A stretch of DNA of 34,093 nt. Origin: an uncultured Candidatus Saccharibacteria bacterium. GTDB lineage: Bacteria; Patescibacteriota; Saccharimonadia; Saccharimonadales; JACDBH01. The notes under the pieces were generated by a model. That model was not told the origin of the DNA. It saw only the letters and a list, made by a program, of their open reading frames with translations, and did no database searches. Positions 1 through 34,093 of this stretch are shown in pieces (positions within the stretch are counted from its first letter, which is position 1; each line of letters begins with the position of its first letter). The stretch is taken from assembly GCA_965231105.1 (NCBI GenBank), contig OZ246417.1, forward strand, positions 1 through 34,093. The letters run 5' to 3'. The position numbers were made by a program, and so were the translations under genes.

Positions 1-658
<658 letters not shown>

Positions 659-834
659 TTATGGGATATGAGATTAGCCTCTGTTTGGTGAGGAAGGTCT
701 CATATCTTCGAGCAGAAGCATTAACTAGTTATTGGTGATTAACTCACCGCTTGAATTCGACATTTAACATCTTATCTAAGGCACCTCAATATGGACGCCG
801 ATTCGCGCGCCGCTTCTACGGAAGGGCCCGCTAA

Positions 835-948
835 TCGGTGCCCATGGCGTAGGGGAAACACCTGTTCCCATCCCGAACACAGAAGTTAAGCCCTGCAGCG
901 GTTACTATACTTGGGAAATCAAGCCCTGGGAAAATAGCACGGTGCCGA
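835..948 (+). rRNA. rrf: 5S rRNA
   Basis: Terminal helix TCGGTGCC/GGTGCCGA, conserved CCCATCCCGAACACAGAAGTTAAG core, 114 nt long, downstream of 23S. Confidence 0.96.
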
Positions 949-958
949 ATTATAGAAT

Positions 959-988
959 AAACCACCCTTACCGGGTGGTTTTTCTTTT
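959..988 (+). terminator. Intrinsic terminator of the rRNA operon (probably bidirectional)
   Basis: AAACCACCC-ttacc-GGGTGGTTT followed by TTCTTTT, between 5S and the convergent ORF. Confidence 0.85.
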
Positions 989-1631
989 AGCCTATAATTA
1001 CGTTGCGTGAAGACTGCCACGCAGCGCGTTCGGCTTCATCTATTGCTCTCAGATCTTCCAGTAGTTGTTCATGTCTTCTTGCACTTTCGGCTACACATTC
1101 TTCAAGCATAGTAAGCTCAACCATAGTAGGAGAGGCTAGCGTTCCTAATTCTGTCAGGTGTGCGGCAGGATCACGGATAACCTTGGTAAGGTTCTGCACT
1201 TCTTTATCTTCGAGTATGCGGCTTGAAAAAGGTCCGCCTTCCACACCTGACCAAGGTGGTCTCTGATAGTGTTTGCGGATGCCCTCTGACTGTTCAGAGA
1301 ACGAGGTCCTGCTTACGAGGCCTCTATTACTAAAGGTCTGAATTATAAAACGGGACGCCTCTGGTCTGGCTGTGGTGACGGTATATATACATTCATAGCC
1401 ATTGAGCATTGTTCGTCTCACATCATATGCATCACCAAATTCTATTCTCCCATCGGGGCTAAAGGTCTGTGTATAGCCGCCCGCGAGATGTAAAGGTGTC
1501 CCTGCAGATCGCTTACGCGCATATGGATCTACTACGGGTGCAGGCAGGGGGATGACCGCGATGGTTTCTTGAAGTAAATCGTGTAGGGATGGACGCGGCG
1601 ACGGGACTGCGGGCAATAGTGTTTCTGGCAT
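987..1631 (-). CDS. Hypothetical protein (214 aa)
   Basis: Open frame with AAGGAG SD 7 nt upstream of ATG; no family recognised. Confidence 0.7.
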   Translation of the reverse strand: MPETLLPAVPSPRPSLHDLLQETIAVIPLPAPVVDPYARKRSAGTPLHLAGGYTQTFSPDGRIEFGDAYDVRRTMLNGYECIYTVTTARPEASRFIIQTFSNRGLVSRTSFSEQSEGIRKHYQRPPWSGVEGGPFSSRILEDKEVQNLTKVIRDPAAHLTELGTLASPTMVELTMLEECVAESARRHEQLLEDLRAIDEAERAAWQSSRNVIIG

Positions 1632-1704
1632 CTAGGAGCTCCTTGTTTAATAGACCCAGCTTATACTATATTGCGCAACAAAGCATTATGTTGTGAAAAA
1701 GACT

Positions 1705-1732
1705 TTGAAATCGACTTGTTTACAGATACGAT
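1705..1732 (+). promoter_or_regulatory. Putative sigma70 promoter of the VOC gene
   Basis: TTGAAA-16 nt-TACGAT; the -10 box ends 6 nt before ATG 1739. Confidence 0.5.
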
Positions 1733-1738
1733 GAGAAT

Positions 1739-2107
1739 ATGAAAATAACAAACTTAGTATTCTGGGTCAACGAAAATCGGATCAGCGAAAAGTTTTATCG
1801 CAAACTTGGCTTTGATATTACCGAATCAACCGATCGCCACTCGGTAGTGAGGCTCAATGGATTCGATATTATGCTCGTGAATATGCGGGATGAAGAGCCA
1901 TTCGCCAATGATGCGATGGTTGGGCATAAAGGTAAGGGCATGTATGTGTATATTCAAGTCGAAGACGTAGACCAGCTGCACACGCACTTAAAAGAAATTG
2001 GTATCAGCCCGGCTACCGAACCAAAAGATTGGGACTGGGGTAATCGTGAGTTTGTTGTTAAAGACCCTGATGGCTACAAACTCTGTTTTTGGCAGCCGAG
2101 TAAATAA
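1739..2107 (+). CDS. VOC family (glyoxalase/bleomycin-resistance) protein
   Basis: SEKFYRKLGF near the N-terminus, YIQVEDVDQLH, and PKDWDWGNREFVVKDPDGYKL: a typical VOC signature. Confidence 0.92.
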   Translation: MKITNLVFWVNENRISEKFYRKLGFDITESTDRHSVVRLNGFDIMLVNMRDEEPFANDAMVGHKGKGMYVYIQVEDVDQLHTHLKEIGISPATEPKDWDWGNREFVVKDPDGYKLCFWQPSK

Positions 2108-2198
2108 CTGTCGTATCTTCTGATGATAGACGGTTGAAAGAGCATTAGTTAGAATAAAATAGAGTCGCTCAGTCCCGACAGAATTAAGAGGCAAGTAC

Positions 2199-2531
2199 AT
2201 GGAGATAAGACAGGCACCGGGTGGAAGAGCAAAAGTAACGCTCGAGAGTTTTAGTGAGCATAGCTATGTAGCCCCCTTGTTGCGCTCTCATATCGGGGCG
2301 TTCGCAAAGTCCAAATTAGCTTTGGCAACACTTAGTCCCGAGTATCCTAATCGCTTTTCTACAGTTGTAATTGAGCAGCAAGATCTACCAGATATACTTG
2401 GCAGCGTTCAGGTACGAAGGCATGCATTGGGCGAGGCTGTTGGGGGTCAGGAAGCTCTTCATGAATGGATTATCATGAAAGATGTGGTAAGAGCATTACG
2501 AGGTTTTATAGCGCCCGCTGAGCAAAGTTAA
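2199..2531 (+). CDS. Hypothetical protein (110 aa)
   Basis: Only plausible ORF in the interval; weak AGAGG SD; no family recognised. Confidence 0.55.
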   Translation: MEIRQAPGGRAKVTLESFSEHSYVAPLLRSHIGAFAKSKLALATLSPEYPNRFSTVVIEQQDLPDILGSVQVRRHALGEAVGGQEALHEWIIMKDVVRALRGFIAPAEQS

Positions 2532-2542
2532 AAAGCTTCTTT

Positions 2543-3127
2543 TTAGTTTCGTGGCAAGGTTGGGGCAATAACCGGTATAACGGGCATGCTAACCTGTAGT
2601 GCTTCAAAAGCTGAGCGGGTTAGCTCTGCGTCGTGTCGTGTGTAGTTATCATGAAGCATTTCAAGCGCTTGATCTGGCTGTGCCCAGGTTACTTCGTGTC
2701 TTGGATTAGGGTCTGGGCCATACACAATAGTAGGGGCTACTGCAGGCATAAAGATTTTTCCTTTAGCCTTTGGCCAGTTTTCTTTCTCCGGCTTATCAAG
2801 TGGTAGGGGAGCTATATCTACATACGGGATAAGTGTAACAAGCTCAGATACTACTCGCGCATTAGGGCCGAGCGTTGCGTTGGTTCTGTTTCGGGCGGTA
2901 GTTGCCACCTTATCTTGAACTGTTTCGCTAAATTTTGGATTTGGTCGATGTAAACTTCCTTCAGGAAGACGTAACGAAACACCGTTTTTACCAGTAACTA
3001 AGGCAACTGAACCAAGTTGGTTAACAATAACCAGCTTAAGAGCAGGCACATATAACGAATCTGCACGACATGCAGCACCGAGTACATCGGTCGGTTCAAA
3101 CGACTGAGGAATTCTCTCGTAACTCAT
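2543..3127 (-). CDS. Nudix-fold-like protein with a degenerate Nudix box
   Basis: LKLVIVNQLGSVALV...LRLPEG...SETVQDKVATTARNRT...EVTWAQPDQALEML follows the Nudix layout but lacks REUXEE. TATAAT lies 9 nt upstream of ATG. Confidence 0.55.
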   Translation of the reverse strand: MSYERIPQSFEPTDVLGAACRADSLYVPALKLVIVNQLGSVALVTGKNGVSLRLPEGSLHRPNPKFSETVQDKVATTARNRTNATLGPNARVVSELVTLIPYVDIAPLPLDKPEKENWPKAKGKIFMPAVAPTIVYGPDPNPRHEVTWAQPDQALEMLHDNYTRHDAELTRSAFEALQVSMPVIPVIAPTLPRN

Positions 3128-3186
3128 AGGGGCATAATTATAACCTAAGTAGTAAAGAATGTCAACTACTTATGCTTTATTTATAG

Positions 3187-3211
3187 AGGGGAAGAGGTGG
3201 TCTCTTCCCCT
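3187..3211 (-). terminator. Putative terminator hairpin after the ybaK-family gene
   Basis: Perfect 10-bp stem AGGGGAAGAG-gtggt-CTCTTCCCCT just downstream of the stop at 3221; the U-tract is weak. Confidence 0.5.
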
Positions 3212-3220
3212 GATTTAGCC

Positions 3221-3751
3221 TTACTCTCGCGTAAGTGTCAGAACTTTTGCGTTAGGTAAGGAGGCTAAAAGCTCTCCGCTCACTGCAAGCTTCGATTCAC
3301 GTACACCACTACCTACTATGGCTTGAGGCAAGGCTGCGGCCTGGCTGTCTACCAGGATTAGCCAATCGGCAGGGAGTCCTAGAGGGGAAATCCCACCATA
3401 TTCCATACCTGATAGGGAAACGGCCCTGTCCATGGGTGCGAAGGATACTTTCTTGGCGCCTAACTCTCGTCGTACGATGCCGTTAATATCTGCTCGCATG
3501 GTGGCTGGCACTAAGCACGCAGCATACCAGGTACGGTCTGCACGTTTTGCCTCTACAATTACGCAGTTTACCGAGATGTCTAAACCAATGCCGTATCGCT
3601 CACAAAAAGCAGCGGTATCCGATACGGCAGGGTCGATTTCTGAAACCAGGACGCCGGATAGTTTATTTGCCTGAACGCTTTCCTGGACAGGTTTGCCAAT
3701 TAAATTTAAGTTATCTTCAACAGGGGTGAAGTTTAATTTACCAATGTTCAT
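3221..3751 (-). CDS. YbaK/EbsC (INS superfamily) aminoacyl-tRNA deacylase-like protein
   Basis: SGMEYGGISPLGLP, ILVDS...IVGSG and RADINGIVRRELGAKKVSFA motifs; AAGGAG SD. Confidence 0.9.
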   Translation of the reverse strand: MNIGKLNFTPVEDNLNLIGKPVQESVQANKLSGVLVSEIDPAVSDTAAFCERYGIGLDISVNCVIVEAKRADRTWYAACLVPATMRADINGIVRRELGAKKVSFAPMDRAVSLSGMEYGGISPLGLPADWLILVDSQAAALPQAIVGSGVRESKLAVSGELLASLPNAKVLTLTRE

Positions 3752-3859
3752 ATATTCTCCTTAGTTAGTTAAAACAATGTGCTAAGGAGTGAGATTAGAA
3801 ACCTTTGAAAGTCTTCATTGGTTTTATTATACCATAAAATTATTTATTCTGAGGTCATC

Positions 3860-4072
3860 CTAGACTTCTAGATCTGGATCATCACCAACAGCTTCATCAA
3901 TAGCAGCTTTTAGCGTACCATTGAACGCAGCTTTACGGATGAGCGCATGAAGCTCATCGGGGCTGGCGTTAAAGAAACGGTCGACGGCTGCTTCTGCTTC
4001 AGGGGTTTGCATTCTTTCTAGAAGCTCATTTCCCCATTCGCTCATCTGTTCTTCTGGAGTCTTTCCGGTCAT
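3860..4072 (-). CDS. Hypothetical protein (70 aa), translationally coupled to the DUF1801 gene
   Basis: ATG at 4072-4070 overlaps the upstream TGA (ATGA), which is a better start than 4102 in the ORF track; acidic helical composition. Confidence 0.6.
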   Translation of the reverse strand: MTGKTPEEQMSEWGNELLERMQTPEAEAAVDRFFNASPDELHALIRKAAFNGTLKAAIDEAVGDDPDLEV

Positions 4073-4440
4073 TTCCTTCTTTCCATATTGCGCTCTATAC
4101 ATGCTCGTATCATCTTCTTAATAAGTGGCATGGGAAGCGGCTTATCTATCGGAAAACGGACGGTGCCTTTAGCTGTCTCATAGGCTTCTAGTTCCTTAGC
4201 GAATTGCTTTATCGGCCCGGAGCCAGGATAAAAGCCGATATGTTTTTCATAGGCACTGAAATGCACCAGGTTACCACGAAGGGTAAAGGTAGGGATGCCG
4301 TAACTAATTTTCTCTTGAGCCTCCGGTACTAACTCGTGAACTGCCGCACGAAGTTCTTGGAGTAGGGCCTGCACATTAGGCGGATAGCTACTAATAAATT
4401 CATCTATGGTTTGTACGTTAGGGTCTATATTCATTGTCAT
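4069..4440 (-). CDS. DUF1801 (YdhG-like) protein
   Basis: TIDEFI...LQELRAAVHELVPEAQEKISYGIPTF...LVHFSAYEKHIGFYP...KGTVRFPIDKPLP. Confidence 0.92.
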   Translation of the reverse strand: MTMNIDPNVQTIDEFISSYPPNVQALLQELRAAVHELVPEAQEKISYGIPTFTLRGNLVHFSAYEKHIGFYPGSGPIKQFAKELEAYETAKGTVRFPIDKPLPMPLIKKMIRACIERNMERRK

Positions 4441-4511
4441 AGCTTAATTATACCTCGAACGGATGCCACGGTAATTATTAATAGGAGCATAAGCGTGTAT
4501 ACTTTTTGGTA

Positions 4512-5534
4512 ATGGCGGGAAACTTTAAACTGAAGGCTGTGGCTAGCGGGCTTATAGCGATAGCTACACTAGGATTTGTAATGGTTGCCTATGCGGCTCG
4601 TCCTGCATTTATGTTTGAGGCTGAAGACGGCAACTTCAGTACTCCGCATTTTGAATCTGCTGATTCAACTGCTTCGGGAGGGGCATACCTGCAATTTGCC
4701 ACTACTCAATCACCCCCTTCAACCAATGATCAATTTGGCATCAGACAGCTATATCCGACCTTACCGGGTGGAAAGCAGTGGTTTTCCAAATGGCATAACG
4801 GGGTGGCGCGTGGTTTTGGGAATGACATCGATCCTCAAGATCCATGGTTTGATGCTGATCACGGCAACGCTTCTTATGCGACATCGGGCAATGGTATTTT
4901 AAGAATCTCGGGCACTACACCTCGTATGTATGTGCATGATCCAGCCATGCAGGATCAGTGGAGGAATGTTGAGATCACTATGTATTTTCGGCGTATTACC
5001 GATGACGGTACGGCTTTCGCGGGCATGACTGCGGTTGCCAGAACAAATCACGGCACAACCGCCCCAGAGCTTCAAAACCTATGCGATACAAGAGGTGTGG
5101 GAGCTCGTTTCCGTCAAGACGGGCGGATTGATTTCGAGAAGGAAACACGCCACCCAACCGCAGTGCCGGTAGCTAATACCTCCGTGGCTGGCTGGACGAA
5201 CAGTACCTATAATACCTGGATTGGCTATAAGTATGTGGTGTATGACCTGCCGAACGGCAACGTAAAGCTCGAAAGTTATATCGACACAACCGACGGGCTG
5301 AATGGTGGTAACTGGGTTAAGGCAAATGAATTTACCGATACGGGCAGTAATATGGGTGTTGGCTCGGCCGCATGCGCTACGGGGATAGATCCGGCATTGC
5401 GCTTAACGGCTTCAACATCGAGGGTGGGTTCTGAGTCCGGAAGACCTAATATTTCCGTTTACTTTAGAAGCACAAATGTTGGCACAGAGGGTCTGCACTA
5501 CAAAAAAGGCAGCATACGCGAAATCGCTCCGTAA
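4512..5534 (+). CDS. Secreted/anchored protein: short CBM-like module plus beta-jelly-roll (polysaccharide-lyase/lectin-like) domain
   Basis: N-terminal hydrophobic signal; FEAEDG...ASGGAYLQF (CBM6/35-like); aromatic and Asn/Thr/Gly-rich beta domain ([29 protein letters not shown]). Start placed at ATG 4512. Confidence 0.6.
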
Positions 5535-5593
5535 GTGAAATACCTTACACCCGGGGGTTGCATCCAGTAGGTACCGGCGTACTATGAGGATAT

Positions 5594-6346
5594 ATGAGCC
5601 GAGTAGCCTCTGAAGAATCCAATCCTCAGCCAGATGTAGAACGGCTTTTTGAGCCTCTTATCACCGACGCGGTGGTGCAAGATTTTGCCCGGCTCTTGCC
5701 GCAGCTCACTGACAAGGCAGACAGAGAACCGGAACTTATTCGAGTGAAATTGGAGGCGGCTGTCCGTAATCCAGAAGGCATGGTTGCAATTGCCTACGAC
5801 GGCGAGGGTCGAGTTCAGGGCACAGCAACAGCTAATATGCATAGGTTTGGCCCAGGCTGGGTCGATGATGTGGTTGTAGATGAAAGTATGCGCGGTCGTG
5901 GAACGGGCGAAGCACTTATGGAGGAGCTGCATGAATGGTTTGTAGCTCGCGATATAGGCGAGGTACTTCTAACCTCTACGCCAGATCGAGAAGCGGCCGG
6001 AAGACTGTATGCTCGTTTAGGTTACGTGACACTAGATGACATGCGTGTCTGCGAGAAGGACATTAGCCATCATGCCGGGCGAGTTGGGGCTGATTTCTAT
6101 GATTCTAAAGACAGGAAGGCAATTATTAGAAATGCAGTCGGGCAAGCTACCATTTGTCGTATCCCCACCGGTGCAAAGGCACGGATACAGCAGCCCGATC
6201 AGGAAGATCAAGTACTTATGTATGACTTAGAGGTGTGGCTGGCAGCTAAGGGGATGAAGTCAGTGAGCTATATAGGGCCAGCGGATGTCGAACCATATCC
6301 TGGTTACGTACCACGTGATACTCATGTTTTTCGGCGGGAACTGTAA
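5594..6346 (+). CDS. GNAT family N-acetyltransferase with a C-terminal degenerate second domain
   Basis: GWVDDVVVDESMRGRGTGEALM (acetyl-CoA motif A) and REAAGRLYARLGY. Confidence 0.88.
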   Translation: MSRVASEESNPQPDVERLFEPLITDAVVQDFARLLPQLTDKADREPELIRVKLEAAVRNPEGMVAIAYDGEGRVQGTATANMHRFGPGWVDDVVVDESMRGRGTGEALMEELHEWFVARDIGEVLLTSTPDREAAGRLYARLGYVTLDDMRVCEKDISHHAGRVGADFYDSKDRKAIIRNAVGQATICRIPTGAKARIQQPDQEDQVLMYDLEVWLAAKGMKSVSYIGPADVEPYPGYVPRDTHVFRREL

Positions 6347-6368
6347 AAATTAAATAAACATTAACTAT

Positions 6369-6397
6369 TTGACATAGTAACAAGCTGATGCTATCAT
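6369..6397 (+). promoter_or_regulatory. Sigma70 promoter
   Basis: TTGACA (6369-6374)-17 nt-TATCAT (6392-6397). Confidence 0.75.
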
Positions 6398-6420
6398 AAG
6401 CGCATTCGATAGGGATTTTG

Positions 6421-6458
6421 AGGGTTTCGTGCCAACCGGCACGGAACCTTTTTCTTTT
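6421..6458 (+). terminator. Intrinsic terminator between the promoter and the KGG gene
   Basis: 13-bp stem AGGGTTTCGTGCC-aacc-GGCACGGAACCTT followed by TTTCTTTT. Confidence 0.8.
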
Positions 6459-6491
6459 CCTGGAGAGGCAAACTAAGGGAGGCTATTACGA

Positions 6492-6689
6492 ATGGCTGGA
6501 ACAAAGAATGGTGGCAAAGCTGCTGCCTCAACAAACAAATCTAAGTACGGTGCTGATTTTTATGCACGTATCGGTGCTATCGGTGGTAAGAAGGGTCACA
6601 CTGGTGGCTTTGCTGCTAACCGTGAATTAGCTCGTACTGCTGGTGCTAAGGGCGGTCGTATTTCTCGCCGCACTAAGAAGACTGCCTAA
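6492..6689 (+). CDS. KGG-repeat general stress protein (YciG/GsiB/Con-10-like)
   Basis: FYARIGAIGGKKG...ELARTAGAKGGR; GGAGG SD; highly biased codon usage. Confidence 0.88.
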   Translation: MAGTKNGGKAAASTNKSKYGADFYARIGAIGGKKGHTGGFAANRELARTAGAKGGRISRRTKKTA

Positions 6690-6706
6690 GTTTTAAACAG
6701 TCTTTT

Positions 6707-7033
6707 CTAAGAACCGCTTCGCCAAAACCGGAGCGGTTTTTTATTTTTCGCGTATCTTCCGTTGTGTGCAGCTGCAATTGACTCGGTTATCTTATGAATC
6801 ACGCCATTATCAAACAGGGTGTCATCGTAGATTTGAATCTGCACGATGTTCTCAGGAACTTTTTTATCTGTTCGCTTTCGTGACTCTGCTTCAAAGTACT
6901 CTACCGAGTAGACAGCAGCTTCACCAAGTAAACTTTCGCGAAGACGCATACCCCATTCTGCAATATGCATCGGCGGTTCGGTAAAGGGAAGGGCTTGTGT
7001 TTCGTGATGCTTACCCATGATCTCATAAAACAT
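6707..7033 (-). CDS. Hypothetical protein (108 aa)
   Basis: Open frame continuing the ROK-zincin strand; no family recognised. Confidence 0.55.
   Translation of the reverse strand: MFYEIMGKHHETQALPFTEPPMHIAEWGMRLRESLLGEAAVYSVEYFEAESRKRTDKKVPENIVQIQIYDDTLFDNGVIHKITESIAAAHNGRYAKNKKPLRFWRSGS
6712..6748. terminator. Terminator between the KGG gene and a convergent ORF
   Basis: AACCGCTTCG-7 nt-CGGAGCGGTT followed by TTTTATTTTT. Confidence 0.8.
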
Positions 7034-7076
7034 ATGCGTACGACTCTACCATTGCTTCTCTAAAAGAAAAAGAGAT

Positions 7077-7544
7077 TTACTTAATAACGGTTTTCTTGCG
7101 GCGGTAAGGTCGGCAGAATCGTGAGTTACTTACCTCCCACGTGGTATGGCAGTTGAAGCATTCATAGGTTTCTGAATCCTTCTGTGCACTTACTGTGCCG
7201 CAAGTAGGGCAGGAGGCTCGGCCGTGTAGCCAATCTCGGTAGGTATCAAGGCAGTCTTGTACATGCTCAGGATCAATCCTGATGCCGTATTTCTTGGCCA
7301 GCTGCTTGGCGTACTGCCAGGCTTCTACTTCAAGCTGTACGAGTTCAAAATCGCTATTATAACGCTCGTGGCCTAAGATGCCATGCGAAACTTCATGGAG
7401 TAGGGACCACTGAGCGATATCGGGCTGGGTTGAACCAGGCATGTAGTTAACGGTATGCCGTTTAGGTGACCAGTAGAAGGTATCACCTTGTACGAATGTT
7501 ATGTCTGGATAGTCAGCTTGCAGTTGCTCAAGTAGTTCTTGCAT
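7077..7544 (-). CDS. ImmA/IrrE-like zinc metallopeptidase with a C-terminal zinc ribbon
   Basis: LLHEVSHGILGH (HExxH), downstream ELVQLEVEAWQYA, then CPTC...CFNC. Overlaps the end of the ROK gene. Confidence 0.75.
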   Translation of the reverse strand: MQELLEQLQADYPDITFVQGDTFYWSPKRHTVNYMPGSTQPDIAQWSLLHEVSHGILGHERYNSDFELVQLEVEAWQYAKQLAKKYGIRIDPEHVQDCLDTYRDWLHGRASCPTCGTVSAQKDSETYECFNCHTTWEVSNSRFCRPYRRKKTVIK

Positions 7545-8349
7545 GGTCTTTGATCAGCTCATAACACCCATAAATAACTGCTTCTTCAGCGTTTTTAGCG
7601 CCTACGACTCGAGGTGCTTCAACGAGCGGAGATTCGTATTTCTCGAGTGCTTCTCGCAATGGTTTGGCAAATTTCTTAAAGTGGCTCCCAACACCACCCC
7701 CAATAATAATGATATCTGGTTGATAGGCAGCGGCTGCATCAATTAAGCCAAGGGCGAGATCTTCACAAATAATTTTCCAAACCTGTTTATCGGCTATGTC
7801 CGAAGCTCGTTTGCCAAAGCGTTTTACAATAGCTTTACCAGAGACAATGGATTCCCATGTCACCAGCTTGCCATTTCGTTCATGCATGAGCATGTGGCCA
7901 ATCTCGGCATCAGCAAGGTCTTTATCAATATTGCCGTCTACAATCAGGGCGCCACCGATTCCGGTGCTGACGGTTACATACAGCGCTTTGTGTCGAACAG
8001 GTTTTAGAAGTCTCGCCTCAGACAGGCCAGCCAGTTTTGCATCGTTTTCAAGCAATACATCGCAGTGAGTAATCGTCTTAACGTCTTTTTGGATCGGTAC
8101 ATTGCGCCACGGCAATCTACCCGAAGCGATAATCATTCCTTTTTCATGATCGATTCTACCGGTAGTGCCTATGGCAGCAATATCCCAGCCTCGGTTGGTG
8201 GTGATAGTTTTAAGATTCTCGGCAAGGGCTTCCTTAAAGTCACTGTAGTCTTTTGGAGTCTTGAATTTAACGCTATCGAGCGGTTTGCCGCTATTGGTAA
8301 AACTCATGAGCAGCGTCTTAGTGCCGCCAATATCAATCCCCAAATACAT
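7528..8349 (-). CDS. ROK family sugar kinase
   Basis: LGIDIGGTKT, LENDAKLAGLSE, TVSTGIGGALIVDG, EIGHM, IIIGGGV. Confidence 0.93.
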   Translation of the reverse strand: MYLGIDIGGTKTLLMSFTNSGKPLDSVKFKTPKDYSDFKEALAENLKTITTNRGWDIAAIGTTGRIDHEKGMIIASGRLPWRNVPIQKDVKTITHCDVLLENDAKLAGLSEARLLKPVRHKALYVTVSTGIGGALIVDGNIDKDLADAEIGHMLMHERNGKLVTWESIVSGKAIVKRFGKRASDIADKQVWKIICEDLALGLIDAAAAYQPDIIIIGGGVGSHFKKFAKPLREALEKYESPLVEAPRVVGAKNAEEAVIYGCYELIKDHARTT

Positions 8350-8434
8350 GGCTTCAGTGTAGCATAGAGTTAATATTGAATTTTACTTAAAAATATGCTA
8401 AAATAACCTTATCTTACTATTTCATTAAACAAAC

Positions 8435-9256
8435 ATGCACGAAACCATAAACCATCAAAAATATCCATTTGAAATCCAGCGTCCTACCGTTAAAACTCTA
8501 GGTGGTTTAGTAGTTGCTGCGGGGAGTGTGGAGCTAGGGGCCTGGACTAATCTAGAAGATCATAATCATGTAGAAATTCCTCCTATGGATAAACGGAATG
8601 CTGGGCATGTTTTACAGGCTATGAAAAACACTGCAGCGGCGATGGCTCATGTTGATCAGCTTGATTTTACATTCAGTGATAGAAAATTAGATGGAGGACG
8701 ACTACTTCGTTATAAAGCACGGTGGGGTGAGGTTGATAAAAAGTCCTTAGAAGGTGCAGGGTTGTCTGTTGAAATCGCCGGTCCAACAAAGCGACGAAAG
8801 GGACATAATATGCTTCCTCGCTTTAAGCCACAAGTAGTTACAAATGTTTCAACGATGCATAGAACTGCCAGAGGAGAAGATGGCCGACCCATAAAAGGAC
8901 GCCTTGATGCTCTGACCGATGCAGCGCACATGCCGTTTCGAGATGCTTCCGTAGGCTCCGTACATATATCGTGCTTACCGGGAAGCCGAGTTGGCAGACA
9001 GCTTCAGCATGATAGATCATTACGCCATGAGGCTATTCAAGAATCCGCACGAGTTCTCAAAGAAGGTGGTTATTTAGTTTGGGACGGAGGAGTTCCTGAA
9101 GACTATGAAAGTATAGTACAAAATGGTCTGAGTCCTGTTGCGCTCGTCTTTGACCTTAAACTTTATGAAGCAGATGTAGATCATTATGATTCTCCACAAC
9201 TTGATGTGGATGGGATCTATCAAAAAATCTCTCCGCCCCCTGAACCTAAGCCGTAA
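8435..9256 (+). CDS. Putative class I SAM-dependent methyltransferase with an N-terminal extension
   Basis: Motif-I variant VEIAGPT, DAAHMPFRDASVGSV, ESARVLKEGGYLVW. Confidence 0.65.
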   Translation: MHETINHQKYPFEIQRPTVKTLGGLVVAAGSVELGAWTNLEDHNHVEIPPMDKRNAGHVLQAMKNTAAAMAHVDQLDFTFSDRKLDGGRLLRYKARWGEVDKKSLEGAGLSVEIAGPTKRRKGHNMLPRFKPQVVTNVSTMHRTARGEDGRPIKGRLDALTDAAHMPFRDASVGSVHISCLPGSRVGRQLQHDRSLRHEAIQESARVLKEGGYLVWDGGVPEDYESIVQNGLSPVALVFDLKLYEADVDHYDSPQLDVDGIYQKISPPPEPKP

Positions 9257-9265
9257 ACCTGGTGC

Positions 9266-9294
9266 TTGCTTACAGATATACAACAGAGTATAAT
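9266..9294 (+). promoter_or_regulatory. Sigma70 promoter of rpsA-infB
   Basis: TTGCTT-17 nt-TATAAT. Confidence 0.7.
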
Positions 9295-9362
9295 TATCTG
9301 TAAGTCTGACTGGAGAAACGATCCAAGGATCGCCACAGTACTCATAAGGAGGCATGTATAAC

Positions 9363-10424
9363 ATGTCAAAAAGTTCTATAACTATGGACGAATTGCTCGC
9401 GTCTGCTGAGATTAATCAGCTGAAGAGCGGCGATGTTGTCGAGGGTACCGTTACATCGGTACGTAAACACGAAGTCTGGATCGACTTAGGTCCAAATGGC
9501 GTTGGCGTCATTATGCGCCGCGAAATCACCCACGGCCAAGCGCTTGAAGAAGGCGCAAAGGTAACCGTGAGCGTGGTTGACCCTGAATTGGATGAAGGCT
9601 ACGCACTCTTAAGTATGAAGCGTGCAGCAAAAGATCGTGGTTGGGACGAGCTCCAGCGCGTCTTTGATGCTCAGGAAATTATTGAAGTAAATGCCTATGA
9701 TGCGAACCGTGGCGGTCTGCTTGTTGAGCTTGAAGGTATCCGTGGCTTCTTGCCGGTTTCTCAGCTTGCTGCTGATCACTACCCACGCGTATCTGGTGCT
9801 GATAAGGATGAAATCCTTCAGAAGCTTAACGCACTTGTGAACATTCCATTGCGTGTTCGTATCCTTGATGCGAATCGCAAGGAAAACAAGCTGATCTTCT
9901 CTGAAAAGGAAGCGGTGAAAGATGACATGCAATCACGTCTCACCGAACTGAAGGTGGGTGATGTGGTCGAAGGCGTCGTAACCGGTGTTATCGACTTCGG
10001 TGCATTCGTAAATGTAAAGGGCATTGAAGGCTTGATCCACATTAGTGAAATTAGCTGGGAACGTGTTGAGGATCCACGTGATTACGTGAAGACTGGTGAA
10101 AACGTCAAAGCTAAGATTATCGCTATCGATAAAGACCGTTTGTCCCTCAGTCTTAAGCAGATGACCGACGATCCATGGGTGAACGAAGTGAAGGCATTCA
10201 AGAAGGGCGACAGTGTTGAGGGTAAGATTACCCGTATTACACCATTCGGTGCCTTTGTGCAGCTTTCTCCAAGTGTAGAAGCATTAGTGCATGTGTCTGA
10301 AATGGGCGGTGAAGCTGATGCAGCCGATCCAACCGAGCTCTTTAAGCTCAATGAGAAGAAAGAGTTTAAGATCTTAGATATCGATACTGATGCCCGCAAG
10401 ATCGCGTTAAGTCTCAAGAAATAA
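9363..10424 (+). CDS. rpsA: 30S ribosomal protein bS1 (four S1 domains)
   Basis: Four S1 repeats (GDVVEG, ANRGGLLVELEGIRGFLPVSQL, DFGAFV...GLIHISEISW, PFGAFV...LVHVSE). ATG 9363 fits the AAGGAGG SD better than 9354. Confidence 0.96.
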   Translation: MSKSSITMDELLASAEINQLKSGDVVEGTVTSVRKHEVWIDLGPNGVGVIMRREITHGQALEEGAKVTVSVVDPELDEGYALLSMKRAAKDRGWDELQRVFDAQEIIEVNAYDANRGGLLVELEGIRGFLPVSQLAADHYPRVSGADKDEILQKLNALVNIPLRVRILDANRKENKLIFSEKEAVKDDMQSRLTELKVGDVVEGVVTGVIDFGAFVNVKGIEGLIHISEISWERVEDPRDYVKTGENVKAKIIAIDKDRLSLSLKQMTDDPWVNEVKAFKKGDSVEGKITRITPFGAFVQLSPSVEALVHVSEMGGEADAADPTELFKLNEKKEFKILDIDTDARKIALSLKK

Positions 10425-10450
10425 CTATGTAAGTAAGAAAGGAGTCCGCC

Positions 10451-12217
10451 ATGGCCACGATGATTGAAATCGAAGACATGATTACCGTCGGTGCCTTGGC
10501 GGACAAACTTTCTCTGCCAGTCGCTAAGATTATCACCGAGCTAATGAAGAACGGTGTGTTGGCGACCGTGAATGAAAAGATTGATTTTGATACTGCTCAG
10601 ATCATTACCGGCGAGTTGGGTCTGAGTGATGTAGAGCTCATAAAGAAAGAGCAGGCAACTGAAGCTACTCCGCGTGTTAAAGCTGCCGTTACCGATCCGA
10701 ATGCAAAATCACGTCCACCTGTAGTGGCAGTAATGGGCCATGTCGATCATGGCAAAACCTCACTGCTTGATGCTATTCGGAGCGCCAATGTCGTGAAGGG
10801 TGAGGCCGGTGGCATTACCCAGCACATCTCTGCGTATAAGATTGATCATGGTGGTCGTGGCATTACTTTCTTAGATACCCCCGGCCACGAAGCCTTTGCA
10901 GCCCTCCGCGAACACGGTGCTCAGTTAACTGATCTCGTTATTATCGTTATTGCTGCTGATGATGGTATTAAACCACAAACCCAAGAAGCAATCCGCTTTG
11001 CCCGCAAGGCCGGCGTAAAGATGCTGGTGGCGATTACCAAGATCGATAAGCCAGAAGGCGATCAAAACCGCATCAAGCAACAGCTCGCCGAAGCAGAGCT
11101 TATGCCTGAAGAATGGGGTGGTGACACGGTAGTATTAGGCGTTTCTGCTAAGACAGGCGAAGGTCTCAAAGAACTGCTTGATATGGTACTTTTGATTGCT
11201 GATGTAGAAGAACTTAAGGCGCTTTATAACGTACCTGCTACCGGTCTTATTATCGAATCGCATATGGAAACCGGTCGCGGCTCAGTAGCTGAGGCTCTGG
11301 TAGAGCAGGGTACGCTTCGTCCAGGAGACTTTGTGGTGGCTGGTGGTACCTACGCAAAGGTTCGTAACCTTGAATCAACCACCGGCGGTGCCCTCAAAGA
11401 AGCAACACCTTCTACACCGGTTGTTATTACAGGCTTTAAGAACCTTCCAGAGTTTGGCGATGCTTTCCAGGTTGTGAAGAATGAAAAAGAAGCTCGCTCA
11501 GTGGCAGCTGGTGAAGCCCATGGTCGCAAGGGTGGCGCAGGCCATCTTGAAATGAGCAGTAACGAACTCATTCGTCTTATTAACCGCTCAAATCAGCTGC
11601 AAGAATTAAATATCATTGTCAAAGCAGACGTCCAGGGTTCATTAACTTCTGTCATTGATAGCTTGAAGACGTTAGATAACGAAGAAGTTGCGGTACGCGT
11701 TGTAGGGTCTGGTGTTGGTGCTATTACTGAAAATGACTTACATATGGCACATACTTCAAAAGCCATCATCTACGGCTTCCATGTGCCCCTGCCAAGCAAT
11801 ATTAAACAGCTGGCTTCTCGTGATAAGGTCTCGATCCGTCTATATAAGGTTATTTACGAATTAATTGATGACGTGAAGCAGGAGCTTACTGCGCTGCTTG
11901 CCCCCGAAGTGGTTGAGACACCACTCGGTCGCTTGGTGGTAAAGGGCATCTTTAAGACAACAAAAACAGAAGTTATTTGTGGTGGTGAAGTCACCAAGGG
12001 CAAGCTGGCCCTACCGGCTCTCGCTAAGGTCATGAGAGGCAATGAAGAGATTGCCGAAGTTGAGGTGACGAACCTCAAGCGTGGCCCTGTTGATGCGAAG
12101 GAAGTACTTGAAGGCGAAATGTGTGGACTGAGCTTTAAGAGCACTGCCCGCGTTGACATTGCAGAGGGCGATCACATTGAGTTATTTACTCGTGAATTAA
12201 AAACCCGAACTTTATGA
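10451..12217 (+). CDS. infB: Translation initiation factor IF-2 (short form)
   Basis: RPPVVAVMGHVDHGKTSLLD, GGITQHI, DTPGHEAF, KADVQGS; AAGGAG SD. Confidence 0.99.
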   Translation: MATMIEIEDMITVGALADKLSLPVAKIITELMKNGVLATVNEKIDFDTAQIITGELGLSDVELIKKEQATEATPRVKAAVTDPNAKSRPPVVAVMGHVDHGKTSLLDAIRSANVVKGEAGGITQHISAYKIDHGGRGITFLDTPGHEAFAALREHGAQLTDLVIIVIAADDGIKPQTQEAIRFARKAGVKMLVAITKIDKPEGDQNRIKQQLAEAELMPEEWGGDTVVLGVSAKTGEGLKELLDMVLLIADVEELKALYNVPATGLIIESHMETGRGSVAEALVEQGTLRPGDFVVAGGTYAKVRNLESTTGGALKEATPSTPVVITGFKNLPEFGDAFQVVKNEKEARSVAAGEAHGRKGGAGHLEMSSNELIRLINRSNQLQELNIIVKADVQGSLTSVIDSLKTLDNEEVAVRVVGSGVGAITENDLHMAHTSKAIIYGFHVPLPSNIKQLASRDKVSIRLYKVIYELIDDVKQELTALLAPEVVETPLGRLVVKGIFKTTKTEVICGGEVTKGKLALPALAKVMRGNEEIAEVEVTNLKRGPVDAKEVLEGEMCGLSFKSTARVDIAEGDHIELFTRELKTRTL

Positions 12218-12232
12218 TAGGATGAAATTACG

Positions 12233-12940
12233 ATGTTTAAACTAGACAATGAATTTTTAACTAACCTAGGTCTCGGTAACTTACCGGTGGAAGAAAAGAA
12301 CCGCCTGCTGCAGATGATTTACGAGCGGCTCGAAATGAACGTCGGCATGCGCTTAGCCGAGAAGATGACCGACCAGCAGCTCGATGAGTTCGAGGGTTTT
12401 ATCGATCGCAATGATGAAGCCGGTGCACTTAAATGGCTTGAAACAAACTTCCCGAACTATAAGGATGTTGTTGCTGAAGAATTAGAGAAGCTAAAAGGCG
12501 AAGTTCGTCAGGCTGCTCCCCAGATTCTTGCAGCTGCACAGGGTCAGGCTCAACCAGGTCAGCAGCCTCTGCCACAAGCTGCTCCAGCTCCGCAGCCTGC
12601 CCAGCCATACAATCATGAGCCTCCTATGCCACAGCAGCCGTATCAGCCGCCAACACCTCCACAGCCTGCACCACAACCATGGCAGCAACCGGCTGCTCCT
12701 GCACCTATGCCAGGTCCTCAGCCGTATGCACCAGAACCAATGCCTGCTCAGCCTCAGCCCGCTCAACCATACCAACCTCAGGCTCCAGCACCTGCTTCTC
12801 CAATGCCCACCCAACCTGATCCAAGCTTTACGATGCCACCACAGCCTGCACCACAACCACCAACTCCCCAGGCACCTACACAACAGCCTAATCCTCAGCA
12901 ATTTACGCCACCTCCTCCCGGCTTTATGCCAGGCCAATAG
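12233..12940 (+). CDS. DUF5663-like protein with a long Pro/Gln-rich tail
   Basis: MFKLDNEFLTNLGL...LEMNVGMRL...QLDEFE...WLETNFPNYKDVVAEEL, then about 130 aa of P/Q/A low complexity. Confidence 0.8.
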   Translation: MFKLDNEFLTNLGLGNLPVEEKNRLLQMIYERLEMNVGMRLAEKMTDQQLDEFEGFIDRNDEAGALKWLETNFPNYKDVVAEELEKLKGEVRQAAPQILAAAQGQAQPGQQPLPQAAPAPQPAQPYNHEPPMPQQPYQPPTPPQPAPQPWQQPAAPAPMPGPQPYAPEPMPAQPQPAQPYQPQAPAPASPMPTQPDPSFTMPPQPAPQPPTPQAPTQQPNPQQFTPPPPGFMPGQ

Positions 12941-12942
12941 GT

Positions 12943-13242
12943 ATGGCTAAGAAGCGATCCGAAACCCGGAATCTGATAGAAGAAATATGGGCAACGGGAC
13001 AAGGGGATAAGCCTCCAGTTGAAAAAGACTCTGAAATGCTTGGTGCTGTTCGAGGTGTCGGGATATTTATGATAGGGATAGTCGCCATAAATATTGGTGT
13101 AGCCTCATTGGAACTTGTAACTGAAGGTGAGCGCCCGTATTTTGCAACAGAAGAACCCTTGCAAGCTATTTCTCTCTCAAGTGGCTTAGAGTGTCCTGTG
13201 ACACCTCAACTGCGTCCAATGACCTTTGTACGAGGATTATAA
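12943..13242 (+). CDS. Hypothetical membrane protein (99 aa)
   Basis: Starts 2 nt after the previous stop; one hydrophobic segment (GVGIFMIGIVAINIGVASL). Confidence 0.55.
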   Translation: MAKKRSETRNLIEEIWATGQGDKPPVEKDSEMLGAVRGVGIFMIGIVAINIGVASLELVTEGERPYFATEEPLQAISLSSGLECPVTPQLRPMTFVRGL

Positions 13243-14103
13243 ATCTTTGCTGTAACCGCGGATAAACTCAGCTGCAGTCATCTCATTTTTGCCAGCTGGT
13301 TTGAGTGAGTCGATAACAAGAAAACTCTGACTCGTTTTTAGCGCGACTTCGTTTTTGTTCGCTGTATCTGCCGTATGCGCCTTGGTAACAATGACGTCCT
13401 TGCCAGCAAGCGTTGTATAGCTTTTGGGCCACTCGGCGTAAGCACGGATTTCACGCTCTAAAACTTCAGCAGATTTATGTAGATCAATACGCCCATCTTC
13501 TTTGGTTAGCTTGCGCGAATAGGTTGCTTCGCCTACTTGGGCTTGAGGCTGGAGTTCTCCCTCTAGATACAAGGGTAGGGTAGCTTTGAGGGTTTCAAAG
13601 CTTAGTTCAATTAAAGCATCGGTAAGGGAAGCGGTCGTGGCGTCGATAGGAATGTCGTATGAGGCTTGGGCAAGCAGGGGTCCTTCATCCATCTTTTCGA
13701 CCAGCAGCATAAGGCTCACACCAGTTTGCTTTTGGCCAGAGAGAATTGCGAAAGTGATGGGATCGGCGCCACGCCATTCAGGAAGCAGAGAGAAATGACT
13801 ATTAACAATACCCTTTGGAAAATAATCGATAGTTTTTTGGCTGACGATAATACCAAAGTCAATCAGGACGCCTACGGTACTTTCAAATGGTTTCGTCTCT
13901 ATCAAAGCATCTAATTCGTTTTTGTTTGAAACGGTTTTAACAGGCAGCTGCAGCCTTTTAGCAATGTCCAAAACAGGAAAGTCACCGCGATGGTGCTCAG
14001 GCTTTGGCTTCGTTACGACTGCTTCAATGGTAAAAACTTGGGCAAGTAATTCTAGGGACTTGGCGGCAACGGGTCCTGAACCAAAAAAGACTAGGCTGCC
14101 CAT
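13237..14103 (-). CDS. fmt: Methionyl-tRNA formyltransferase
   Basis: VFFGS, VNSHFSLLPEWRGADPI, TGVSLMLLVEKMDEGP, TYSRKLTKEDG, LKPAGKNEM. Confidence 0.97.
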   Translation of the reverse strand: MGSLVFFGSGPVAAKSLELLAQVFTIEAVVTKPKPEHHRGDFPVLDIAKRLQLPVKTVSNKNELDALIETKPFESTVGVLIDFGIIVSQKTIDYFPKGIVNSHFSLLPEWRGADPITFAILSGQKQTGVSLMLLVEKMDEGPLLAQASYDIPIDATTASLTDALIELSFETLKATLPLYLEGELQPQAQVGEATYSRKLTKEDGRIDLHKSAEVLEREIRAYAEWPKSYTTLAGKDVIVTKAHTADTANKNEVALKTSQSFLVIDSLKPAGKNEMTAAEFIRGYSKDL

Positions 14104-14663
14104 AGGTCTTTGGTCGCCGTTTCGTATTCAAGTTCTGCAAGTTTGCCGTCGTCTTCAAGGCGATAGAAGGCATCGGGAACACCCTTGATGTGGTCTATAA
14201 AGAGAATGCCATTGGTATGGTCGATCTCGTGCTGTAATACACGGGCAAGGAAACCTTCGGCGGTAAGGCGGATTTCTTTGCCGCTTTCATTTAAAGCTTT
14301 AACTCGTACTTTGTTAAAACGTTTTACCTTACCGTACAGATCTTTCACGCTCAGACAACCTTCGAAATCTTCCTCTTCTTTACCCTCAAATTTGGTAATC
14401 TCAGGGTTAATAAGGGCCATAAAGCCACGATCGTTTTTATCATCGAAATTATTACGGACAATCACAATGCGCAAAGGAATATCGATCTGAATGGCAGCTA
14501 AAGCTACACCTACCTCGTGTTCTCGATTGTCTTCCCAATCAAGGGTAGCTTCTGCCATCTTGGCAATAATATCTTTGACCTCTTTGGAAATAAGGCCAAT
14601 CTTTTTTGAGCGCTGGCGAAGGTGTTCGTTCGGCAGCGTAATAATGTCGTCTCGGGTTGCCAT
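14091..14663 (-). CDS. def: Peptide deformylase
   Basis: GVALAAIQI, EGCLS, QHEIDHTNG. Confidence 0.98.
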   Translation of the reverse strand: MATRDDIITLPNEHLRQRSKKIGLISKEVKDIIAKMAEATLDWEDNREHEVGVALAAIQIDIPLRIVIVRNNFDDKNDRGFMALINPEITKFEGKEEEDFEGCLSVKDLYGKVKRFNKVRVKALNESGKEIRLTAEGFLARVLQHEIDHTNGILFIDHIKGVPDAFYRLEDDGKLAELEYETATKDLWAA

Positions 14664-14697
14664 TAGATCTTAGTATAACTTAACAGAGAAAGAACCG

Positions 14698-16635
14698 CTA
14701 CAGCAGGTTGGCGGGATCAAGGTCATATATCCAGTTGCCAGCAGGCAGGGCGTGGATAGCTTTAATAAGTTCTTTGCGGTCGGTTGCTTTTAGAATTAGC
14801 TGCCAGTGATACATGCCATGTGCGTGTTCGTAATAGCTGGGTGTAGGTGCACTGAGACGAACTTTCAGTTTTGTGGTTTGGAGGGCGCTGTGGAGCTTTT
14901 TAATTGCACTCTCAGCACTCCCGCTACTCTTACGCGAAAGGCTAATTTTTAAGAGGTAGCAGAAAGGGGGAAATAGGAATGTTTTCCGCTCAATAAGCTC
15001 AGTTTCATAGAAAGTCTTATAGTCTTTTGCGATGGCTGCCTGCAGGATGGGATTATCGGGTACATAGGTCTGCAAGATAACTTGGCCTTTACGGTGGCCA
15101 CGCCCCACACGGCCTAAAACCTGATGAAGGAGCTGGTAGCTTCGTTCGGCAGCCGTGTAATCGGGAAGGTAAAGACTGGTATCGGCCGCTACGACCCCTA
15201 CTAAACTGAGTTTTGGAAGGTCCAGACCCTTACCGAGCATTTGTGTGCCTACTAAGATATCTACTTTACCTTCGCGAATATCTTTGAAGTGCTTATCGAT
15301 GCGATCTTCGACACCCAAATCAGTATCAAAGCGCTTAATGCGGGCATTGGGAAAGAAGTTCTGCAGCGTATCTACGAGGGCCTTAGTGCCCATAACACGG
15401 TATTGAAGCTCGGTACTTTCGCATACCGGACAGCTTAATGGCGCGGTTTCACGATGTCCGCATGTATGGCAGCGCAACGAGTGACCATCACCATGATAGG
15501 TAAGTGGCAGGTCACAATTAGGGCATAACGCTTGCCAACCGCAGTTTTGGCAGATAACTAATCGGGCTGTTCCGCGACGATTGAGATAAATCAGCGCCTG
15601 TTCCTTTTTATTAAGCACGTCATTGATGGCATCGAGTAGCTCATCGGCTAAGAAAGGATGCCGCGCAAAGAGGGTCTTGTCCGTGAGGTTAATGACCGAA
15701 GTCGAGACTTCCCCAACGTTGCCTTTCGCTGAGCTGGTCATGCGGATGGTGGGGACGCCTGCTGCATCGGCAAGGTAGTAATCGGCTACGGGTGGTGTCG
15801 CACTTCCGTATATAATCTCGGCATCATAAAAACCGGCCAATGCCCCAGCTACCCGTACGGCCTGATAGCGGGGAGCTTGTTCCTGTTTATACGCAGGTTC
15901 ATGAAACTCATCCACCACGATGAGCCCGACATTTTTAAGTGGGCTAAAGAGAGCTGAGCGAGGCCCAATAATAACGAGCGGTTCTTCCGTCGTAATAATG
16001 TGTAGCCATAATTCACGGCGTTTTTTTGCTGTGATATTAGAGTGAATAATACGCACCTTATCTCCAAACTGAGTGGCAAAATCTTCAGCTAACTGAGGAG
16101 TTAAAGCAATTTCTGGCGTGAGAATCAGTGCAGACTTACCAGCCTCCAAGCATGCCTTTGTACGCTCCATATATATGCGCGTTTTGCCACTGCCCGTCTC
16201 ACCATGCAAGATAAAGCGTGAGCCAGTTTTCATAATTTCTAGGGCCTTCAATTGTTCATCGGTTAAAGGGGGAAGGGCTGGGGCTGGAACAGATTTTTCG
16301 GGTTCGAGTCCCGTCGCCTCCACGGGAAGTTTTAATACAGCGCTTGGTAAAAAGAGTTGGGCAATGCTGCCGCTGCCAGCAGGGTAGTAGCTTAGTAACC
16401 ACTCAAAAAGTTTGATCTGAGCTTTGGGTAGTACGGCGTTATGAATAGGCCGGATAATTGATTTGGTAGGGAAGGAAGGTTCAGAGACATCTTGATGTAC
16501 AAAGCCCAAAACCTCTTGTTTGCCTAAGGGTACTATCACAACCGAGCCAGGCACCAACAAGACCTCACTGCTATACGTGAGCGGTTCCTGCTTTTGATAG
16601 CGATTAGACGCAACCCATACCTCGTAATACCTCAT
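14698..16635 (-). CDS. priA: Primosomal protein N' (replication-restart helicase)
   Basis: HGETGSGKT, DEFH, Cys-rich zinc region (CQNC, CPNC, CHTC, CPVC), GTQMLGKGLD, QVLGRVGR. Confidence 0.98.
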   Translation of the reverse strand: MRYYEVWVASNRYQKQEPLTYSSEVLLVPGSVVIVPLGKQEVLGFVHQDVSEPSFPTKSIIRPIHNAVLPKAQIKLFEWLLSYYPAGSGSIAQLFLPSAVLKLPVEATGLEPEKSVPAPALPPLTDEQLKALEIMKTGSRFILHGETGSGKTRIYMERTKACLEAGKSALILTPEIALTPQLAEDFATQFGDKVRIIHSNITAKKRRELWLHIITTEEPLVIIGPRSALFSPLKNVGLIVVDEFHEPAYKQEQAPRYQAVRVAGALAGFYDAEIIYGSATPPVADYYLADAAGVPTIRMTSSAKGNVGEVSTSVINLTDKTLFARHPFLADELLDAINDVLNKKEQALIYLNRRGTARLVICQNCGWQALCPNCDLPLTYHGDGHSLRCHTCGHRETAPLSCPVCESTELQYRVMGTKALVDTLQNFFPNARIKRFDTDLGVEDRIDKHFKDIREGKVDILVGTQMLGKGLDLPKLSLVGVVAADTSLYLPDYTAAERSYQLLHQVLGRVGRGHRKGQVILQTYVPDNPILQAAIAKDYKTFYETELIERKTFLFPPFCYLLKISLSRKSSGSAESAIKKLHSALQTTKLKVRLSAPTPSYYEHAHGMYHWQLILKATDRKELIKAIHALPAGNWIYDLDPANLL

Positions 16636-16780
16636 GGTGTAATAAGTATACCGTAAAGGAGTAATTTAATTTCTGCACCCCTTATGCTTGCACCTAAAAA
16701 TTAACTACGCTATATTGCATACCCAAGCGAACGGAGCTATACTAGTTGTTGTTCTAATAACAATGAGAGGTTCAAAGGGG

Positions 16781-17068
16781 ATGTTGGACGTATTTATTAC
16801 TTCACGGGTGCGACGCAAGATCATTGTGATCTATGCGAAATATCCTGATTTTAAGACCCACGTTCGTGGCCTTGCGAAACTGATCAAAGAAGATGCCGGC
16901 AATATTCAGCGTGAACTAAAGCGCCTCGAGAAAGTCGGTTTTTTATTATCTGAAAAACAAGCAAATACGAAAATTTATCATACTAATAAGCACTTCCCAA
17001 TCTTCAAAGAACTACAAAGCATTGTGCTCAAAAGTCAGCGTACAAATCAAAAGAAACCCCAAGTCTAA
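16781..17068 (+). CDS. Stand-alone winged-helix (ArsR-like) DNA-binding protein
   Basis: TSRVRRKII...HVRGLAKLIKEDAGNIQRELKRLEKVGFL...KIY...FPIFKELQSIV. The start is probably ATG 16781 rather than TTG 16688. Confidence 0.75.
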   Translation: MLDVFITSRVRRKIIVIYAKYPDFKTHVRGLAKLIKEDAGNIQRELKRLEKVGFLLSEKQANTKIYHTNKHFPIFKELQSIVLKSQRTNQKKPQV

Positions 17069-17073
17069 AAAGG

Positions 17074-17102
17074 TTGCTAATTTATCTCTGTTAGGATACA
17101 AT
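17074..17102 (+). promoter_or_regulatory. Sigma70 promoter of rpsU (near-leaderless)
   Basis: TTGCTA-17 nt-TACAAT, 8 nt before ATG; no SD. Confidence 0.7.
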
Positions 17103-17110
17103 AAAGCTCT

Positions 17111-17326
17111 ATGATTTCAGTTACACGTAAAGACAGCAAAGAACCAATCGAGAACTTGCTTCGCCGCTTTAGCCGCAAAGTACAGTCTGCTGGTATTGTT
17201 GCAACCGTCAAACAAGGTCAGTACTTTGAAAAGCCACTGTCTAAGCGCGAACGACGCCTTAAGGCAATCGTACGTAAGGAACGCAAGGCTATCAAGGTTA
17301 AAAACCTTAAAATGGGCAAGAAATAA
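17111..17326 (+). CDS. rpsU: 30S ribosomal protein bS21
   Basis: EPIENLLRRFSRKVQSAG...YFEKPLSKRERR; basic 71-aa protein upstream of yqeY. Confidence 0.92.
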   Translation: MISVTRKDSKEPIENLLRRFSRKVQSAGIVATVKQGQYFEKPLSKRERRLKAIVRKERKAIKVKNLKMGKK

Positions 17327-17343
17327 GCTATAAAGCTTAGGAG

Positions 17344-17369
17344 AAGGGCCCTTCGAGAGGGCCTTTTTT
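17344..17369 (+). terminator. Intrinsic terminator after rpsU
   Basis: AAGGGCCCT-tcgag-AGGGCCTTTTTT. Confidence 0.85.
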
Positions 17370-17463
17370 AATGACTATAAAAATTAAGAATCATTTAATG
17401 TTAACTATTAACTTTAATTAAGATGGTGCAAAAACGGTAGGCTATCTGGTACACTTTGAAAGA

Positions 17464-17919
17464 ATGAGTATTAAAGAGCAAATTGACGCTGACCTAAAGG
17501 CCGCTATGCTTGGTGGTGATAAGGTCTTAACCACGACCCTTCGTGGTATTAAAAGTGCAATTCTTTACGCTGAAGTAGCAGCCAATAAAAGAGATAGTGG
17601 CTTAGCCGATGAAGAGCTTGTTAGTCTGCTCGGTAAAGAGGCTAAGAAGCGCCAAGAAAGTGCCGATCTCTATACGCAAGGTGGGAGTGAAGAAAAGGCC
17701 AAGGCCGAGCTTGCCGAGAAGCTGGTTATTGAGAAGTATCTTCCTAAACAGATGAATGATGAGGCCTTAAAGAATTTGGTTGAAGCTGCCGTTACCGAAA
17801 CCGGTGCAGCAAGTATGCAGGATATGGGTAAAGTTATAGGACTCGTGAAGCAACGAGCAGGTGCTGCAGCCGATGGGGGCCGCATTGCACAAATGGTGAA
17901 GGAACGTTTGAGCCAATGA
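17464..17919 (+). CDS. yqeY: GatB/YqeY domain protein
   Basis: DLKAAMLGGDK...KEAKKRQESADLY...AELAEKLVIEKYLPKQM...DMGKVIG. Confidence 0.93.
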   Translation: MSIKEQIDADLKAAMLGGDKVLTTTLRGIKSAILYAEVAANKRDSGLADEELVSLLGKEAKKRQESADLYTQGGSEEKAKAELAEKLVIEKYLPKQMNDEALKNLVEAAVTETGAASMQDMGKVIGLVKQRAGAAADGGRIAQMVKERLSQ

Positions 17920-18455
17920 TTATTTTCATGGGTGTGGCTGGTTCCGGAAAAAGTATCCAGGGCCGCACACTTGCCGATGAACTAGCTTTGCCATGGCTCT
18001 CAACCGGTGAGTTTTTGCGTATGCTCATTGCCGGCGACAAGCGTCGCGACATGGTAGCAGGTAAGCTCTTAAGTGATAAAGAAATTATTACTCTCGTGCA
18101 AAAGATCTTTCACATGATCAATATTAACGAAGAGTTTGTTTTGGATGGGTTTCCTCGTACCACTGCTCAGGCGGATTGGCTATTATCACAGGTAAAACAT
18201 GGGCAGTTGCATGTAACGGCTGTTATTCACCTCACTGCTTCAGAAGAGGCAGTGATGAAGCGCCTACTATCGCGTGGTCGCCAAGATGATACAGAAGAAG
18301 CGGTGCGAGAACGTTTCCGCGAATACGAAGAAGCTGCTCTACCGATCATTCAGCACTTTAGAAATGCGGGTGTCCCTGTCCACGATATTAATGGCGAGCA
18401 ACCAGTTGAAAAAGTACATGCCGACATCAAGCAAGCATTACAGGCGGATGACTAG
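17916..18455 (+). CDS. adk: Adenylate kinase, short (LID-less) type
   Basis: GVAGSGKS P-loop, LSTGEFLR, LDGFPR, RLLSRGRQDDTEE; ATGA overlap with yqeY. Confidence 0.88.
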   Translation: MIIFMGVAGSGKSIQGRTLADELALPWLSTGEFLRMLIAGDKRRDMVAGKLLSDKEIITLVQKIFHMININEEFVLDGFPRTTAQADWLLSQVKHGQLHVTAVIHLTASEEAVMKRLLSRGRQDDTEEAVRERFREYEEAALPIIQHFRNAGVPVHDINGEQPVEKVHADIKQALQADD

Positions 18456-19207
18456 TGTTTACCAAAGTTAAAACTGATGCCGAAATTGAATCAATGCGCA
18501 TTGCGGGCAAAATGCTGGCGCAGACTCTGCAGTATGTAAAAGCAAATACGAAGGCAGGTATGTCTACCAAAGACCTCGCGCGCTTAGCCGCAAAAGAGGT
18601 AAAGCGATTAGGCGGCAAACCTTCTTTCCTTGGTTACGAAGGCTTTCCGGATGTTTTATGTGTATCTATCAATGATGAAGTGGTGCATGGTATTCCAAGT
18701 CGCCGCAAGATCTTAAAAGACGGTGATGTGGTAAGCATTGATTTTGGTGTGACTATTAATGACATGGTGACAGATGGTGCCATAACCTTCAGTCTAGGAC
18801 CGGCAGAAAAAGAAGTTGAGAAGCTTATTAAAGTTACCGAACAGTCTTTACTTGCTGGTATTGAAATGGTCAGACCAGGCGTACGGGTTGGTGATATTGC
18901 TCATGCAATTGAGAGCGTCCTAGAGCCATACGGCTTTGGCATTGTGCGTGATTTGGTGGGGCATGGCGTTGGGCATGAACTCCATGAAGATCCGAACATT
19001 CCTAATTACGGCCGCGCCGGTTCGGGACCTATGCTGCAAAAGGGCATGACGATTGCGATTGAACCAATGGCGACATTGGGAACTCACGCGGTTAGTATCG
19101 ATAACGATCATTGGACAATCCGTACGGCAGACGGCTCATTGGCCGCACATTTTGAACACACGGTTCTTATAACTGACGATGGTTATGAAATTTTGACTCA
19201 AGCCTAA
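18455..19207 (+). CDS. map: Methionine aminopeptidase type I
   Basis: SINDEVVHGIP, SIDFG, DGAIT, GHGVG, AIEPM, AHFEHTV; GTG start overlaps the adk stop. Confidence 0.98.
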   Translation: MFTKVKTDAEIESMRIAGKMLAQTLQYVKANTKAGMSTKDLARLAAKEVKRLGGKPSFLGYEGFPDVLCVSINDEVVHGIPSRRKILKDGDVVSIDFGVTINDMVTDGAITFSLGPAEKEVEKLIKVTEQSLLAGIEMVRPGVRVGDIAHAIESVLEPYGFGIVRDLVGHGVGHELHEDPNIPNYGRAGSGPMLQKGMTIAIEPMATLGTHAVSIDNDHWTIRTADGSLAAHFEHTVLITDDGYEILTQA

Positions 19208-19246
19208 GTCAAAACGTACTCATTGCTTGTTATTAAGTAGTTCAAT

Positions 19247-19276
19247 TTGAAAAACCCCTAGCATAAGGGTTATACT
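19247..19276 (+). promoter_or_regulatory. Sigma70 promoter of ftsA
   Basis: TTGAAA-18 nt-TATACT, 9 nt before ATG. Confidence 0.6.
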
Positions 19277-19285
19277 TGCAAGCAT

Positions 19286-20530
19286 ATGCGTGATCACGCT
19301 TTTCCGCACTTTGTCGGTATTGATATCGGCACGAGCACCGTACGGTGTGTTGTTGGTATGTTCGACAATCCGGAAAGCACTACACCCTCTCTAATCGGCT
19401 ATGGCTCCGCTACTAATAGCGGTATGCGTAAAGGTGTTGTATCTCATGTTGAAGAAGTTGCTCAGGCTATTACCCAAGCTGTGACCGAAGCAGAACGGTT
19501 AAGCGGTATTCGTATTAATAGTGCGACGGTAAACATTGGTGGGGCACATGTTGCGGGCGTAAACTCTCGAGGTGTTATTGCGATCTCGACTGCTAATAGG
19601 GAAATTACGCTTGAAGATAGACTGCGTGTTGAAGAAGCGGCAACTATTATTCAGTTACCGCCTAACAGGGACATTATTCAGGTTTTCGCAAAGAACTATC
19701 GTTTAGATGGCCAGGATAACATTAAGGATCCGGTTGGTATGAATGGAGTGCGACTTGAAGTTGATACTCACATCGTGACCGCTGCGACCCCTAGCCTCAA
19801 GAGTCTTACCTCCGCGCTTGAAAAGGCAAGTATTCACCCGAGTCACTATACTGTTTCCAGCCTTGCTGCAGCCGAAGCAGTCATGACCCGTCAGCAGAAA
19901 GAATCAGGCACCTGTCTATTAGATATAGGTGCAGGGACTACTAGCTTAGTAGTGTTCGAAGACGGGGAAGTACAACATGTTGCAGTCCTGCCTATTGGCG
20001 GTATGCACCTCACCAATGACCTCGCAATTGGTCTGAGAACAGATCTCGATATTGCCGAAGCTGCCAAGCTGCAATTTGGTACGGTTAAACCCGAAGCAAA
20101 GATTAACAGACAAGTGCGAGTGAAGCATGATGGCCAAGATCATATGTTCAATCAAGGTGATATTCATATGATCCTTGAGGCTCGGATTGAAGAACTCTTA
20201 GAGTACGTAGATAAAGAGTTAAAGAAGATTCAAAAATCACGTAAACTCCCCGGTGGAGTGATCATTGTGGGGGGCAGCTCTAAGCTACCTGGTCTTGCAG
20301 CATATGTGCGCGACACGCTTCAGCTATCGGCACGCATTGGTCATTTGCAGCCACTAGGTGGTTTAGTGGACGCGATTCAGGACGAACCTTACACTACGGC
20401 AATTGGTCTTATGTGGCTCGATATGCTGCTTGGACAATCTGCTGACTCAGCCGCAACAGGGGTGGGAAGCGGCAATGGGCTCGTACAAACTGCCACAAAT
20501 GTGTTCAAACGGTTCAAACGAAAGAGCTGA
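19286..20530 (+). CDS. ftsA: Cell division protein FtsA
   Basis: GIDIGTS, SGMRKGVV, LLDIGAGTT, GGMHLTNDLAIGL, GGSSKLPG. Confidence 0.98.
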   Translation: MRDHAFPHFVGIDIGTSTVRCVVGMFDNPESTTPSLIGYGSATNSGMRKGVVSHVEEVAQAITQAVTEAERLSGIRINSATVNIGGAHVAGVNSRGVIAISTANREITLEDRLRVEEAATIIQLPPNRDIIQVFAKNYRLDGQDNIKDPVGMNGVRLEVDTHIVTAATPSLKSLTSALEKASIHPSHYTVSSLAAAEAVMTRQQKESGTCLLDIGAGTTSLVVFEDGEVQHVAVLPIGGMHLTNDLAIGLRTDLDIAEAAKLQFGTVKPEAKINRQVRVKHDGQDHMFNQGDIHMILEARIEELLEYVDKELKKIQKSRKLPGGVIIVGGSSKLPGLAAYVRDTLQLSARIGHLQPLGGLVDAIQDEPYTTAIGLMWLDMLLGQSADSAATGVGSGNGLVQTATNVFKRFKRKS

Positions 20531-20616
20531 TAACATTTTTTGTCCATAACTGTTGTAAGCAGTGATGGGTTGGCTTATACTTTAAGGTAGTTAGTGTGAA
20601 CAAGGAGCTTTGATCA

Positions 20617-21945
20617 ATGCCACAGGTAAACCCGACGATAGAAACATTTGCCAGAATTTTAGTAGTAGGAGTCGGAGGGGCTGGTGGTGCTGCCATCAAC
20701 CGTATGATCGAAGCGGGTGTGGGTGGTGTTGATTTTGTTGCCGTTAATACAGACGCTCAGGCGCTCCATCATTCTTTAGCTCCAATCAAAATTCATATTG
20801 GTAACGATGCAACCCGTGGCCTTGGTGCTGGTGCTGATCCATTAGTTGGTCAGCGTTCAGCCGAAGAATCGAAGGCCGAACTTGAAAAAGTCTTACAAGG
20901 CGCAGACATGATCTTTATTACGCTTGGTGCCGGTGGTGGTACTGGTTCTGGTGCGGGTCCTGTCGTAGCAGAGATTGCCAAGGCTACTAATGCGCTCGTC
21001 GTGGCATTCGCCACGAAGCCTTTTGCGTTTGAAGGTGCAAAGCGTCGCCGCAACGCAGAGATTGCCATCGAATCATTACGCCGTAATGTCGATACGCTTA
21101 TTACTGTTCCGAATGACCGTTTATTACAAACTATTGATCGCCACACACCACTACTCGAAGCCTTTAAAGTAGCTGATGATGTCTTACGCCAAGGTGTACA
21201 GGGTATCTCAGATCTTATTACGGTGAATGGTCTTATTAACCTAGACTTTGCCGATGTAAAGACGGTCATGAGCAATGCTGGTTCAGCGCTTATGGGTATT
21301 GGCCGGGCCAGTGGTGAGAACCGCGCCATTGAGGCTGCTCAGCAATCTATTGAATCACCGTTACTTGAAGTCTCAATCGATGGCGCCCGCGGCATCTTGT
21401 TCAACATCATTGGTGGCAATGATATGACCATGCATGAGATAAATGCAGCGGCTGAAGCCATTACAAGTGCTGCAGATCCTGATGCTAATATCATATTTGG
21501 TGCTACGATCAATCCTGAGCTCCAAGGCGAAATGATTATTACCGTGGTAGCAACCGGTTTTGATGCCGCCTATTTCCAATCACGTGCGGCAATGCCTCAT
21601 GTAACAGGCAGTAGTGCTACAACATCTGATGATGACGAAGTGGCTGAAGCGGTTGAACAAACCACAGAAGAAGAAGTGCAAAGTATTGATATGGATATCA
21701 ATAAACACGAAGCTGATGAAGCTGCGAAAGAATTCCAAAAAGAAGACACTGGTCCAAGCATTTGGCACATGAATGACGCAAATGGGGATGAGGATAACAA
21801 GGCAGAAGAGGCCGCAAGCAGCTTCTTCGGTGGCATCGATAAAAAAGAGGAAGATGACCTTGAAAAACCTTCATTCTTACGACGGCTTAAAAGACAAAAA
21901 ACAGATAGCAAAGATGGTAAAAAGGACAACAAAAGCGGCCAATAA
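20617..21945 (+). CDS. ftsZ: Cell division protein FtsZ
   Basis: [23 protein letters not shown] tubulin motif, NLDFADV, acidic linker, C-terminal [11 protein letters not shown]. Confidence 0.99.
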
Positions 21946-21986
21946 CGCTTACGCTTTGCAGTGTAAATAATACACTAAGAATTCGC

Positions 21987-22042
21987 TTGAAAAACACCAT
22001 CAGTGGGGCTATGATCAATCCCGGATACACTATATGTGGTTT
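21987..22042 (+). promoter_or_regulatory. nrdR-nrdJ promoter with two NrdR-box-like sites
   Basis: TTGAAA (21987)-17 nt-TATGAT (22010). Boxes ACACCATCAGTGGGGC (21994-22009) and ACACTATATGTGGTTT (22027-22042) resemble the NrdR consensus acaCwAtATaTwGtgt. Confidence 0.7.
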
Positions 22043-22120
22043 TTAGACTACAGGAGTGGTAGTACATTTTAAGAAGTAACTTTTATATACTACGTATATA
22101 AAAGTAGGAAGGAAGAGCGG

Positions 22121-22594
22121 ATGAAATGCAGCCAATGCTCGTTCGAAGACTCAAAGGTTATCGAATCGAGAGATGTGGCCGACGGCAAAGCCATTCGGCG
22201 TCGTCGTGAGTGTATTTCCTGTAACCATCGCTTCACAACCTATGAGCGGATTGAACGTCCTCAATTGGTCGTTATTAAGAATAGTGGCACGAGAGAGTTG
22301 TTTGATCGCGATAAGTTGTTGGCTGGGCTTTACCGAGCATGCGAGAAAACGAATGTGACAAGTGTTGAGCTTGAACATCTCGTAGCTCGTATCGAAGATA
22401 AGCTGCATGCCTGCGGTGAAAATGATATCCCTTCACACCAGATTGGCGAACTCGTGATGAACGAGCTTGCTGCCTTAAATGAAGTTGCTTATGTACGTTT
22501 TGCGAGCGTCTATAGACGATTTAAGGATATTGCTGGGTTTGAAGAGGAGTTATCACAGATAAAGCACTTGCGCACCGAACCCGTCAACCCTTAG
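22121..22594 (+). CDS. nrdR: Transcriptional repressor NrdR
   Basis: MKCSQC...SKVIESR...IRRRRECISCNHRFTTYE, ATP cone, VAYVRFASVYRRF. Confidence 0.99.
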   Translation: MKCSQCSFEDSKVIESRDVADGKAIRRRRECISCNHRFTTYERIERPQLVVIKNSGTRELFDRDKLLAGLYRACEKTNVTSVELEHLVARIEDKLHACGENDIPSHQIGELVMNELAALNEVAYVRFASVYRRFKDIAGFEEELSQIKHLRTEPVNP

Positions 22595-22756
22595 AGCACC
22601 TACATAAAAATGGGTGGTTGACGACTCCCAATCAAGTTTTATACGATATATATGCTATAAAACGGGAGCGTTCGTTTTAGCCGAAAAAGAGAGACGACTA
22701 AAACGAAAACTCTAAGACAAAAACACTATTAAAATCTAATCAAAAGTGAGGGTAGA

Positions 22757-25537
22757 TTGATGGCACAGGCAACTGGCTTGGGAGTTCGAAGACTCTTTAC
22801 AAAACCAAAATCGAAAGCGTATGACGCATTCACATGGGTTAAGCGCGACTCTGTTATTACTAATCCAATGACCAAGAAGCCTGTCTTTGAGCAGCTGGGT
22901 GTTGAGTTCCCGGAATCTTGGTCAATGAATGCCATTAATATTGTGGCTCAGAAGTATTTTACCGGTACTCCTGGTACTGATGAGCGTGAGAGTTCACTCA
23001 AGCACCTCGTTGATCGTGTTGCTGATACGATTACTCGTCAAGGTAAGCAGGAAGGTTATTTTGAAACTGATTCAGAAGCAGAAGACTTCCGTGAGGAATT
23101 AAAATACATCCTCGCCTCACAGCGAGCTGCTTTTAACAGTCCTGTGTGGTTTAACATCGGTGCACCATCACGTGCTCAGCAGGCCAGCGCCTGTTTCATC
23201 TTAGCCGTTGACGACACGATGCCTTCTATCCTTAACTGGTACCGTGAAGAAGGTATGATCTTTAAGGGTGGATCTGGTTCAGGTGTTAATGTGAGCTCTA
23301 TTCGCTCAAGCAAAGAGAAGCTTGGCAAGAGTGCCGGTACTGCATCTGGTCCGTTGTCATTTATGCGTGGGGCTGATGCTTCGGCTGGTGCTATTAAGAG
23401 CGGTGGTAAGACTCGTCGTGCTGCCAAGATGGTGATTATGAATGTTGATCACCCTGATGTGCGTGAGTTCATCTGGTGTAAGGCAATTGAAGAGCGCAAA
23501 GCATGGGTACTTAAAGAGAGCGGCTTTGACATGGACCTTGATGGCAAGGACTCATTCTCTGTTCAGTACCAGAATGCGAACAACTCTGTTCGTGTCACTG
23601 ACGACTTCATGAAAGCAGTTGAAGCAGATGGCGACTGGGATCTTCGAGCTGTTACAACAGGCAAGAGCATTGAAACTGTAAAGGCTCGTGATATTTGGCG
23701 ACAGATCGCTGAAGCAGCATGGGAATGTGCCGATCCAGGTCTGCAGTTCGATACAACGGTTAATAACTGGCACACCACCCCAAACGCTGGTCGTATCAAT
23801 GGTTCTAACCCTTGTTCTGAGTATATGCACCTTGATAACTCAGCCTGTAACCTCGCGAGCATTAACTTGCTTCACTTCTTAAACGATGACTTCAGTTTTG
23901 ATATTGAAGCCTTCAAGCACACCGTTGAGGTTATCTTTACTGCTCAGGAAATCCTTGTTGGTTACTCAGAGTACCCAACCGAGAAGATCACCAAGAATGC
24001 TCGTGCCTACCGCGAACTTGGTATTGGCTACGCAAACTTGGGTGCACTTTTGATGGCTATGGGTCTTCCATATGATTCAGACGAGGGTCGTGCTATCGCT
24101 GCTGCCGTGACTGCCTTAATGACCGGACATAGCTATGCAACCTCTGCACGCTTGGCTCGCCAAGTCGGACCATTTGCTGGATTCCATAAGGACCGCGAAG
24201 GCATGTTAAACGTACTTCGCATGCACCGTGCGGAAGTAAGCAAGATCGATGCTAGCTTGGTATCTGAAGAACTTCTGAGTGCTGCAGCCAGTGCATGGGA
24301 TGAAGCAGTTGAGCTCGGTGAACTCTATGGGGTTCGTAACTCACAGGCTTCATTGCTTGCTCCAACCGGCACCATCGGTTTCATGATGGACTGTGATACT
24401 ACTGGTATCGAACCAGACCTTGGGTTGGTTAAGTTTAAGAAGTTAGTTGGTGGTGGCACCATGACCATCGTGAACCAAACTGTTCCACGTGCATTAAAGG
24501 CCTTAGGCTATAACAAGAAGCAAATCGATGCGATCGTAAAGCACATCGATGAAGAGAAGACAATCTTAGGTGCTCCAGGCCTCAAGAAGGAGCATGAACC
24601 AGTCTTTGCATGTTCAATGGGTGACAATGCTATCCATTACACCGGTCACGTTAAGATGATGGGCGCTGTACAGCCATTCCTTTCCGGTGCTATCTCTAAG
24701 ACGGTAAACATGCCAGAAGAAGTAACGGTTGAAGAAATCGAACAGCTACACTTTGACTCATGGAAGCTCGGCCTTAAGGCAGTTGCTATCTATCGAGACA
24801 ACTGTAAGGTTGGTCAGCCGCTGTCTATGCTTAAGAAGGGTGGAGACGAAAAGAACGAAGTTGCTGCAACCAAAGCTACAGATACCCTTAATGAGAAGAT
24901 CATTGTAAAGGGAACGGTTCGCCGTAAGTTGCCTCGTGTTCGCAACTCAAAGACCTATCACTTTGAACTTGCCGACCTTGATGGTTACTTCACTGTTGGT
25001 GAATATGAAGACGGTGCTCCTGGTGAACTGTTCGTGAGTATCAGCAAGCAGGGTTCAACTATGTCTGGTCTCATGGACTCCTTCGCTATCAGTGTGAGCC
25101 ATGGTCTCCAGTATGGCGTGCCACTTAAGAGCTACGTAAAGACACTGCGTGGCACCAGCTTTGCGCCAGCCGGTATTACGGATGATCCAGATATCCGTAC
25201 CGCAAGCTCGCTTACTGACTATATCGTTCGCCGCCTAGCTCTCGACTACCTCAGTTTTGATGATCGTCTTGAGCTTGGTATGGCAGATATCGATGATATG
25301 CCAGAAGAGCAGACGAGTCTCTTAAGCGAAGATACGGTTCACCCCGTTGAGGAGCCAAAAGTGGCTGTAGCTGCTGCAGCTGCACCAACACCGGTTGCGG
25401 TTGCCGAAGCGCCAAAGCCAAAGGCTGCCAAGCGCGATGAAGCTGCGCCACTCTGTTACAACTGTGGTAACCAGACCCAAAAAGCCGGTACCTGCTATGT
25501 CTGTACCAGCTGCGGTTCAACCACTGGCTGCTCTTGA
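22757..25537 (+). CDS. nrdJ: Class II (adenosylcobalamin-dependent) ribonucleotide reductase with a C-terminal TSCPD/zinc-ribbon region
   Basis: FNSPVWFN, SACFIL, KSGGKTRRAAKM, SNPCSEY, ACNLAS, APTGTI, SGAISKTVN, and a C-terminal CYNCG...CTSCG...GCS. Confidence 0.97.
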   Translation: MMAQATGLGVRRLFTKPKSKAYDAFTWVKRDSVITNPMTKKPVFEQLGVEFPESWSMNAINIVAQKYFTGTPGTDERESSLKHLVDRVADTITRQGKQEGYFETDSEAEDFREELKYILASQRAAFNSPVWFNIGAPSRAQQASACFILAVDDTMPSILNWYREEGMIFKGGSGSGVNVSSIRSSKEKLGKSAGTASGPLSFMRGADASAGAIKSGGKTRRAAKMVIMNVDHPDVREFIWCKAIEERKAWVLKESGFDMDLDGKDSFSVQYQNANNSVRVTDDFMKAVEADGDWDLRAVTTGKSIETVKARDIWRQIAEAAWECADPGLQFDTTVNNWHTTPNAGRINGSNPCSEYMHLDNSACNLASINLLHFLNDDFSFDIEAFKHTVEVIFTAQEILVGYSEYPTEKITKNARAYRELGIGYANLGALLMAMGLPYDSDEGRAIAAAVTALMTGHSYATSARLARQVGPFAGFHKDREGMLNVLRMHRAEVSKIDASLVSEELLSAAASAWDEAVELGELYGVRNSQASLLAPTGTIGFMMDCDTTGIEPDLGLVKFKKLVGGGTMTIVNQTVPRALKALGYNKKQIDAIVKHIDEEKTILGAPGLKKEHEPVFACSMGDNAIHYTGHVKMMGAVQPFLSGAISKTVNMPEEVTVEEIEQLHFDSWKLGLKAVAIYRDNCKVGQPLSMLKKGGDEKNEVAATKATDTLNEKIIVKGTVRRKLPRVRNSKTYHFELADLDGYFTVGEYEDGAPGELFVSISKQGSTMSGLMDSFAISVSHGLQYGVPLKSYVKTLRGTSFAPAGITDDPDIRTASSLTDYIVRRLALDYLSFDDRLELGMADIDDMPEEQTSLLSEDTVHPVEEPKVAVAAAAAPTPVAVAEAPKPKAAKRDEAAPLCYNCGNQTQKAGTCYVCTSCGSTTGCS

Positions 25538-25558
25538 TCCTAAAAGAGCAGCAGAGAA

Positions 25559-25589
25559 AAGAAGAGCTCCCTAAAAAGGAGCTTTTCTT
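25559..25589. terminator. Bidirectional terminator between nrdJ and the HAD gene
   Basis: AAGAAGAGCTCC-7 nt-GGAGCTTTTCTT, with A-run and U-run flanks. Confidence 0.8.
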
Positions 25590-25607
25590 ATGTTTAGAAT
25601 AAATATA

Positions 25608-26423
25608 TTACCTTCTAGCCAGGATTGCGGGAAGTTCAGATAGGGAAGTAATAATATGGGTCGCACCAGCTTTTCTGAGGACTGACTCGTCTTCAAAACC
25701 GTGCGTAATACCTATACCTTCCGCAATTCCTGCGCTTGCCCCGGATTGGATGTCGTAGGTATGATCACCCATGACAGCGGCATTTTCAGGACGTACCCCT
25801 AAGCGCTCCAGGGCTATCAGCGCACTTAAAGGATCGGGTTTTGTTCGTTCCTGTACGTCATCACAGGTAACAACTGTAAGTTTTGGGATATTAAATACTT
25901 CTTCTAGTCTCTCCGTAAACATGTTTAATTTCGTAGGATCGTCAATACTTCGATCTTGATAAAGTGAACTGTAGCTACCAACTCGATCTTTCAATGCAAT
26001 ACCGAAGTTTCTTACGATATGATGGGGTGTACCACTGGTAAAAATTCCCAGCTTAATCCCCATCCTTCCTATCTTAGCTAAAGTATCGGCAAGATGAGGA
26101 AAAGGCTGTATATATTCAGGGGCGAGCCTATCTTGAATAGGGTCAAGGAGCGCATGCAGTTCGTCATAATCCATGCCTTCGAGATGATGAGTCCGGTCTT
26201 CATAGAGTGCACGAACTGTACGCTCTAAGGTTTGACGAGCGCTTCCGCCTACCACCTGGTTGAGAAGTTTTTCATATTGATCATACTGAGGTATGTCTCC
26301 TGCAGGTACGCCGTGATGGCGGAGGAAGGTAACGGCAGTTTCGTATTGTCCATGACGAATAAGGGGTACCGTGTTTACTAAGGTACCGTCTGCATCGGAA
26401 ATAAGGGCTTCAAAAGCTTGCAT
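25608..26423 (-). CDS. HAD-superfamily hydrolase (phosphatase-like)
   Basis: Motif I ISDADGTL, motif II FTSG, KPDP, motif IV MGDHTYDI. The start is probably at 26423 or 26429, not 26492. Confidence 0.9.
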   Translation of the reverse strand: MQAFEALISDADGTLVNTVPLIRHGQYETAVTFLRHHGVPAGDIPQYDQYEKLLNQVVGGSARQTLERTVRALYEDRTHHLEGMDYDELHALLDPIQDRLAPEYIQPFPHLADTLAKIGRMGIKLGIFTSGTPHHIVRNFGIALKDRVGSYSSLYQDRSIDDPTKLNMFTERLEEVFNIPKLTVVTCDDVQERTKPDPLSALIALERLGVRPENAAVMGDHTYDIQSGASAGIAEGIGITHGFEDESVLRKAGATHIITSLSELPAILARR

Positions 26424-26515
26424 AACCATAAAATAACACAGATTACACTTATAAATGAAACTTCTCTCGGAAGGATTACATACAAGACTCACGAAAACCG
26501 GTATACTAAGCAGGT

Positions 26516-26782
26516 ATGAAAGTGCTTATCTTTTACAGGCCAGATTCAGAACATGCTCGTAGTGTCGAAGAATTTGTTCACGACTTCGGTAAACAATATC
26601 CAGACTTAAGTCTCACGCTCGTTAACCCCGATACCATTGATGGCAGCCAAAAGGCTGAAGTCTATGATGTGATGAGCTACCCGACCACCATTGCAATTAG
26701 CAATGATGGCAGTATTTTGTCTCGGTGGGATAATGGTGGCATGCCCCTTATGAACGAAGTGGCTTATTACGCCAATCAGTAA
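26516..26782 (+). CDS. Small thioredoxin/glutaredoxin-fold-like protein without cysteines
   Basis: beta-alpha-beta pattern, AEVYDVMSYPT (cis-Pro-like), SEHA in place of CxxC. Confidence 0.65.
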   Translation: MKVLIFYRPDSEHARSVEEFVHDFGKQYPDLSLTLVNPDTIDGSQKAEVYDVMSYPTTIAISNDGSILSRWDNGGMPLMNEVAYYANQ

Positions 26783-26817
26783 TTGTACTTTATGTGTATT
26801 GGTATTAGGATATAGTC

Positions 26818-27252
26818 ATGAACAAACCCGCCGTTATTACAGCAGGAATGCTAGGCCTAGGAACTGGTGTATCAGTTGGTGAAGTAGCTCAGCGACTAGA
26901 GATTAATAGTGCAAAACAAGATGTAGAAGATGGAGCCATTTGTATTGCAGGCGAAGTGCCTGTACGACAAGAAGAGGATGGGCTGCTTCATTGTCTCGAT
27001 ATTACTTTAGAAGTAGCGGACGAAGTGTCTGAAGGCTCGACAGTATCCATCGACTGGCAAGCTACCGAAGAGCGACTCCATGGGAGTTTGCAATTTGCTC
27101 AAGATAAAGAAAGACGAGCAGGGTTGGACGGTATATTCGGGGTAATGGGAGCTGCTCTGGTAGGTGGCGTTGTCTATATAGTCACTGAGGGGCATATGCG
27201 GTCTCGCTTTTACGCGCCAAAAAAGTTCAGTAGTTCACGACGTTTAGCGTAA
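26818..27252 (+). CDS. Hypothetical membrane protein (144 aa)
   Basis: N- and C-terminal hydrophobic segments; TTGTAC-17 nt-TAGGAT promoter 6 nt before ATG. Confidence 0.6.
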   Translation: MNKPAVITAGMLGLGTGVSVGEVAQRLEINSAKQDVEDGAICIAGEVPVRQEEDGLLHCLDITLEVADEVSEGSTVSIDWQATEERLHGSLQFAQDKERRAGLDGIFGVMGAALVGGVVYIVTEGHMRSRFYAPKKFSSSRRLA

Positions 27253-27256
27253 GCGT

Positions 27257-27285
27257 TTGTGCTTTTTTGAGTAACAGAGTAAAAT
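27257..27285 (+). promoter_or_regulatory. Sigma70 promoter of the ileS leader
   Basis: TTGTGC-17 nt-TAAAAT; predicted start about 27292, just before T-box Stem I. Confidence 0.7.
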
Positions 27286-27294
27286 GCCAGTAAA

Positions 27295-27479
27295 TGCATT
27301 TGAGATGGCTATCAACCATCAAGCAGTGGGAAGAAATCGGATAAGAGAGTAGAACCCACCGGCAGAGATCTCCGTAAAGATCGTAACTAAGAGCCATTTC
27401 TTTGGAAGTCAGATGGTACCTCCGGACCACCCGGATCTGACAGCAGAAGAAGTGGCTTTTTGCTTTTAGAAAGGAGCAA
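27295..27479 (+). promoter_or_regulatory. T-box riboswitch (tRNA-Ile, ultrashort Stem I, probably translational)
   Basis: Stem I GATGG-ctATCaa-CCATC (AUC specifier); Stem II GTGGG-AAGAA...AGTA-GAA-CCCAC; IIA/B pseudoknot CGG..GATC..CCG..GATC; discriminator GTCAGA-TGGTACC-TCCGG-accac-CCGGA-TCTGAC; SD hairpin TTGCTTTT/AGGAGCAA. Confidence 0.92.
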
Positions 27480-27484
27480 ACACT

Positions 27485-30424
27485 GTGAAGTTTAAATCAG
27501 GCACACGTCGCAAGGCTTTAGAATACGAAAAAGACCTTGTTGCGTATTGGAAAGAAAATAAGACTTTTGAGAAGTCTGTTGAAATGCGCCCTAAAAGTAA
27601 CAGCTATGTCTTTTATGACGGCCCACCCTTCATTACCGGGGTGCCACATCATGGCACCCTCCTTAGTTCGGTAATTAAAGACGCCGTGCCTCGTTATTGG
27701 ACCATGAAAGGTAAACGAGTTGAGCGCGTATGGGGTTGGGACTGTCATGGATTGCCGGCAGAAGTCTTTACTGAAAAGAAGCTCGGCATTACCGATAAAC
27801 GCGATATTGGTACAAAGATCTCGCTCGAAGAATATATCAATACCTGCCGGGCCAATATGATCCAGACTGGTTCTGAGTGGAATGATGTCATTGACCGTAT
27901 AGGTCGCTGGGTTGATATGGAACATGCCTATAAGACCATGGACAAAAACTACATGGAATCTGTGTGGTGGGCTTTTAAAGAATTGTACGACAAGGGCAAA
28001 ATCTATGAAGGCGAGAAGGTGCTCATGTACTGCACGCGTGACGCCACTCCAATTAGCAAAGCTGAAGTTGCCATGGATAACTCGTACCAGGATGTCACTG
28101 ATCCAAGCGTGTATGTGAAGTTTAAACTGAAAGGCAAGGATGAATATTTACTTGCCTGGACCACGACGCCATGGACTTTACCGAGTAATGTGGCCGTCGC
28201 CGTTAACAAAGACCTTGAATATGGTATTTATGATGTAGATGGAACAACATTAGTGGTTGCGAAGGAATTAGCTTCTAAGGTGTTTACAGACGAAAAACAC
28301 AACGTTGTGCCATTTACACTTAAGCAGACTATCAGGGGTGAAGAGCTTGTTGGCCAGGAATACGAACCTTTGTTCGAAGATCGTGGTAAGAATGCGCATA
28401 AAGTTTGGCATGCTGACTTTGTGCATGCCGAAGAAGGCACGGGTATTGCTCACGAATCACCTGGTTATGGTGAAGACGACTATATCCTTGCGAAAGCAAA
28501 TGACGTGCCGTTTGTAATTGACACGGACGATGAGGGTTTCTATACCGAAGGAGAATGGAAAGGTAAGCAAATCTGGGAGATCAACAAAGAGATTGCCAAG
28601 TCCCTGCATGAACGCGGTGTCGTTTGGAAGATCGAATATATCCGTCACTCCTATCCGCATTGTCACCGATGTGGCACAAAGCTTATGTACCGGGCTCATC
28701 CAAGTTGGTTTATGGATATTGAGGGCCAACGCCAGGAAATGCTTGAACAAAATGGGAATATCAACTGGTTCCCAGACCATATCAAGACGGGCCGTTTCCC
28801 TAAGACTGTTGAGAGCGCACCAGACTGGAACTTAAGTCGCGATCGTTTCTGGGCTACAGCCTTGCCGGTATGGAAGGGCAAGGATAAGAGCGGCAAAGAA
28901 CATGTAAAAGTTGTTGGTAGCTATGCTGAACTGAAGGAGTTATCAGGAGTAGAGCTTGAAGACTATCATCGTCCTTGGGTAGATGATGTAACCTTTACGA
29001 TCGATGGGGTAAAGTACACCCGTGTCGATAAGGTGTTAGACTGCTGGTTCGAAAGTGGCAGTATGCCCTTTGCGCAGTTCCATTACCCCTTTGAAAACGT
29101 TGATAAGTTTGAGGCTAATTTCCCCGGCGACTTCATCGCTGAGTATGTGGGCCAGGTACGCGCCTGGTTCTATTACCTCCATACGGTATCTGTTGGACTC
29201 TGGGGAAAGAATTCGTTTAAGAATGTTGTGGTAACAGGGACTATTAACGGCAGTGATGGGCGAAAGCTCAGCAAGTCTTTGGGCAATTACACTGATCCGA
29301 ATGAGGTGATGGACAAATATAGTGCCGATGCCTTGCGCTTCCTGTTCCTTAGTTCAACCCTGCTGAATGGAGAAGACTTTACTCTTAAGGATAAAGATAT
29401 ATCAGATGTCAGTCGTAAGCTCGCGATGGTCTGGAATATGTACGATTTCTTCACTATGTACGCCTCTGTTGATGGCTGGGAGTACGATGGCGAGCTCGTT
29501 GATCCAAGTCTCGAGTGCCAGAACCCTCTGGACACATGGGTGTTGTCTCGAGTGCACCAGCTGATCCAAGAGGTAGATCACCACATGCAGGCCTATGATT
29601 TACCTAACGCTACCAAGCCAATCCTTGAATTCATCGAAGATGCCTCGAACTGGTATGTACGTCGCAGTCGTAAGCGTTTCTGGAAGAGTGAGGATGACGG
29701 CGATAAACAGATGGCTTACACTGTGCTTCATTACGTTCTTGTCCAGCTTGCAAAGGTGATGGCACCCTTTACGCCATTCCTCGCTGAGGAACTGTACCAA
29801 AAGCTTACCGGAGAAGAATCGGTCCATCTGGTGGACTGGCCAGAGGTAGGGCATGTGAATGAGCTGTCAATGCAGAAAATGGCAGGCCTTCGCCATCTCA
29901 TTACCATCGGACTCAGTCTCCGGGCTGAAGCAGGCGTAAAGGTACGCCAACCGCTCCAGAGTGTCACCCTAGAACTTGGCTTTAAAGAACATTTTGGGGA
30001 TGAACTGACAGAAATATTACGTGAAGAGCTAAATGTGAAAGAGGTTAAATTTGAGGATGATGGATTTGATCCATCTAAGACGATTAAGGAAAATGTCGAA
30101 GAAAACGGCCTTCCTAACTACTACAAGGTTAAGAGCCTTGATACCAAGCTAACGCCCAGTCTGAAGCGAGAAGGGCTCATGCGTGATGTGATCCGATTAG
30201 TACAACAGGCTCGCAAAGATGCTGGCCTGAATGTGGATGATCGAATCCGCTTAAGCCTACATACGGACGCCAAGGAACTCGGCGAGTCTATCAAGGAGCA
30301 TAAAGACACTATTGCTACCGAAACGCTTGCTACAAGCCTCCATATGACTTCAGAGAGCTACCAATACAAGACCGAAGGCAGTGTAGAAGGCGAAGCTCTC
30401 GTACTTGCACTCGAAAAAGCGTAA
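27485..30424 (+). CDS. ileS: Isoleucyl-tRNA synthetase, type 2 (eukaryote-like)
   Basis: YDGPPF, GWDCHGLP, AWTTTPWTLPSN, WNLSRDRFW, WFESGSMP, QVRAWFY, KLSKS, NWYVRRSRKRFW; GTG start with AAGGAG SD; no C-terminal zinc finger of type 1. Confidence 0.98.
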   Translation: MKFKSGTRRKALEYEKDLVAYWKENKTFEKSVEMRPKSNSYVFYDGPPFITGVPHHGTLLSSVIKDAVPRYWTMKGKRVERVWGWDCHGLPAEVFTEKKLGITDKRDIGTKISLEEYINTCRANMIQTGSEWNDVIDRIGRWVDMEHAYKTMDKNYMESVWWAFKELYDKGKIYEGEKVLMYCTRDATPISKAEVAMDNSYQDVTDPSVYVKFKLKGKDEYLLAWTTTPWTLPSNVAVAVNKDLEYGIYDVDGTTLVVAKELASKVFTDEKHNVVPFTLKQTIRGEELVGQEYEPLFEDRGKNAHKVWHADFVHAEEGTGIAHESPGYGEDDYILAKANDVPFVIDTDDEGFYTEGEWKGKQIWEINKEIAKSLHERGVVWKIEYIRHSYPHCHRCGTKLMYRAHPSWFMDIEGQRQEMLEQNGNINWFPDHIKTGRFPKTVESAPDWNLSRDRFWATALPVWKGKDKSGKEHVKVVGSYAELKELSGVELEDYHRPWVDDVTFTIDGVKYTRVDKVLDCWFESGSMPFAQFHYPFENVDKFEANFPGDFIAEYVGQVRAWFYYLHTVSVGLWGKNSFKNVVVTGTINGSDGRKLSKSLGNYTDPNEVMDKYSADALRFLFLSSTLLNGEDFTLKDKDISDVSRKLAMVWNMYDFFTMYASVDGWEYDGELVDPSLECQNPLDTWVLSRVHQLIQEVDHHMQAYDLPNATKPILEFIEDASNWYVRRSRKRFWKSEDDGDKQMAYTVLHYVLVQLAKVMAPFTPFLAEELYQKLTGEESVHLVDWPEVGHVNELSMQKMAGLRHLITIGLSLRAEAGVKVRQPLQSVTLELGFKEHFGDELTEILREELNVKEVKFEDDGFDPSKTIKENVEENGLPNYYKVKSLDTKLTPSLKREGLMRDVIRLVQQARKDAGLNVDDRIRLSLHTDAKELGESIKEHKDTIATETLATSLHMTSESYQYKTEGSVEGEALVLALEKA

Positions 30425-30512
30425 ACAGTCTATCCTGCTCACCCTTTACAGCGGGCTGGATATCTGTTAAGCTTTCATGAGTCTATTTGTAAAACGTAAG
30501 GTTTAACTAAAG

Positions 30513-30815
30513 ATGAAGAAAGCAATTATCGCTACAGGCGGTCATCAGTATATCGTGCAAGAAGGTCAAACACTCGAAGTCGAGCTCTTAAAAGCCGACA
30601 AAAAAGTAGAGTTTGAACCGCTGCTTGTTATTGATGGCGACAAGACAACCGTAGGTACACCTGCTGTCTCTGGTGCTAAGGTATCAGCTGAAGTGCTGGG
30701 TGAAGTACGTGGTGAAAAGGTTACCGCTATTCGCTATAAGGCAAAGAAGCGTGTGAAGAAAGTGCATGGTCATAAGCAGCACTTAAATCAAATCAAGATC
30801 ACGAAGATTGCCTAA
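30513..30815 (+). CDS. rplU: 50S ribosomal protein bL21
   Basis: AIIATGGHQYIVQEG...GTPAVSGAKV...RYKAKKR...GHKQ. Confidence 0.97.
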   Translation: MKKAIIATGGHQYIVQEGQTLEVELLKADKKVEFEPLLVIDGDKTTVGTPAVSGAKVSAEVLGEVRGEKVTAIRYKAKKRVKKVHGHKQHLNQIKITKIA

Positions 30816-30836
30816 AGAACACACCGCGTAAATAAG

Positions 30837-30863
30837 AAAGCACTCCGAAAGGGGTGCTTTTTT
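30837..30863 (+). terminator. Intrinsic terminator after rplU
   Basis: AAAGCACTCC-gaaa-GGGGTGCTTT-TTT. Confidence 0.88.
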
Positions 30864-31137
30864 GATGAGCTTGTGGAAAACTTTTGTACTCTGAAGCTTA
30901 TCGTTATGGTTAGTACAACGTTTAATAATTGCTACATAACAGTAGATGTTTCATAGCCGCACCTAATTCAACTAAAATACTGAGTTTAGTGTAAATAAGT
31001 CTACGGATTACCTCTAAAAACTTCCCTTATTGTGGTGTGGAAAATTGTATACAAAGTATGTTCAATCGCCGTTGTTCTACCTGTTATTGCACGCGCATAA
31101 TAGTAGGGAATTTACAAAATAAAAAATTCAAACACAA

Positions 31138-31986
31138 ATGTCCCGAGCAAACTCTAACACCTATCGACAGACCTTTTCTCTCAAGAGACTCTGCTTTGCT
31201 GTCTGCGCATTGCTCCTTGTTGCCCTCATGTTTACCAATCTCAGATCCGTTAATGCGAGTTCGGTTGCAGAACAGTTCGAAACAGATGGCGTACTAAAGC
31301 CCGGGCTGCTGGTAAGTACTAGCGAGGTATCAGCGGGAAAGGTTGAATTGGCAACTATCCAGAATAGTGGCTATCTCCTTGGGGTGGTAACGGCAAGCGA
31401 AAGTGCCACGCAGACTTTTAGCAAAGCGGGAGCCTCAACAACGGTTGCTCTTAGCGGTGTAGTTACCGCGTACGTTACTGATGTAAACGGCGAGATCAAG
31501 AAAGGAAGTCTTATCGGGCCATCATGGCTTGAGGGTGTAGGTATGGCTGTACAGGCAGAGAACGTCAACAAAGTTATTGGGGTAGCACAGGAAGATTTTA
31601 ACCCTACCGCTACGACCGAGTTCCCTGATGTGGAGACGCCGAGCGGAAGGCGGGCTGTTAAGGTGGGCTCGGTAGCGATACGGCTCAGTGCTCCACCAGC
31701 GCTTCATGCCCCACTGCAACAATCAGGGGTCGCTGGCTTTACTGCTCGACTGGCTGGCCAGCAGGTATCGTATGCTCGCATCTTTGCAGCTTTTTCTATC
31801 TTCCTCGTCTCCTTGCTGGTATGCGCCATCTTTATCCGAAATGCTATCAAGAGCAGCTTTACCTCACTTGGACGCAATCCGATGGCAAGCCATTCGATCT
31901 ATCGAGGACTTTTGCAGGTATCTCTGGTAGCAGCCGCTGTAATCTTAATCGGGACAGCCGCAGCTTATGCGGTGATCGTGGTCTAA
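31138..31986 (+). CDS. Membrane protein: signal peptide, extracellular beta domain, C-terminal TM hairpin
   Basis: LCFAVCALLLVALMF..VNA signal; beta-rich middle; two C-terminal hydrophobic helices joined by LGRNPMA. Confidence 0.8.
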   Translation: MSRANSNTYRQTFSLKRLCFAVCALLLVALMFTNLRSVNASSVAEQFETDGVLKPGLLVSTSEVSAGKVELATIQNSGYLLGVVTASESATQTFSKAGASTTVALSGVVTAYVTDVNGEIKKGSLIGPSWLEGVGMAVQAENVNKVIGVAQEDFNPTATTEFPDVETPSGRRAVKVGSVAIRLSAPPALHAPLQQSGVAGFTARLAGQQVSYARIFAAFSIFLVSLLVCAIFIRNAIKSSFTSLGRNPMASHSIYRGLLQVSLVAAAVILIGTAAAYAVIVV

Positions 31987-31990
31987 GGCT

Positions 31991-34093
31991 ATGGAACCAG
32001 AGAAAACTCCTCTTGAAAACCAGCTGAGCCAACCGGGCTATGAAGACCTTGTAACCCAGCCTGCTGCCGTGCTTGATGGACCTACCGCAGTTCTCCCAGA
32101 TCGACAGGATCCCATGCTCGAAGTCCAACGAAAGCGAAACAGGGTTATAACTCTTGCGATCGTGCCATTCCTGATCGCATTTGCTCTGGTATTAATCTTT
32201 ACCCTCAGACAGTATGCAGTTCATCACGCCGACTCAAGTGCGCCAGTTATCAACGAGCCCTCTAACACCCTGAACCAAGCAGCACTTCCTGAACTTGATA
32301 CCGCTGTTTCAGAGCTTGAAGCTCCAGACTCCGTACGCTTTAACGGTGAGGTTATCTTGGGTGGCGGTATTGTCTTTACTCCTTCAGCACAGCCTACAAC
32401 ACCATCTGTGGGGCAGGTCTACTACGATGTACAGAGTGATCAGTTGCGCCTCTATGACGGTAGCTTGTTCAGGGATATCATCACCAGCGATAGTACTCAA
32501 ACCATCTGTTACGTCGGAGCCAATTGTGGCTTCTTACAGGCTGGGGACATTGCCAACGTTACTTTGCCCGGACCACTATCAGGGATAACGAGCTTTGCTG
32601 CTAATACGGTGCTGCTTGGTAACGGTAGCGGGACGATAGGGACGAGCAATGCACCTGCTGCTGGGCAATTACTGGTAGCTGATGCTACGGGTAAACCCCA
32701 GTTCGTGACAATTACGGGTTCAATCAGTATCAGCGATAGCGGTGTAGCTGGCCTCAATGTGAACAGCGTTGGAGCCTCCCAGCTCAGTGCGAGCGGTGTA
32801 ACAGCCGGAACCTACGGAGATGCTGGCAACTATCCTGTCTTTACCGTGGACGCAGATGGCCGGGTTACCAGTGCCTCAATCTTGGCACTCCCAGGGGGTG
32901 GAGCAGGGGTGGGATCCGTTAACGGATTAACTGGAGCACTTACCCTTCAGGGCACCTCTAATCAGGTAGGGGTGGTAAGCGGTGGCAGTACTATTACCCT
33001 CTCTACGCCTCAAGATATAGCTACGACCTCAAGCCCAACCTTTAGTGGCCTTACGCTTGCTAGCCTTACGCTCGGGGCTGATACGGTAAGTGATCTATCT
33101 GGTACGGGGCTCACTGTTTCAGCAGGAGCATTGCAAACCACCCTTGGAACCACAGTTGATCTTACTAGTGAAGTAACAGGGACGTTGCCAGTAGGTAGTG
33201 GGGGCACAGGGGCTGCATCGCATACAGCCGGCGGAATCCTTATCGGGAACGGGAGTAGCGCCTTCACTAACTCTGGTGTTCTCACTAACGGACAGTTATT
33301 AATCGGAGATGGATCTGGTGCTCCCACGGCTGCAACCCTTACACAAGGGAGTGGCATAGCTGTCTCAAATGGAGCAGGAACCATCACGATTGCCGTTGAT
33401 AGCACCGTATGTCTTACCTCTGGTAACTGTGTAGGTGTAGGCGGTACGGGTGATATCTTGCAAAACGGAAATAGCTTTACCGGGACCATGACCATTGGTA
33501 CCAATGATAATTTCGATCTTAGTCTCGAAACGAATGGTATAGCTCGGATTACTATCAGTAACGCCGGCAATGTGTCGATAGCAAACAATGCTTCAGTGGA
33601 CGGTAATACGGCACTCGGTAATGCAGTAACAGATAACATTACGCTTACCGGTGCTATACAGGGTACCAACGCGCTTATTTTTGATGGTGCCACCGATGAT
33701 ACAAATGAGATAACCTTTGCTATTACCGATCCAGGAAGCGACTTTACTATTACGCTTCCTGCAGCGTCTGGTACGGTATGTCTCACCTCTGGTAACTGTG
33801 CAGGTATTGGAGGGGTGGGGGATATTATTAACAACGGCCAGAACGGTACGGTACGAATTGGTAGCAACGATGCCAACAGTACAATTCTTGAGTCTAACGG
33901 GGTTGATAGACTAACCATCACAAGCGGCGGTGCAGCCACTTTCTCAGGCTCATTAACTGTTACGGGTCTCACAACACTGAACGGCGATCTCACCGTACAG
34001 ACCGGTGATACCTTCACCTTTAACGGTGATGCGTTTACTGACCTGACGGGCACTGGCCTAACTATCGTTGGCGGTGCATTGCAAACGACGCTC
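31991..34093 (+). CDS. Large membrane-anchored Gly/Thr-rich repeat protein, tail-fibre/adhesin-like (partial, runs off the window)
   Basis: Read by hand: ATG 31991 is open for 701 codons to the last base, so it is absent from the ORF track. MEPEKTP...VITLAIVPFLIAFALVLIFTL (TM)...SGVTAGTYGDAGNYPVFTVDADGRVTSAS...VTGTLPVGSGGTG. Confidence 0.9.
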   Translation, partial: MEPEKTPLENQLSQPGYEDLVTQPAAVLDGPTAVLPDRQDPMLEVQRKRNRVITLAIVPFLIAFALVLIFTLRQYAVHHADSSAPVINEPSNTLNQAALPELDTAVSELEAPDSVRFNGEVILGGGIVFTPSAQPTTPSVGQVYYDVQSDQLRLYDGSLFRDIITSDSTQTICYVGANCGFLQAGDIANVTLPGPLSGITSFAANTVLLGNGSGTIGTSNAPAAGQLLVADATGKPQFVTITGSISISDSGVAGLNVNSVGASQLSASGVTAGTYGDAGNYPVFTVDADGRVTSASILALPGGGAGVGSVNGLTGALTLQGTSNQVGVVSGGSTITLSTPQDIATTSSPTFSGLTLASLTLGADTVSDLSGTGLTVSAGALQTTLGTTVDLTSEVTGTLPVGSGGTGAASHTAGGILIGNGSSAFTNSGVLTNGQLLIGDGSGAPTAATLTQGSGIAVSNGAGTITIAVDSTVCLTSGNCVGVGGTGDILQNGNSFTGTMTIGTNDNFDLSLETNGIARITISNAGNVSIANNASVDGNTALGNAVTDNITLTGAIQGTNALIFDGATDDTNEITFAITDPGSDFTITLPAASGTVCLTSGNCAGIGGVGDIINNGQNGTVRIGSNDANSTILESNGVDRLTITSGGAATFSGSLTVTGLTTLNGDLTVQTGDTFTFNGDAFTDLTGTGLTIVGGALQTTL
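33092..34093 (+). repeat. Protein-level repeat DL(S/T)GTGLT..(A/G)GALQTTL (x2)
   Basis: DLSGTGLTVSAGALQTTL (33092-33145) and DLTGTGLTIVGGALQTTL (34040-34093), 316 codons apart. Confidence 0.85.
33407..33800 (+). repeat. In-frame direct repeat encoding VCLTSGNC (x2)
   Basis: GTATGTCTTACCTCTGGTAACTGTG (33407-33431) and GTATGTCTCACCTCTGGTAACTGTG (33776-33800): 24/25 identical, 123 codons apart. Confidence 0.9.

Follow-up and report, generated by a model that had tools for sequence, protein, structure and literature searches.

The window, a 34,093-nucleotide stretch of the genome of an uncultured Candidatus Saccharibacteria bacterium (OZ246417.1), raises the question of where its mRNAs begin. 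The initial annotation listed 14 genes in which a TANNNT hexamer resembling a −10 box stands 6–9 nt before the ATG, a layout expected of leaderless mRNAs, and proposed that this mode of initiation operates side by side with Shine–Dalgarno (SD) sites.

Hexamers and gene starts in the window

On re-reading the sequence, all 14 hexamers, gaps and ATGs were exactly as listed (Table 1). For 13 of these genes, the stretch from the upstream in-frame stop to the ATG is free of other possible start codons; the exception is the 4512 gene, with a TTG 6 nt 5′ of its ATG. The called starts appear sound, since the Pfam domains of ROK, def, YqeY, VOC, DUF5663 and PriA open within 2–16 residues of the N-terminus. 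The box of the 108-aa gene is an extra case that was absent from the original list.

Table 1. −10-like hexamers upstream of ATG starts in the window (positions counted from its first nucleotide)
Gene	Hexamer	Position	Strand	Gap (nt)	ATG	−35 element	Remarks
VOC/glyoxalase gene	TACGAT	1727..1732	+	6	1739	TTGAAA at 1705, spacer 16	
194-aa gene ('Nudix-like')	TATAAT	3137..3142	-	9	3127	TTGACA, spacer 17	No Pfam match; perfect promoter, 3165-3137
DUF1801 gene	TATAAT	4447..4452	-	6	4440		
340-aa gene	TATACT	4498..4503	+	8	4512		Divergent from DUF1801 gene; family not assigned
GNAT acetyltransferase	TACTAT	5580..5585	+	8	5594		−10-like; ambiguous
108-aa gene	TAGAGT	7043..7048	-	9	7033		No Pfam match; extended −10, TGgTAGAGT
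ROK-family kinase	TACACT	8356..8361	-	6	8349		Extended TGc
DUF5663 gene	TAGGAT	12218..12223	+	9	12233		TGaTAGGAT; 15 nt 3′ of infB
def (peptide deformylase)	TATACT	14672..14677	-	8	14663		Within 34-nt priA-def spacer
priA	TATACT	16645..16650	-	9	16635		
rpsU (S21)	TACAAT	17097..17102	+	8	17111	TTGCTA at 17074, spacer 17	
yqeY	TACACT	17450..17455	+	8	17464		Extended TGg (TGgTACACT); 3′ of rpsU terminator-like hairpin
ftsA	TATACT	19271..19276	+	9	19286	TTGAAA at 19247, spacer 18	
88-aa gene ('Trx-like')	TATACT	26502..26507	+	8	26516		No Pfam match
144-aa gene	TAGGAT	26806..26811	+	6	26818		No Pfam match; ambiguous

Five genes had also been credited with a −35 box. The VOC, ftsA and rpsU genes indeed carry one, but the GNAT and 26818 genes have a TTG only. 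The perfect −35 of the 'Nudix-like' gene did not feature among these five. Each of the genes described as SD-led (rpsA at 9354, infB at 10451, ftsZ, the ybaK-like gene at 3751, ileS at 27485 and the KGG gene at 6492) does possess an SD.

Positional peak of the hexamer across the genome

The enclosing 903-kb Saccharibacteria (TM7) genome yielded 884 genes with a home-made caller that sets the start at the first ATG following an in-frame stop. TANNNT occupies gaps 6–9 before the first ATG in 246 of these 884 genes (27.8 %), and in 14 of the 34 genes called in the window. Other 4-nt windows located 14–61 nt upstream contain TANNNT in 10.6 % of cases, close to the initial guess of under 10 %. The enrichment noted among the window genes is real. 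Shuffling the 40-nt upstream regions gave 95.9±8.9 genes (10.8 %), and only 33 of 765 internal in-frame ATGs (4.3 %) are preceded by the motif. Lack of a peak over shuffled sequence had been named beforehand as grounds for rejecting the idea; genome-wide, the peak is strong (z=17).

An unbiased count of hexamers at gaps 6–9 returned two classes, TATAAT/TATACT/TACAAT and AAGGAG/AGGAGG, with individual members enriched 9–50-fold. Strong −10 hexamers number 49, 35, 29 and 25 at gaps 6, 7, 8 and 9, respectively, vs approx. 5 per position elsewhere, while TGNTANNNT occurs 87 times at gaps 6–9 and approx. 1.3 times per position elsewhere, with a range of 1.1–3.2 between −190 and +30. A Pribnow-type −10 motif is, in short, localised approx. 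6–10 nt before gene starts, above background. Neither a box nor an SD was found for approx. 40 % of the genes delimited by our caller, suggesting that some starts are probably miscalled.

The anti-SD of the 16S rRNA (...GGATTACCTCCTTTCT) is canonical and intact, with CCTCCTTT at the 16S 3′ end, and AAGGAG/AGGAGG are enriched 45–53-fold before starts, with the SD core placed 4–12 nt ahead of the start.

Promoter-type flanks and dependence on gene context

When the TANNNT sites were aligned, T was found at −3 in 50 % and G at −2 in 47 %, corresponding to an extended −10, and a weak TTG appeared at −23 to −21, corresponding to a 17-bp spacer. Neither feature had been used in picking the hexamers. 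A TG precedes the hexamer in 33.7 % of sites at gaps 6–9, vs 8.5 % at gaps 20–60 and 7.3 % in coding sequence (p=2e-26). The −35 elements are mostly weak. A two-hexamer consensus promoter scan of the window detected no overall enrichment (22 vs 27.5 expected; 26 vs 27.3), its top matches being the Nudix-like, ftsA, VOC and rpsU promoters; such a scan is too crude for promoters that mostly lack a −35. The extended −10 and −35 context identify the motif as a promoter element rather than an RNA signal.

The box is found in 37.8 % of divergent genes, 30.2 % of same-strand genes spaced by at least 30 nt and 16.8 % of genes in tight operons, and the SD follows the opposite trend (16, 27 and 38 %, respectively), such that the box favours the first genes of transcription units and the ribosome-binding site internal ones. 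The box also depends on the start codon: it precedes 29 % of ATG starts, compared with 8.8 % of GTG and 11.7 % of TTG starts, both of which are background values (Fisher p=1e-5), while the SD is found as often before GTG as before ATG. Box and SD nearly exclude each other (odds ratio 0.09), although this is partly geometric, since both would take up the same bases. The base before the ATG was considered as a class marker and rejected: it is a pyrimidine in 69 % of genes with a box and 61 % of those with an SD, too small a difference to be of use.

Retention among Saccharibacteria orthologues

We compared 80 loci from other Saccharibacteria (FtsZ 63–77 % identical, GC 33–59 %). The box is kept in 64 of 72 ftsA orthologues, 45 of 47 orthologues of the 88-aa gene (with an extended TG in 32 of these 45), 44 of 53 for def and 42 of 51 for priA. 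The information shared between orthologues is confined to the −10, the TG and, for ftsA, a conserved −35 (cTTGC), with none in the flanks. The commonest gap is 6, both genome-wide and among the orthologues of ftsA and priA. Among the SD-led genes scored in the same way, the SD is kept for ftsZ (50/74), nrdR (51/63), the ribonucleotide reductase gene (53/57) and infB (16/17); for rpsA and ileS, the SD was recorded in this genome. The two initiation modes postulated at the outset are supported, box and SD occurring in separate gene sets and each being retained in orthologues. That ftsA, priA, def and rpsU keep the box class-wide while their neighbours ftsZ, nrdR and infB keep the SD points to gene-specific selection on initiation mode.

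It had also been suggested that genes with an operonic appearance have promoters of their own. This holds for def, with its conserved box in the spacer behind priA, and for yqeY, with an extended −10 behind the rpsU hairpin, but is doubtful for DUF5663. The yqeY box is poorly conserved (15/59 orthologues). Orthologues of the 26818 gene were not found in the sampled loci.

Proposed mechanism and alternative explanations

Taken together, the data make it very probable that leaderless or near-leaderless mRNAs coexist with SD-led genes in this organism. The hexamers are best read as sigma-70-type −10 elements (consensus TAtAcT/TAtAaT), many with a TGn and some with a weak TTG −35 approx. 17 bp away. 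From the promoter geometry, we infer that RNA polymerase would initiate at the A of the ATG or no more than approx. 3 nt from it. Transcripts of this kind would have no room for an SD site, and their translation would proceed in the leaderless mode, with the ribosome and initiator tRNA recognising the 5′-terminal AUG. In approx. one-quarter of the genes, the −10 box is only 6–9 bases from the ATG, and their mRNAs probably start with this codon. The SD is used by operon-internal genes and by a further group of first genes whose leaders are short (such as ftsZ, nrdR, infB, rpsA and ileS).

RNA polymerase usually starts approx. 7 nt past the −10, which for a gap of 9 (ftsA, priA and Nudix-like) would place the transcription start site (TSS) 2–3 nt before the ATG, and the gap distribution is broad (6 > 7 > 8–9, with a shoulder at 10–11); at gaps 8–11, the transcript may carry a leader of 1–5 nt and so not be strictly leaderless. 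It could then be argued that these mRNAs start 1–5 nt before the ATG, above all at gaps 8–11, and are translated by an SD-less, short-leader route rather than by 5′-AUG recognition. We consider this improbable: gap 6 is the commonest, the predominant pyrimidine at −1 followed by an invariant A at +1 in the box class is a favoured start context, and restriction to ATG fits recognition of a 5′ AUG. Leaders of 0–5 nt are in any case counted as leaderless in the mycobacterial literature. A different objection is that the TA-rich hexamer is not a promoter but a non-SD translation signal, i.e. an AT-rich ribosome landing site as in group B of GeneMarkS-2, given that the hexamer and the SD stand equally far from the ATG and that the former excludes the latter. 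Such a signal would serve internal operon genes equally, yet the box is depleted there, and it would carry neither a TG at exactly −3/−2 nor a TTG at 17-bp spacing; together with the conserved −35 of ftsA orthologues and a normal 16S rRNA anti-SD, this makes the objection very unlikely to be correct. Least credible is that the peak arises from chance, base composition or gene calling. Spacers are AT-richer than genes, and hexamers beginning with TAA or TAG at gaps 6 and 9 are in-frame stops that favour a 'first ATG' call. The peak nevertheless stands out against shuffles of the very same 40 nt and against neighbouring windows, and conservation in orthologues speaks against chance or artefact. 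The in-frame stop artefact can be discarded, as hexamers beginning with TA[TC], which cannot be stops, keep the peak, with a smooth fall from gap 6 to gap 9.

For a few genes, the preferred leaderless reading is less secure: two to three of the 14 sites, namely, both TAGGAT cases and GNAT, are ambiguous with an SD. In DUF5663, the 26818 gene and GNAT, we judge it somewhat the likelier account that the supposed −10 hexamer is an SD rich in purines (AGGA/GAGGA), the mRNA being leadered or polycistronic. TAGGAT includes an AGGA that falls 7–10 nt before the ATG (7 nt in the 26818 gene), and TAGGAG-type hexamers are enriched as SDs. The DUF5663 gene follows closely on infB, and its TAGGAT is more likely an SD because its orthologues mostly have one (25 SD vs 8 box), although the site also fits the extended −10 form. 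GNAT is ambiguous because a GAGGA lies 3–4 nt before its ATG, which is nevertheless too near for a normal SD.

Comparison with known leaderless systems

The layout is of a known kind. Group C of GeneMarkS-2 is described as showing frequent leaderless transcription, with a Pribnow box approx. 6–8 nt from the first genes of operons and an SD elsewhere, and is documented chiefly for Actinobacteria (90 %) and Deinococcus-Thermus (97 %) (Lomsadze et al. 2018, PMC6028130). The present genome shares with group C a −10 box and an SD at equal distance in two separate gene sets, and a box on first genes with an SD on internal ones. Divergent genes suit this comparison because each must head a transcription unit; their box excess of approx. 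28 % falls within the 25–50 % given for group C. Unlike group C, this genome has mid GC, informative −10 positions 3–5 (TAtAcT) and a frequent extended TG. Its features also match those of the TA-led leaderless genes of Zheng et al. 2011 (PMC3160421), which have a TANNNT core approx. 12 nt before the translation start and, in mid-GC genomes, a TAtaaT-type logo, in some cases with a preceding TG peak; core, logo and TG peak are as found here. That survey predates CPR genomes and covers Actinobacteria, Deinococcus-Thermus, Aquificae, Chloroflexi and some Firmicutes.

Leaderless genes of Actinobacteria and Deinococcus-Thermus are defined by this same geometry, with TSSs confirmed by dRNA-seq (PMC6028130, PMC3160421, PMC4007540). 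Mycobacterium tuberculosis and M. smegmatis (PMC3898074, PMC4633059) and Deinococcus deserti (PMC4007540) display the same promoter–ATG geometry alongside SD-led genes; TSSs are measured in these organisms and deduced from promoter position in ours. Mycobacteria also use GUG on leaderless mRNAs (PMC4633059), in contrast to the ATG-only signal of the present genome.

Saccharibacteria and CPR are not mentioned in the main text of PMC6028130, and a Saccharibacteria genome may figure in one of its group C tables. For N. lyticus, PMC12641261 presents 188 RNA-seq-inferred TSSs with a variable −10-to-TSS distance, leaders going unmentioned in the article text, and a preprint on the TM7x transcriptome does not mention TSSs, promoters or leaders. 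Our searches found no published description of leaderless genes for Saccharibacteria/TM7, Patescibacteria, CPR, Parcubacteria or Microgenomates.

Occurrence in other Patescibacteria

From 19 genomes belonging to other Patescibacteria families, we sampled 100 kb each. Pooled, they have TANNNT at gaps 6–9 in 23.3 % of genes vs a background of 12.3 %, and TGNTANNNT 107 times vs 21 expected; taken one by one, approx. 13 of the 19 reach significance. In several, the box precedes 32–40 % of genes and the SD just 8–10 %, with the 16S anti-SD kept. Loss of the anti-SD has been reported for some Parcubacteria (PMC9297842), but is ruled out in this sample as the cause of low SD use, as all 16 readable 16S 3′ ends carry CACCTCCTTTCT. 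Leaderless initiation could be phylum-wide and possibly ancestral in Patescibacteria/CPR rather than peculiar to this genome or to Saccharibacteria, a proposal that we advance tentatively and rate at a little under an even chance.

Implications

The advance lies in taxonomic breadth and not in a new principle, the kind of mechanism being well known. In the genomes of Saccharibacteria and other CPR, gene finders that expect an SD will set starts wrongly or overlook small genes. Saccharibacteria have become genetically tractable only recently, and compact TGnTAtAcT boxes 6–9 nt from the ATG offer a recipe for expression cassettes and an aid in reading operon structure. If leaderless initiation does extend across the phylum, much of the CPR proteome would be made from SD-less, leaderless mRNAs, which would bear on the reduced ribosomes of CPR, on how gene starts are annotated in thousands of MAGs and on the grouping of CPR with those Terrabacteria lineages in which leaderless genes are frequent.

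Genome-wide positional analysis

The contig is a single-contig genome of 903,164 bp (45 % GC), the window being its first 34 kb; all FtsZ relatives are from Saccharibacteria/Saccharimonadales MAGs (top identity 77 %), which places the genome in Saccharibacteria (TM7, Patescibacteria/CPR). The window opens with the 3′ end of the 23S rRNA gene and the 5S rRNA gene, followed by a terminator-like hairpin, while the 16S rRNA gene lies at the opposite contig end (~897 kb), placing the contig break inside the rRNA operon of what is presumably a circular genome. The anti-Shine-Dalgarno (anti-SD) sequence is canonical (16S rRNA 3′ end, ...GGATTACCTCCTTTCT).

The initial annotation listed 14 genes with a TANNNT hexamer 6–9 nt (the gap) before ATG, hereafter the box, and every hexamer and gap proved exact by script. 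Thirteen of these genes have no alternative start codon between the upstream in-frame stop and the ATG, and the Pfam domains of ROK, def, YqeY, VOC, DUF5663 and PriA start a few residues from the N-terminus, indicating that the start calls are not artefacts.

Genes and other features of the window, with counts of orthologues carrying a box or an SD (single positions: gene identities assigned from Pfam unless marked)
Feature	Position	Strand	Box	SD
23S rRNA 3′ end	1-663			
5S rRNA	834-950			
Terminator-like hairpin	959-981			
VOC	1739			
'Nudix-like' (no Pfam match)	3127	-		
DUF1801	4440	-		
GNAT	5594			
KGG gene promoter	6369-6397			
KGG leader hairpin	6420-6451			
KGG-repeat stress-protein gene (65 aa)	6492-6689	+		
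ROK	8349	-		
rpsA	9354			
infB	10451		0/17	16/17
DUF5663	12233			
priA-def-fmt cluster	13237-16635	-		
fmt	14103	-		
def	14663	-	44/53	
priA	16635	-	42/51	
rpsU	17111			
rpsU 3′ hairpin	17347-17372	+		
yqeY	17464			
adk-map cluster	17916-19207	+		
adk	17916	+		
map	about 18455	+		
ftsA	19286		64/72	
ftsZ upstream box and SD	20553-20616			
ftsZ	20617		3/74	50/74
nrdR	22121		0/63	51/63
Class II ribonucleotide reductase	22757		0/57	53/57
HAD hydrolase	26429	-		
HAD/88-aa divergence	26429-26516			
88-aa gene, 'Trx-like' (no Pfam match)	26516	+	45/47	
26818 gene (no Pfam match)	26818			
ileS	27485			
rplU	30513			

A simple gene caller, which scored codons by log-odds after training on long ORFs, chose non-overlapping genes greedily and took the first ATG as start, returned 884 genes at 90 % coding density. 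Across these, TANNNT occurs at gaps 6, 7, 8 and 9 in 9.8, 7.6, 5.6 and 6.5 % of cases, against ~3 % elsewhere. A box precedes 246/884 first-ATG starts (27.8 %), compared with 10.6 % in other 4-nt windows 14–61 nt upstream, 33/765 internal in-frame ATGs and 95.9 ± 8.9 genes in 200 shuffles of the 40-nt upstream regions (z=17); the positional peak over shuffled sequence, on which the initial annotation had made its reading depend, is therefore present. The excess over background amounts to ~150 genes (17 % of all genes). For divergently transcribed genes, necessarily the first of their transcription units, it is ~28 %.

Since TANNNT can contain a stop codon, in-frame stops were considered as a source of the peak; however, it persists with hexamers unable to be stops (non-stop strong −10 hexamers: 49, 35, 29 and 25 at gaps 6–9 versus ~5 per position elsewhere), ruling out this artefact. 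An unbiased hexamer count at gaps 6–9 revealed two enriched classes, one −10-like (TATAAT, TATACT, TACAAT, TACTAT and TACACT, 8–11 fold) and one SD (AAGGAG, AGGAGG and AGGAGA, 26–53 fold).

Promoter features and gene context

Alignment of 215 non-operonic cases, anchored on TANNNT alone, revealed an unselected extended −10 TGn (T 50 % at −3, G 47 % at −2), middle positions preferring T at 3, A at 4 and A/C at 5, and a weak TTG beginning 23 nt upstream, equivalent to a 17-bp spacer. Of the hexamers at gaps 6–9, 33.7 % have TG in front of them, versus 8.5 % of those at gaps 20–60 and 7.3 % of those within coding regions (p=2e-26). At gaps 6–9 there are 87 instances of the nine-base motif TGNTANNNT, versus 1.1–3.2 per position elsewhere from −190 to +30, with a small shoulder 20–39 nt upstream that is consistent with short SD-bearing leaders.

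Box usage depends on gene context (Fisher p=1e-7): 37.8 % of divergently transcribed genes carry a box (SD 16 %), 30.2 % of same-strand genes with a spacer of at least 30 nt (SD 27 %) and 16.8 % of tight-operon genes (SD 38 %), the last being a modest excess over 6.4 %. Box and SD occur together in 13 genes (odds ratio 0.09), a scarcity that is partly geometric as both need the same bases. A box is found before 29 % of genes starting with ATG, versus 8.8 % of those starting with GTG and 11.7 % with TTG (p=1e-5), while SD frequency is similar before ATG (32 %) and GTG (29 %). Leaderless translation, which needs a 5′-terminal AUG, would predict such an ATG-specific box.

Several loci in the window merit description. 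The KGG-repeat gene is the opposite of leaderless: a near-consensus promoter (TTGACA-17-TGcTATCAT) precedes a leader of ~90 nt with a 14-bp terminator-like hairpin and T-run, followed by an SD (GGGAGG). This structure might act as an attenuator or stabilise the 5′ end. The HAD hydrolase and 88-aa genes diverge from a short spacer with the palindrome AGTATACT, where transcription of both strands could rely on a single −10 region; the HAD start is uncertain, as the ATG fits the DxDGT motif and a GTG at 26492 gives a longer ORF. Close to the leaderless-type genes there are clustered genes that handle the N-terminal methionine, priA-def-fmt on the minus strand and adk-map immediately before ftsA, and def, which has its own leaderless-type promoter, is overlapped at its end by 13 nt of fmt.

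Conservation in Saccharibacteria

The same positional peak was found in 80 loci around ftsZ from other Saccharibacteria (GC 33–59 %, FtsZ identity 63–77 %), with TANNNT counts of 121, 65, 58 and 63 at gaps 6–9 versus ~33 elsewhere, and extended-form counts of 33, 22, 17 and 12 versus ~4. Among orthologues with the same N-terminus, the initiation mode (box or SD) is retained (Table). In the alignments the −10 hexamer is informative, including its unconstrained middle positions, while the flanks carry no information; the TG is informative among 88-aa gene orthologues, as is a cTTGC −35 among those of ftsA.

Two of the 14 genes are exceptions. The yqeY box is kept in only 15/59 orthologues, and DUF5663 orthologues mostly carry an SD (25 versus 8 with a box), hence its TAGGAT is probably an SD; in all, two to three of the 14 boxes are ambiguous with an SD. 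This bears on the earlier proposal that genes which look operonic can each have a promoter of their own; it holds for def (conserved box in a 34-nt spacer) and for yqeY but is doubtful for DUF5663. The yqeY box, TGgTACACT, lies beyond a GC-rich, terminator-like hairpin and T-run (gggcccttcgagagggcctttttt) directly 3′ of rpsU, which separates the two genes.

Upstream of ftsZ, a TATACT/TATAAx box ~25–35 nt before the ATG, together with an SD, is kept in orthologues (loci L002–L015). Judged from sequence, this is a putative conserved short-leader promoter directly downstream of leaderless-type ftsA, so the two cell-division genes would differ in initiation mode class-wide.

Mechanism and distribution

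Positional, contextual, codon and evolutionary evidence all document the box. The best explanation, supported in silico, is that these mRNAs are leaderless or near-leaderless. A compact extended −10 promoter, often −35-poor, would start transcription at the A of the ATG or very slightly upstream, while SD-led initiation would serve genes inside operons as well as another group of first genes. We infer start position and translation mode from promoter geometry, with support from dRNA-seq-validated leaderless cases in Mycobacterium and Deinococcus (PMC3898074, PMC4007540, PMC6028130).

The mechanism is of a known kind and not new, but the finding is of use for annotation and genetic tools in CPR bacteria. 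GeneMarkS-2 'group C' genomes (PMC6028130) share this layout, as do the TA-led genes that Zheng et al. described in 2011 (PMC3160421); the taxa named in those papers are Actinobacteria, Deinococcus-Thermus, Aquificae, Chloroflexi and some Firmicutes. Our literature search found no paper pairing 'leaderless' with Saccharibacteria, TM7 or CPR, although an unremarked supplementary-table listing is possible.

The analysis was extended to 100 kb per genome in 20 Patescibacteria genomes (L111–L210), 19 from other families and one (G010) from the same order. Pooled over the 19, the box precedes 23.3 % of genes versus a 12.3 % background, and the extended form occurs 107 times versus 21 expected; about 13/19 are individually significant. 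Some combine a box in 32–40 % of genes with an SD in 8–10 %, several being stronger than the Saccharibacteria genome described here, and the anti-SD is kept in 16/16 readable 16S 3′ ends of the sampled genomes. This suggests that the leaderless-type layout may be a phylum-wide trait of Patescibacteria.

Follow-up and report, generated by a model that had tools for sequence, protein, structure and literature searches.

Sequence comparison confirms that a complete T-box leader, predicted to bind tRNA, is present upstream of ileS at positions 27295-27467 (forward strand) of the window, by which we mean the whole 34,093-nt stretch analysed here, from an uncultured member of the Saccharimonadales. 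The best reading of this leader, to which we give a probability of roughly two in three, is that of a tRNA-Ile(GAU) T-box which would attenuate transcription through a nested terminator. This reading is carried by covarying helices, by a U-tract, by the fact that Stem III and an outer helix exclude each other, and by a clear difference from canonical T-boxes (Table 1).

Identity and conserved architecture of the ileS leader

The Rfam T-box model (RF00230), against which the first-pass annotation had proposed to check the element, aligned end to end (model positions 1-219) with 27290-27442 in a search of 321 nt, but its score of 26.5 bits (E = 3e-4) lies far under the gathering threshold of 93 bits, and whole-window scans at the gathering threshold and at E ≤ 1 listed no T-box, the match appearing only in the 321-nt scan. 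A covariance model built solely from relatives matched 27379-27461 with 61.2 bits (E ~2e-11; 676 kb searched). When 43 leaders were aligned by MAFFT in an unbiased way, 91.9% of the pairing cells were paired, a figure that fell to 71.9% on shuffling and to 28-42% when the partners were slid, and compensatory changes were found at 22 of the 27 pairs; among 43-73 related leaders, every helix of the leader covaries. Together with the full-length Rfam match and the invariance of AUCA, the S-turn, the bulge, RRRxG and AA, this covariation bears out the T-box identity originally proposed.

The assignment to a CPR (Saccharibacteria) genome was likewise sustained, as the 80 nearest IleRS loci all belong to Saccharimonadales MAGs and their synteny is kept; with a uniform GC content in addition, the contig is neither chimeric nor of actinobacterial source. 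The agreement on isoleucine also stood, between the specifier AUC, the bulge UGGU, which fits A73, and the downstream gene, an IleRS (TIGR00392, 812 bits). A73 and the GAU anticodon are what tRNA-Ile generally has and are assumed here; searches of the window and of 60 loci yielded no gene for tRNA-Ile, and the contigs with the window's first ORF are shorter than 3 kb. The promoter-like hexamers TTGTGC and TAAAAT, which would place the transcript start at about 27292, are present as first described, but they are promoter-like by consensus resemblance only: the -35 element agrees at 3 of 6 positions, and in relatives -10-like hexamers lie at variable positions 12-45 nt 5′ of Stem I.

Table 1. 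Features of the ileS leader and its surroundings (window coordinates).
Feature	Position	Strand	Remarks
Promoter-like TTGTGC-17-TAAAAT	27257..27285	+	-35 TTGTGC 27257-62, 17 nt spacer, -10 TAAAAT 27280-85
Stem I module	27295..27325	+	basal helix, internal loop, ultrashort Stem I and specifier loop
Basal helix UGC/GCA	27295-97 / 27323-25	+	internal loop AUUUGA / AA, with purine flanks resembling a K-turn
Ultrashort Stem I GAUGG/CCAUC	27304-08 / 27316-20	+	7-nt loop CUAUCAA
Ile specifier AUC	27311-13	+	conserved A at 27314
Stem II GUGGG/CCCAC	27326..27359 (27326-30 / 27355-59)	+	distal part minimal
S-turn strands AAGAA / AGUAGAA	27331-35 / 27348-54	+	GAA and UAGA invariant
IIA CGG/CCG	27360-62 / 27372-74	+	94.6% paired; pseudoknot spans 27360..27382
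IIB loop GAUC with GAUC	27367-70 / 27379-82	+	pseudoknot pairing
Stem III and purine latch	27389..27407	+	AAGAG 27389-93 (RRRxG motif), AA 27406-07; proposed ON-state structure
Stem III CCA/UGG	27394-96 / 27403-05	+	loop UUUCUU
Strand X GCCAUUUCUUUGG	27393..27405	+	nested terminator 5′ strand: latch G and entire Stem III
Antiterminator-type core GUCAGA-[UGGUACC]-UCCGG-ACCAC-CCGGA-UCUGAC	27408..27441	+	A1, T-box bulge, A2
A1 GUCAGA/UCUGAC	27408-13 / 27436-41	+	100% paired, 4/6 pairs compensatory
T-box bulge UGGUACC	27414-20	+	7 nt; UGGU complementary to tRNA 3′-ACCA with A73
A2 UCCGG/CCGGA	27421-25 / 27431-35	+	loop ACCAC; 95% paired, 5/5 pairs compensatory
Strand Y CAGAAGAAGUGGC	27444..27456	+	3′ strand; 11 contiguous pairs with 27393-27403, and G27405-C27444
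U-tract UUUUUGCUUUU (U5GCU4)	27457..27467	+	directly 3′ of the outer helix
Shine-Dalgarno AAAGGAG	27470-76	+	5′ of ileS
ileS GTG start	27485-87	+	ORF 27485-30424, 979 aa, type-2 IleRS

The elements listed by the first-pass annotation are all present where it had placed them, including the ultrashort Stem I with its specifier in the terminal loop; its list of helices lacked the K-turn-like basal helix. Stem I is 4-5 bp long in the family and, in the 43-leader alignment, is 100% paired with compensatory changes at 4/4 pairs, while AUCA is invariant in all 43 leaders. The long Stem I with an elbow-binding platform of interdigitated T-loops is absent, and the Rfam alignment deletes 76 nt of distal Stem I and leaves 7 nt. 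For the basal helix, native strands pair at -2.1 kcal/mol and crossed strands at -1.1 kcal/mol (0/5000 permutations); GA, AA or UA precede and GA or AA trail Stem I in relatives, as do GA and AA in the window, a K-turn-like resemblance at the level of sequence. Lower Stem II is 94.9% paired (5/5 pairs compensatory), and the IIB pairing of the pseudoknot is favoured in native over crossed combinations (-3.8 vs -2.3 kcal/mol, 0/5000 permutations).

In the discriminator, all 43 aligned leaders share GAUGG and the bulge's A and C, and the bulge occurs in UGGU, UGGC and UGGA variants. The basal pair of A2 is U27421-A27435 in the window, which departs from the canonical G.U that acts as steric sensor of the 3′-aminoacyl group; in the family this pair is GC in 14, GU in 13, UA in 8 and AU in 6 cases according to the MAFFT alignment of 43 leaders, and GU in 26, GC in 18, UA in 16 and AU in 8 according to the model-guided alignment. 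Upstream of A1, AAG-x-G and AA are invariant in 28/28 leaders, and the local Stem III of relatives is 90-98% paired with compensatory changes at 7/7 upper pairs; that of the window has only 3 bp, with -2.5 kcal/mol. Two assignments of the first-pass annotation had to be revised here. Its register for Stem III (UUC-uuug-GAA) consumes the invariant AA, and homology gives the CCA/UGG pairing instead; its 3′ end at 27441 falls short of the terminator strand and U-run, with which the element continues to 27467. Because both the register and the 3′ boundary were wrong, the unusual expression platform had been missed.

A predicted nested terminator and its proposed operation

Strand X shares the nucleotides of Stem III, and Stem III and the outer helix that X forms with strand Y are therefore mutually exclusive. 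The X/Y duplex (27393-27405 with 27444-27456) amounts to -14.6 kcal/mol and is present in the MFE fold of the window. MAFFT by itself misregistered the outer helix (80% paired), which was therefore assessed with a covariance model and by permuting native against cross duplexes. Family-wide, Y pairs with its own X at -12.6 kcal/mol, against -7.2 kcal/mol for cross pairs (0/5000), and the corresponding values for Y with its own A2′/A1′ are -4.7 and -4.1 kcal/mol, a difference of 0.6; in the model-fitted alignment all 12 pairs of the outer helix show compensatory changes. In 50 of 55 leaders the U-run follows the helix with a gap of 0 nt, and the run contains at least four U in 55 of 56. With a stable, GC-closed helix followed by a U-tract, 27393-27467 has the make-up of an intrinsic terminator; its "loop" is the folded 34-nt A1-bulge-A2 element, which sets it apart from a simple short-loop hairpin. 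A consensus promoter and terminator scan, which covers terminator loops of 3-8 nt, listed neither the nested terminator nor TTGTGC-17-TAAAAT. We know of no characterisation of intrinsic termination in Saccharibacteria, which counts against the reading.

Unconstrained folding paired Y with X in 50/55 leaders, 48 of which retained all six A1 pairs. In folds simulated before Y, A1 was found in 48/55 and Stem III in 49/55 leaders; after Y, Stem III was lost in 46 of those 49 and A1 was retained, with a ΔΔG of -8.2 ± 3.6 kcal/mol. When 70 canonical T-boxes were passed through the identical pipeline as a control, Y paired with A2′/A1′ in 60 and with X in none, and A1 was retained in none, so that the nested design is seen in 50/55 members of the family vs 0/70 canonical T-boxes. 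The model does not yet cover the whole family, because a local Stem III is missing from a "group A" of about 12 relatives (L002, L006, L030 and L068 among them), and four of these take the classic-terminator fold.

In the operation that we propose, the AUC-A of the ultrashort Stem I loop would face the anticodon, with the S-turn of Stem II and the IIA/B pseudoknot as supports and with no elbow platform, and the bulge UGGU would pair with the tRNA 3′-ACCA. Until Y is transcribed, the RNA would hold Stem III, A1 and A2 (-16.8 kcal/mol in the window). If Stem III is left unlocked, Y would invade it and the outer helix would stack below the unchanged A1/A2 (OFF fold, -30.6 kcal/mol) just before U5GCU4, leading to termination; if Stem III and its purine latch are instead locked by bound, uncharged tRNA-Ile, the 5′ strand would be unavailable as the polymerase crosses the U-tract, and ileS would be transcribed. 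In the window itself, Stem III is a weak competitor against the outer helix.

As A1 and A2 persist in both states, the signalling of aminoacylation rests wholly on what we infer for Stem III and its latch. Stem III and the purine string have been described as indispensable for binding of the tRNA 3′ end (PMC7583486), the affinity for tRNA as being set by Stem III stacking (bioRxiv 10.1101/2023.02.28.530422), and charged tRNA as still pairing through its NCCA end while the linker undocks and stem III moves off (PMC12647780). Counting against the model, the prevailing view holds a long Stem I to be necessary in transcriptional T-boxes if tRNA is to be captured quickly (PMC7583486). That the Saccharimonadia T-box combines static antiterminator helices with Stem III and its latch as the sole moving part, reads aminoacylation as Stem III docking against invasion by the terminator strand, and works co-transcriptionally without elbow contact is a proposal that we regard as evenly balanced.

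Alternative expression platforms

The ultrashort class of T-boxes has been described as translational, with SD-sequestering hairpins in place of terminators (PMC1262725; bioRxiv 10.1101/2023.02.28.530422), and the leader could accordingly hide the SD in a sequestrator hairpin until uncharged tRNA stabilises an antisequestrator that frees it. In the MFE fold of the window, UUUGCUUU (27459-66) does pair with GGAGCAAA (27473-80) and covers the SD at about -7.1 kcal/mol. This hairpin, however, has no nucleotides in common with A1/A2, and tRNA binding would therefore not control it; nor is the complementarity between U-run and SD conserved among 44 leaders (-4.13 native vs -4.28 kcal/mol cross, 3656/5000 permutations), by which a conserved SD sequestrator was rejected. 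Depending on the leader, between 20 and 232 nt separate the U-run from the start codon, and in at least 14 loci whole genes (GNAT or cupin) lie between leader and ileS; this variability and the intervening genes fit transcriptional rather than SD-based control, as does the terminator signature of a GC-closed helix followed immediately by U5-7. The first-pass label "Actinobacteria-type" is not supported: Stem I is of the ultrashort kind with a terminal-loop specifier, but a conserved SD sequestrator is lacking and the leader is therefore not of the translational actinobacterial type. We consider translational control unlikely.

Two further readings keep the output at the level of transcription or remove the switch. 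Canonical attenuation, in which the 3′ strands of A2 and A1 (27431-27441) would pair downstream into a terminator that excludes the antiterminator, is the rule in canonical T-boxes, was recovered in 60 of the 70 controls, and is the fold taken by four relatives (L006, L008, L013 and L034) and by the leader of a Peregrinibacteria-cluster locus (L088). In the window, however, 27428-27441 and 27442-27456 form at best a discontinuous duplex of -5.7 kcal/mol, far from the energy of the Stem III strand, A1 is intact in the MFE fold, and the family-wide energies given above point the same way; by duplex energies and folds the window has no classic A2′/A1′ terminator, and this reading is the least probable of those considered. 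Only marginally less improbable is an outer helix that acts as a constitutive clamp, or a non-switching terminator in a decaying T-box, with ileS expression set by leaky read-through. In its favour are the compatibility of A1/A2 with the outer helix, the 3-bp Stem III of the window, the absent G.U sensor pair and an OFF fold 14 kcal/mol more stable. It is, however, normal in T-boxes for the terminator to exceed the tRNA-free antiterminator in stability (TBDB); AUCA, UGG, ACC, RRRxG and AA have stayed invariant across lineages whose IleRS are just 52-78% identical; and compensatory changes keep both Stem III and the outer helix, which is expected only if both structures are used. Attenuation through the nested terminator therefore remains the preferred reading.

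Known T-box classes, distribution and significance

Ultrashort ileS T-boxes are known from Mycobacterium tuberculosis, M. smegmatis and Nocardia farcinica (Sherwood et al. 2015, cited after PMC7583486 and bioRxiv 10.1101/2023.02.28.530422). By published description, the window leader shares with them the short Stem I with the Ile specifier in its terminal loop, the absence of an elbow platform, the Stem II S-turn, the IIA/B pseudoknot, Stem III, the UGGN bulge and a type-2 ileS, but its host belongs to the Patescibacteria/CPR and not to the Actinobacteria, and a helix with U-tract stands where the actinobacterial class forms its SD sequestrator from the 3′ half of the antisequestrator. With Firmicutes transcriptional T-boxes (RF00230; Bacillus subtilis glyQS, tyrS) it has in common the intrinsic terminator, here a predicted one, the K-turn-like base of Stem I, the S-turn, the pseudoknot, RRRxG-Stem III-AA and the A1-UGGNACC-A2 discriminator. 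It differs from them in lacking their long Stem I with interdigitated T-loops, in a terminator 5′ strand drawn from Stem III instead of A2′/A1′, with the survival of A1/A2 described above, and in the G.U at the base of A2, which its family does not conserve. A comparison within the CPR is offered by L088, whose IleRS falls in a Candidatus Peregrinibacteria cluster. Its leader (41.9 bits with Rfam) likewise precedes an IleRS2 gene and has a truncated Stem I, an S-turn, a pseudoknot, Stem III and a UGGUACC bulge; unlike in the window leader, its Stem III measures 9 bp, its terminator, UCCUUGG-AAA-CCAAGGA-U6, is of the classic kind and takes up the A1′ strand, and its specifier position is ambiguous.

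The survey of ileS leaders suggested at the outset found the element, by the relatives-only covariance model, in 70 of the 80 loci from Saccharimonadales; two lineages farther away, those of L089 and of the Peregrinibacteria-cluster locus, carry it as well. No T-box was found at the two sampled IleRS2 loci outside the CPR (L083, of an Acidimicrobiia cluster, and L087) or at loci L090-L092 (IleRS 45-52% identical). The type-2 IleRS of the window is 38-49% identical to IleRS beyond Saccharimonadia, and those of Peregrinibacteria, Borrelia and Acidimicrobiia are about equally distant from it, in a comparison by identity with the next-nearest clusters, 3 of 20 of which carry an organism name. The sequences thus do not support an actinobacterial origin of leader and IleRS2, nor the earlier suggestion that both were acquired from the host phylum: Actinobacteria stand no nearer to this IleRS2 than do Borrelia or Peregrinibacteria. 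An ancient transfer is possible.

CPR organisms are usually described as poor in regulators, and our literature search found no link of T-boxes to Saccharibacteria, CPR or TM7. The predicted tRNA-sensing RNA control of an essential gene in most environmental Saccharimonadales, with the leader carried by at least two further IleRS2-related lineages, of which one falls in a Peregrinibacteria-named cluster, extends the phyletic range over which T-boxes are known and bears on their origin. Such T-boxes escape default Rfam annotation, scoring 26-42 bits against the gathering threshold of 93. The predicted terminator, which encloses the tRNA-sensing helix and competes with the adjacent Stem III hairpin, is not a wiring known for T-boxes, and two textbook associations would be broken by it, that of an ultrashort Stem I with translational control and that of the terminator with the 3′ half of the antiterminator. 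In recent studies by single-molecule methods and cryo-EM, Stem III/linker docking is described as the step that tells charged from uncharged tRNA. The family may therefore represent a natural experiment on Stem III, in which evolution seemingly wired the output straight to the docking step, and which termination assays could test. If this reading is true, T-boxes that act on transcription would not require a long Stem I, and the ultrashort ileS T-box would be an old element common to CPR lineages and no actinobacterial speciality.

Setting and identity of the ileS leader

Each T-box motif listed in the first-pass annotation, made from the sequence alone, was found where that annotation had placed it. 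It had also proposed a search with Rfam model RF00230, which in a 321-nt scan gave a full-length match (model positions 1-219, 26.5 bits, E=3e-4) with the distal 76 Stem I model positions collapsed to 7 nt; this score is below the gathering score, and no T-box was reported at that score or in scans of the whole 34-kb window. T-boxes in CPR genomes (the window and two more distant loci, L088 and L089) score 26-42 bits compared to a listed gathering score of 93, so standard annotation pipelines will not report such leaders. Three textbook features that were tested for are lacking: Stem I is not of the long kind, the sensor pair is not G.U, and the putative terminator is not made from A1'/A2', the 3' strands of the antiterminator-type helices A1 and A2. 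Judged by its sensing and decoding features, membership of the T-box class can be considered secure.

The leader lies in a 232-nt gap between a 144-aa ORF and an isoleucyl-tRNA synthetase gene (TIGR00392, 812 bits), whose product is of type 2: PDB entries 8c8u and 1ile match at ~690 and ~645 bits, the type-1 entries 1ffy and 8c9e at 290-330. The best 80 IleRS loci from 185,579 species genomes searched are nearly all labelled as Saccharibacteria/Saccharimonadales MAGs (52-78% identity), and the gene order nrdJ - orf88 - leader - ileS - rplU is recurrent among them, L21 being a neighbour in 48 and nrdJ in 34. The first-pass annotation had named an actinobacterial or chimeric contig as a possible objection, but these loci, the synteny and an even GC content (0.44-0.51) all fit Saccharimonadales, and there is no sign of a chimera. 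No tRNA genes were found anywhere in the 34-kb window.

Orf88, an 88-aa ORF without Pfam/NCBIfam match, lies just 5' of the leader in 63/80 loci; identity is 47-65% for the best matches listed. The HAD-family hydrolase gene and the 144-aa ORF (without family match), located between nrdJ/orf88 and the leader, have no counterpart in any of the 80 loci and therefore look like lineage-specific insertions. The antisense 67-aa ORF is most likely spurious, as the covariation of the leader is of RNA type.

Positions of the leader elements, neighbouring genes and features of related IleRS loci
Feature	Locus	Position (strand)	Remark
23S rRNA gene, 3' end	window	1-663	bacterial; window begins inside gene
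5S rRNA gene	window	834-950	after 23S 3' end
HAD-family hydrolase gene	window	25608-26492 (-)	
88-aa ORF (orf88)	window	26516-26782 (+)	
144-aa ORF	window	26818-27252 (+)	
67-aa ORF, GTG start	window	27227-27430 (-)	overlaps leader
RF00230 match	window	27290-27442	
T-box leader	window	27295-27467 (+)	
Basal helix below Stem I	window	27295-97 / 27323-25	UGC / GCA
Specifier	window	27311-13	AUC
Strand X, Stem III region	window	27393-27405	GCCAUUUCUUUGG
Stem III	window	27394-96 / 27403-05	CCA / UGG; only that helix, very weak
Basal A2 pair	window	27421 / 27435	U-A
Strand Y, before U-run	window	27444-27456	CAGAAGAAGUGGC
Hairpin over Shine-Dalgarno	window	27459-66 / 27473-80	UUUGCUUU / GGAGCAAA
ileS, 979 aa	window	27485-30424	
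ileS T-box	L088	1279-1486	
ileS T-box	L089	1275-1459	
tRNA gene	L090	1407-1480	ends 20 nt 5' of ileS start codon
Gene between leader and ileS	L028	477-1007	
Gene between leader and ileS	L058	2112-2657	
Gene between leader and ileS	L009	2649-2999	
Gene between leader and ileS	L074	2046-2399	

Conserved anatomy of the leader family

In 55 relatives as well as in the window, the motif GAUGG(U/C/A)A(C/A)C is found no more than 300 nt from the start codon. For the 3' domain a covariance model (R1) was built without the window in its seed; it gave a single hit per locus, on the ileS strand in every case, at 70/80 loci, and scored the window at 61.2 bits. The ten loci without a match comprise four truncated at the 5' end, the clade that includes genomospecies TM7-H1 (L064-66, L076), L070 and L071. 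In an unbiased MAFFT alignment of 43 leaders the specifier-loop AUCA, the S-turn GAA and UAGA, AAG, AA, GAUGG and the bulge A and C are invariant. Paired cells amount to 100% in Stem I and A1 and to 95% in lower Stem II, the pseudoknot helix IIA and A2, with compensatory pairs at 4/4, 4/6, 5/5, 1/3 and 5/5, respectively; for all helices together 91.9% of cells are paired, compared to 71.9% in shuffles and 28-42% with slid partners. The second pseudoknot helix, IIB, pairs in a sequence-specific manner (own -3.8 vs cross -2.3 kcal/mol, 0/5000 permutations). Below Stem I, a 3-bp basal helix with purine dinucleotides on both sides covaries (0/5000) and recalls the K-turn base known from canonical T-boxes.

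The basal A2 pair (alignment columns 184/213) is GC in 14 leaders, GU in 13, UA in 8 and AU in 6, whereas studied T-boxes carry a conserved G.U "steric sensor". The bulge position that pairs with the tRNA discriminator base varies as well: L002, L011, L020 and L051 have UGGC, L005 and L053 UGGA, and L015 UGGUAAC. The tRNA-Ile of such genomes is thus predicted to carry G73 or U73, unless a mismatch is tolerated.

Stem III is bordered by the invariant AAG-x-G and AA, the purine string that has been described as a discriminator element (PMC7583486). In 28 relatives it forms an 8-9 bp hairpin with compensatory upper pairs (7/7). For the window a UUC/GAA register had been proposed, which is probably wrong because it would consume the invariant AA; homology points to CCA/UGG. 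About 12 relatives (L002, L003, L006, L008, L010, L013, L014, L018, L030, L034, L068, L080) have no local Stem III, and AAG-U/C-CCC-AA runs straight into A1.

Pairing of the putative terminator strand with the Stem III region

In the minimum free energy (MFE) fold of the window, strand X pairs with strand Y, and this outer helix, which also includes G27393 (the final base of the RRRxG motif), encloses an intact A1-bulge-A2 and ends right at UUUUUGCUUUU. With the outer helix, A1 and A2 the fold has -30.6 kcal/mol, compared to -16.8 with Stem III, A1 and A2. The pairing of Y with the Stem III region is a property of the leader family and not of the window alone; unconstrained folds show it in 50/55 leaders. 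Four or more consecutive U lie 10-25 nt 3' of A1' in 55/56 leaders, and the outer helix, usually 11-14 bp, directly abuts this U-run (0 nt) in 50/55. Its pairs are compensatory at 12/12 positions (UA 24, AU 19, CG 9 and GC 7 at one of them) in a model-guided alignment, which is fitted to the covariance model but agrees with the permutation test on this helix, which is not. As 6-9 nt from the Stem III loop and 3' strand are reused in the outer helix, Stem III and this helix are mutually exclusive. When the 55 leaders are truncated at A1', A1 folds in 48 and Stem III in 49; addition of Y removes Stem III in 46/49 and retains A1, with a gain of 8.2 +/- 3.6 kcal/mol.

The classic alternative, in which Y pairs with A2'/A1' and A1 is lost, was recovered when identical code was run on 70 distinct canonical discriminators from metagenomes (AGGGUGGUACCGCG with a downstream U-run; A2'/A1' as partner in 60/70), so the Saccharimonadales design is the mirror image of the textbook one. 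The relatives without local Stem III fit less readily, as their Y strand is able to pair with either GYCCC or A1'; hints of covariation in L030 (CCU/AGG) and L068 (CCUAA/UUAGG) favour the former, and the nested model cannot explain this group with confidence.

Partners of strand Y in canonical T-boxes and Saccharimonadales leaders (native / cross energies in kcal/mol; permutations in brackets)
Measure	Canonical (n=70)	Saccharimonadales (n=55)
Y with own A2'/A1'	-11.7 / -8.6 (0/5000)	-4.7 / -4.1 (24/5000), hardly specific
Y with own Stem III region	-8.3 / -8.7 (4510/5000)	-12.6 / -7.2 (0/5000)
MFE partner A2'/A1'	60/70	4/55
MFE partner Stem III region	0/70	50/55
A1 fully retained in MFE fold	0/70	48/50 nested folds (six pairs)

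The leader had been called Actinobacteria-type, and translational control was considered as well: actinobacterial ileS T-boxes carry SD-sequestering hairpins in place of terminators (PMC1262725), and the ultrashort class has been described as translational (bioRxiv 10.1101/2023.02.28.530422). Here, in contrast, a terminator-like helix with U-run is found, and U-run/SD complementarity is no better than in cross pairs (44 leaders; 3656/5000). Spacing from U-run to start codon varies from 20 to 232 nt, and at no fewer than 14 loci the leader lies 0.4-1.2 kb 5' of ileS and is separated from it by a GNAT acetyltransferase or small EutQ-like cupin gene. Control by SD sequestration is therefore unlikely, and the Actinobacteria-type label is not supported. 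In the window an MFE-predicted hairpin would mask the SD in read-through transcripts; it is not conserved among relatives.

Attenuation by invasion of Stem III is most likely the working mode of the leader. Decoding would operate as in the ultrashort class and sensing would use standard T-box parts, while Y, transcribed just before the U-tract, would compete for the very nucleotides of Stem III. If undocked, Stem III would be invaded, the outer helix would stack below A1 and the polymerase would terminate; locked by uncharged tRNA-Ile, Stem III would escape invasion within the short time available for the decision. Published data make this plausible: the tRNA 3' end cannot be bound without Stem III and its purines, which latch on solely when the tRNA is uncharged (PMC7583486); when a charged-tRNA mimic is present, NCCA remains paired while the linker undocks and stem III leaves the antisequestrator (PMC12647780); and tRNA affinity is set by Stem III stacking (bioRxiv 10.1101/2023.02.28.530422).

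In the literature searched, no T-box terminator that uses Stem III was found, and reviews give the canonical terminator rule without exception. Nor did any paper among those searched connect T-boxes to Saccharibacteria, TM7, CPR or Patescibacteria; the TBDB ultrashort model was applied to Actinobacteria only, and these groups are absent from the TBDB paper and its supplements. The leader appears to depart from known T-boxes mainly as a variant, with known sensing and decoding parts and a putative Stem III-based terminator.

Ancestry and reach of the leader

Acquisition together with ileS2 from the host phylum had initially been raised as a possibility; a recent one from actinobacterial hosts is not supported. 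Across the whole representative library IleRS identity falls from ~60% (Saccharimonadia clusters) directly to <=49%, the few named neighbours at 38-45% being Peregrinibacteria, Borrelia parkeri and Acidimicrobiia, and Actinobacteria are not specially close. Outside CPR two IleRS2 loci were sampled, one of them belonging to the Acidimicrobiia cluster, and neither has a T-box. At L089 (IleRS 45% identity) the leader has an ultrashort Stem I as in the window (GUGG-CUAUCAA-CCAC), and a nested terminator is formed by UAAUCAGG and UCUGGUUA followed by U5. At L088, from a Peregrinibacteria-named IleRS cluster, ileS is preceded by a T-box (Rfam 41.9 bits) in which Stem I is truncated, Stem III spans 9 bp and the terminator is of the classic kind (UCCUUGG-AAA-CCAAGGA-U6). 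Its specifier is ambiguous: G-AUC-A occupies the loop that caps a 7-bp helix, with an AAGUA/GA internal loop underneath. No T-box was found at the more distant IleRS2 locus L090, where a tRNA gene precedes ileS. From the IleRS distances and leader distribution, the T-box looks like an old, vertically inherited element of Saccharimonadia that also occurs elsewhere in CPR and has been lost from some clades, although an ancient transfer in either direction is conceivable. Where GNAT or cupin genes lie between leader and ileS, they would be co-regulated by tRNA-Ile charging.

Follow-up and report, generated by a model that had tools for sequence, protein, structure and literature searches.

Ultrasmall episymbionts account for about a quarter of bacterial diversity, and to our knowledge only type IV pili have so far been tested for a part in how they choose and grip their hosts. 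Giant surface proteins have been proposed as host-attachment factors in Vampirococcus lugosii (PMC8080830), where they are linked to a 'fibrous' cell surface, and in Strigamonas methylophilicida (PMC13059738), and adhesins are essential in Southlakia (PMC10633639). The MAT superfamily of Bdellovibrio bacteriovorus (Caulton et al. 2024, PMC10769870) is represented by PDB entries that comprise tips only (8OJN, 8ONB and 8ONC for Bd3182 and 8OND for Bd2133), and the cores of Bd3182 and Bd2133 form an intertwined trimeric beta-helix in the crystals. Among phage fibres and tailspikes, those of pelagiphages HTVC111P and HTVC112P, the S74-type proteins of K1F and T5, and the lactococcal phage receptor-binding protein 3d8m were compared.

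The giant protein whose gene begins near the end of our window, the whole stretch of 34,093 nucleotides that was analysed, is best read as a membrane-anchored, giant variant of the kind of fibre to which MAT and phage receptor-binding fibres belong. On balance, we consider it probable that this Saccharibacteria episymbiont uses it as an N-anchored, probably trimeric, disulfide-stapled extracellular mosaic fibre for host recognition. Because phages and the predator Bdellovibrio grip their target cells with the same fibre parts, the giant would be a strong candidate for host recognition by this tiny, host-dependent parasite. We found no publication describing a MAT or phage-fibre link for this Saccharibacteria giant family.

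The giant gene and its locus

A previous sequence-only reading of the window had described an uninterrupted frame of at least 701 codons starting at 31991, with no phage genes nearby, and had named an early stop or a position inside a prophage tail module as outcomes that would speak against a fibre. The frame does run uninterrupted through 701 codons to the window end and, when followed across the 903,164-bp single-contig genome, continues for another 2,316 codons, giving a gene at 31991-41044 (+) that encodes 3,017 aa, has its stop at 41042-41044, and contains no N. All motifs quoted in that reading were found in the protein. Coordinates beyond the window follow the contig numbering, which is the same as in the window.

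31036..31107 (+): 72-nt conserved upstream element; second copy at 41896-41967, before the second giant gene
31138..31986 (+): 282-aa partner membrane protein, its stop 4 nt before the ATG of the giant
31991..34093 (+): in-window part of the giant fibre gene, aa 1-701, open frame up to the window end

The neighbours are housekeeping genes, with ftsA, ftsZ, nrdR, nrdJ, HAD, ileS, and rplU upstream and, downstream, a second giant followed by parA, parB, and LytR. The GC content of the giant gene (0.49-0.53) lies at the upper end of the window range, where housekeeping stretches reach 0.52, and two other Saccharibacteria genomes show synteny at this locus. It is clear from these data that this is a housekeeping locus rather than a prophage.

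The partner protein consists of a signal or anchor, a beta-rich ectodomain, and a C-terminal TM hairpin with a GRNPMAS loop, and it has no Pfam or PHROG match. It is kept directly upstream of the orthologous giants in the two other genomes (64% and 32% identity), and its family is present in 93 of the 121 genomes of the order. An anchored long ORF resembling the giant (P0001), at least 427 aa long and open to the locus end, follows the partner in 9 of 29 sampled loci, and the same kind of ORF lies downstream of it in two more. The two copies of the 72-nt element, the only ones in the genome, are 83% identical. The element contains TTGTTC-18 nt-CATAAT, a candidate sigma-70 promoter for which a consensus promoter scan made no call, together with the palindrome TTGTATACAA.

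Anchored base, MAT-like cores, and cysteine pairs

The base of the giant (aa 1 to ~700) and the repeats that follow comprise these features:

31991..32143 (+): cytoplasmic N-terminal tail, aa 1-51, ending just before 32144; kept in ortholog P0003; basic cluster RKRNR ahead of the membrane segment
32144..32206 (+): single TM helix (signal anchor), aa 52-72; hydropathy peak 3.0
32387..32500 (+): Cys-less node-like core (GQVYYD..LRLYDG), aa 133-170; weak node HMM match, E ~2e-4
32507..32527 (+): C-x5-C loop 1 (ICYVGANC), aa 173-179, from Cys positions
33080..33316 (+): fibre module with LPxGxGGTG motif, aa 364-442, repeated at aa 680-749
33410..33625 (+): C-x5-C loop 2 (aa 474-480) and MAT-like beta-helix core 1 (GDILQNGNSF..MTIGTNDNFDLSLETNGIARITISNAGNV, aa 481-545), from alignment, profile matches, and AF2
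33779..33985 (+): C-x5-C loop 3 (aa 597-603) and MAT-like core 2 (aa 604-665), from alignment and AF2
34274-34315 (+): C-x12-C, aa 762-775, beyond the window
34835-35026 (+): C-x5-C loop 4 and MAT-like core 3 (aa 949-1012); 56% identity to unit 2, E 1.5e-22

A hydropathy scan of all 3,017 aa found a sole strongly hydrophobic stretch, at aa ~49-78 with its peak at 52, in agreement with the single N-terminal TM helix proposed from the window. Since RKRNR precedes this helix, the N-terminus is expected to lie inside and the remainder outside. A polar tail of 51 aa, kept in the ortholog, precedes one TM helix, and no AxA-type site was found, unlike in the cleavable signal peptide of MAT proteins. 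The N-terminus could still be a long signal that is cleaved and not an anchor. The base (aa 1-697) is 54% identical to that of the positional ortholog P0003, which beyond this point continues as a different mosaic. What follows the TM helix is specific to the lineage of the giant, and the node HMM matches P0003 at the position equivalent to aa 133-170, also weakly (E ~2e-4). The two LPxGxGGTG copies, the second of which begins at 34028 and extends past the window end, are 55% identical (E 3e-17) and account for the repeat noticed earlier at a distance of 316 aa; this module is the segment with the most copies in the family (150 in 31 proteins). The phage-tail-fibre motifs reported for the window are indeed present, with similarity to phage proteins at a weak profile level only: the tail fibre protein phrog_31660 matches aa 428-470 (E 1e-7), and tblastn gave no phage match for aa 73-1290, the N-terminal ~1,200 residues. 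Where phage fibres have a virion or baseplate attachment domain, the giant has its TM anchor.

A profile built on the unit behind the C-x5-C loops matches Bd3182 (8OJN, E 1.9e-11) and Bd2133 (8OND, E 1.8e-10), and a Saccharibacteria-only profile, with no Bdellovibrionia rows, matches them at E 7e-12 and E 3e-9, respectively. On this profile comparison, the repeat core is homologous to the MAT trimeric beta-helix. Structure predictions were made with AF2, as monomers, and the repeat unit reached a pLDDT of 67 with almost no regular structure; Foldseek with this moderate-confidence monomer unit returned nothing at E <4. A monomeric, non-fibrous model had been named beforehand as evidence against a fibre, and the repeat unit gave no confident globular monomer fold of that sort. 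The fibre reading is further supported by phage fibre and tailspike homology at aa 1290-1850 and by the S74 ends of 11 of 71 relatives. The capping-loop motif VG[VI][GN]xxxPxxxL (in Bd3182, VGVGTTAPTSAL) has 0 copies in the giant, P0052, P0003, and P0006. It occurs 2-5 times per Bdellovibrionia fibre giant (L012a, L012c, L014a, and L015a), and 83 copies are found in 36 of the 71 relatives versus 1 after shuffling. Single-sequence PDB matches to the designed beta-propellers Cake and Bagel were discounted as spurious, as no single stretch was significant and the motif does not occur in 40-aa tandem arrays, and an apparent similarity of the P0052 N-domain to the Bdellovibrionia giants had no BLAST support.

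Like the giant, MAT proteins are cellular, non-phage surface fibres of a bacterium that lives off other bacteria, are mosaics with one end conserved and the other diversified, carry lectin-type binding domains, and have several paralogs per genome. Their variable C-terminal end, S74 or another beta-sandwich, has its counterpart in the beta-sandwich tip of the giant and in the S74 of P0003. In contrast, the giant is 3 to 5 times longer (3,017 aa versus about 630-1,300) and begins with a cytoplasmic tail and TM anchor, whereas MAT proteins begin with a signal peptide followed by a conserved ~130-aa beta-rich N-domain. Binding-type domains also lie in line along the giant, unlike in MAT fibres, where they are at the tip only, and the capping loop of the MAT fibres is missing from it. 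The conserved small membrane partner gene and the monoderm-like cell are further differences, as are the paired-Cys loops at module junctions, where the Bdellovibrionia copies lack Cys.

The giant contains 16 Cys, all of them in eight pairs with members no more than 22 residues apart (173/179, 474/480, 597/603, 762/775, 949/955, 1264/1271, 2047/2069, and 2540/2549), and pairing this close arose in 0 of 1,000,000 random placements of Cys. The first three are the C-x5-C loops already recognized in the window. Alignment of the units places the Cys loops at module junctions, in front of the conserved 60-aa core, and in the AF2 model of the repeat unit one Cys of the C-x5-C loop sits at each end of a beta-hairpin. 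Close pairs likewise account for nearly all Cys in the family, and the genome encodes VKOR. The earlier idea of disulfide-pinned hinges holds as far as Cys pairs at junctions are concerned; the pairs would probably form disulfides, and the junctions may act as hinges.

Distal domains and probable module exchange

The extended frame allowed us to look for the C-terminal domains about which the sequence-only reading had asked, a lectin or an S74 chaperone.

34331-34495 (+): neck, aa 781-835, beyond the window
35858-37540 (+): NxAxG-repeat domain of phage tail-fibre or tailspike type, aa 1290-1850, from PHROG and phage records
37958-40534 (+): block paralogous to giant 2, aa 1990-2848; 49% identity
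39308-39670 (+): two-Cys node, aa 2440-2560; 191 copies in 42 of 72 proteins
39707-40279 (+): ConA-like sandwich, aa 2573-2763, from AF2, Foldseek, and PHROG
40286-40654 (+): neck 2, aa 2766-2888; 3d8m E 0.005, no regular secondary structure
40661-41041 (+): Phage_depo_C-like tip, aa 2891-3017; AF2 beta-sandwich, pLDDT 78-94

A lectin-type domain is present: the ConA-like sandwich matches a GH43 C-terminal domain (Foldseek E 7e-9), CBM66, and lectins, as well as phrog_19068 (E 2e-12). The giant itself ends not in S74 but in the Phage_depo_C-like tip, and S74 is found in its positional ortholog. The tip scores 22.8 bits against Pfam Phage_depo_C, below the cut-off of 25, and its homolog P0152 scores 34 bits, so that by profile the tip belongs to Phage_depo_C through its homologs. 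Pfam found nothing above threshold in the giant itself, and neither Pfam nor NCBIfam found a catalytic family in it. The last ~200 residues, which end in ...LIYMNDRWVTLATANN, are conserved across many proteins; as this is unusual for a receptor-binding tip, it suggests that recognition resides in the in-line heads. The node profile had no significant match among PDB sequences.

The region at aa 1290-1850 supplies a body homologous to those of phage fibres and spikes. It matches phrog_23837 (E 1e-78), the tail spike family phrog_4636 (E 2e-46), and 136 phage records at ~37% identity over ~450 aa, from podophage and cyanophage tail fibres; 'endo N-acetylneuraminidase' annotations occur among these records, and the closest are tail fibres, not enzymes. 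Phage receptor-binding proteins resemble the giant in these homologous modules (PHROG E 1e-78), in a neck of BppL_N or shoulder type, in a Phage_depo_C-like C-terminal sandwich, in S74 (found in orthologs of the giant), and in modular distal exchange. The giant differs in not being phage-encoded, in having a cell-membrane anchor and no virion-attachment N-terminus, and in being several times longer. Rather than a domesticated tail fibre, as had been suggested, the giant is more aptly described as one of a superfamily of cellular fibres with modules in common with the receptor-binding proteins of phages. The giants of V. lugosii and S. methylophilicida are likewise very large, are located in the membrane or secreted, and carry ConA-like and other adhesion-type domains, but the reports on them describe generic adhesion domains and no phage-fibre or MAT homology, Cys-loop junctions, or partner gene. 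A trimeric autotransporter adhesin of the YadA type was rejected, as the whole protein has no YadA-anchor, Hep_Hag, or HIM Pfam match at E up to 1 and its C-terminus is a soluble beta-sandwich (AF2) rather than a barrel. A sortase-anchored LPXTG adhesin was also rejected, as there is no C-terminal LPXTG/hydrophobic/basic tail and the sole hydrophobic segment is N-terminal.

The family is large, with thousands of matches, and the layout with one N-terminal TM helix recurs in most of the 71 relatives. Eleven of these, P0003 included, end in Peptidase_S74, a chaperone that serves trimeric fibres specifically. Modules are patchily distributed among genera. DNA repeats between modules are at most 78% identical and so give no hint that cassettes recombined recently. 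Two sets of alignments with many fragments, one spanning the entire N-terminal 1,200 aa and the other the entire C-terminal 1,028 aa, were left out of the results because MAFFT scattered the repetitive modules and aligned the first lectin domain with homologs of the second.

Proposed function and alternative readings

In the mechanism we propose, the conserved base would hold the fibre on the cell; it consists of a tail in the cytoplasm, a single TM helix, and fibre modules totalling ~630 residues. MAT- and phage-type beta-helix and fibre modules would alternate with in-line beta-sandwich heads, at least one of them ConA-like, and short disulfide-closed hairpins would mark the module junctions and stabilise the exposed fibre. 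Trimer folding most likely starts at the C-terminus, nucleated by the depolymerase-type beta-sandwich end, as it would be by S74 in the ortholog. The lectin-like heads and the tip may bind glycans on the host bacterium, and through this binding the fibre would set or contribute to host recognition and attachment. Distal modules would be exchanged between lineages in the manner of phage receptor-binding proteins.

The giant could instead be mainly an enzyme, a cell-anchored, tailspike-like depolymerase whose central repeat domain and depolymerase-type C-terminus would cut host capsule or cell-wall polysaccharide to gain access, with the lectin domains only targeting it. The phrog_4636 'tail spike protein' match, the endo N-acetylneuraminidase annotations, the Phage_depo_C-like C-terminal domain, and the resemblance of the ConA-like domain to an accessory domain of GH43 enzymes all fit such a role. 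However, the GH43 match is limited to a non-catalytic beta-sandwich, the nearest phage matches are annotated as tail fibres, and, with no catalytic family detected by Pfam or NCBIfam, we regard a depolymerase as unlikely. A general envelope or matrix fibre, acting as coat, spacer, or connection to biofilm or the cell wall itself without determining host specificity, would suit the huge gene rich in G, T, S, N, and A (together 53%), the C-terminal domain conserved in many proteins, and the 'fibrous' surface to which the Vampirococcus giants are tied. Such a role is nevertheless quite unlikely given that a conserved base with a swapped distal part between orthologs, patchy modules among genera, and lectin heads are typical of specificity determinants and not of coats.

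The confident AF2 folding of the two C-terminal domains as independent monomer beta-sandwiches would also be expected of a monomeric beads-on-a-string adhesin, of the giant RTX or Bap type, with borrowed phage-like motifs. This we consider very improbable, as the repeat core is homologous to chains that form intertwined trimers in crystals, relatives end in S74, which acts on trimers only, and the repeat unit and neck have no stable monomer fold. Phage-type modules along the whole chain would fit a leftover tail-fibre gene from a prophage or tailocin, but that origin is effectively refuted: capsid, portal, terminase, tail-tube, and baseplate genes are absent, the flanks are housekeeping genes syntenic in other Saccharibacteria, the N-terminus is a TM anchor and not a virion-attachment domain, and the GC content is near that of housekeeping stretches.

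If the giant is the host-recognition fibre that we favour, it offers a concrete structural candidate of phage and MAT type, the lectin heads of which could be expressed and screened, and modular swapping would predict host range. One shared toolkit would then join three lifestyles that grip other bacteria: phage, invasive predator, and epibiont. A wider scheme is speculative and, in our view, rather unlikely. Here, the partner and the N-anchored giant would form a dedicated Saccharibacteria host-docking organelle, the paired-Cys hairpins would act as a universal connector, specific to Patescibacteria, for swapping phage-derived fibre, lectin, and depolymerase modules between genes, host range would evolve as phage host range does, and both giant operons would be switched on together via the 72-nt element. 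Scaled from MAT dimensions (PMC10769870), the fibre would be ~0.1-0.2 um long if it is trimeric throughout.

Architecture of the giant protein

The ATG at position 31991 opens a forward-strand frame that runs to the end of the window without a stop (701 codons). The source is a single contig of 903,164 bp (98% complete), of which the window forms the first 34,093 bases, and along it the frame, free of N, continues to a stop codon at 41042-41044, encoding a protein of 3,017 aa (P0001). The uninterrupted frame of at least 701 codons described in the sequence-only reading thus extends well past the window, and the motifs quoted there all occur in P0001. The claimed single N-terminal transmembrane (TM) helix was also recovered, as the sole strongly hydrophobic stretch lies at aa ~49-78, with peak hydropathy at 52. 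RKRNR precedes this stretch, which predicts a cytoplasmic location for residues 1-51 and an external one for the other ~2,940; the N-terminus may be either an uncleaved anchor or a long cleaved signal. Chunked self-comparison, family mapping, and per-segment scans were combined into a map of the whole protein.

Map of P0001 (gene 31991-41044, forward strand; positions in aa)
1-51: predicted cytoplasmic tail
52-72: TM helix
73-130: linker
133-170: Cys-less copy of the family node core (weak, E 2e-4; the same in the positional ortholog P0003)
180-460: fibre modules, including an LPxGxGGTG module matching tail-fibre phrog_31660 (E 1e-7)
464-585, 586-680, 931-1028: three units opening with a C-x5-C loop
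781-835: neck, occurring a second time at 2785-2830
1030-1270: near-unique domain
1290-1850: NxAxG-repeat domain
1850-1990: neck with tail-fibre PHROG (phage protein family) matches
1990-2848: block shared with aa 2631-3481 of the downstream giant P0052 (co-linear, 49% identity), containing two beta-rich heads and a two-Cys node (2440-2560)
2849-3017: remainder of the second neck and terminal domain

Self-comparison also recovered the repeat that had been placed 316 aa apart (aa 364-442 versus 680-749, 55% identity, E 3e-17). No DNA repeats between modules exceed 78% identity, which marks the duplications as old.

Repeats related to those of trimeric fibres, and paired cysteines

For the in-window repeat unit, 30 copies were aligned, three of them from Bdellovibrionia, and they share a core of ~60 aa (GDILQGGNSFG..MTIGTND.NF.LNLETNGT.R.TI...GNV). 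The resulting profile matched PDB chains of two solved mosaic adhesive trimer (MAT) fibres of Bdellovibrio, Bd3182 (8OJN, 8ONB, 8ONC; E 1.9e-11) and Bd2133 (8OND; E 1.8e-10). Because the three Bdellovibrionia rows were part of this alignment, the profile was rebuilt from Saccharibacteria and Patescibacteria rows only, and both matches persisted (Bd3182, 7e-12, per-domain 2e-11; Bd2133, 3e-9). The matched stretches belong to intertwined trimeric beta-helices (PMC10769870). Three sampled loci in Bdellovibrionia MAGs, a predatory lineage, encode giants of 1,600-2,350 aa. In common with the Saccharibacteria giants, they have the MAT-like core and the NxAxG domain; their junctions are free of Cys, and their capping-loop motifs are numerous.

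The three C-x5-C loops noted earlier were located at residues 173/179, 474/480, and 597/603. All 16 cysteines of P0001 fall into eight pairs spaced at most 22 residues apart, an arrangement that 10^6 random placements never produced. Across the aligned copies, the element preceding the core varies between C-x5-C (VCLTSGNC), C-x12-13-C (GQCLVSAG..WGAC, the type of the P0001 762/775 pair), C-x8-9-C, and a node type (KFRCY..WVDC), and past the core the copies diverge into differing modules, so the Cys pairs mark module junctions. A monomer AF2 model of aa 455-612 (moderate pLDDT of 67) is almost without regular structure, its four strands pairing into two hairpins, one with its ends exactly at Cys474/Cys480 and the other at Cys597/Cys603. 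A VKOR homolog (contig 868693-869091, 156 bits) indicates that this reduced genome retains a machine for extracytoplasmic disulfide formation, so such bonds are plausible. In the Bdellovibrionia copies, Cys-free equivalents (NKFRISENGAAYVDL) precede the core. Cys density is 7.6 per 1,000 residues in the Saccharibacteria family, nearly all paired, and 2-4 per 1,000, mostly unpaired, in the Bdellovibrionia giants. Given the Cys-free junctions of the latter, paired-Cys junctions look like a Patescibacteria-specific addition.

Phage-type domains and a possible mode of assembly

The central domain matched phrog_23837 (E 1e-78), phrog_6002 (E 1e-47), and phrog_4636, annotated 'tail spike protein' (E 2e-46), and tblastn matched it to 136 phage genomes. 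The best matches, at ~37% identity, were to tail fibres of podophages of Pelagibacter, Methylophilales, and Roseobacter; fibres of cyanophages came next. The C-terminal 464 aa were modelled with a checked alignment (mean pLDDT 78), giving three regions.

C-terminal regions of P0001 in the structure model (positions in aa)
~2573-2763: confident beta-sandwich
~2766-2888: neck without regular structure
~2891-3017: beta-sandwich tip

Foldseek assigned the first sandwich to a ConA-like lectin or CBM fold. Among its matches were a GH43 C-terminal domain (E 7e-9), CBM66, ERGIC-53, legume lectins, and a baseplate protein of a mycobacteriophage. Against a viral structure library, it hit proteins of uncultured Caudovirales (E 6e-12) and minor tail proteins from phages of Gordonia, Streptomyces, and Mycobacterium. 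The second neck gave a weak match to 3d8m (E 0.005), in the N-terminal shoulder of this lactococcal phage receptor-binding protein; BppL_N, Collar, collagen, and S74 domains are found in relatives of the module. The tip scored 22.8 bits against Pfam Phage_depo_C, just under the 25-bit cut-off, which its homolog in P0152 passed at 34 bits; elsewhere this domain occupies the extreme C-terminus of proteins of 233 to 3,580 aa.

We infer that P0001 would be inserted into the membrane through its signal anchor and the remainder exported, with trimerisation nucleated at the last-emerging end by the C-terminal sandwich (S74 in the ortholog). From there, an intertwined fibre would form as the MAT- and phage-type modules zip together, with disulfides locking the junction hairpins. 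Glycans on the host surface would be bound by the ConA-like head or heads, possibly with the tip. In a rival reading, the central tailspike-like domain could cleave polysaccharide as well. Scaling from MAT dimensions (Bd3182, ~550 Å per ~780 residues; Bd2133 tip, ~145 Å per 370 residues; PMC10769870) would give a fibre of about 0.1-0.2 µm.

Known systems, family, and genomic setting

Among described systems, the Bdellovibrio MAT superfamily comes closest. P0001 has homologous repeats and a variable C-terminal end, as MAT fibres do, but carries a TM anchor in place of their signal peptide and lacks the capping-loop motif, of which its relatives contain 83 copies (in 36 of 71, against 1 after shuffling). 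We would thus describe P0001 as a protein that shares MAT repeats and works in the manner of a MAT fibre without being a typical member. Taken together, the giant fibre gene is real, and its sequence-only reading is supported; it is a variant on the MAT and phage receptor-binding fibres. MAT-like proteins have been tabled for Micavibrio, Uabimicrobium, and Omnitrophica, with no Patescibacteria (PMC10769870), and the literature searched contained no paper that used the MAT term together with either Saccharibacteria or Patescibacteria. Published work already presumes that giant surface proteins of CPR epibionts serve in attachment (PMC8080830, PMC13059738), and Southlakia adhesins are essential (PMC10633639).

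P0001 is one member of a large family, of which we found no published description. A word-indexed search returned 71 other proteins of 1,700-5,200 aa with P0001 modules, most with a single N-terminal TM and 11 with Peptidase_S74; the named homologs are labelled Saccharibacteria or Saccharimonadales. P0003 is co-linear with P0001 over aa 1-697, the in-window part (54% identity), and beyond is a different mosaic ending in S74. Modules from aa ~295 onward occur in 6 of 20 species genomes of the same family, and aa 1-300 in none of the 20. The base is thus conserved in a narrow lineage and the distal part reshuffled, a pattern also of phage receptor-binding proteins and MAT fibres.

Upstream lie yqeY, ftsA, ftsZ, nrdR, nrdJ, a HAD hydrolase gene, ileS, rplU, and a gene for a 282-aa membrane protein, the partner (31138-31986, forward strand), which stops 4 nt before the P0001 ATG. 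Downstream are a 196-aa anchored protein, P0052, 223-aa and 931-aa ORFs, parA, parB, and a LytR protein. No phage structural genes were found among these neighbours, in agreement with the earlier claim. P0052 (contig 42006-53705, 3,899 aa) has Kelch repeats, seven C-x8-C nodes, and a cleavable-looking signal peptide with no TM anchor; a block of 860 aa in it is paralogous to P0001. One MAT-like core lies in the 223-aa ORF (contig 53767-54438). A 72-nt element occurs just twice in the genome, at window 31036-31107 and contig 41896-41967 (83% identical). The copies precede the partner-giant operon and the second giant gene, respectively, by ~30-40 nt; the element holds the palindrome TTGTATACAA and a candidate promoter (TTGTTC-18 nt-[C/G]ATAAT), suggesting shared regulation of the two giant operons. 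Two more giant ORFs, at contig 117237-124202 (2,321 codons) and 677564-683884 (2,106 codons), have no module in common with P0001 (E below 1e-6) and therefore represent other giant-protein families.

The arrangement recurs on a 962-kb JGI contig (nrdJ ... ileS, rplU, 258-aa partner, 2,753-aa giant, 2,656-aa giant ... parA) and a 720-kb contig (4,377-aa giant, 274-aa partner, 4,615-aa giant, parA, parB, signal peptidase, LytR), whose partners are 64% and 32% identical to the 282-aa protein. Within the order, 93 of 121 genomes encode a partner homolog. Of 29 loci sampled, 9, among them most of the loci closest to that of P0001, have the partner in front of a long ORF (427 aa or more, running off the end of a short locus) that starts like P0001, with a polar head and then a TM helix; one is the 3,293-aa family member P0022, and loci L032 (a short contig) and L053 have similar downstream ORFs. 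At most remaining loci, as at the second partner copy here (contig 484181-485041, reverse strand), a ~210-aa protein with the motif DVEHIFNDEFREELRNRG follows. From these downstream ORFs, the partner-plus-anchored-giant module recurs, and the partner family, with its two genomic contexts, is broader than this pairing. The C-terminal TM hairpin of the partner, with its GRNP(M/L)AS loop, resembles, by eye only, the ATP-synthase c-subunit hairpin.
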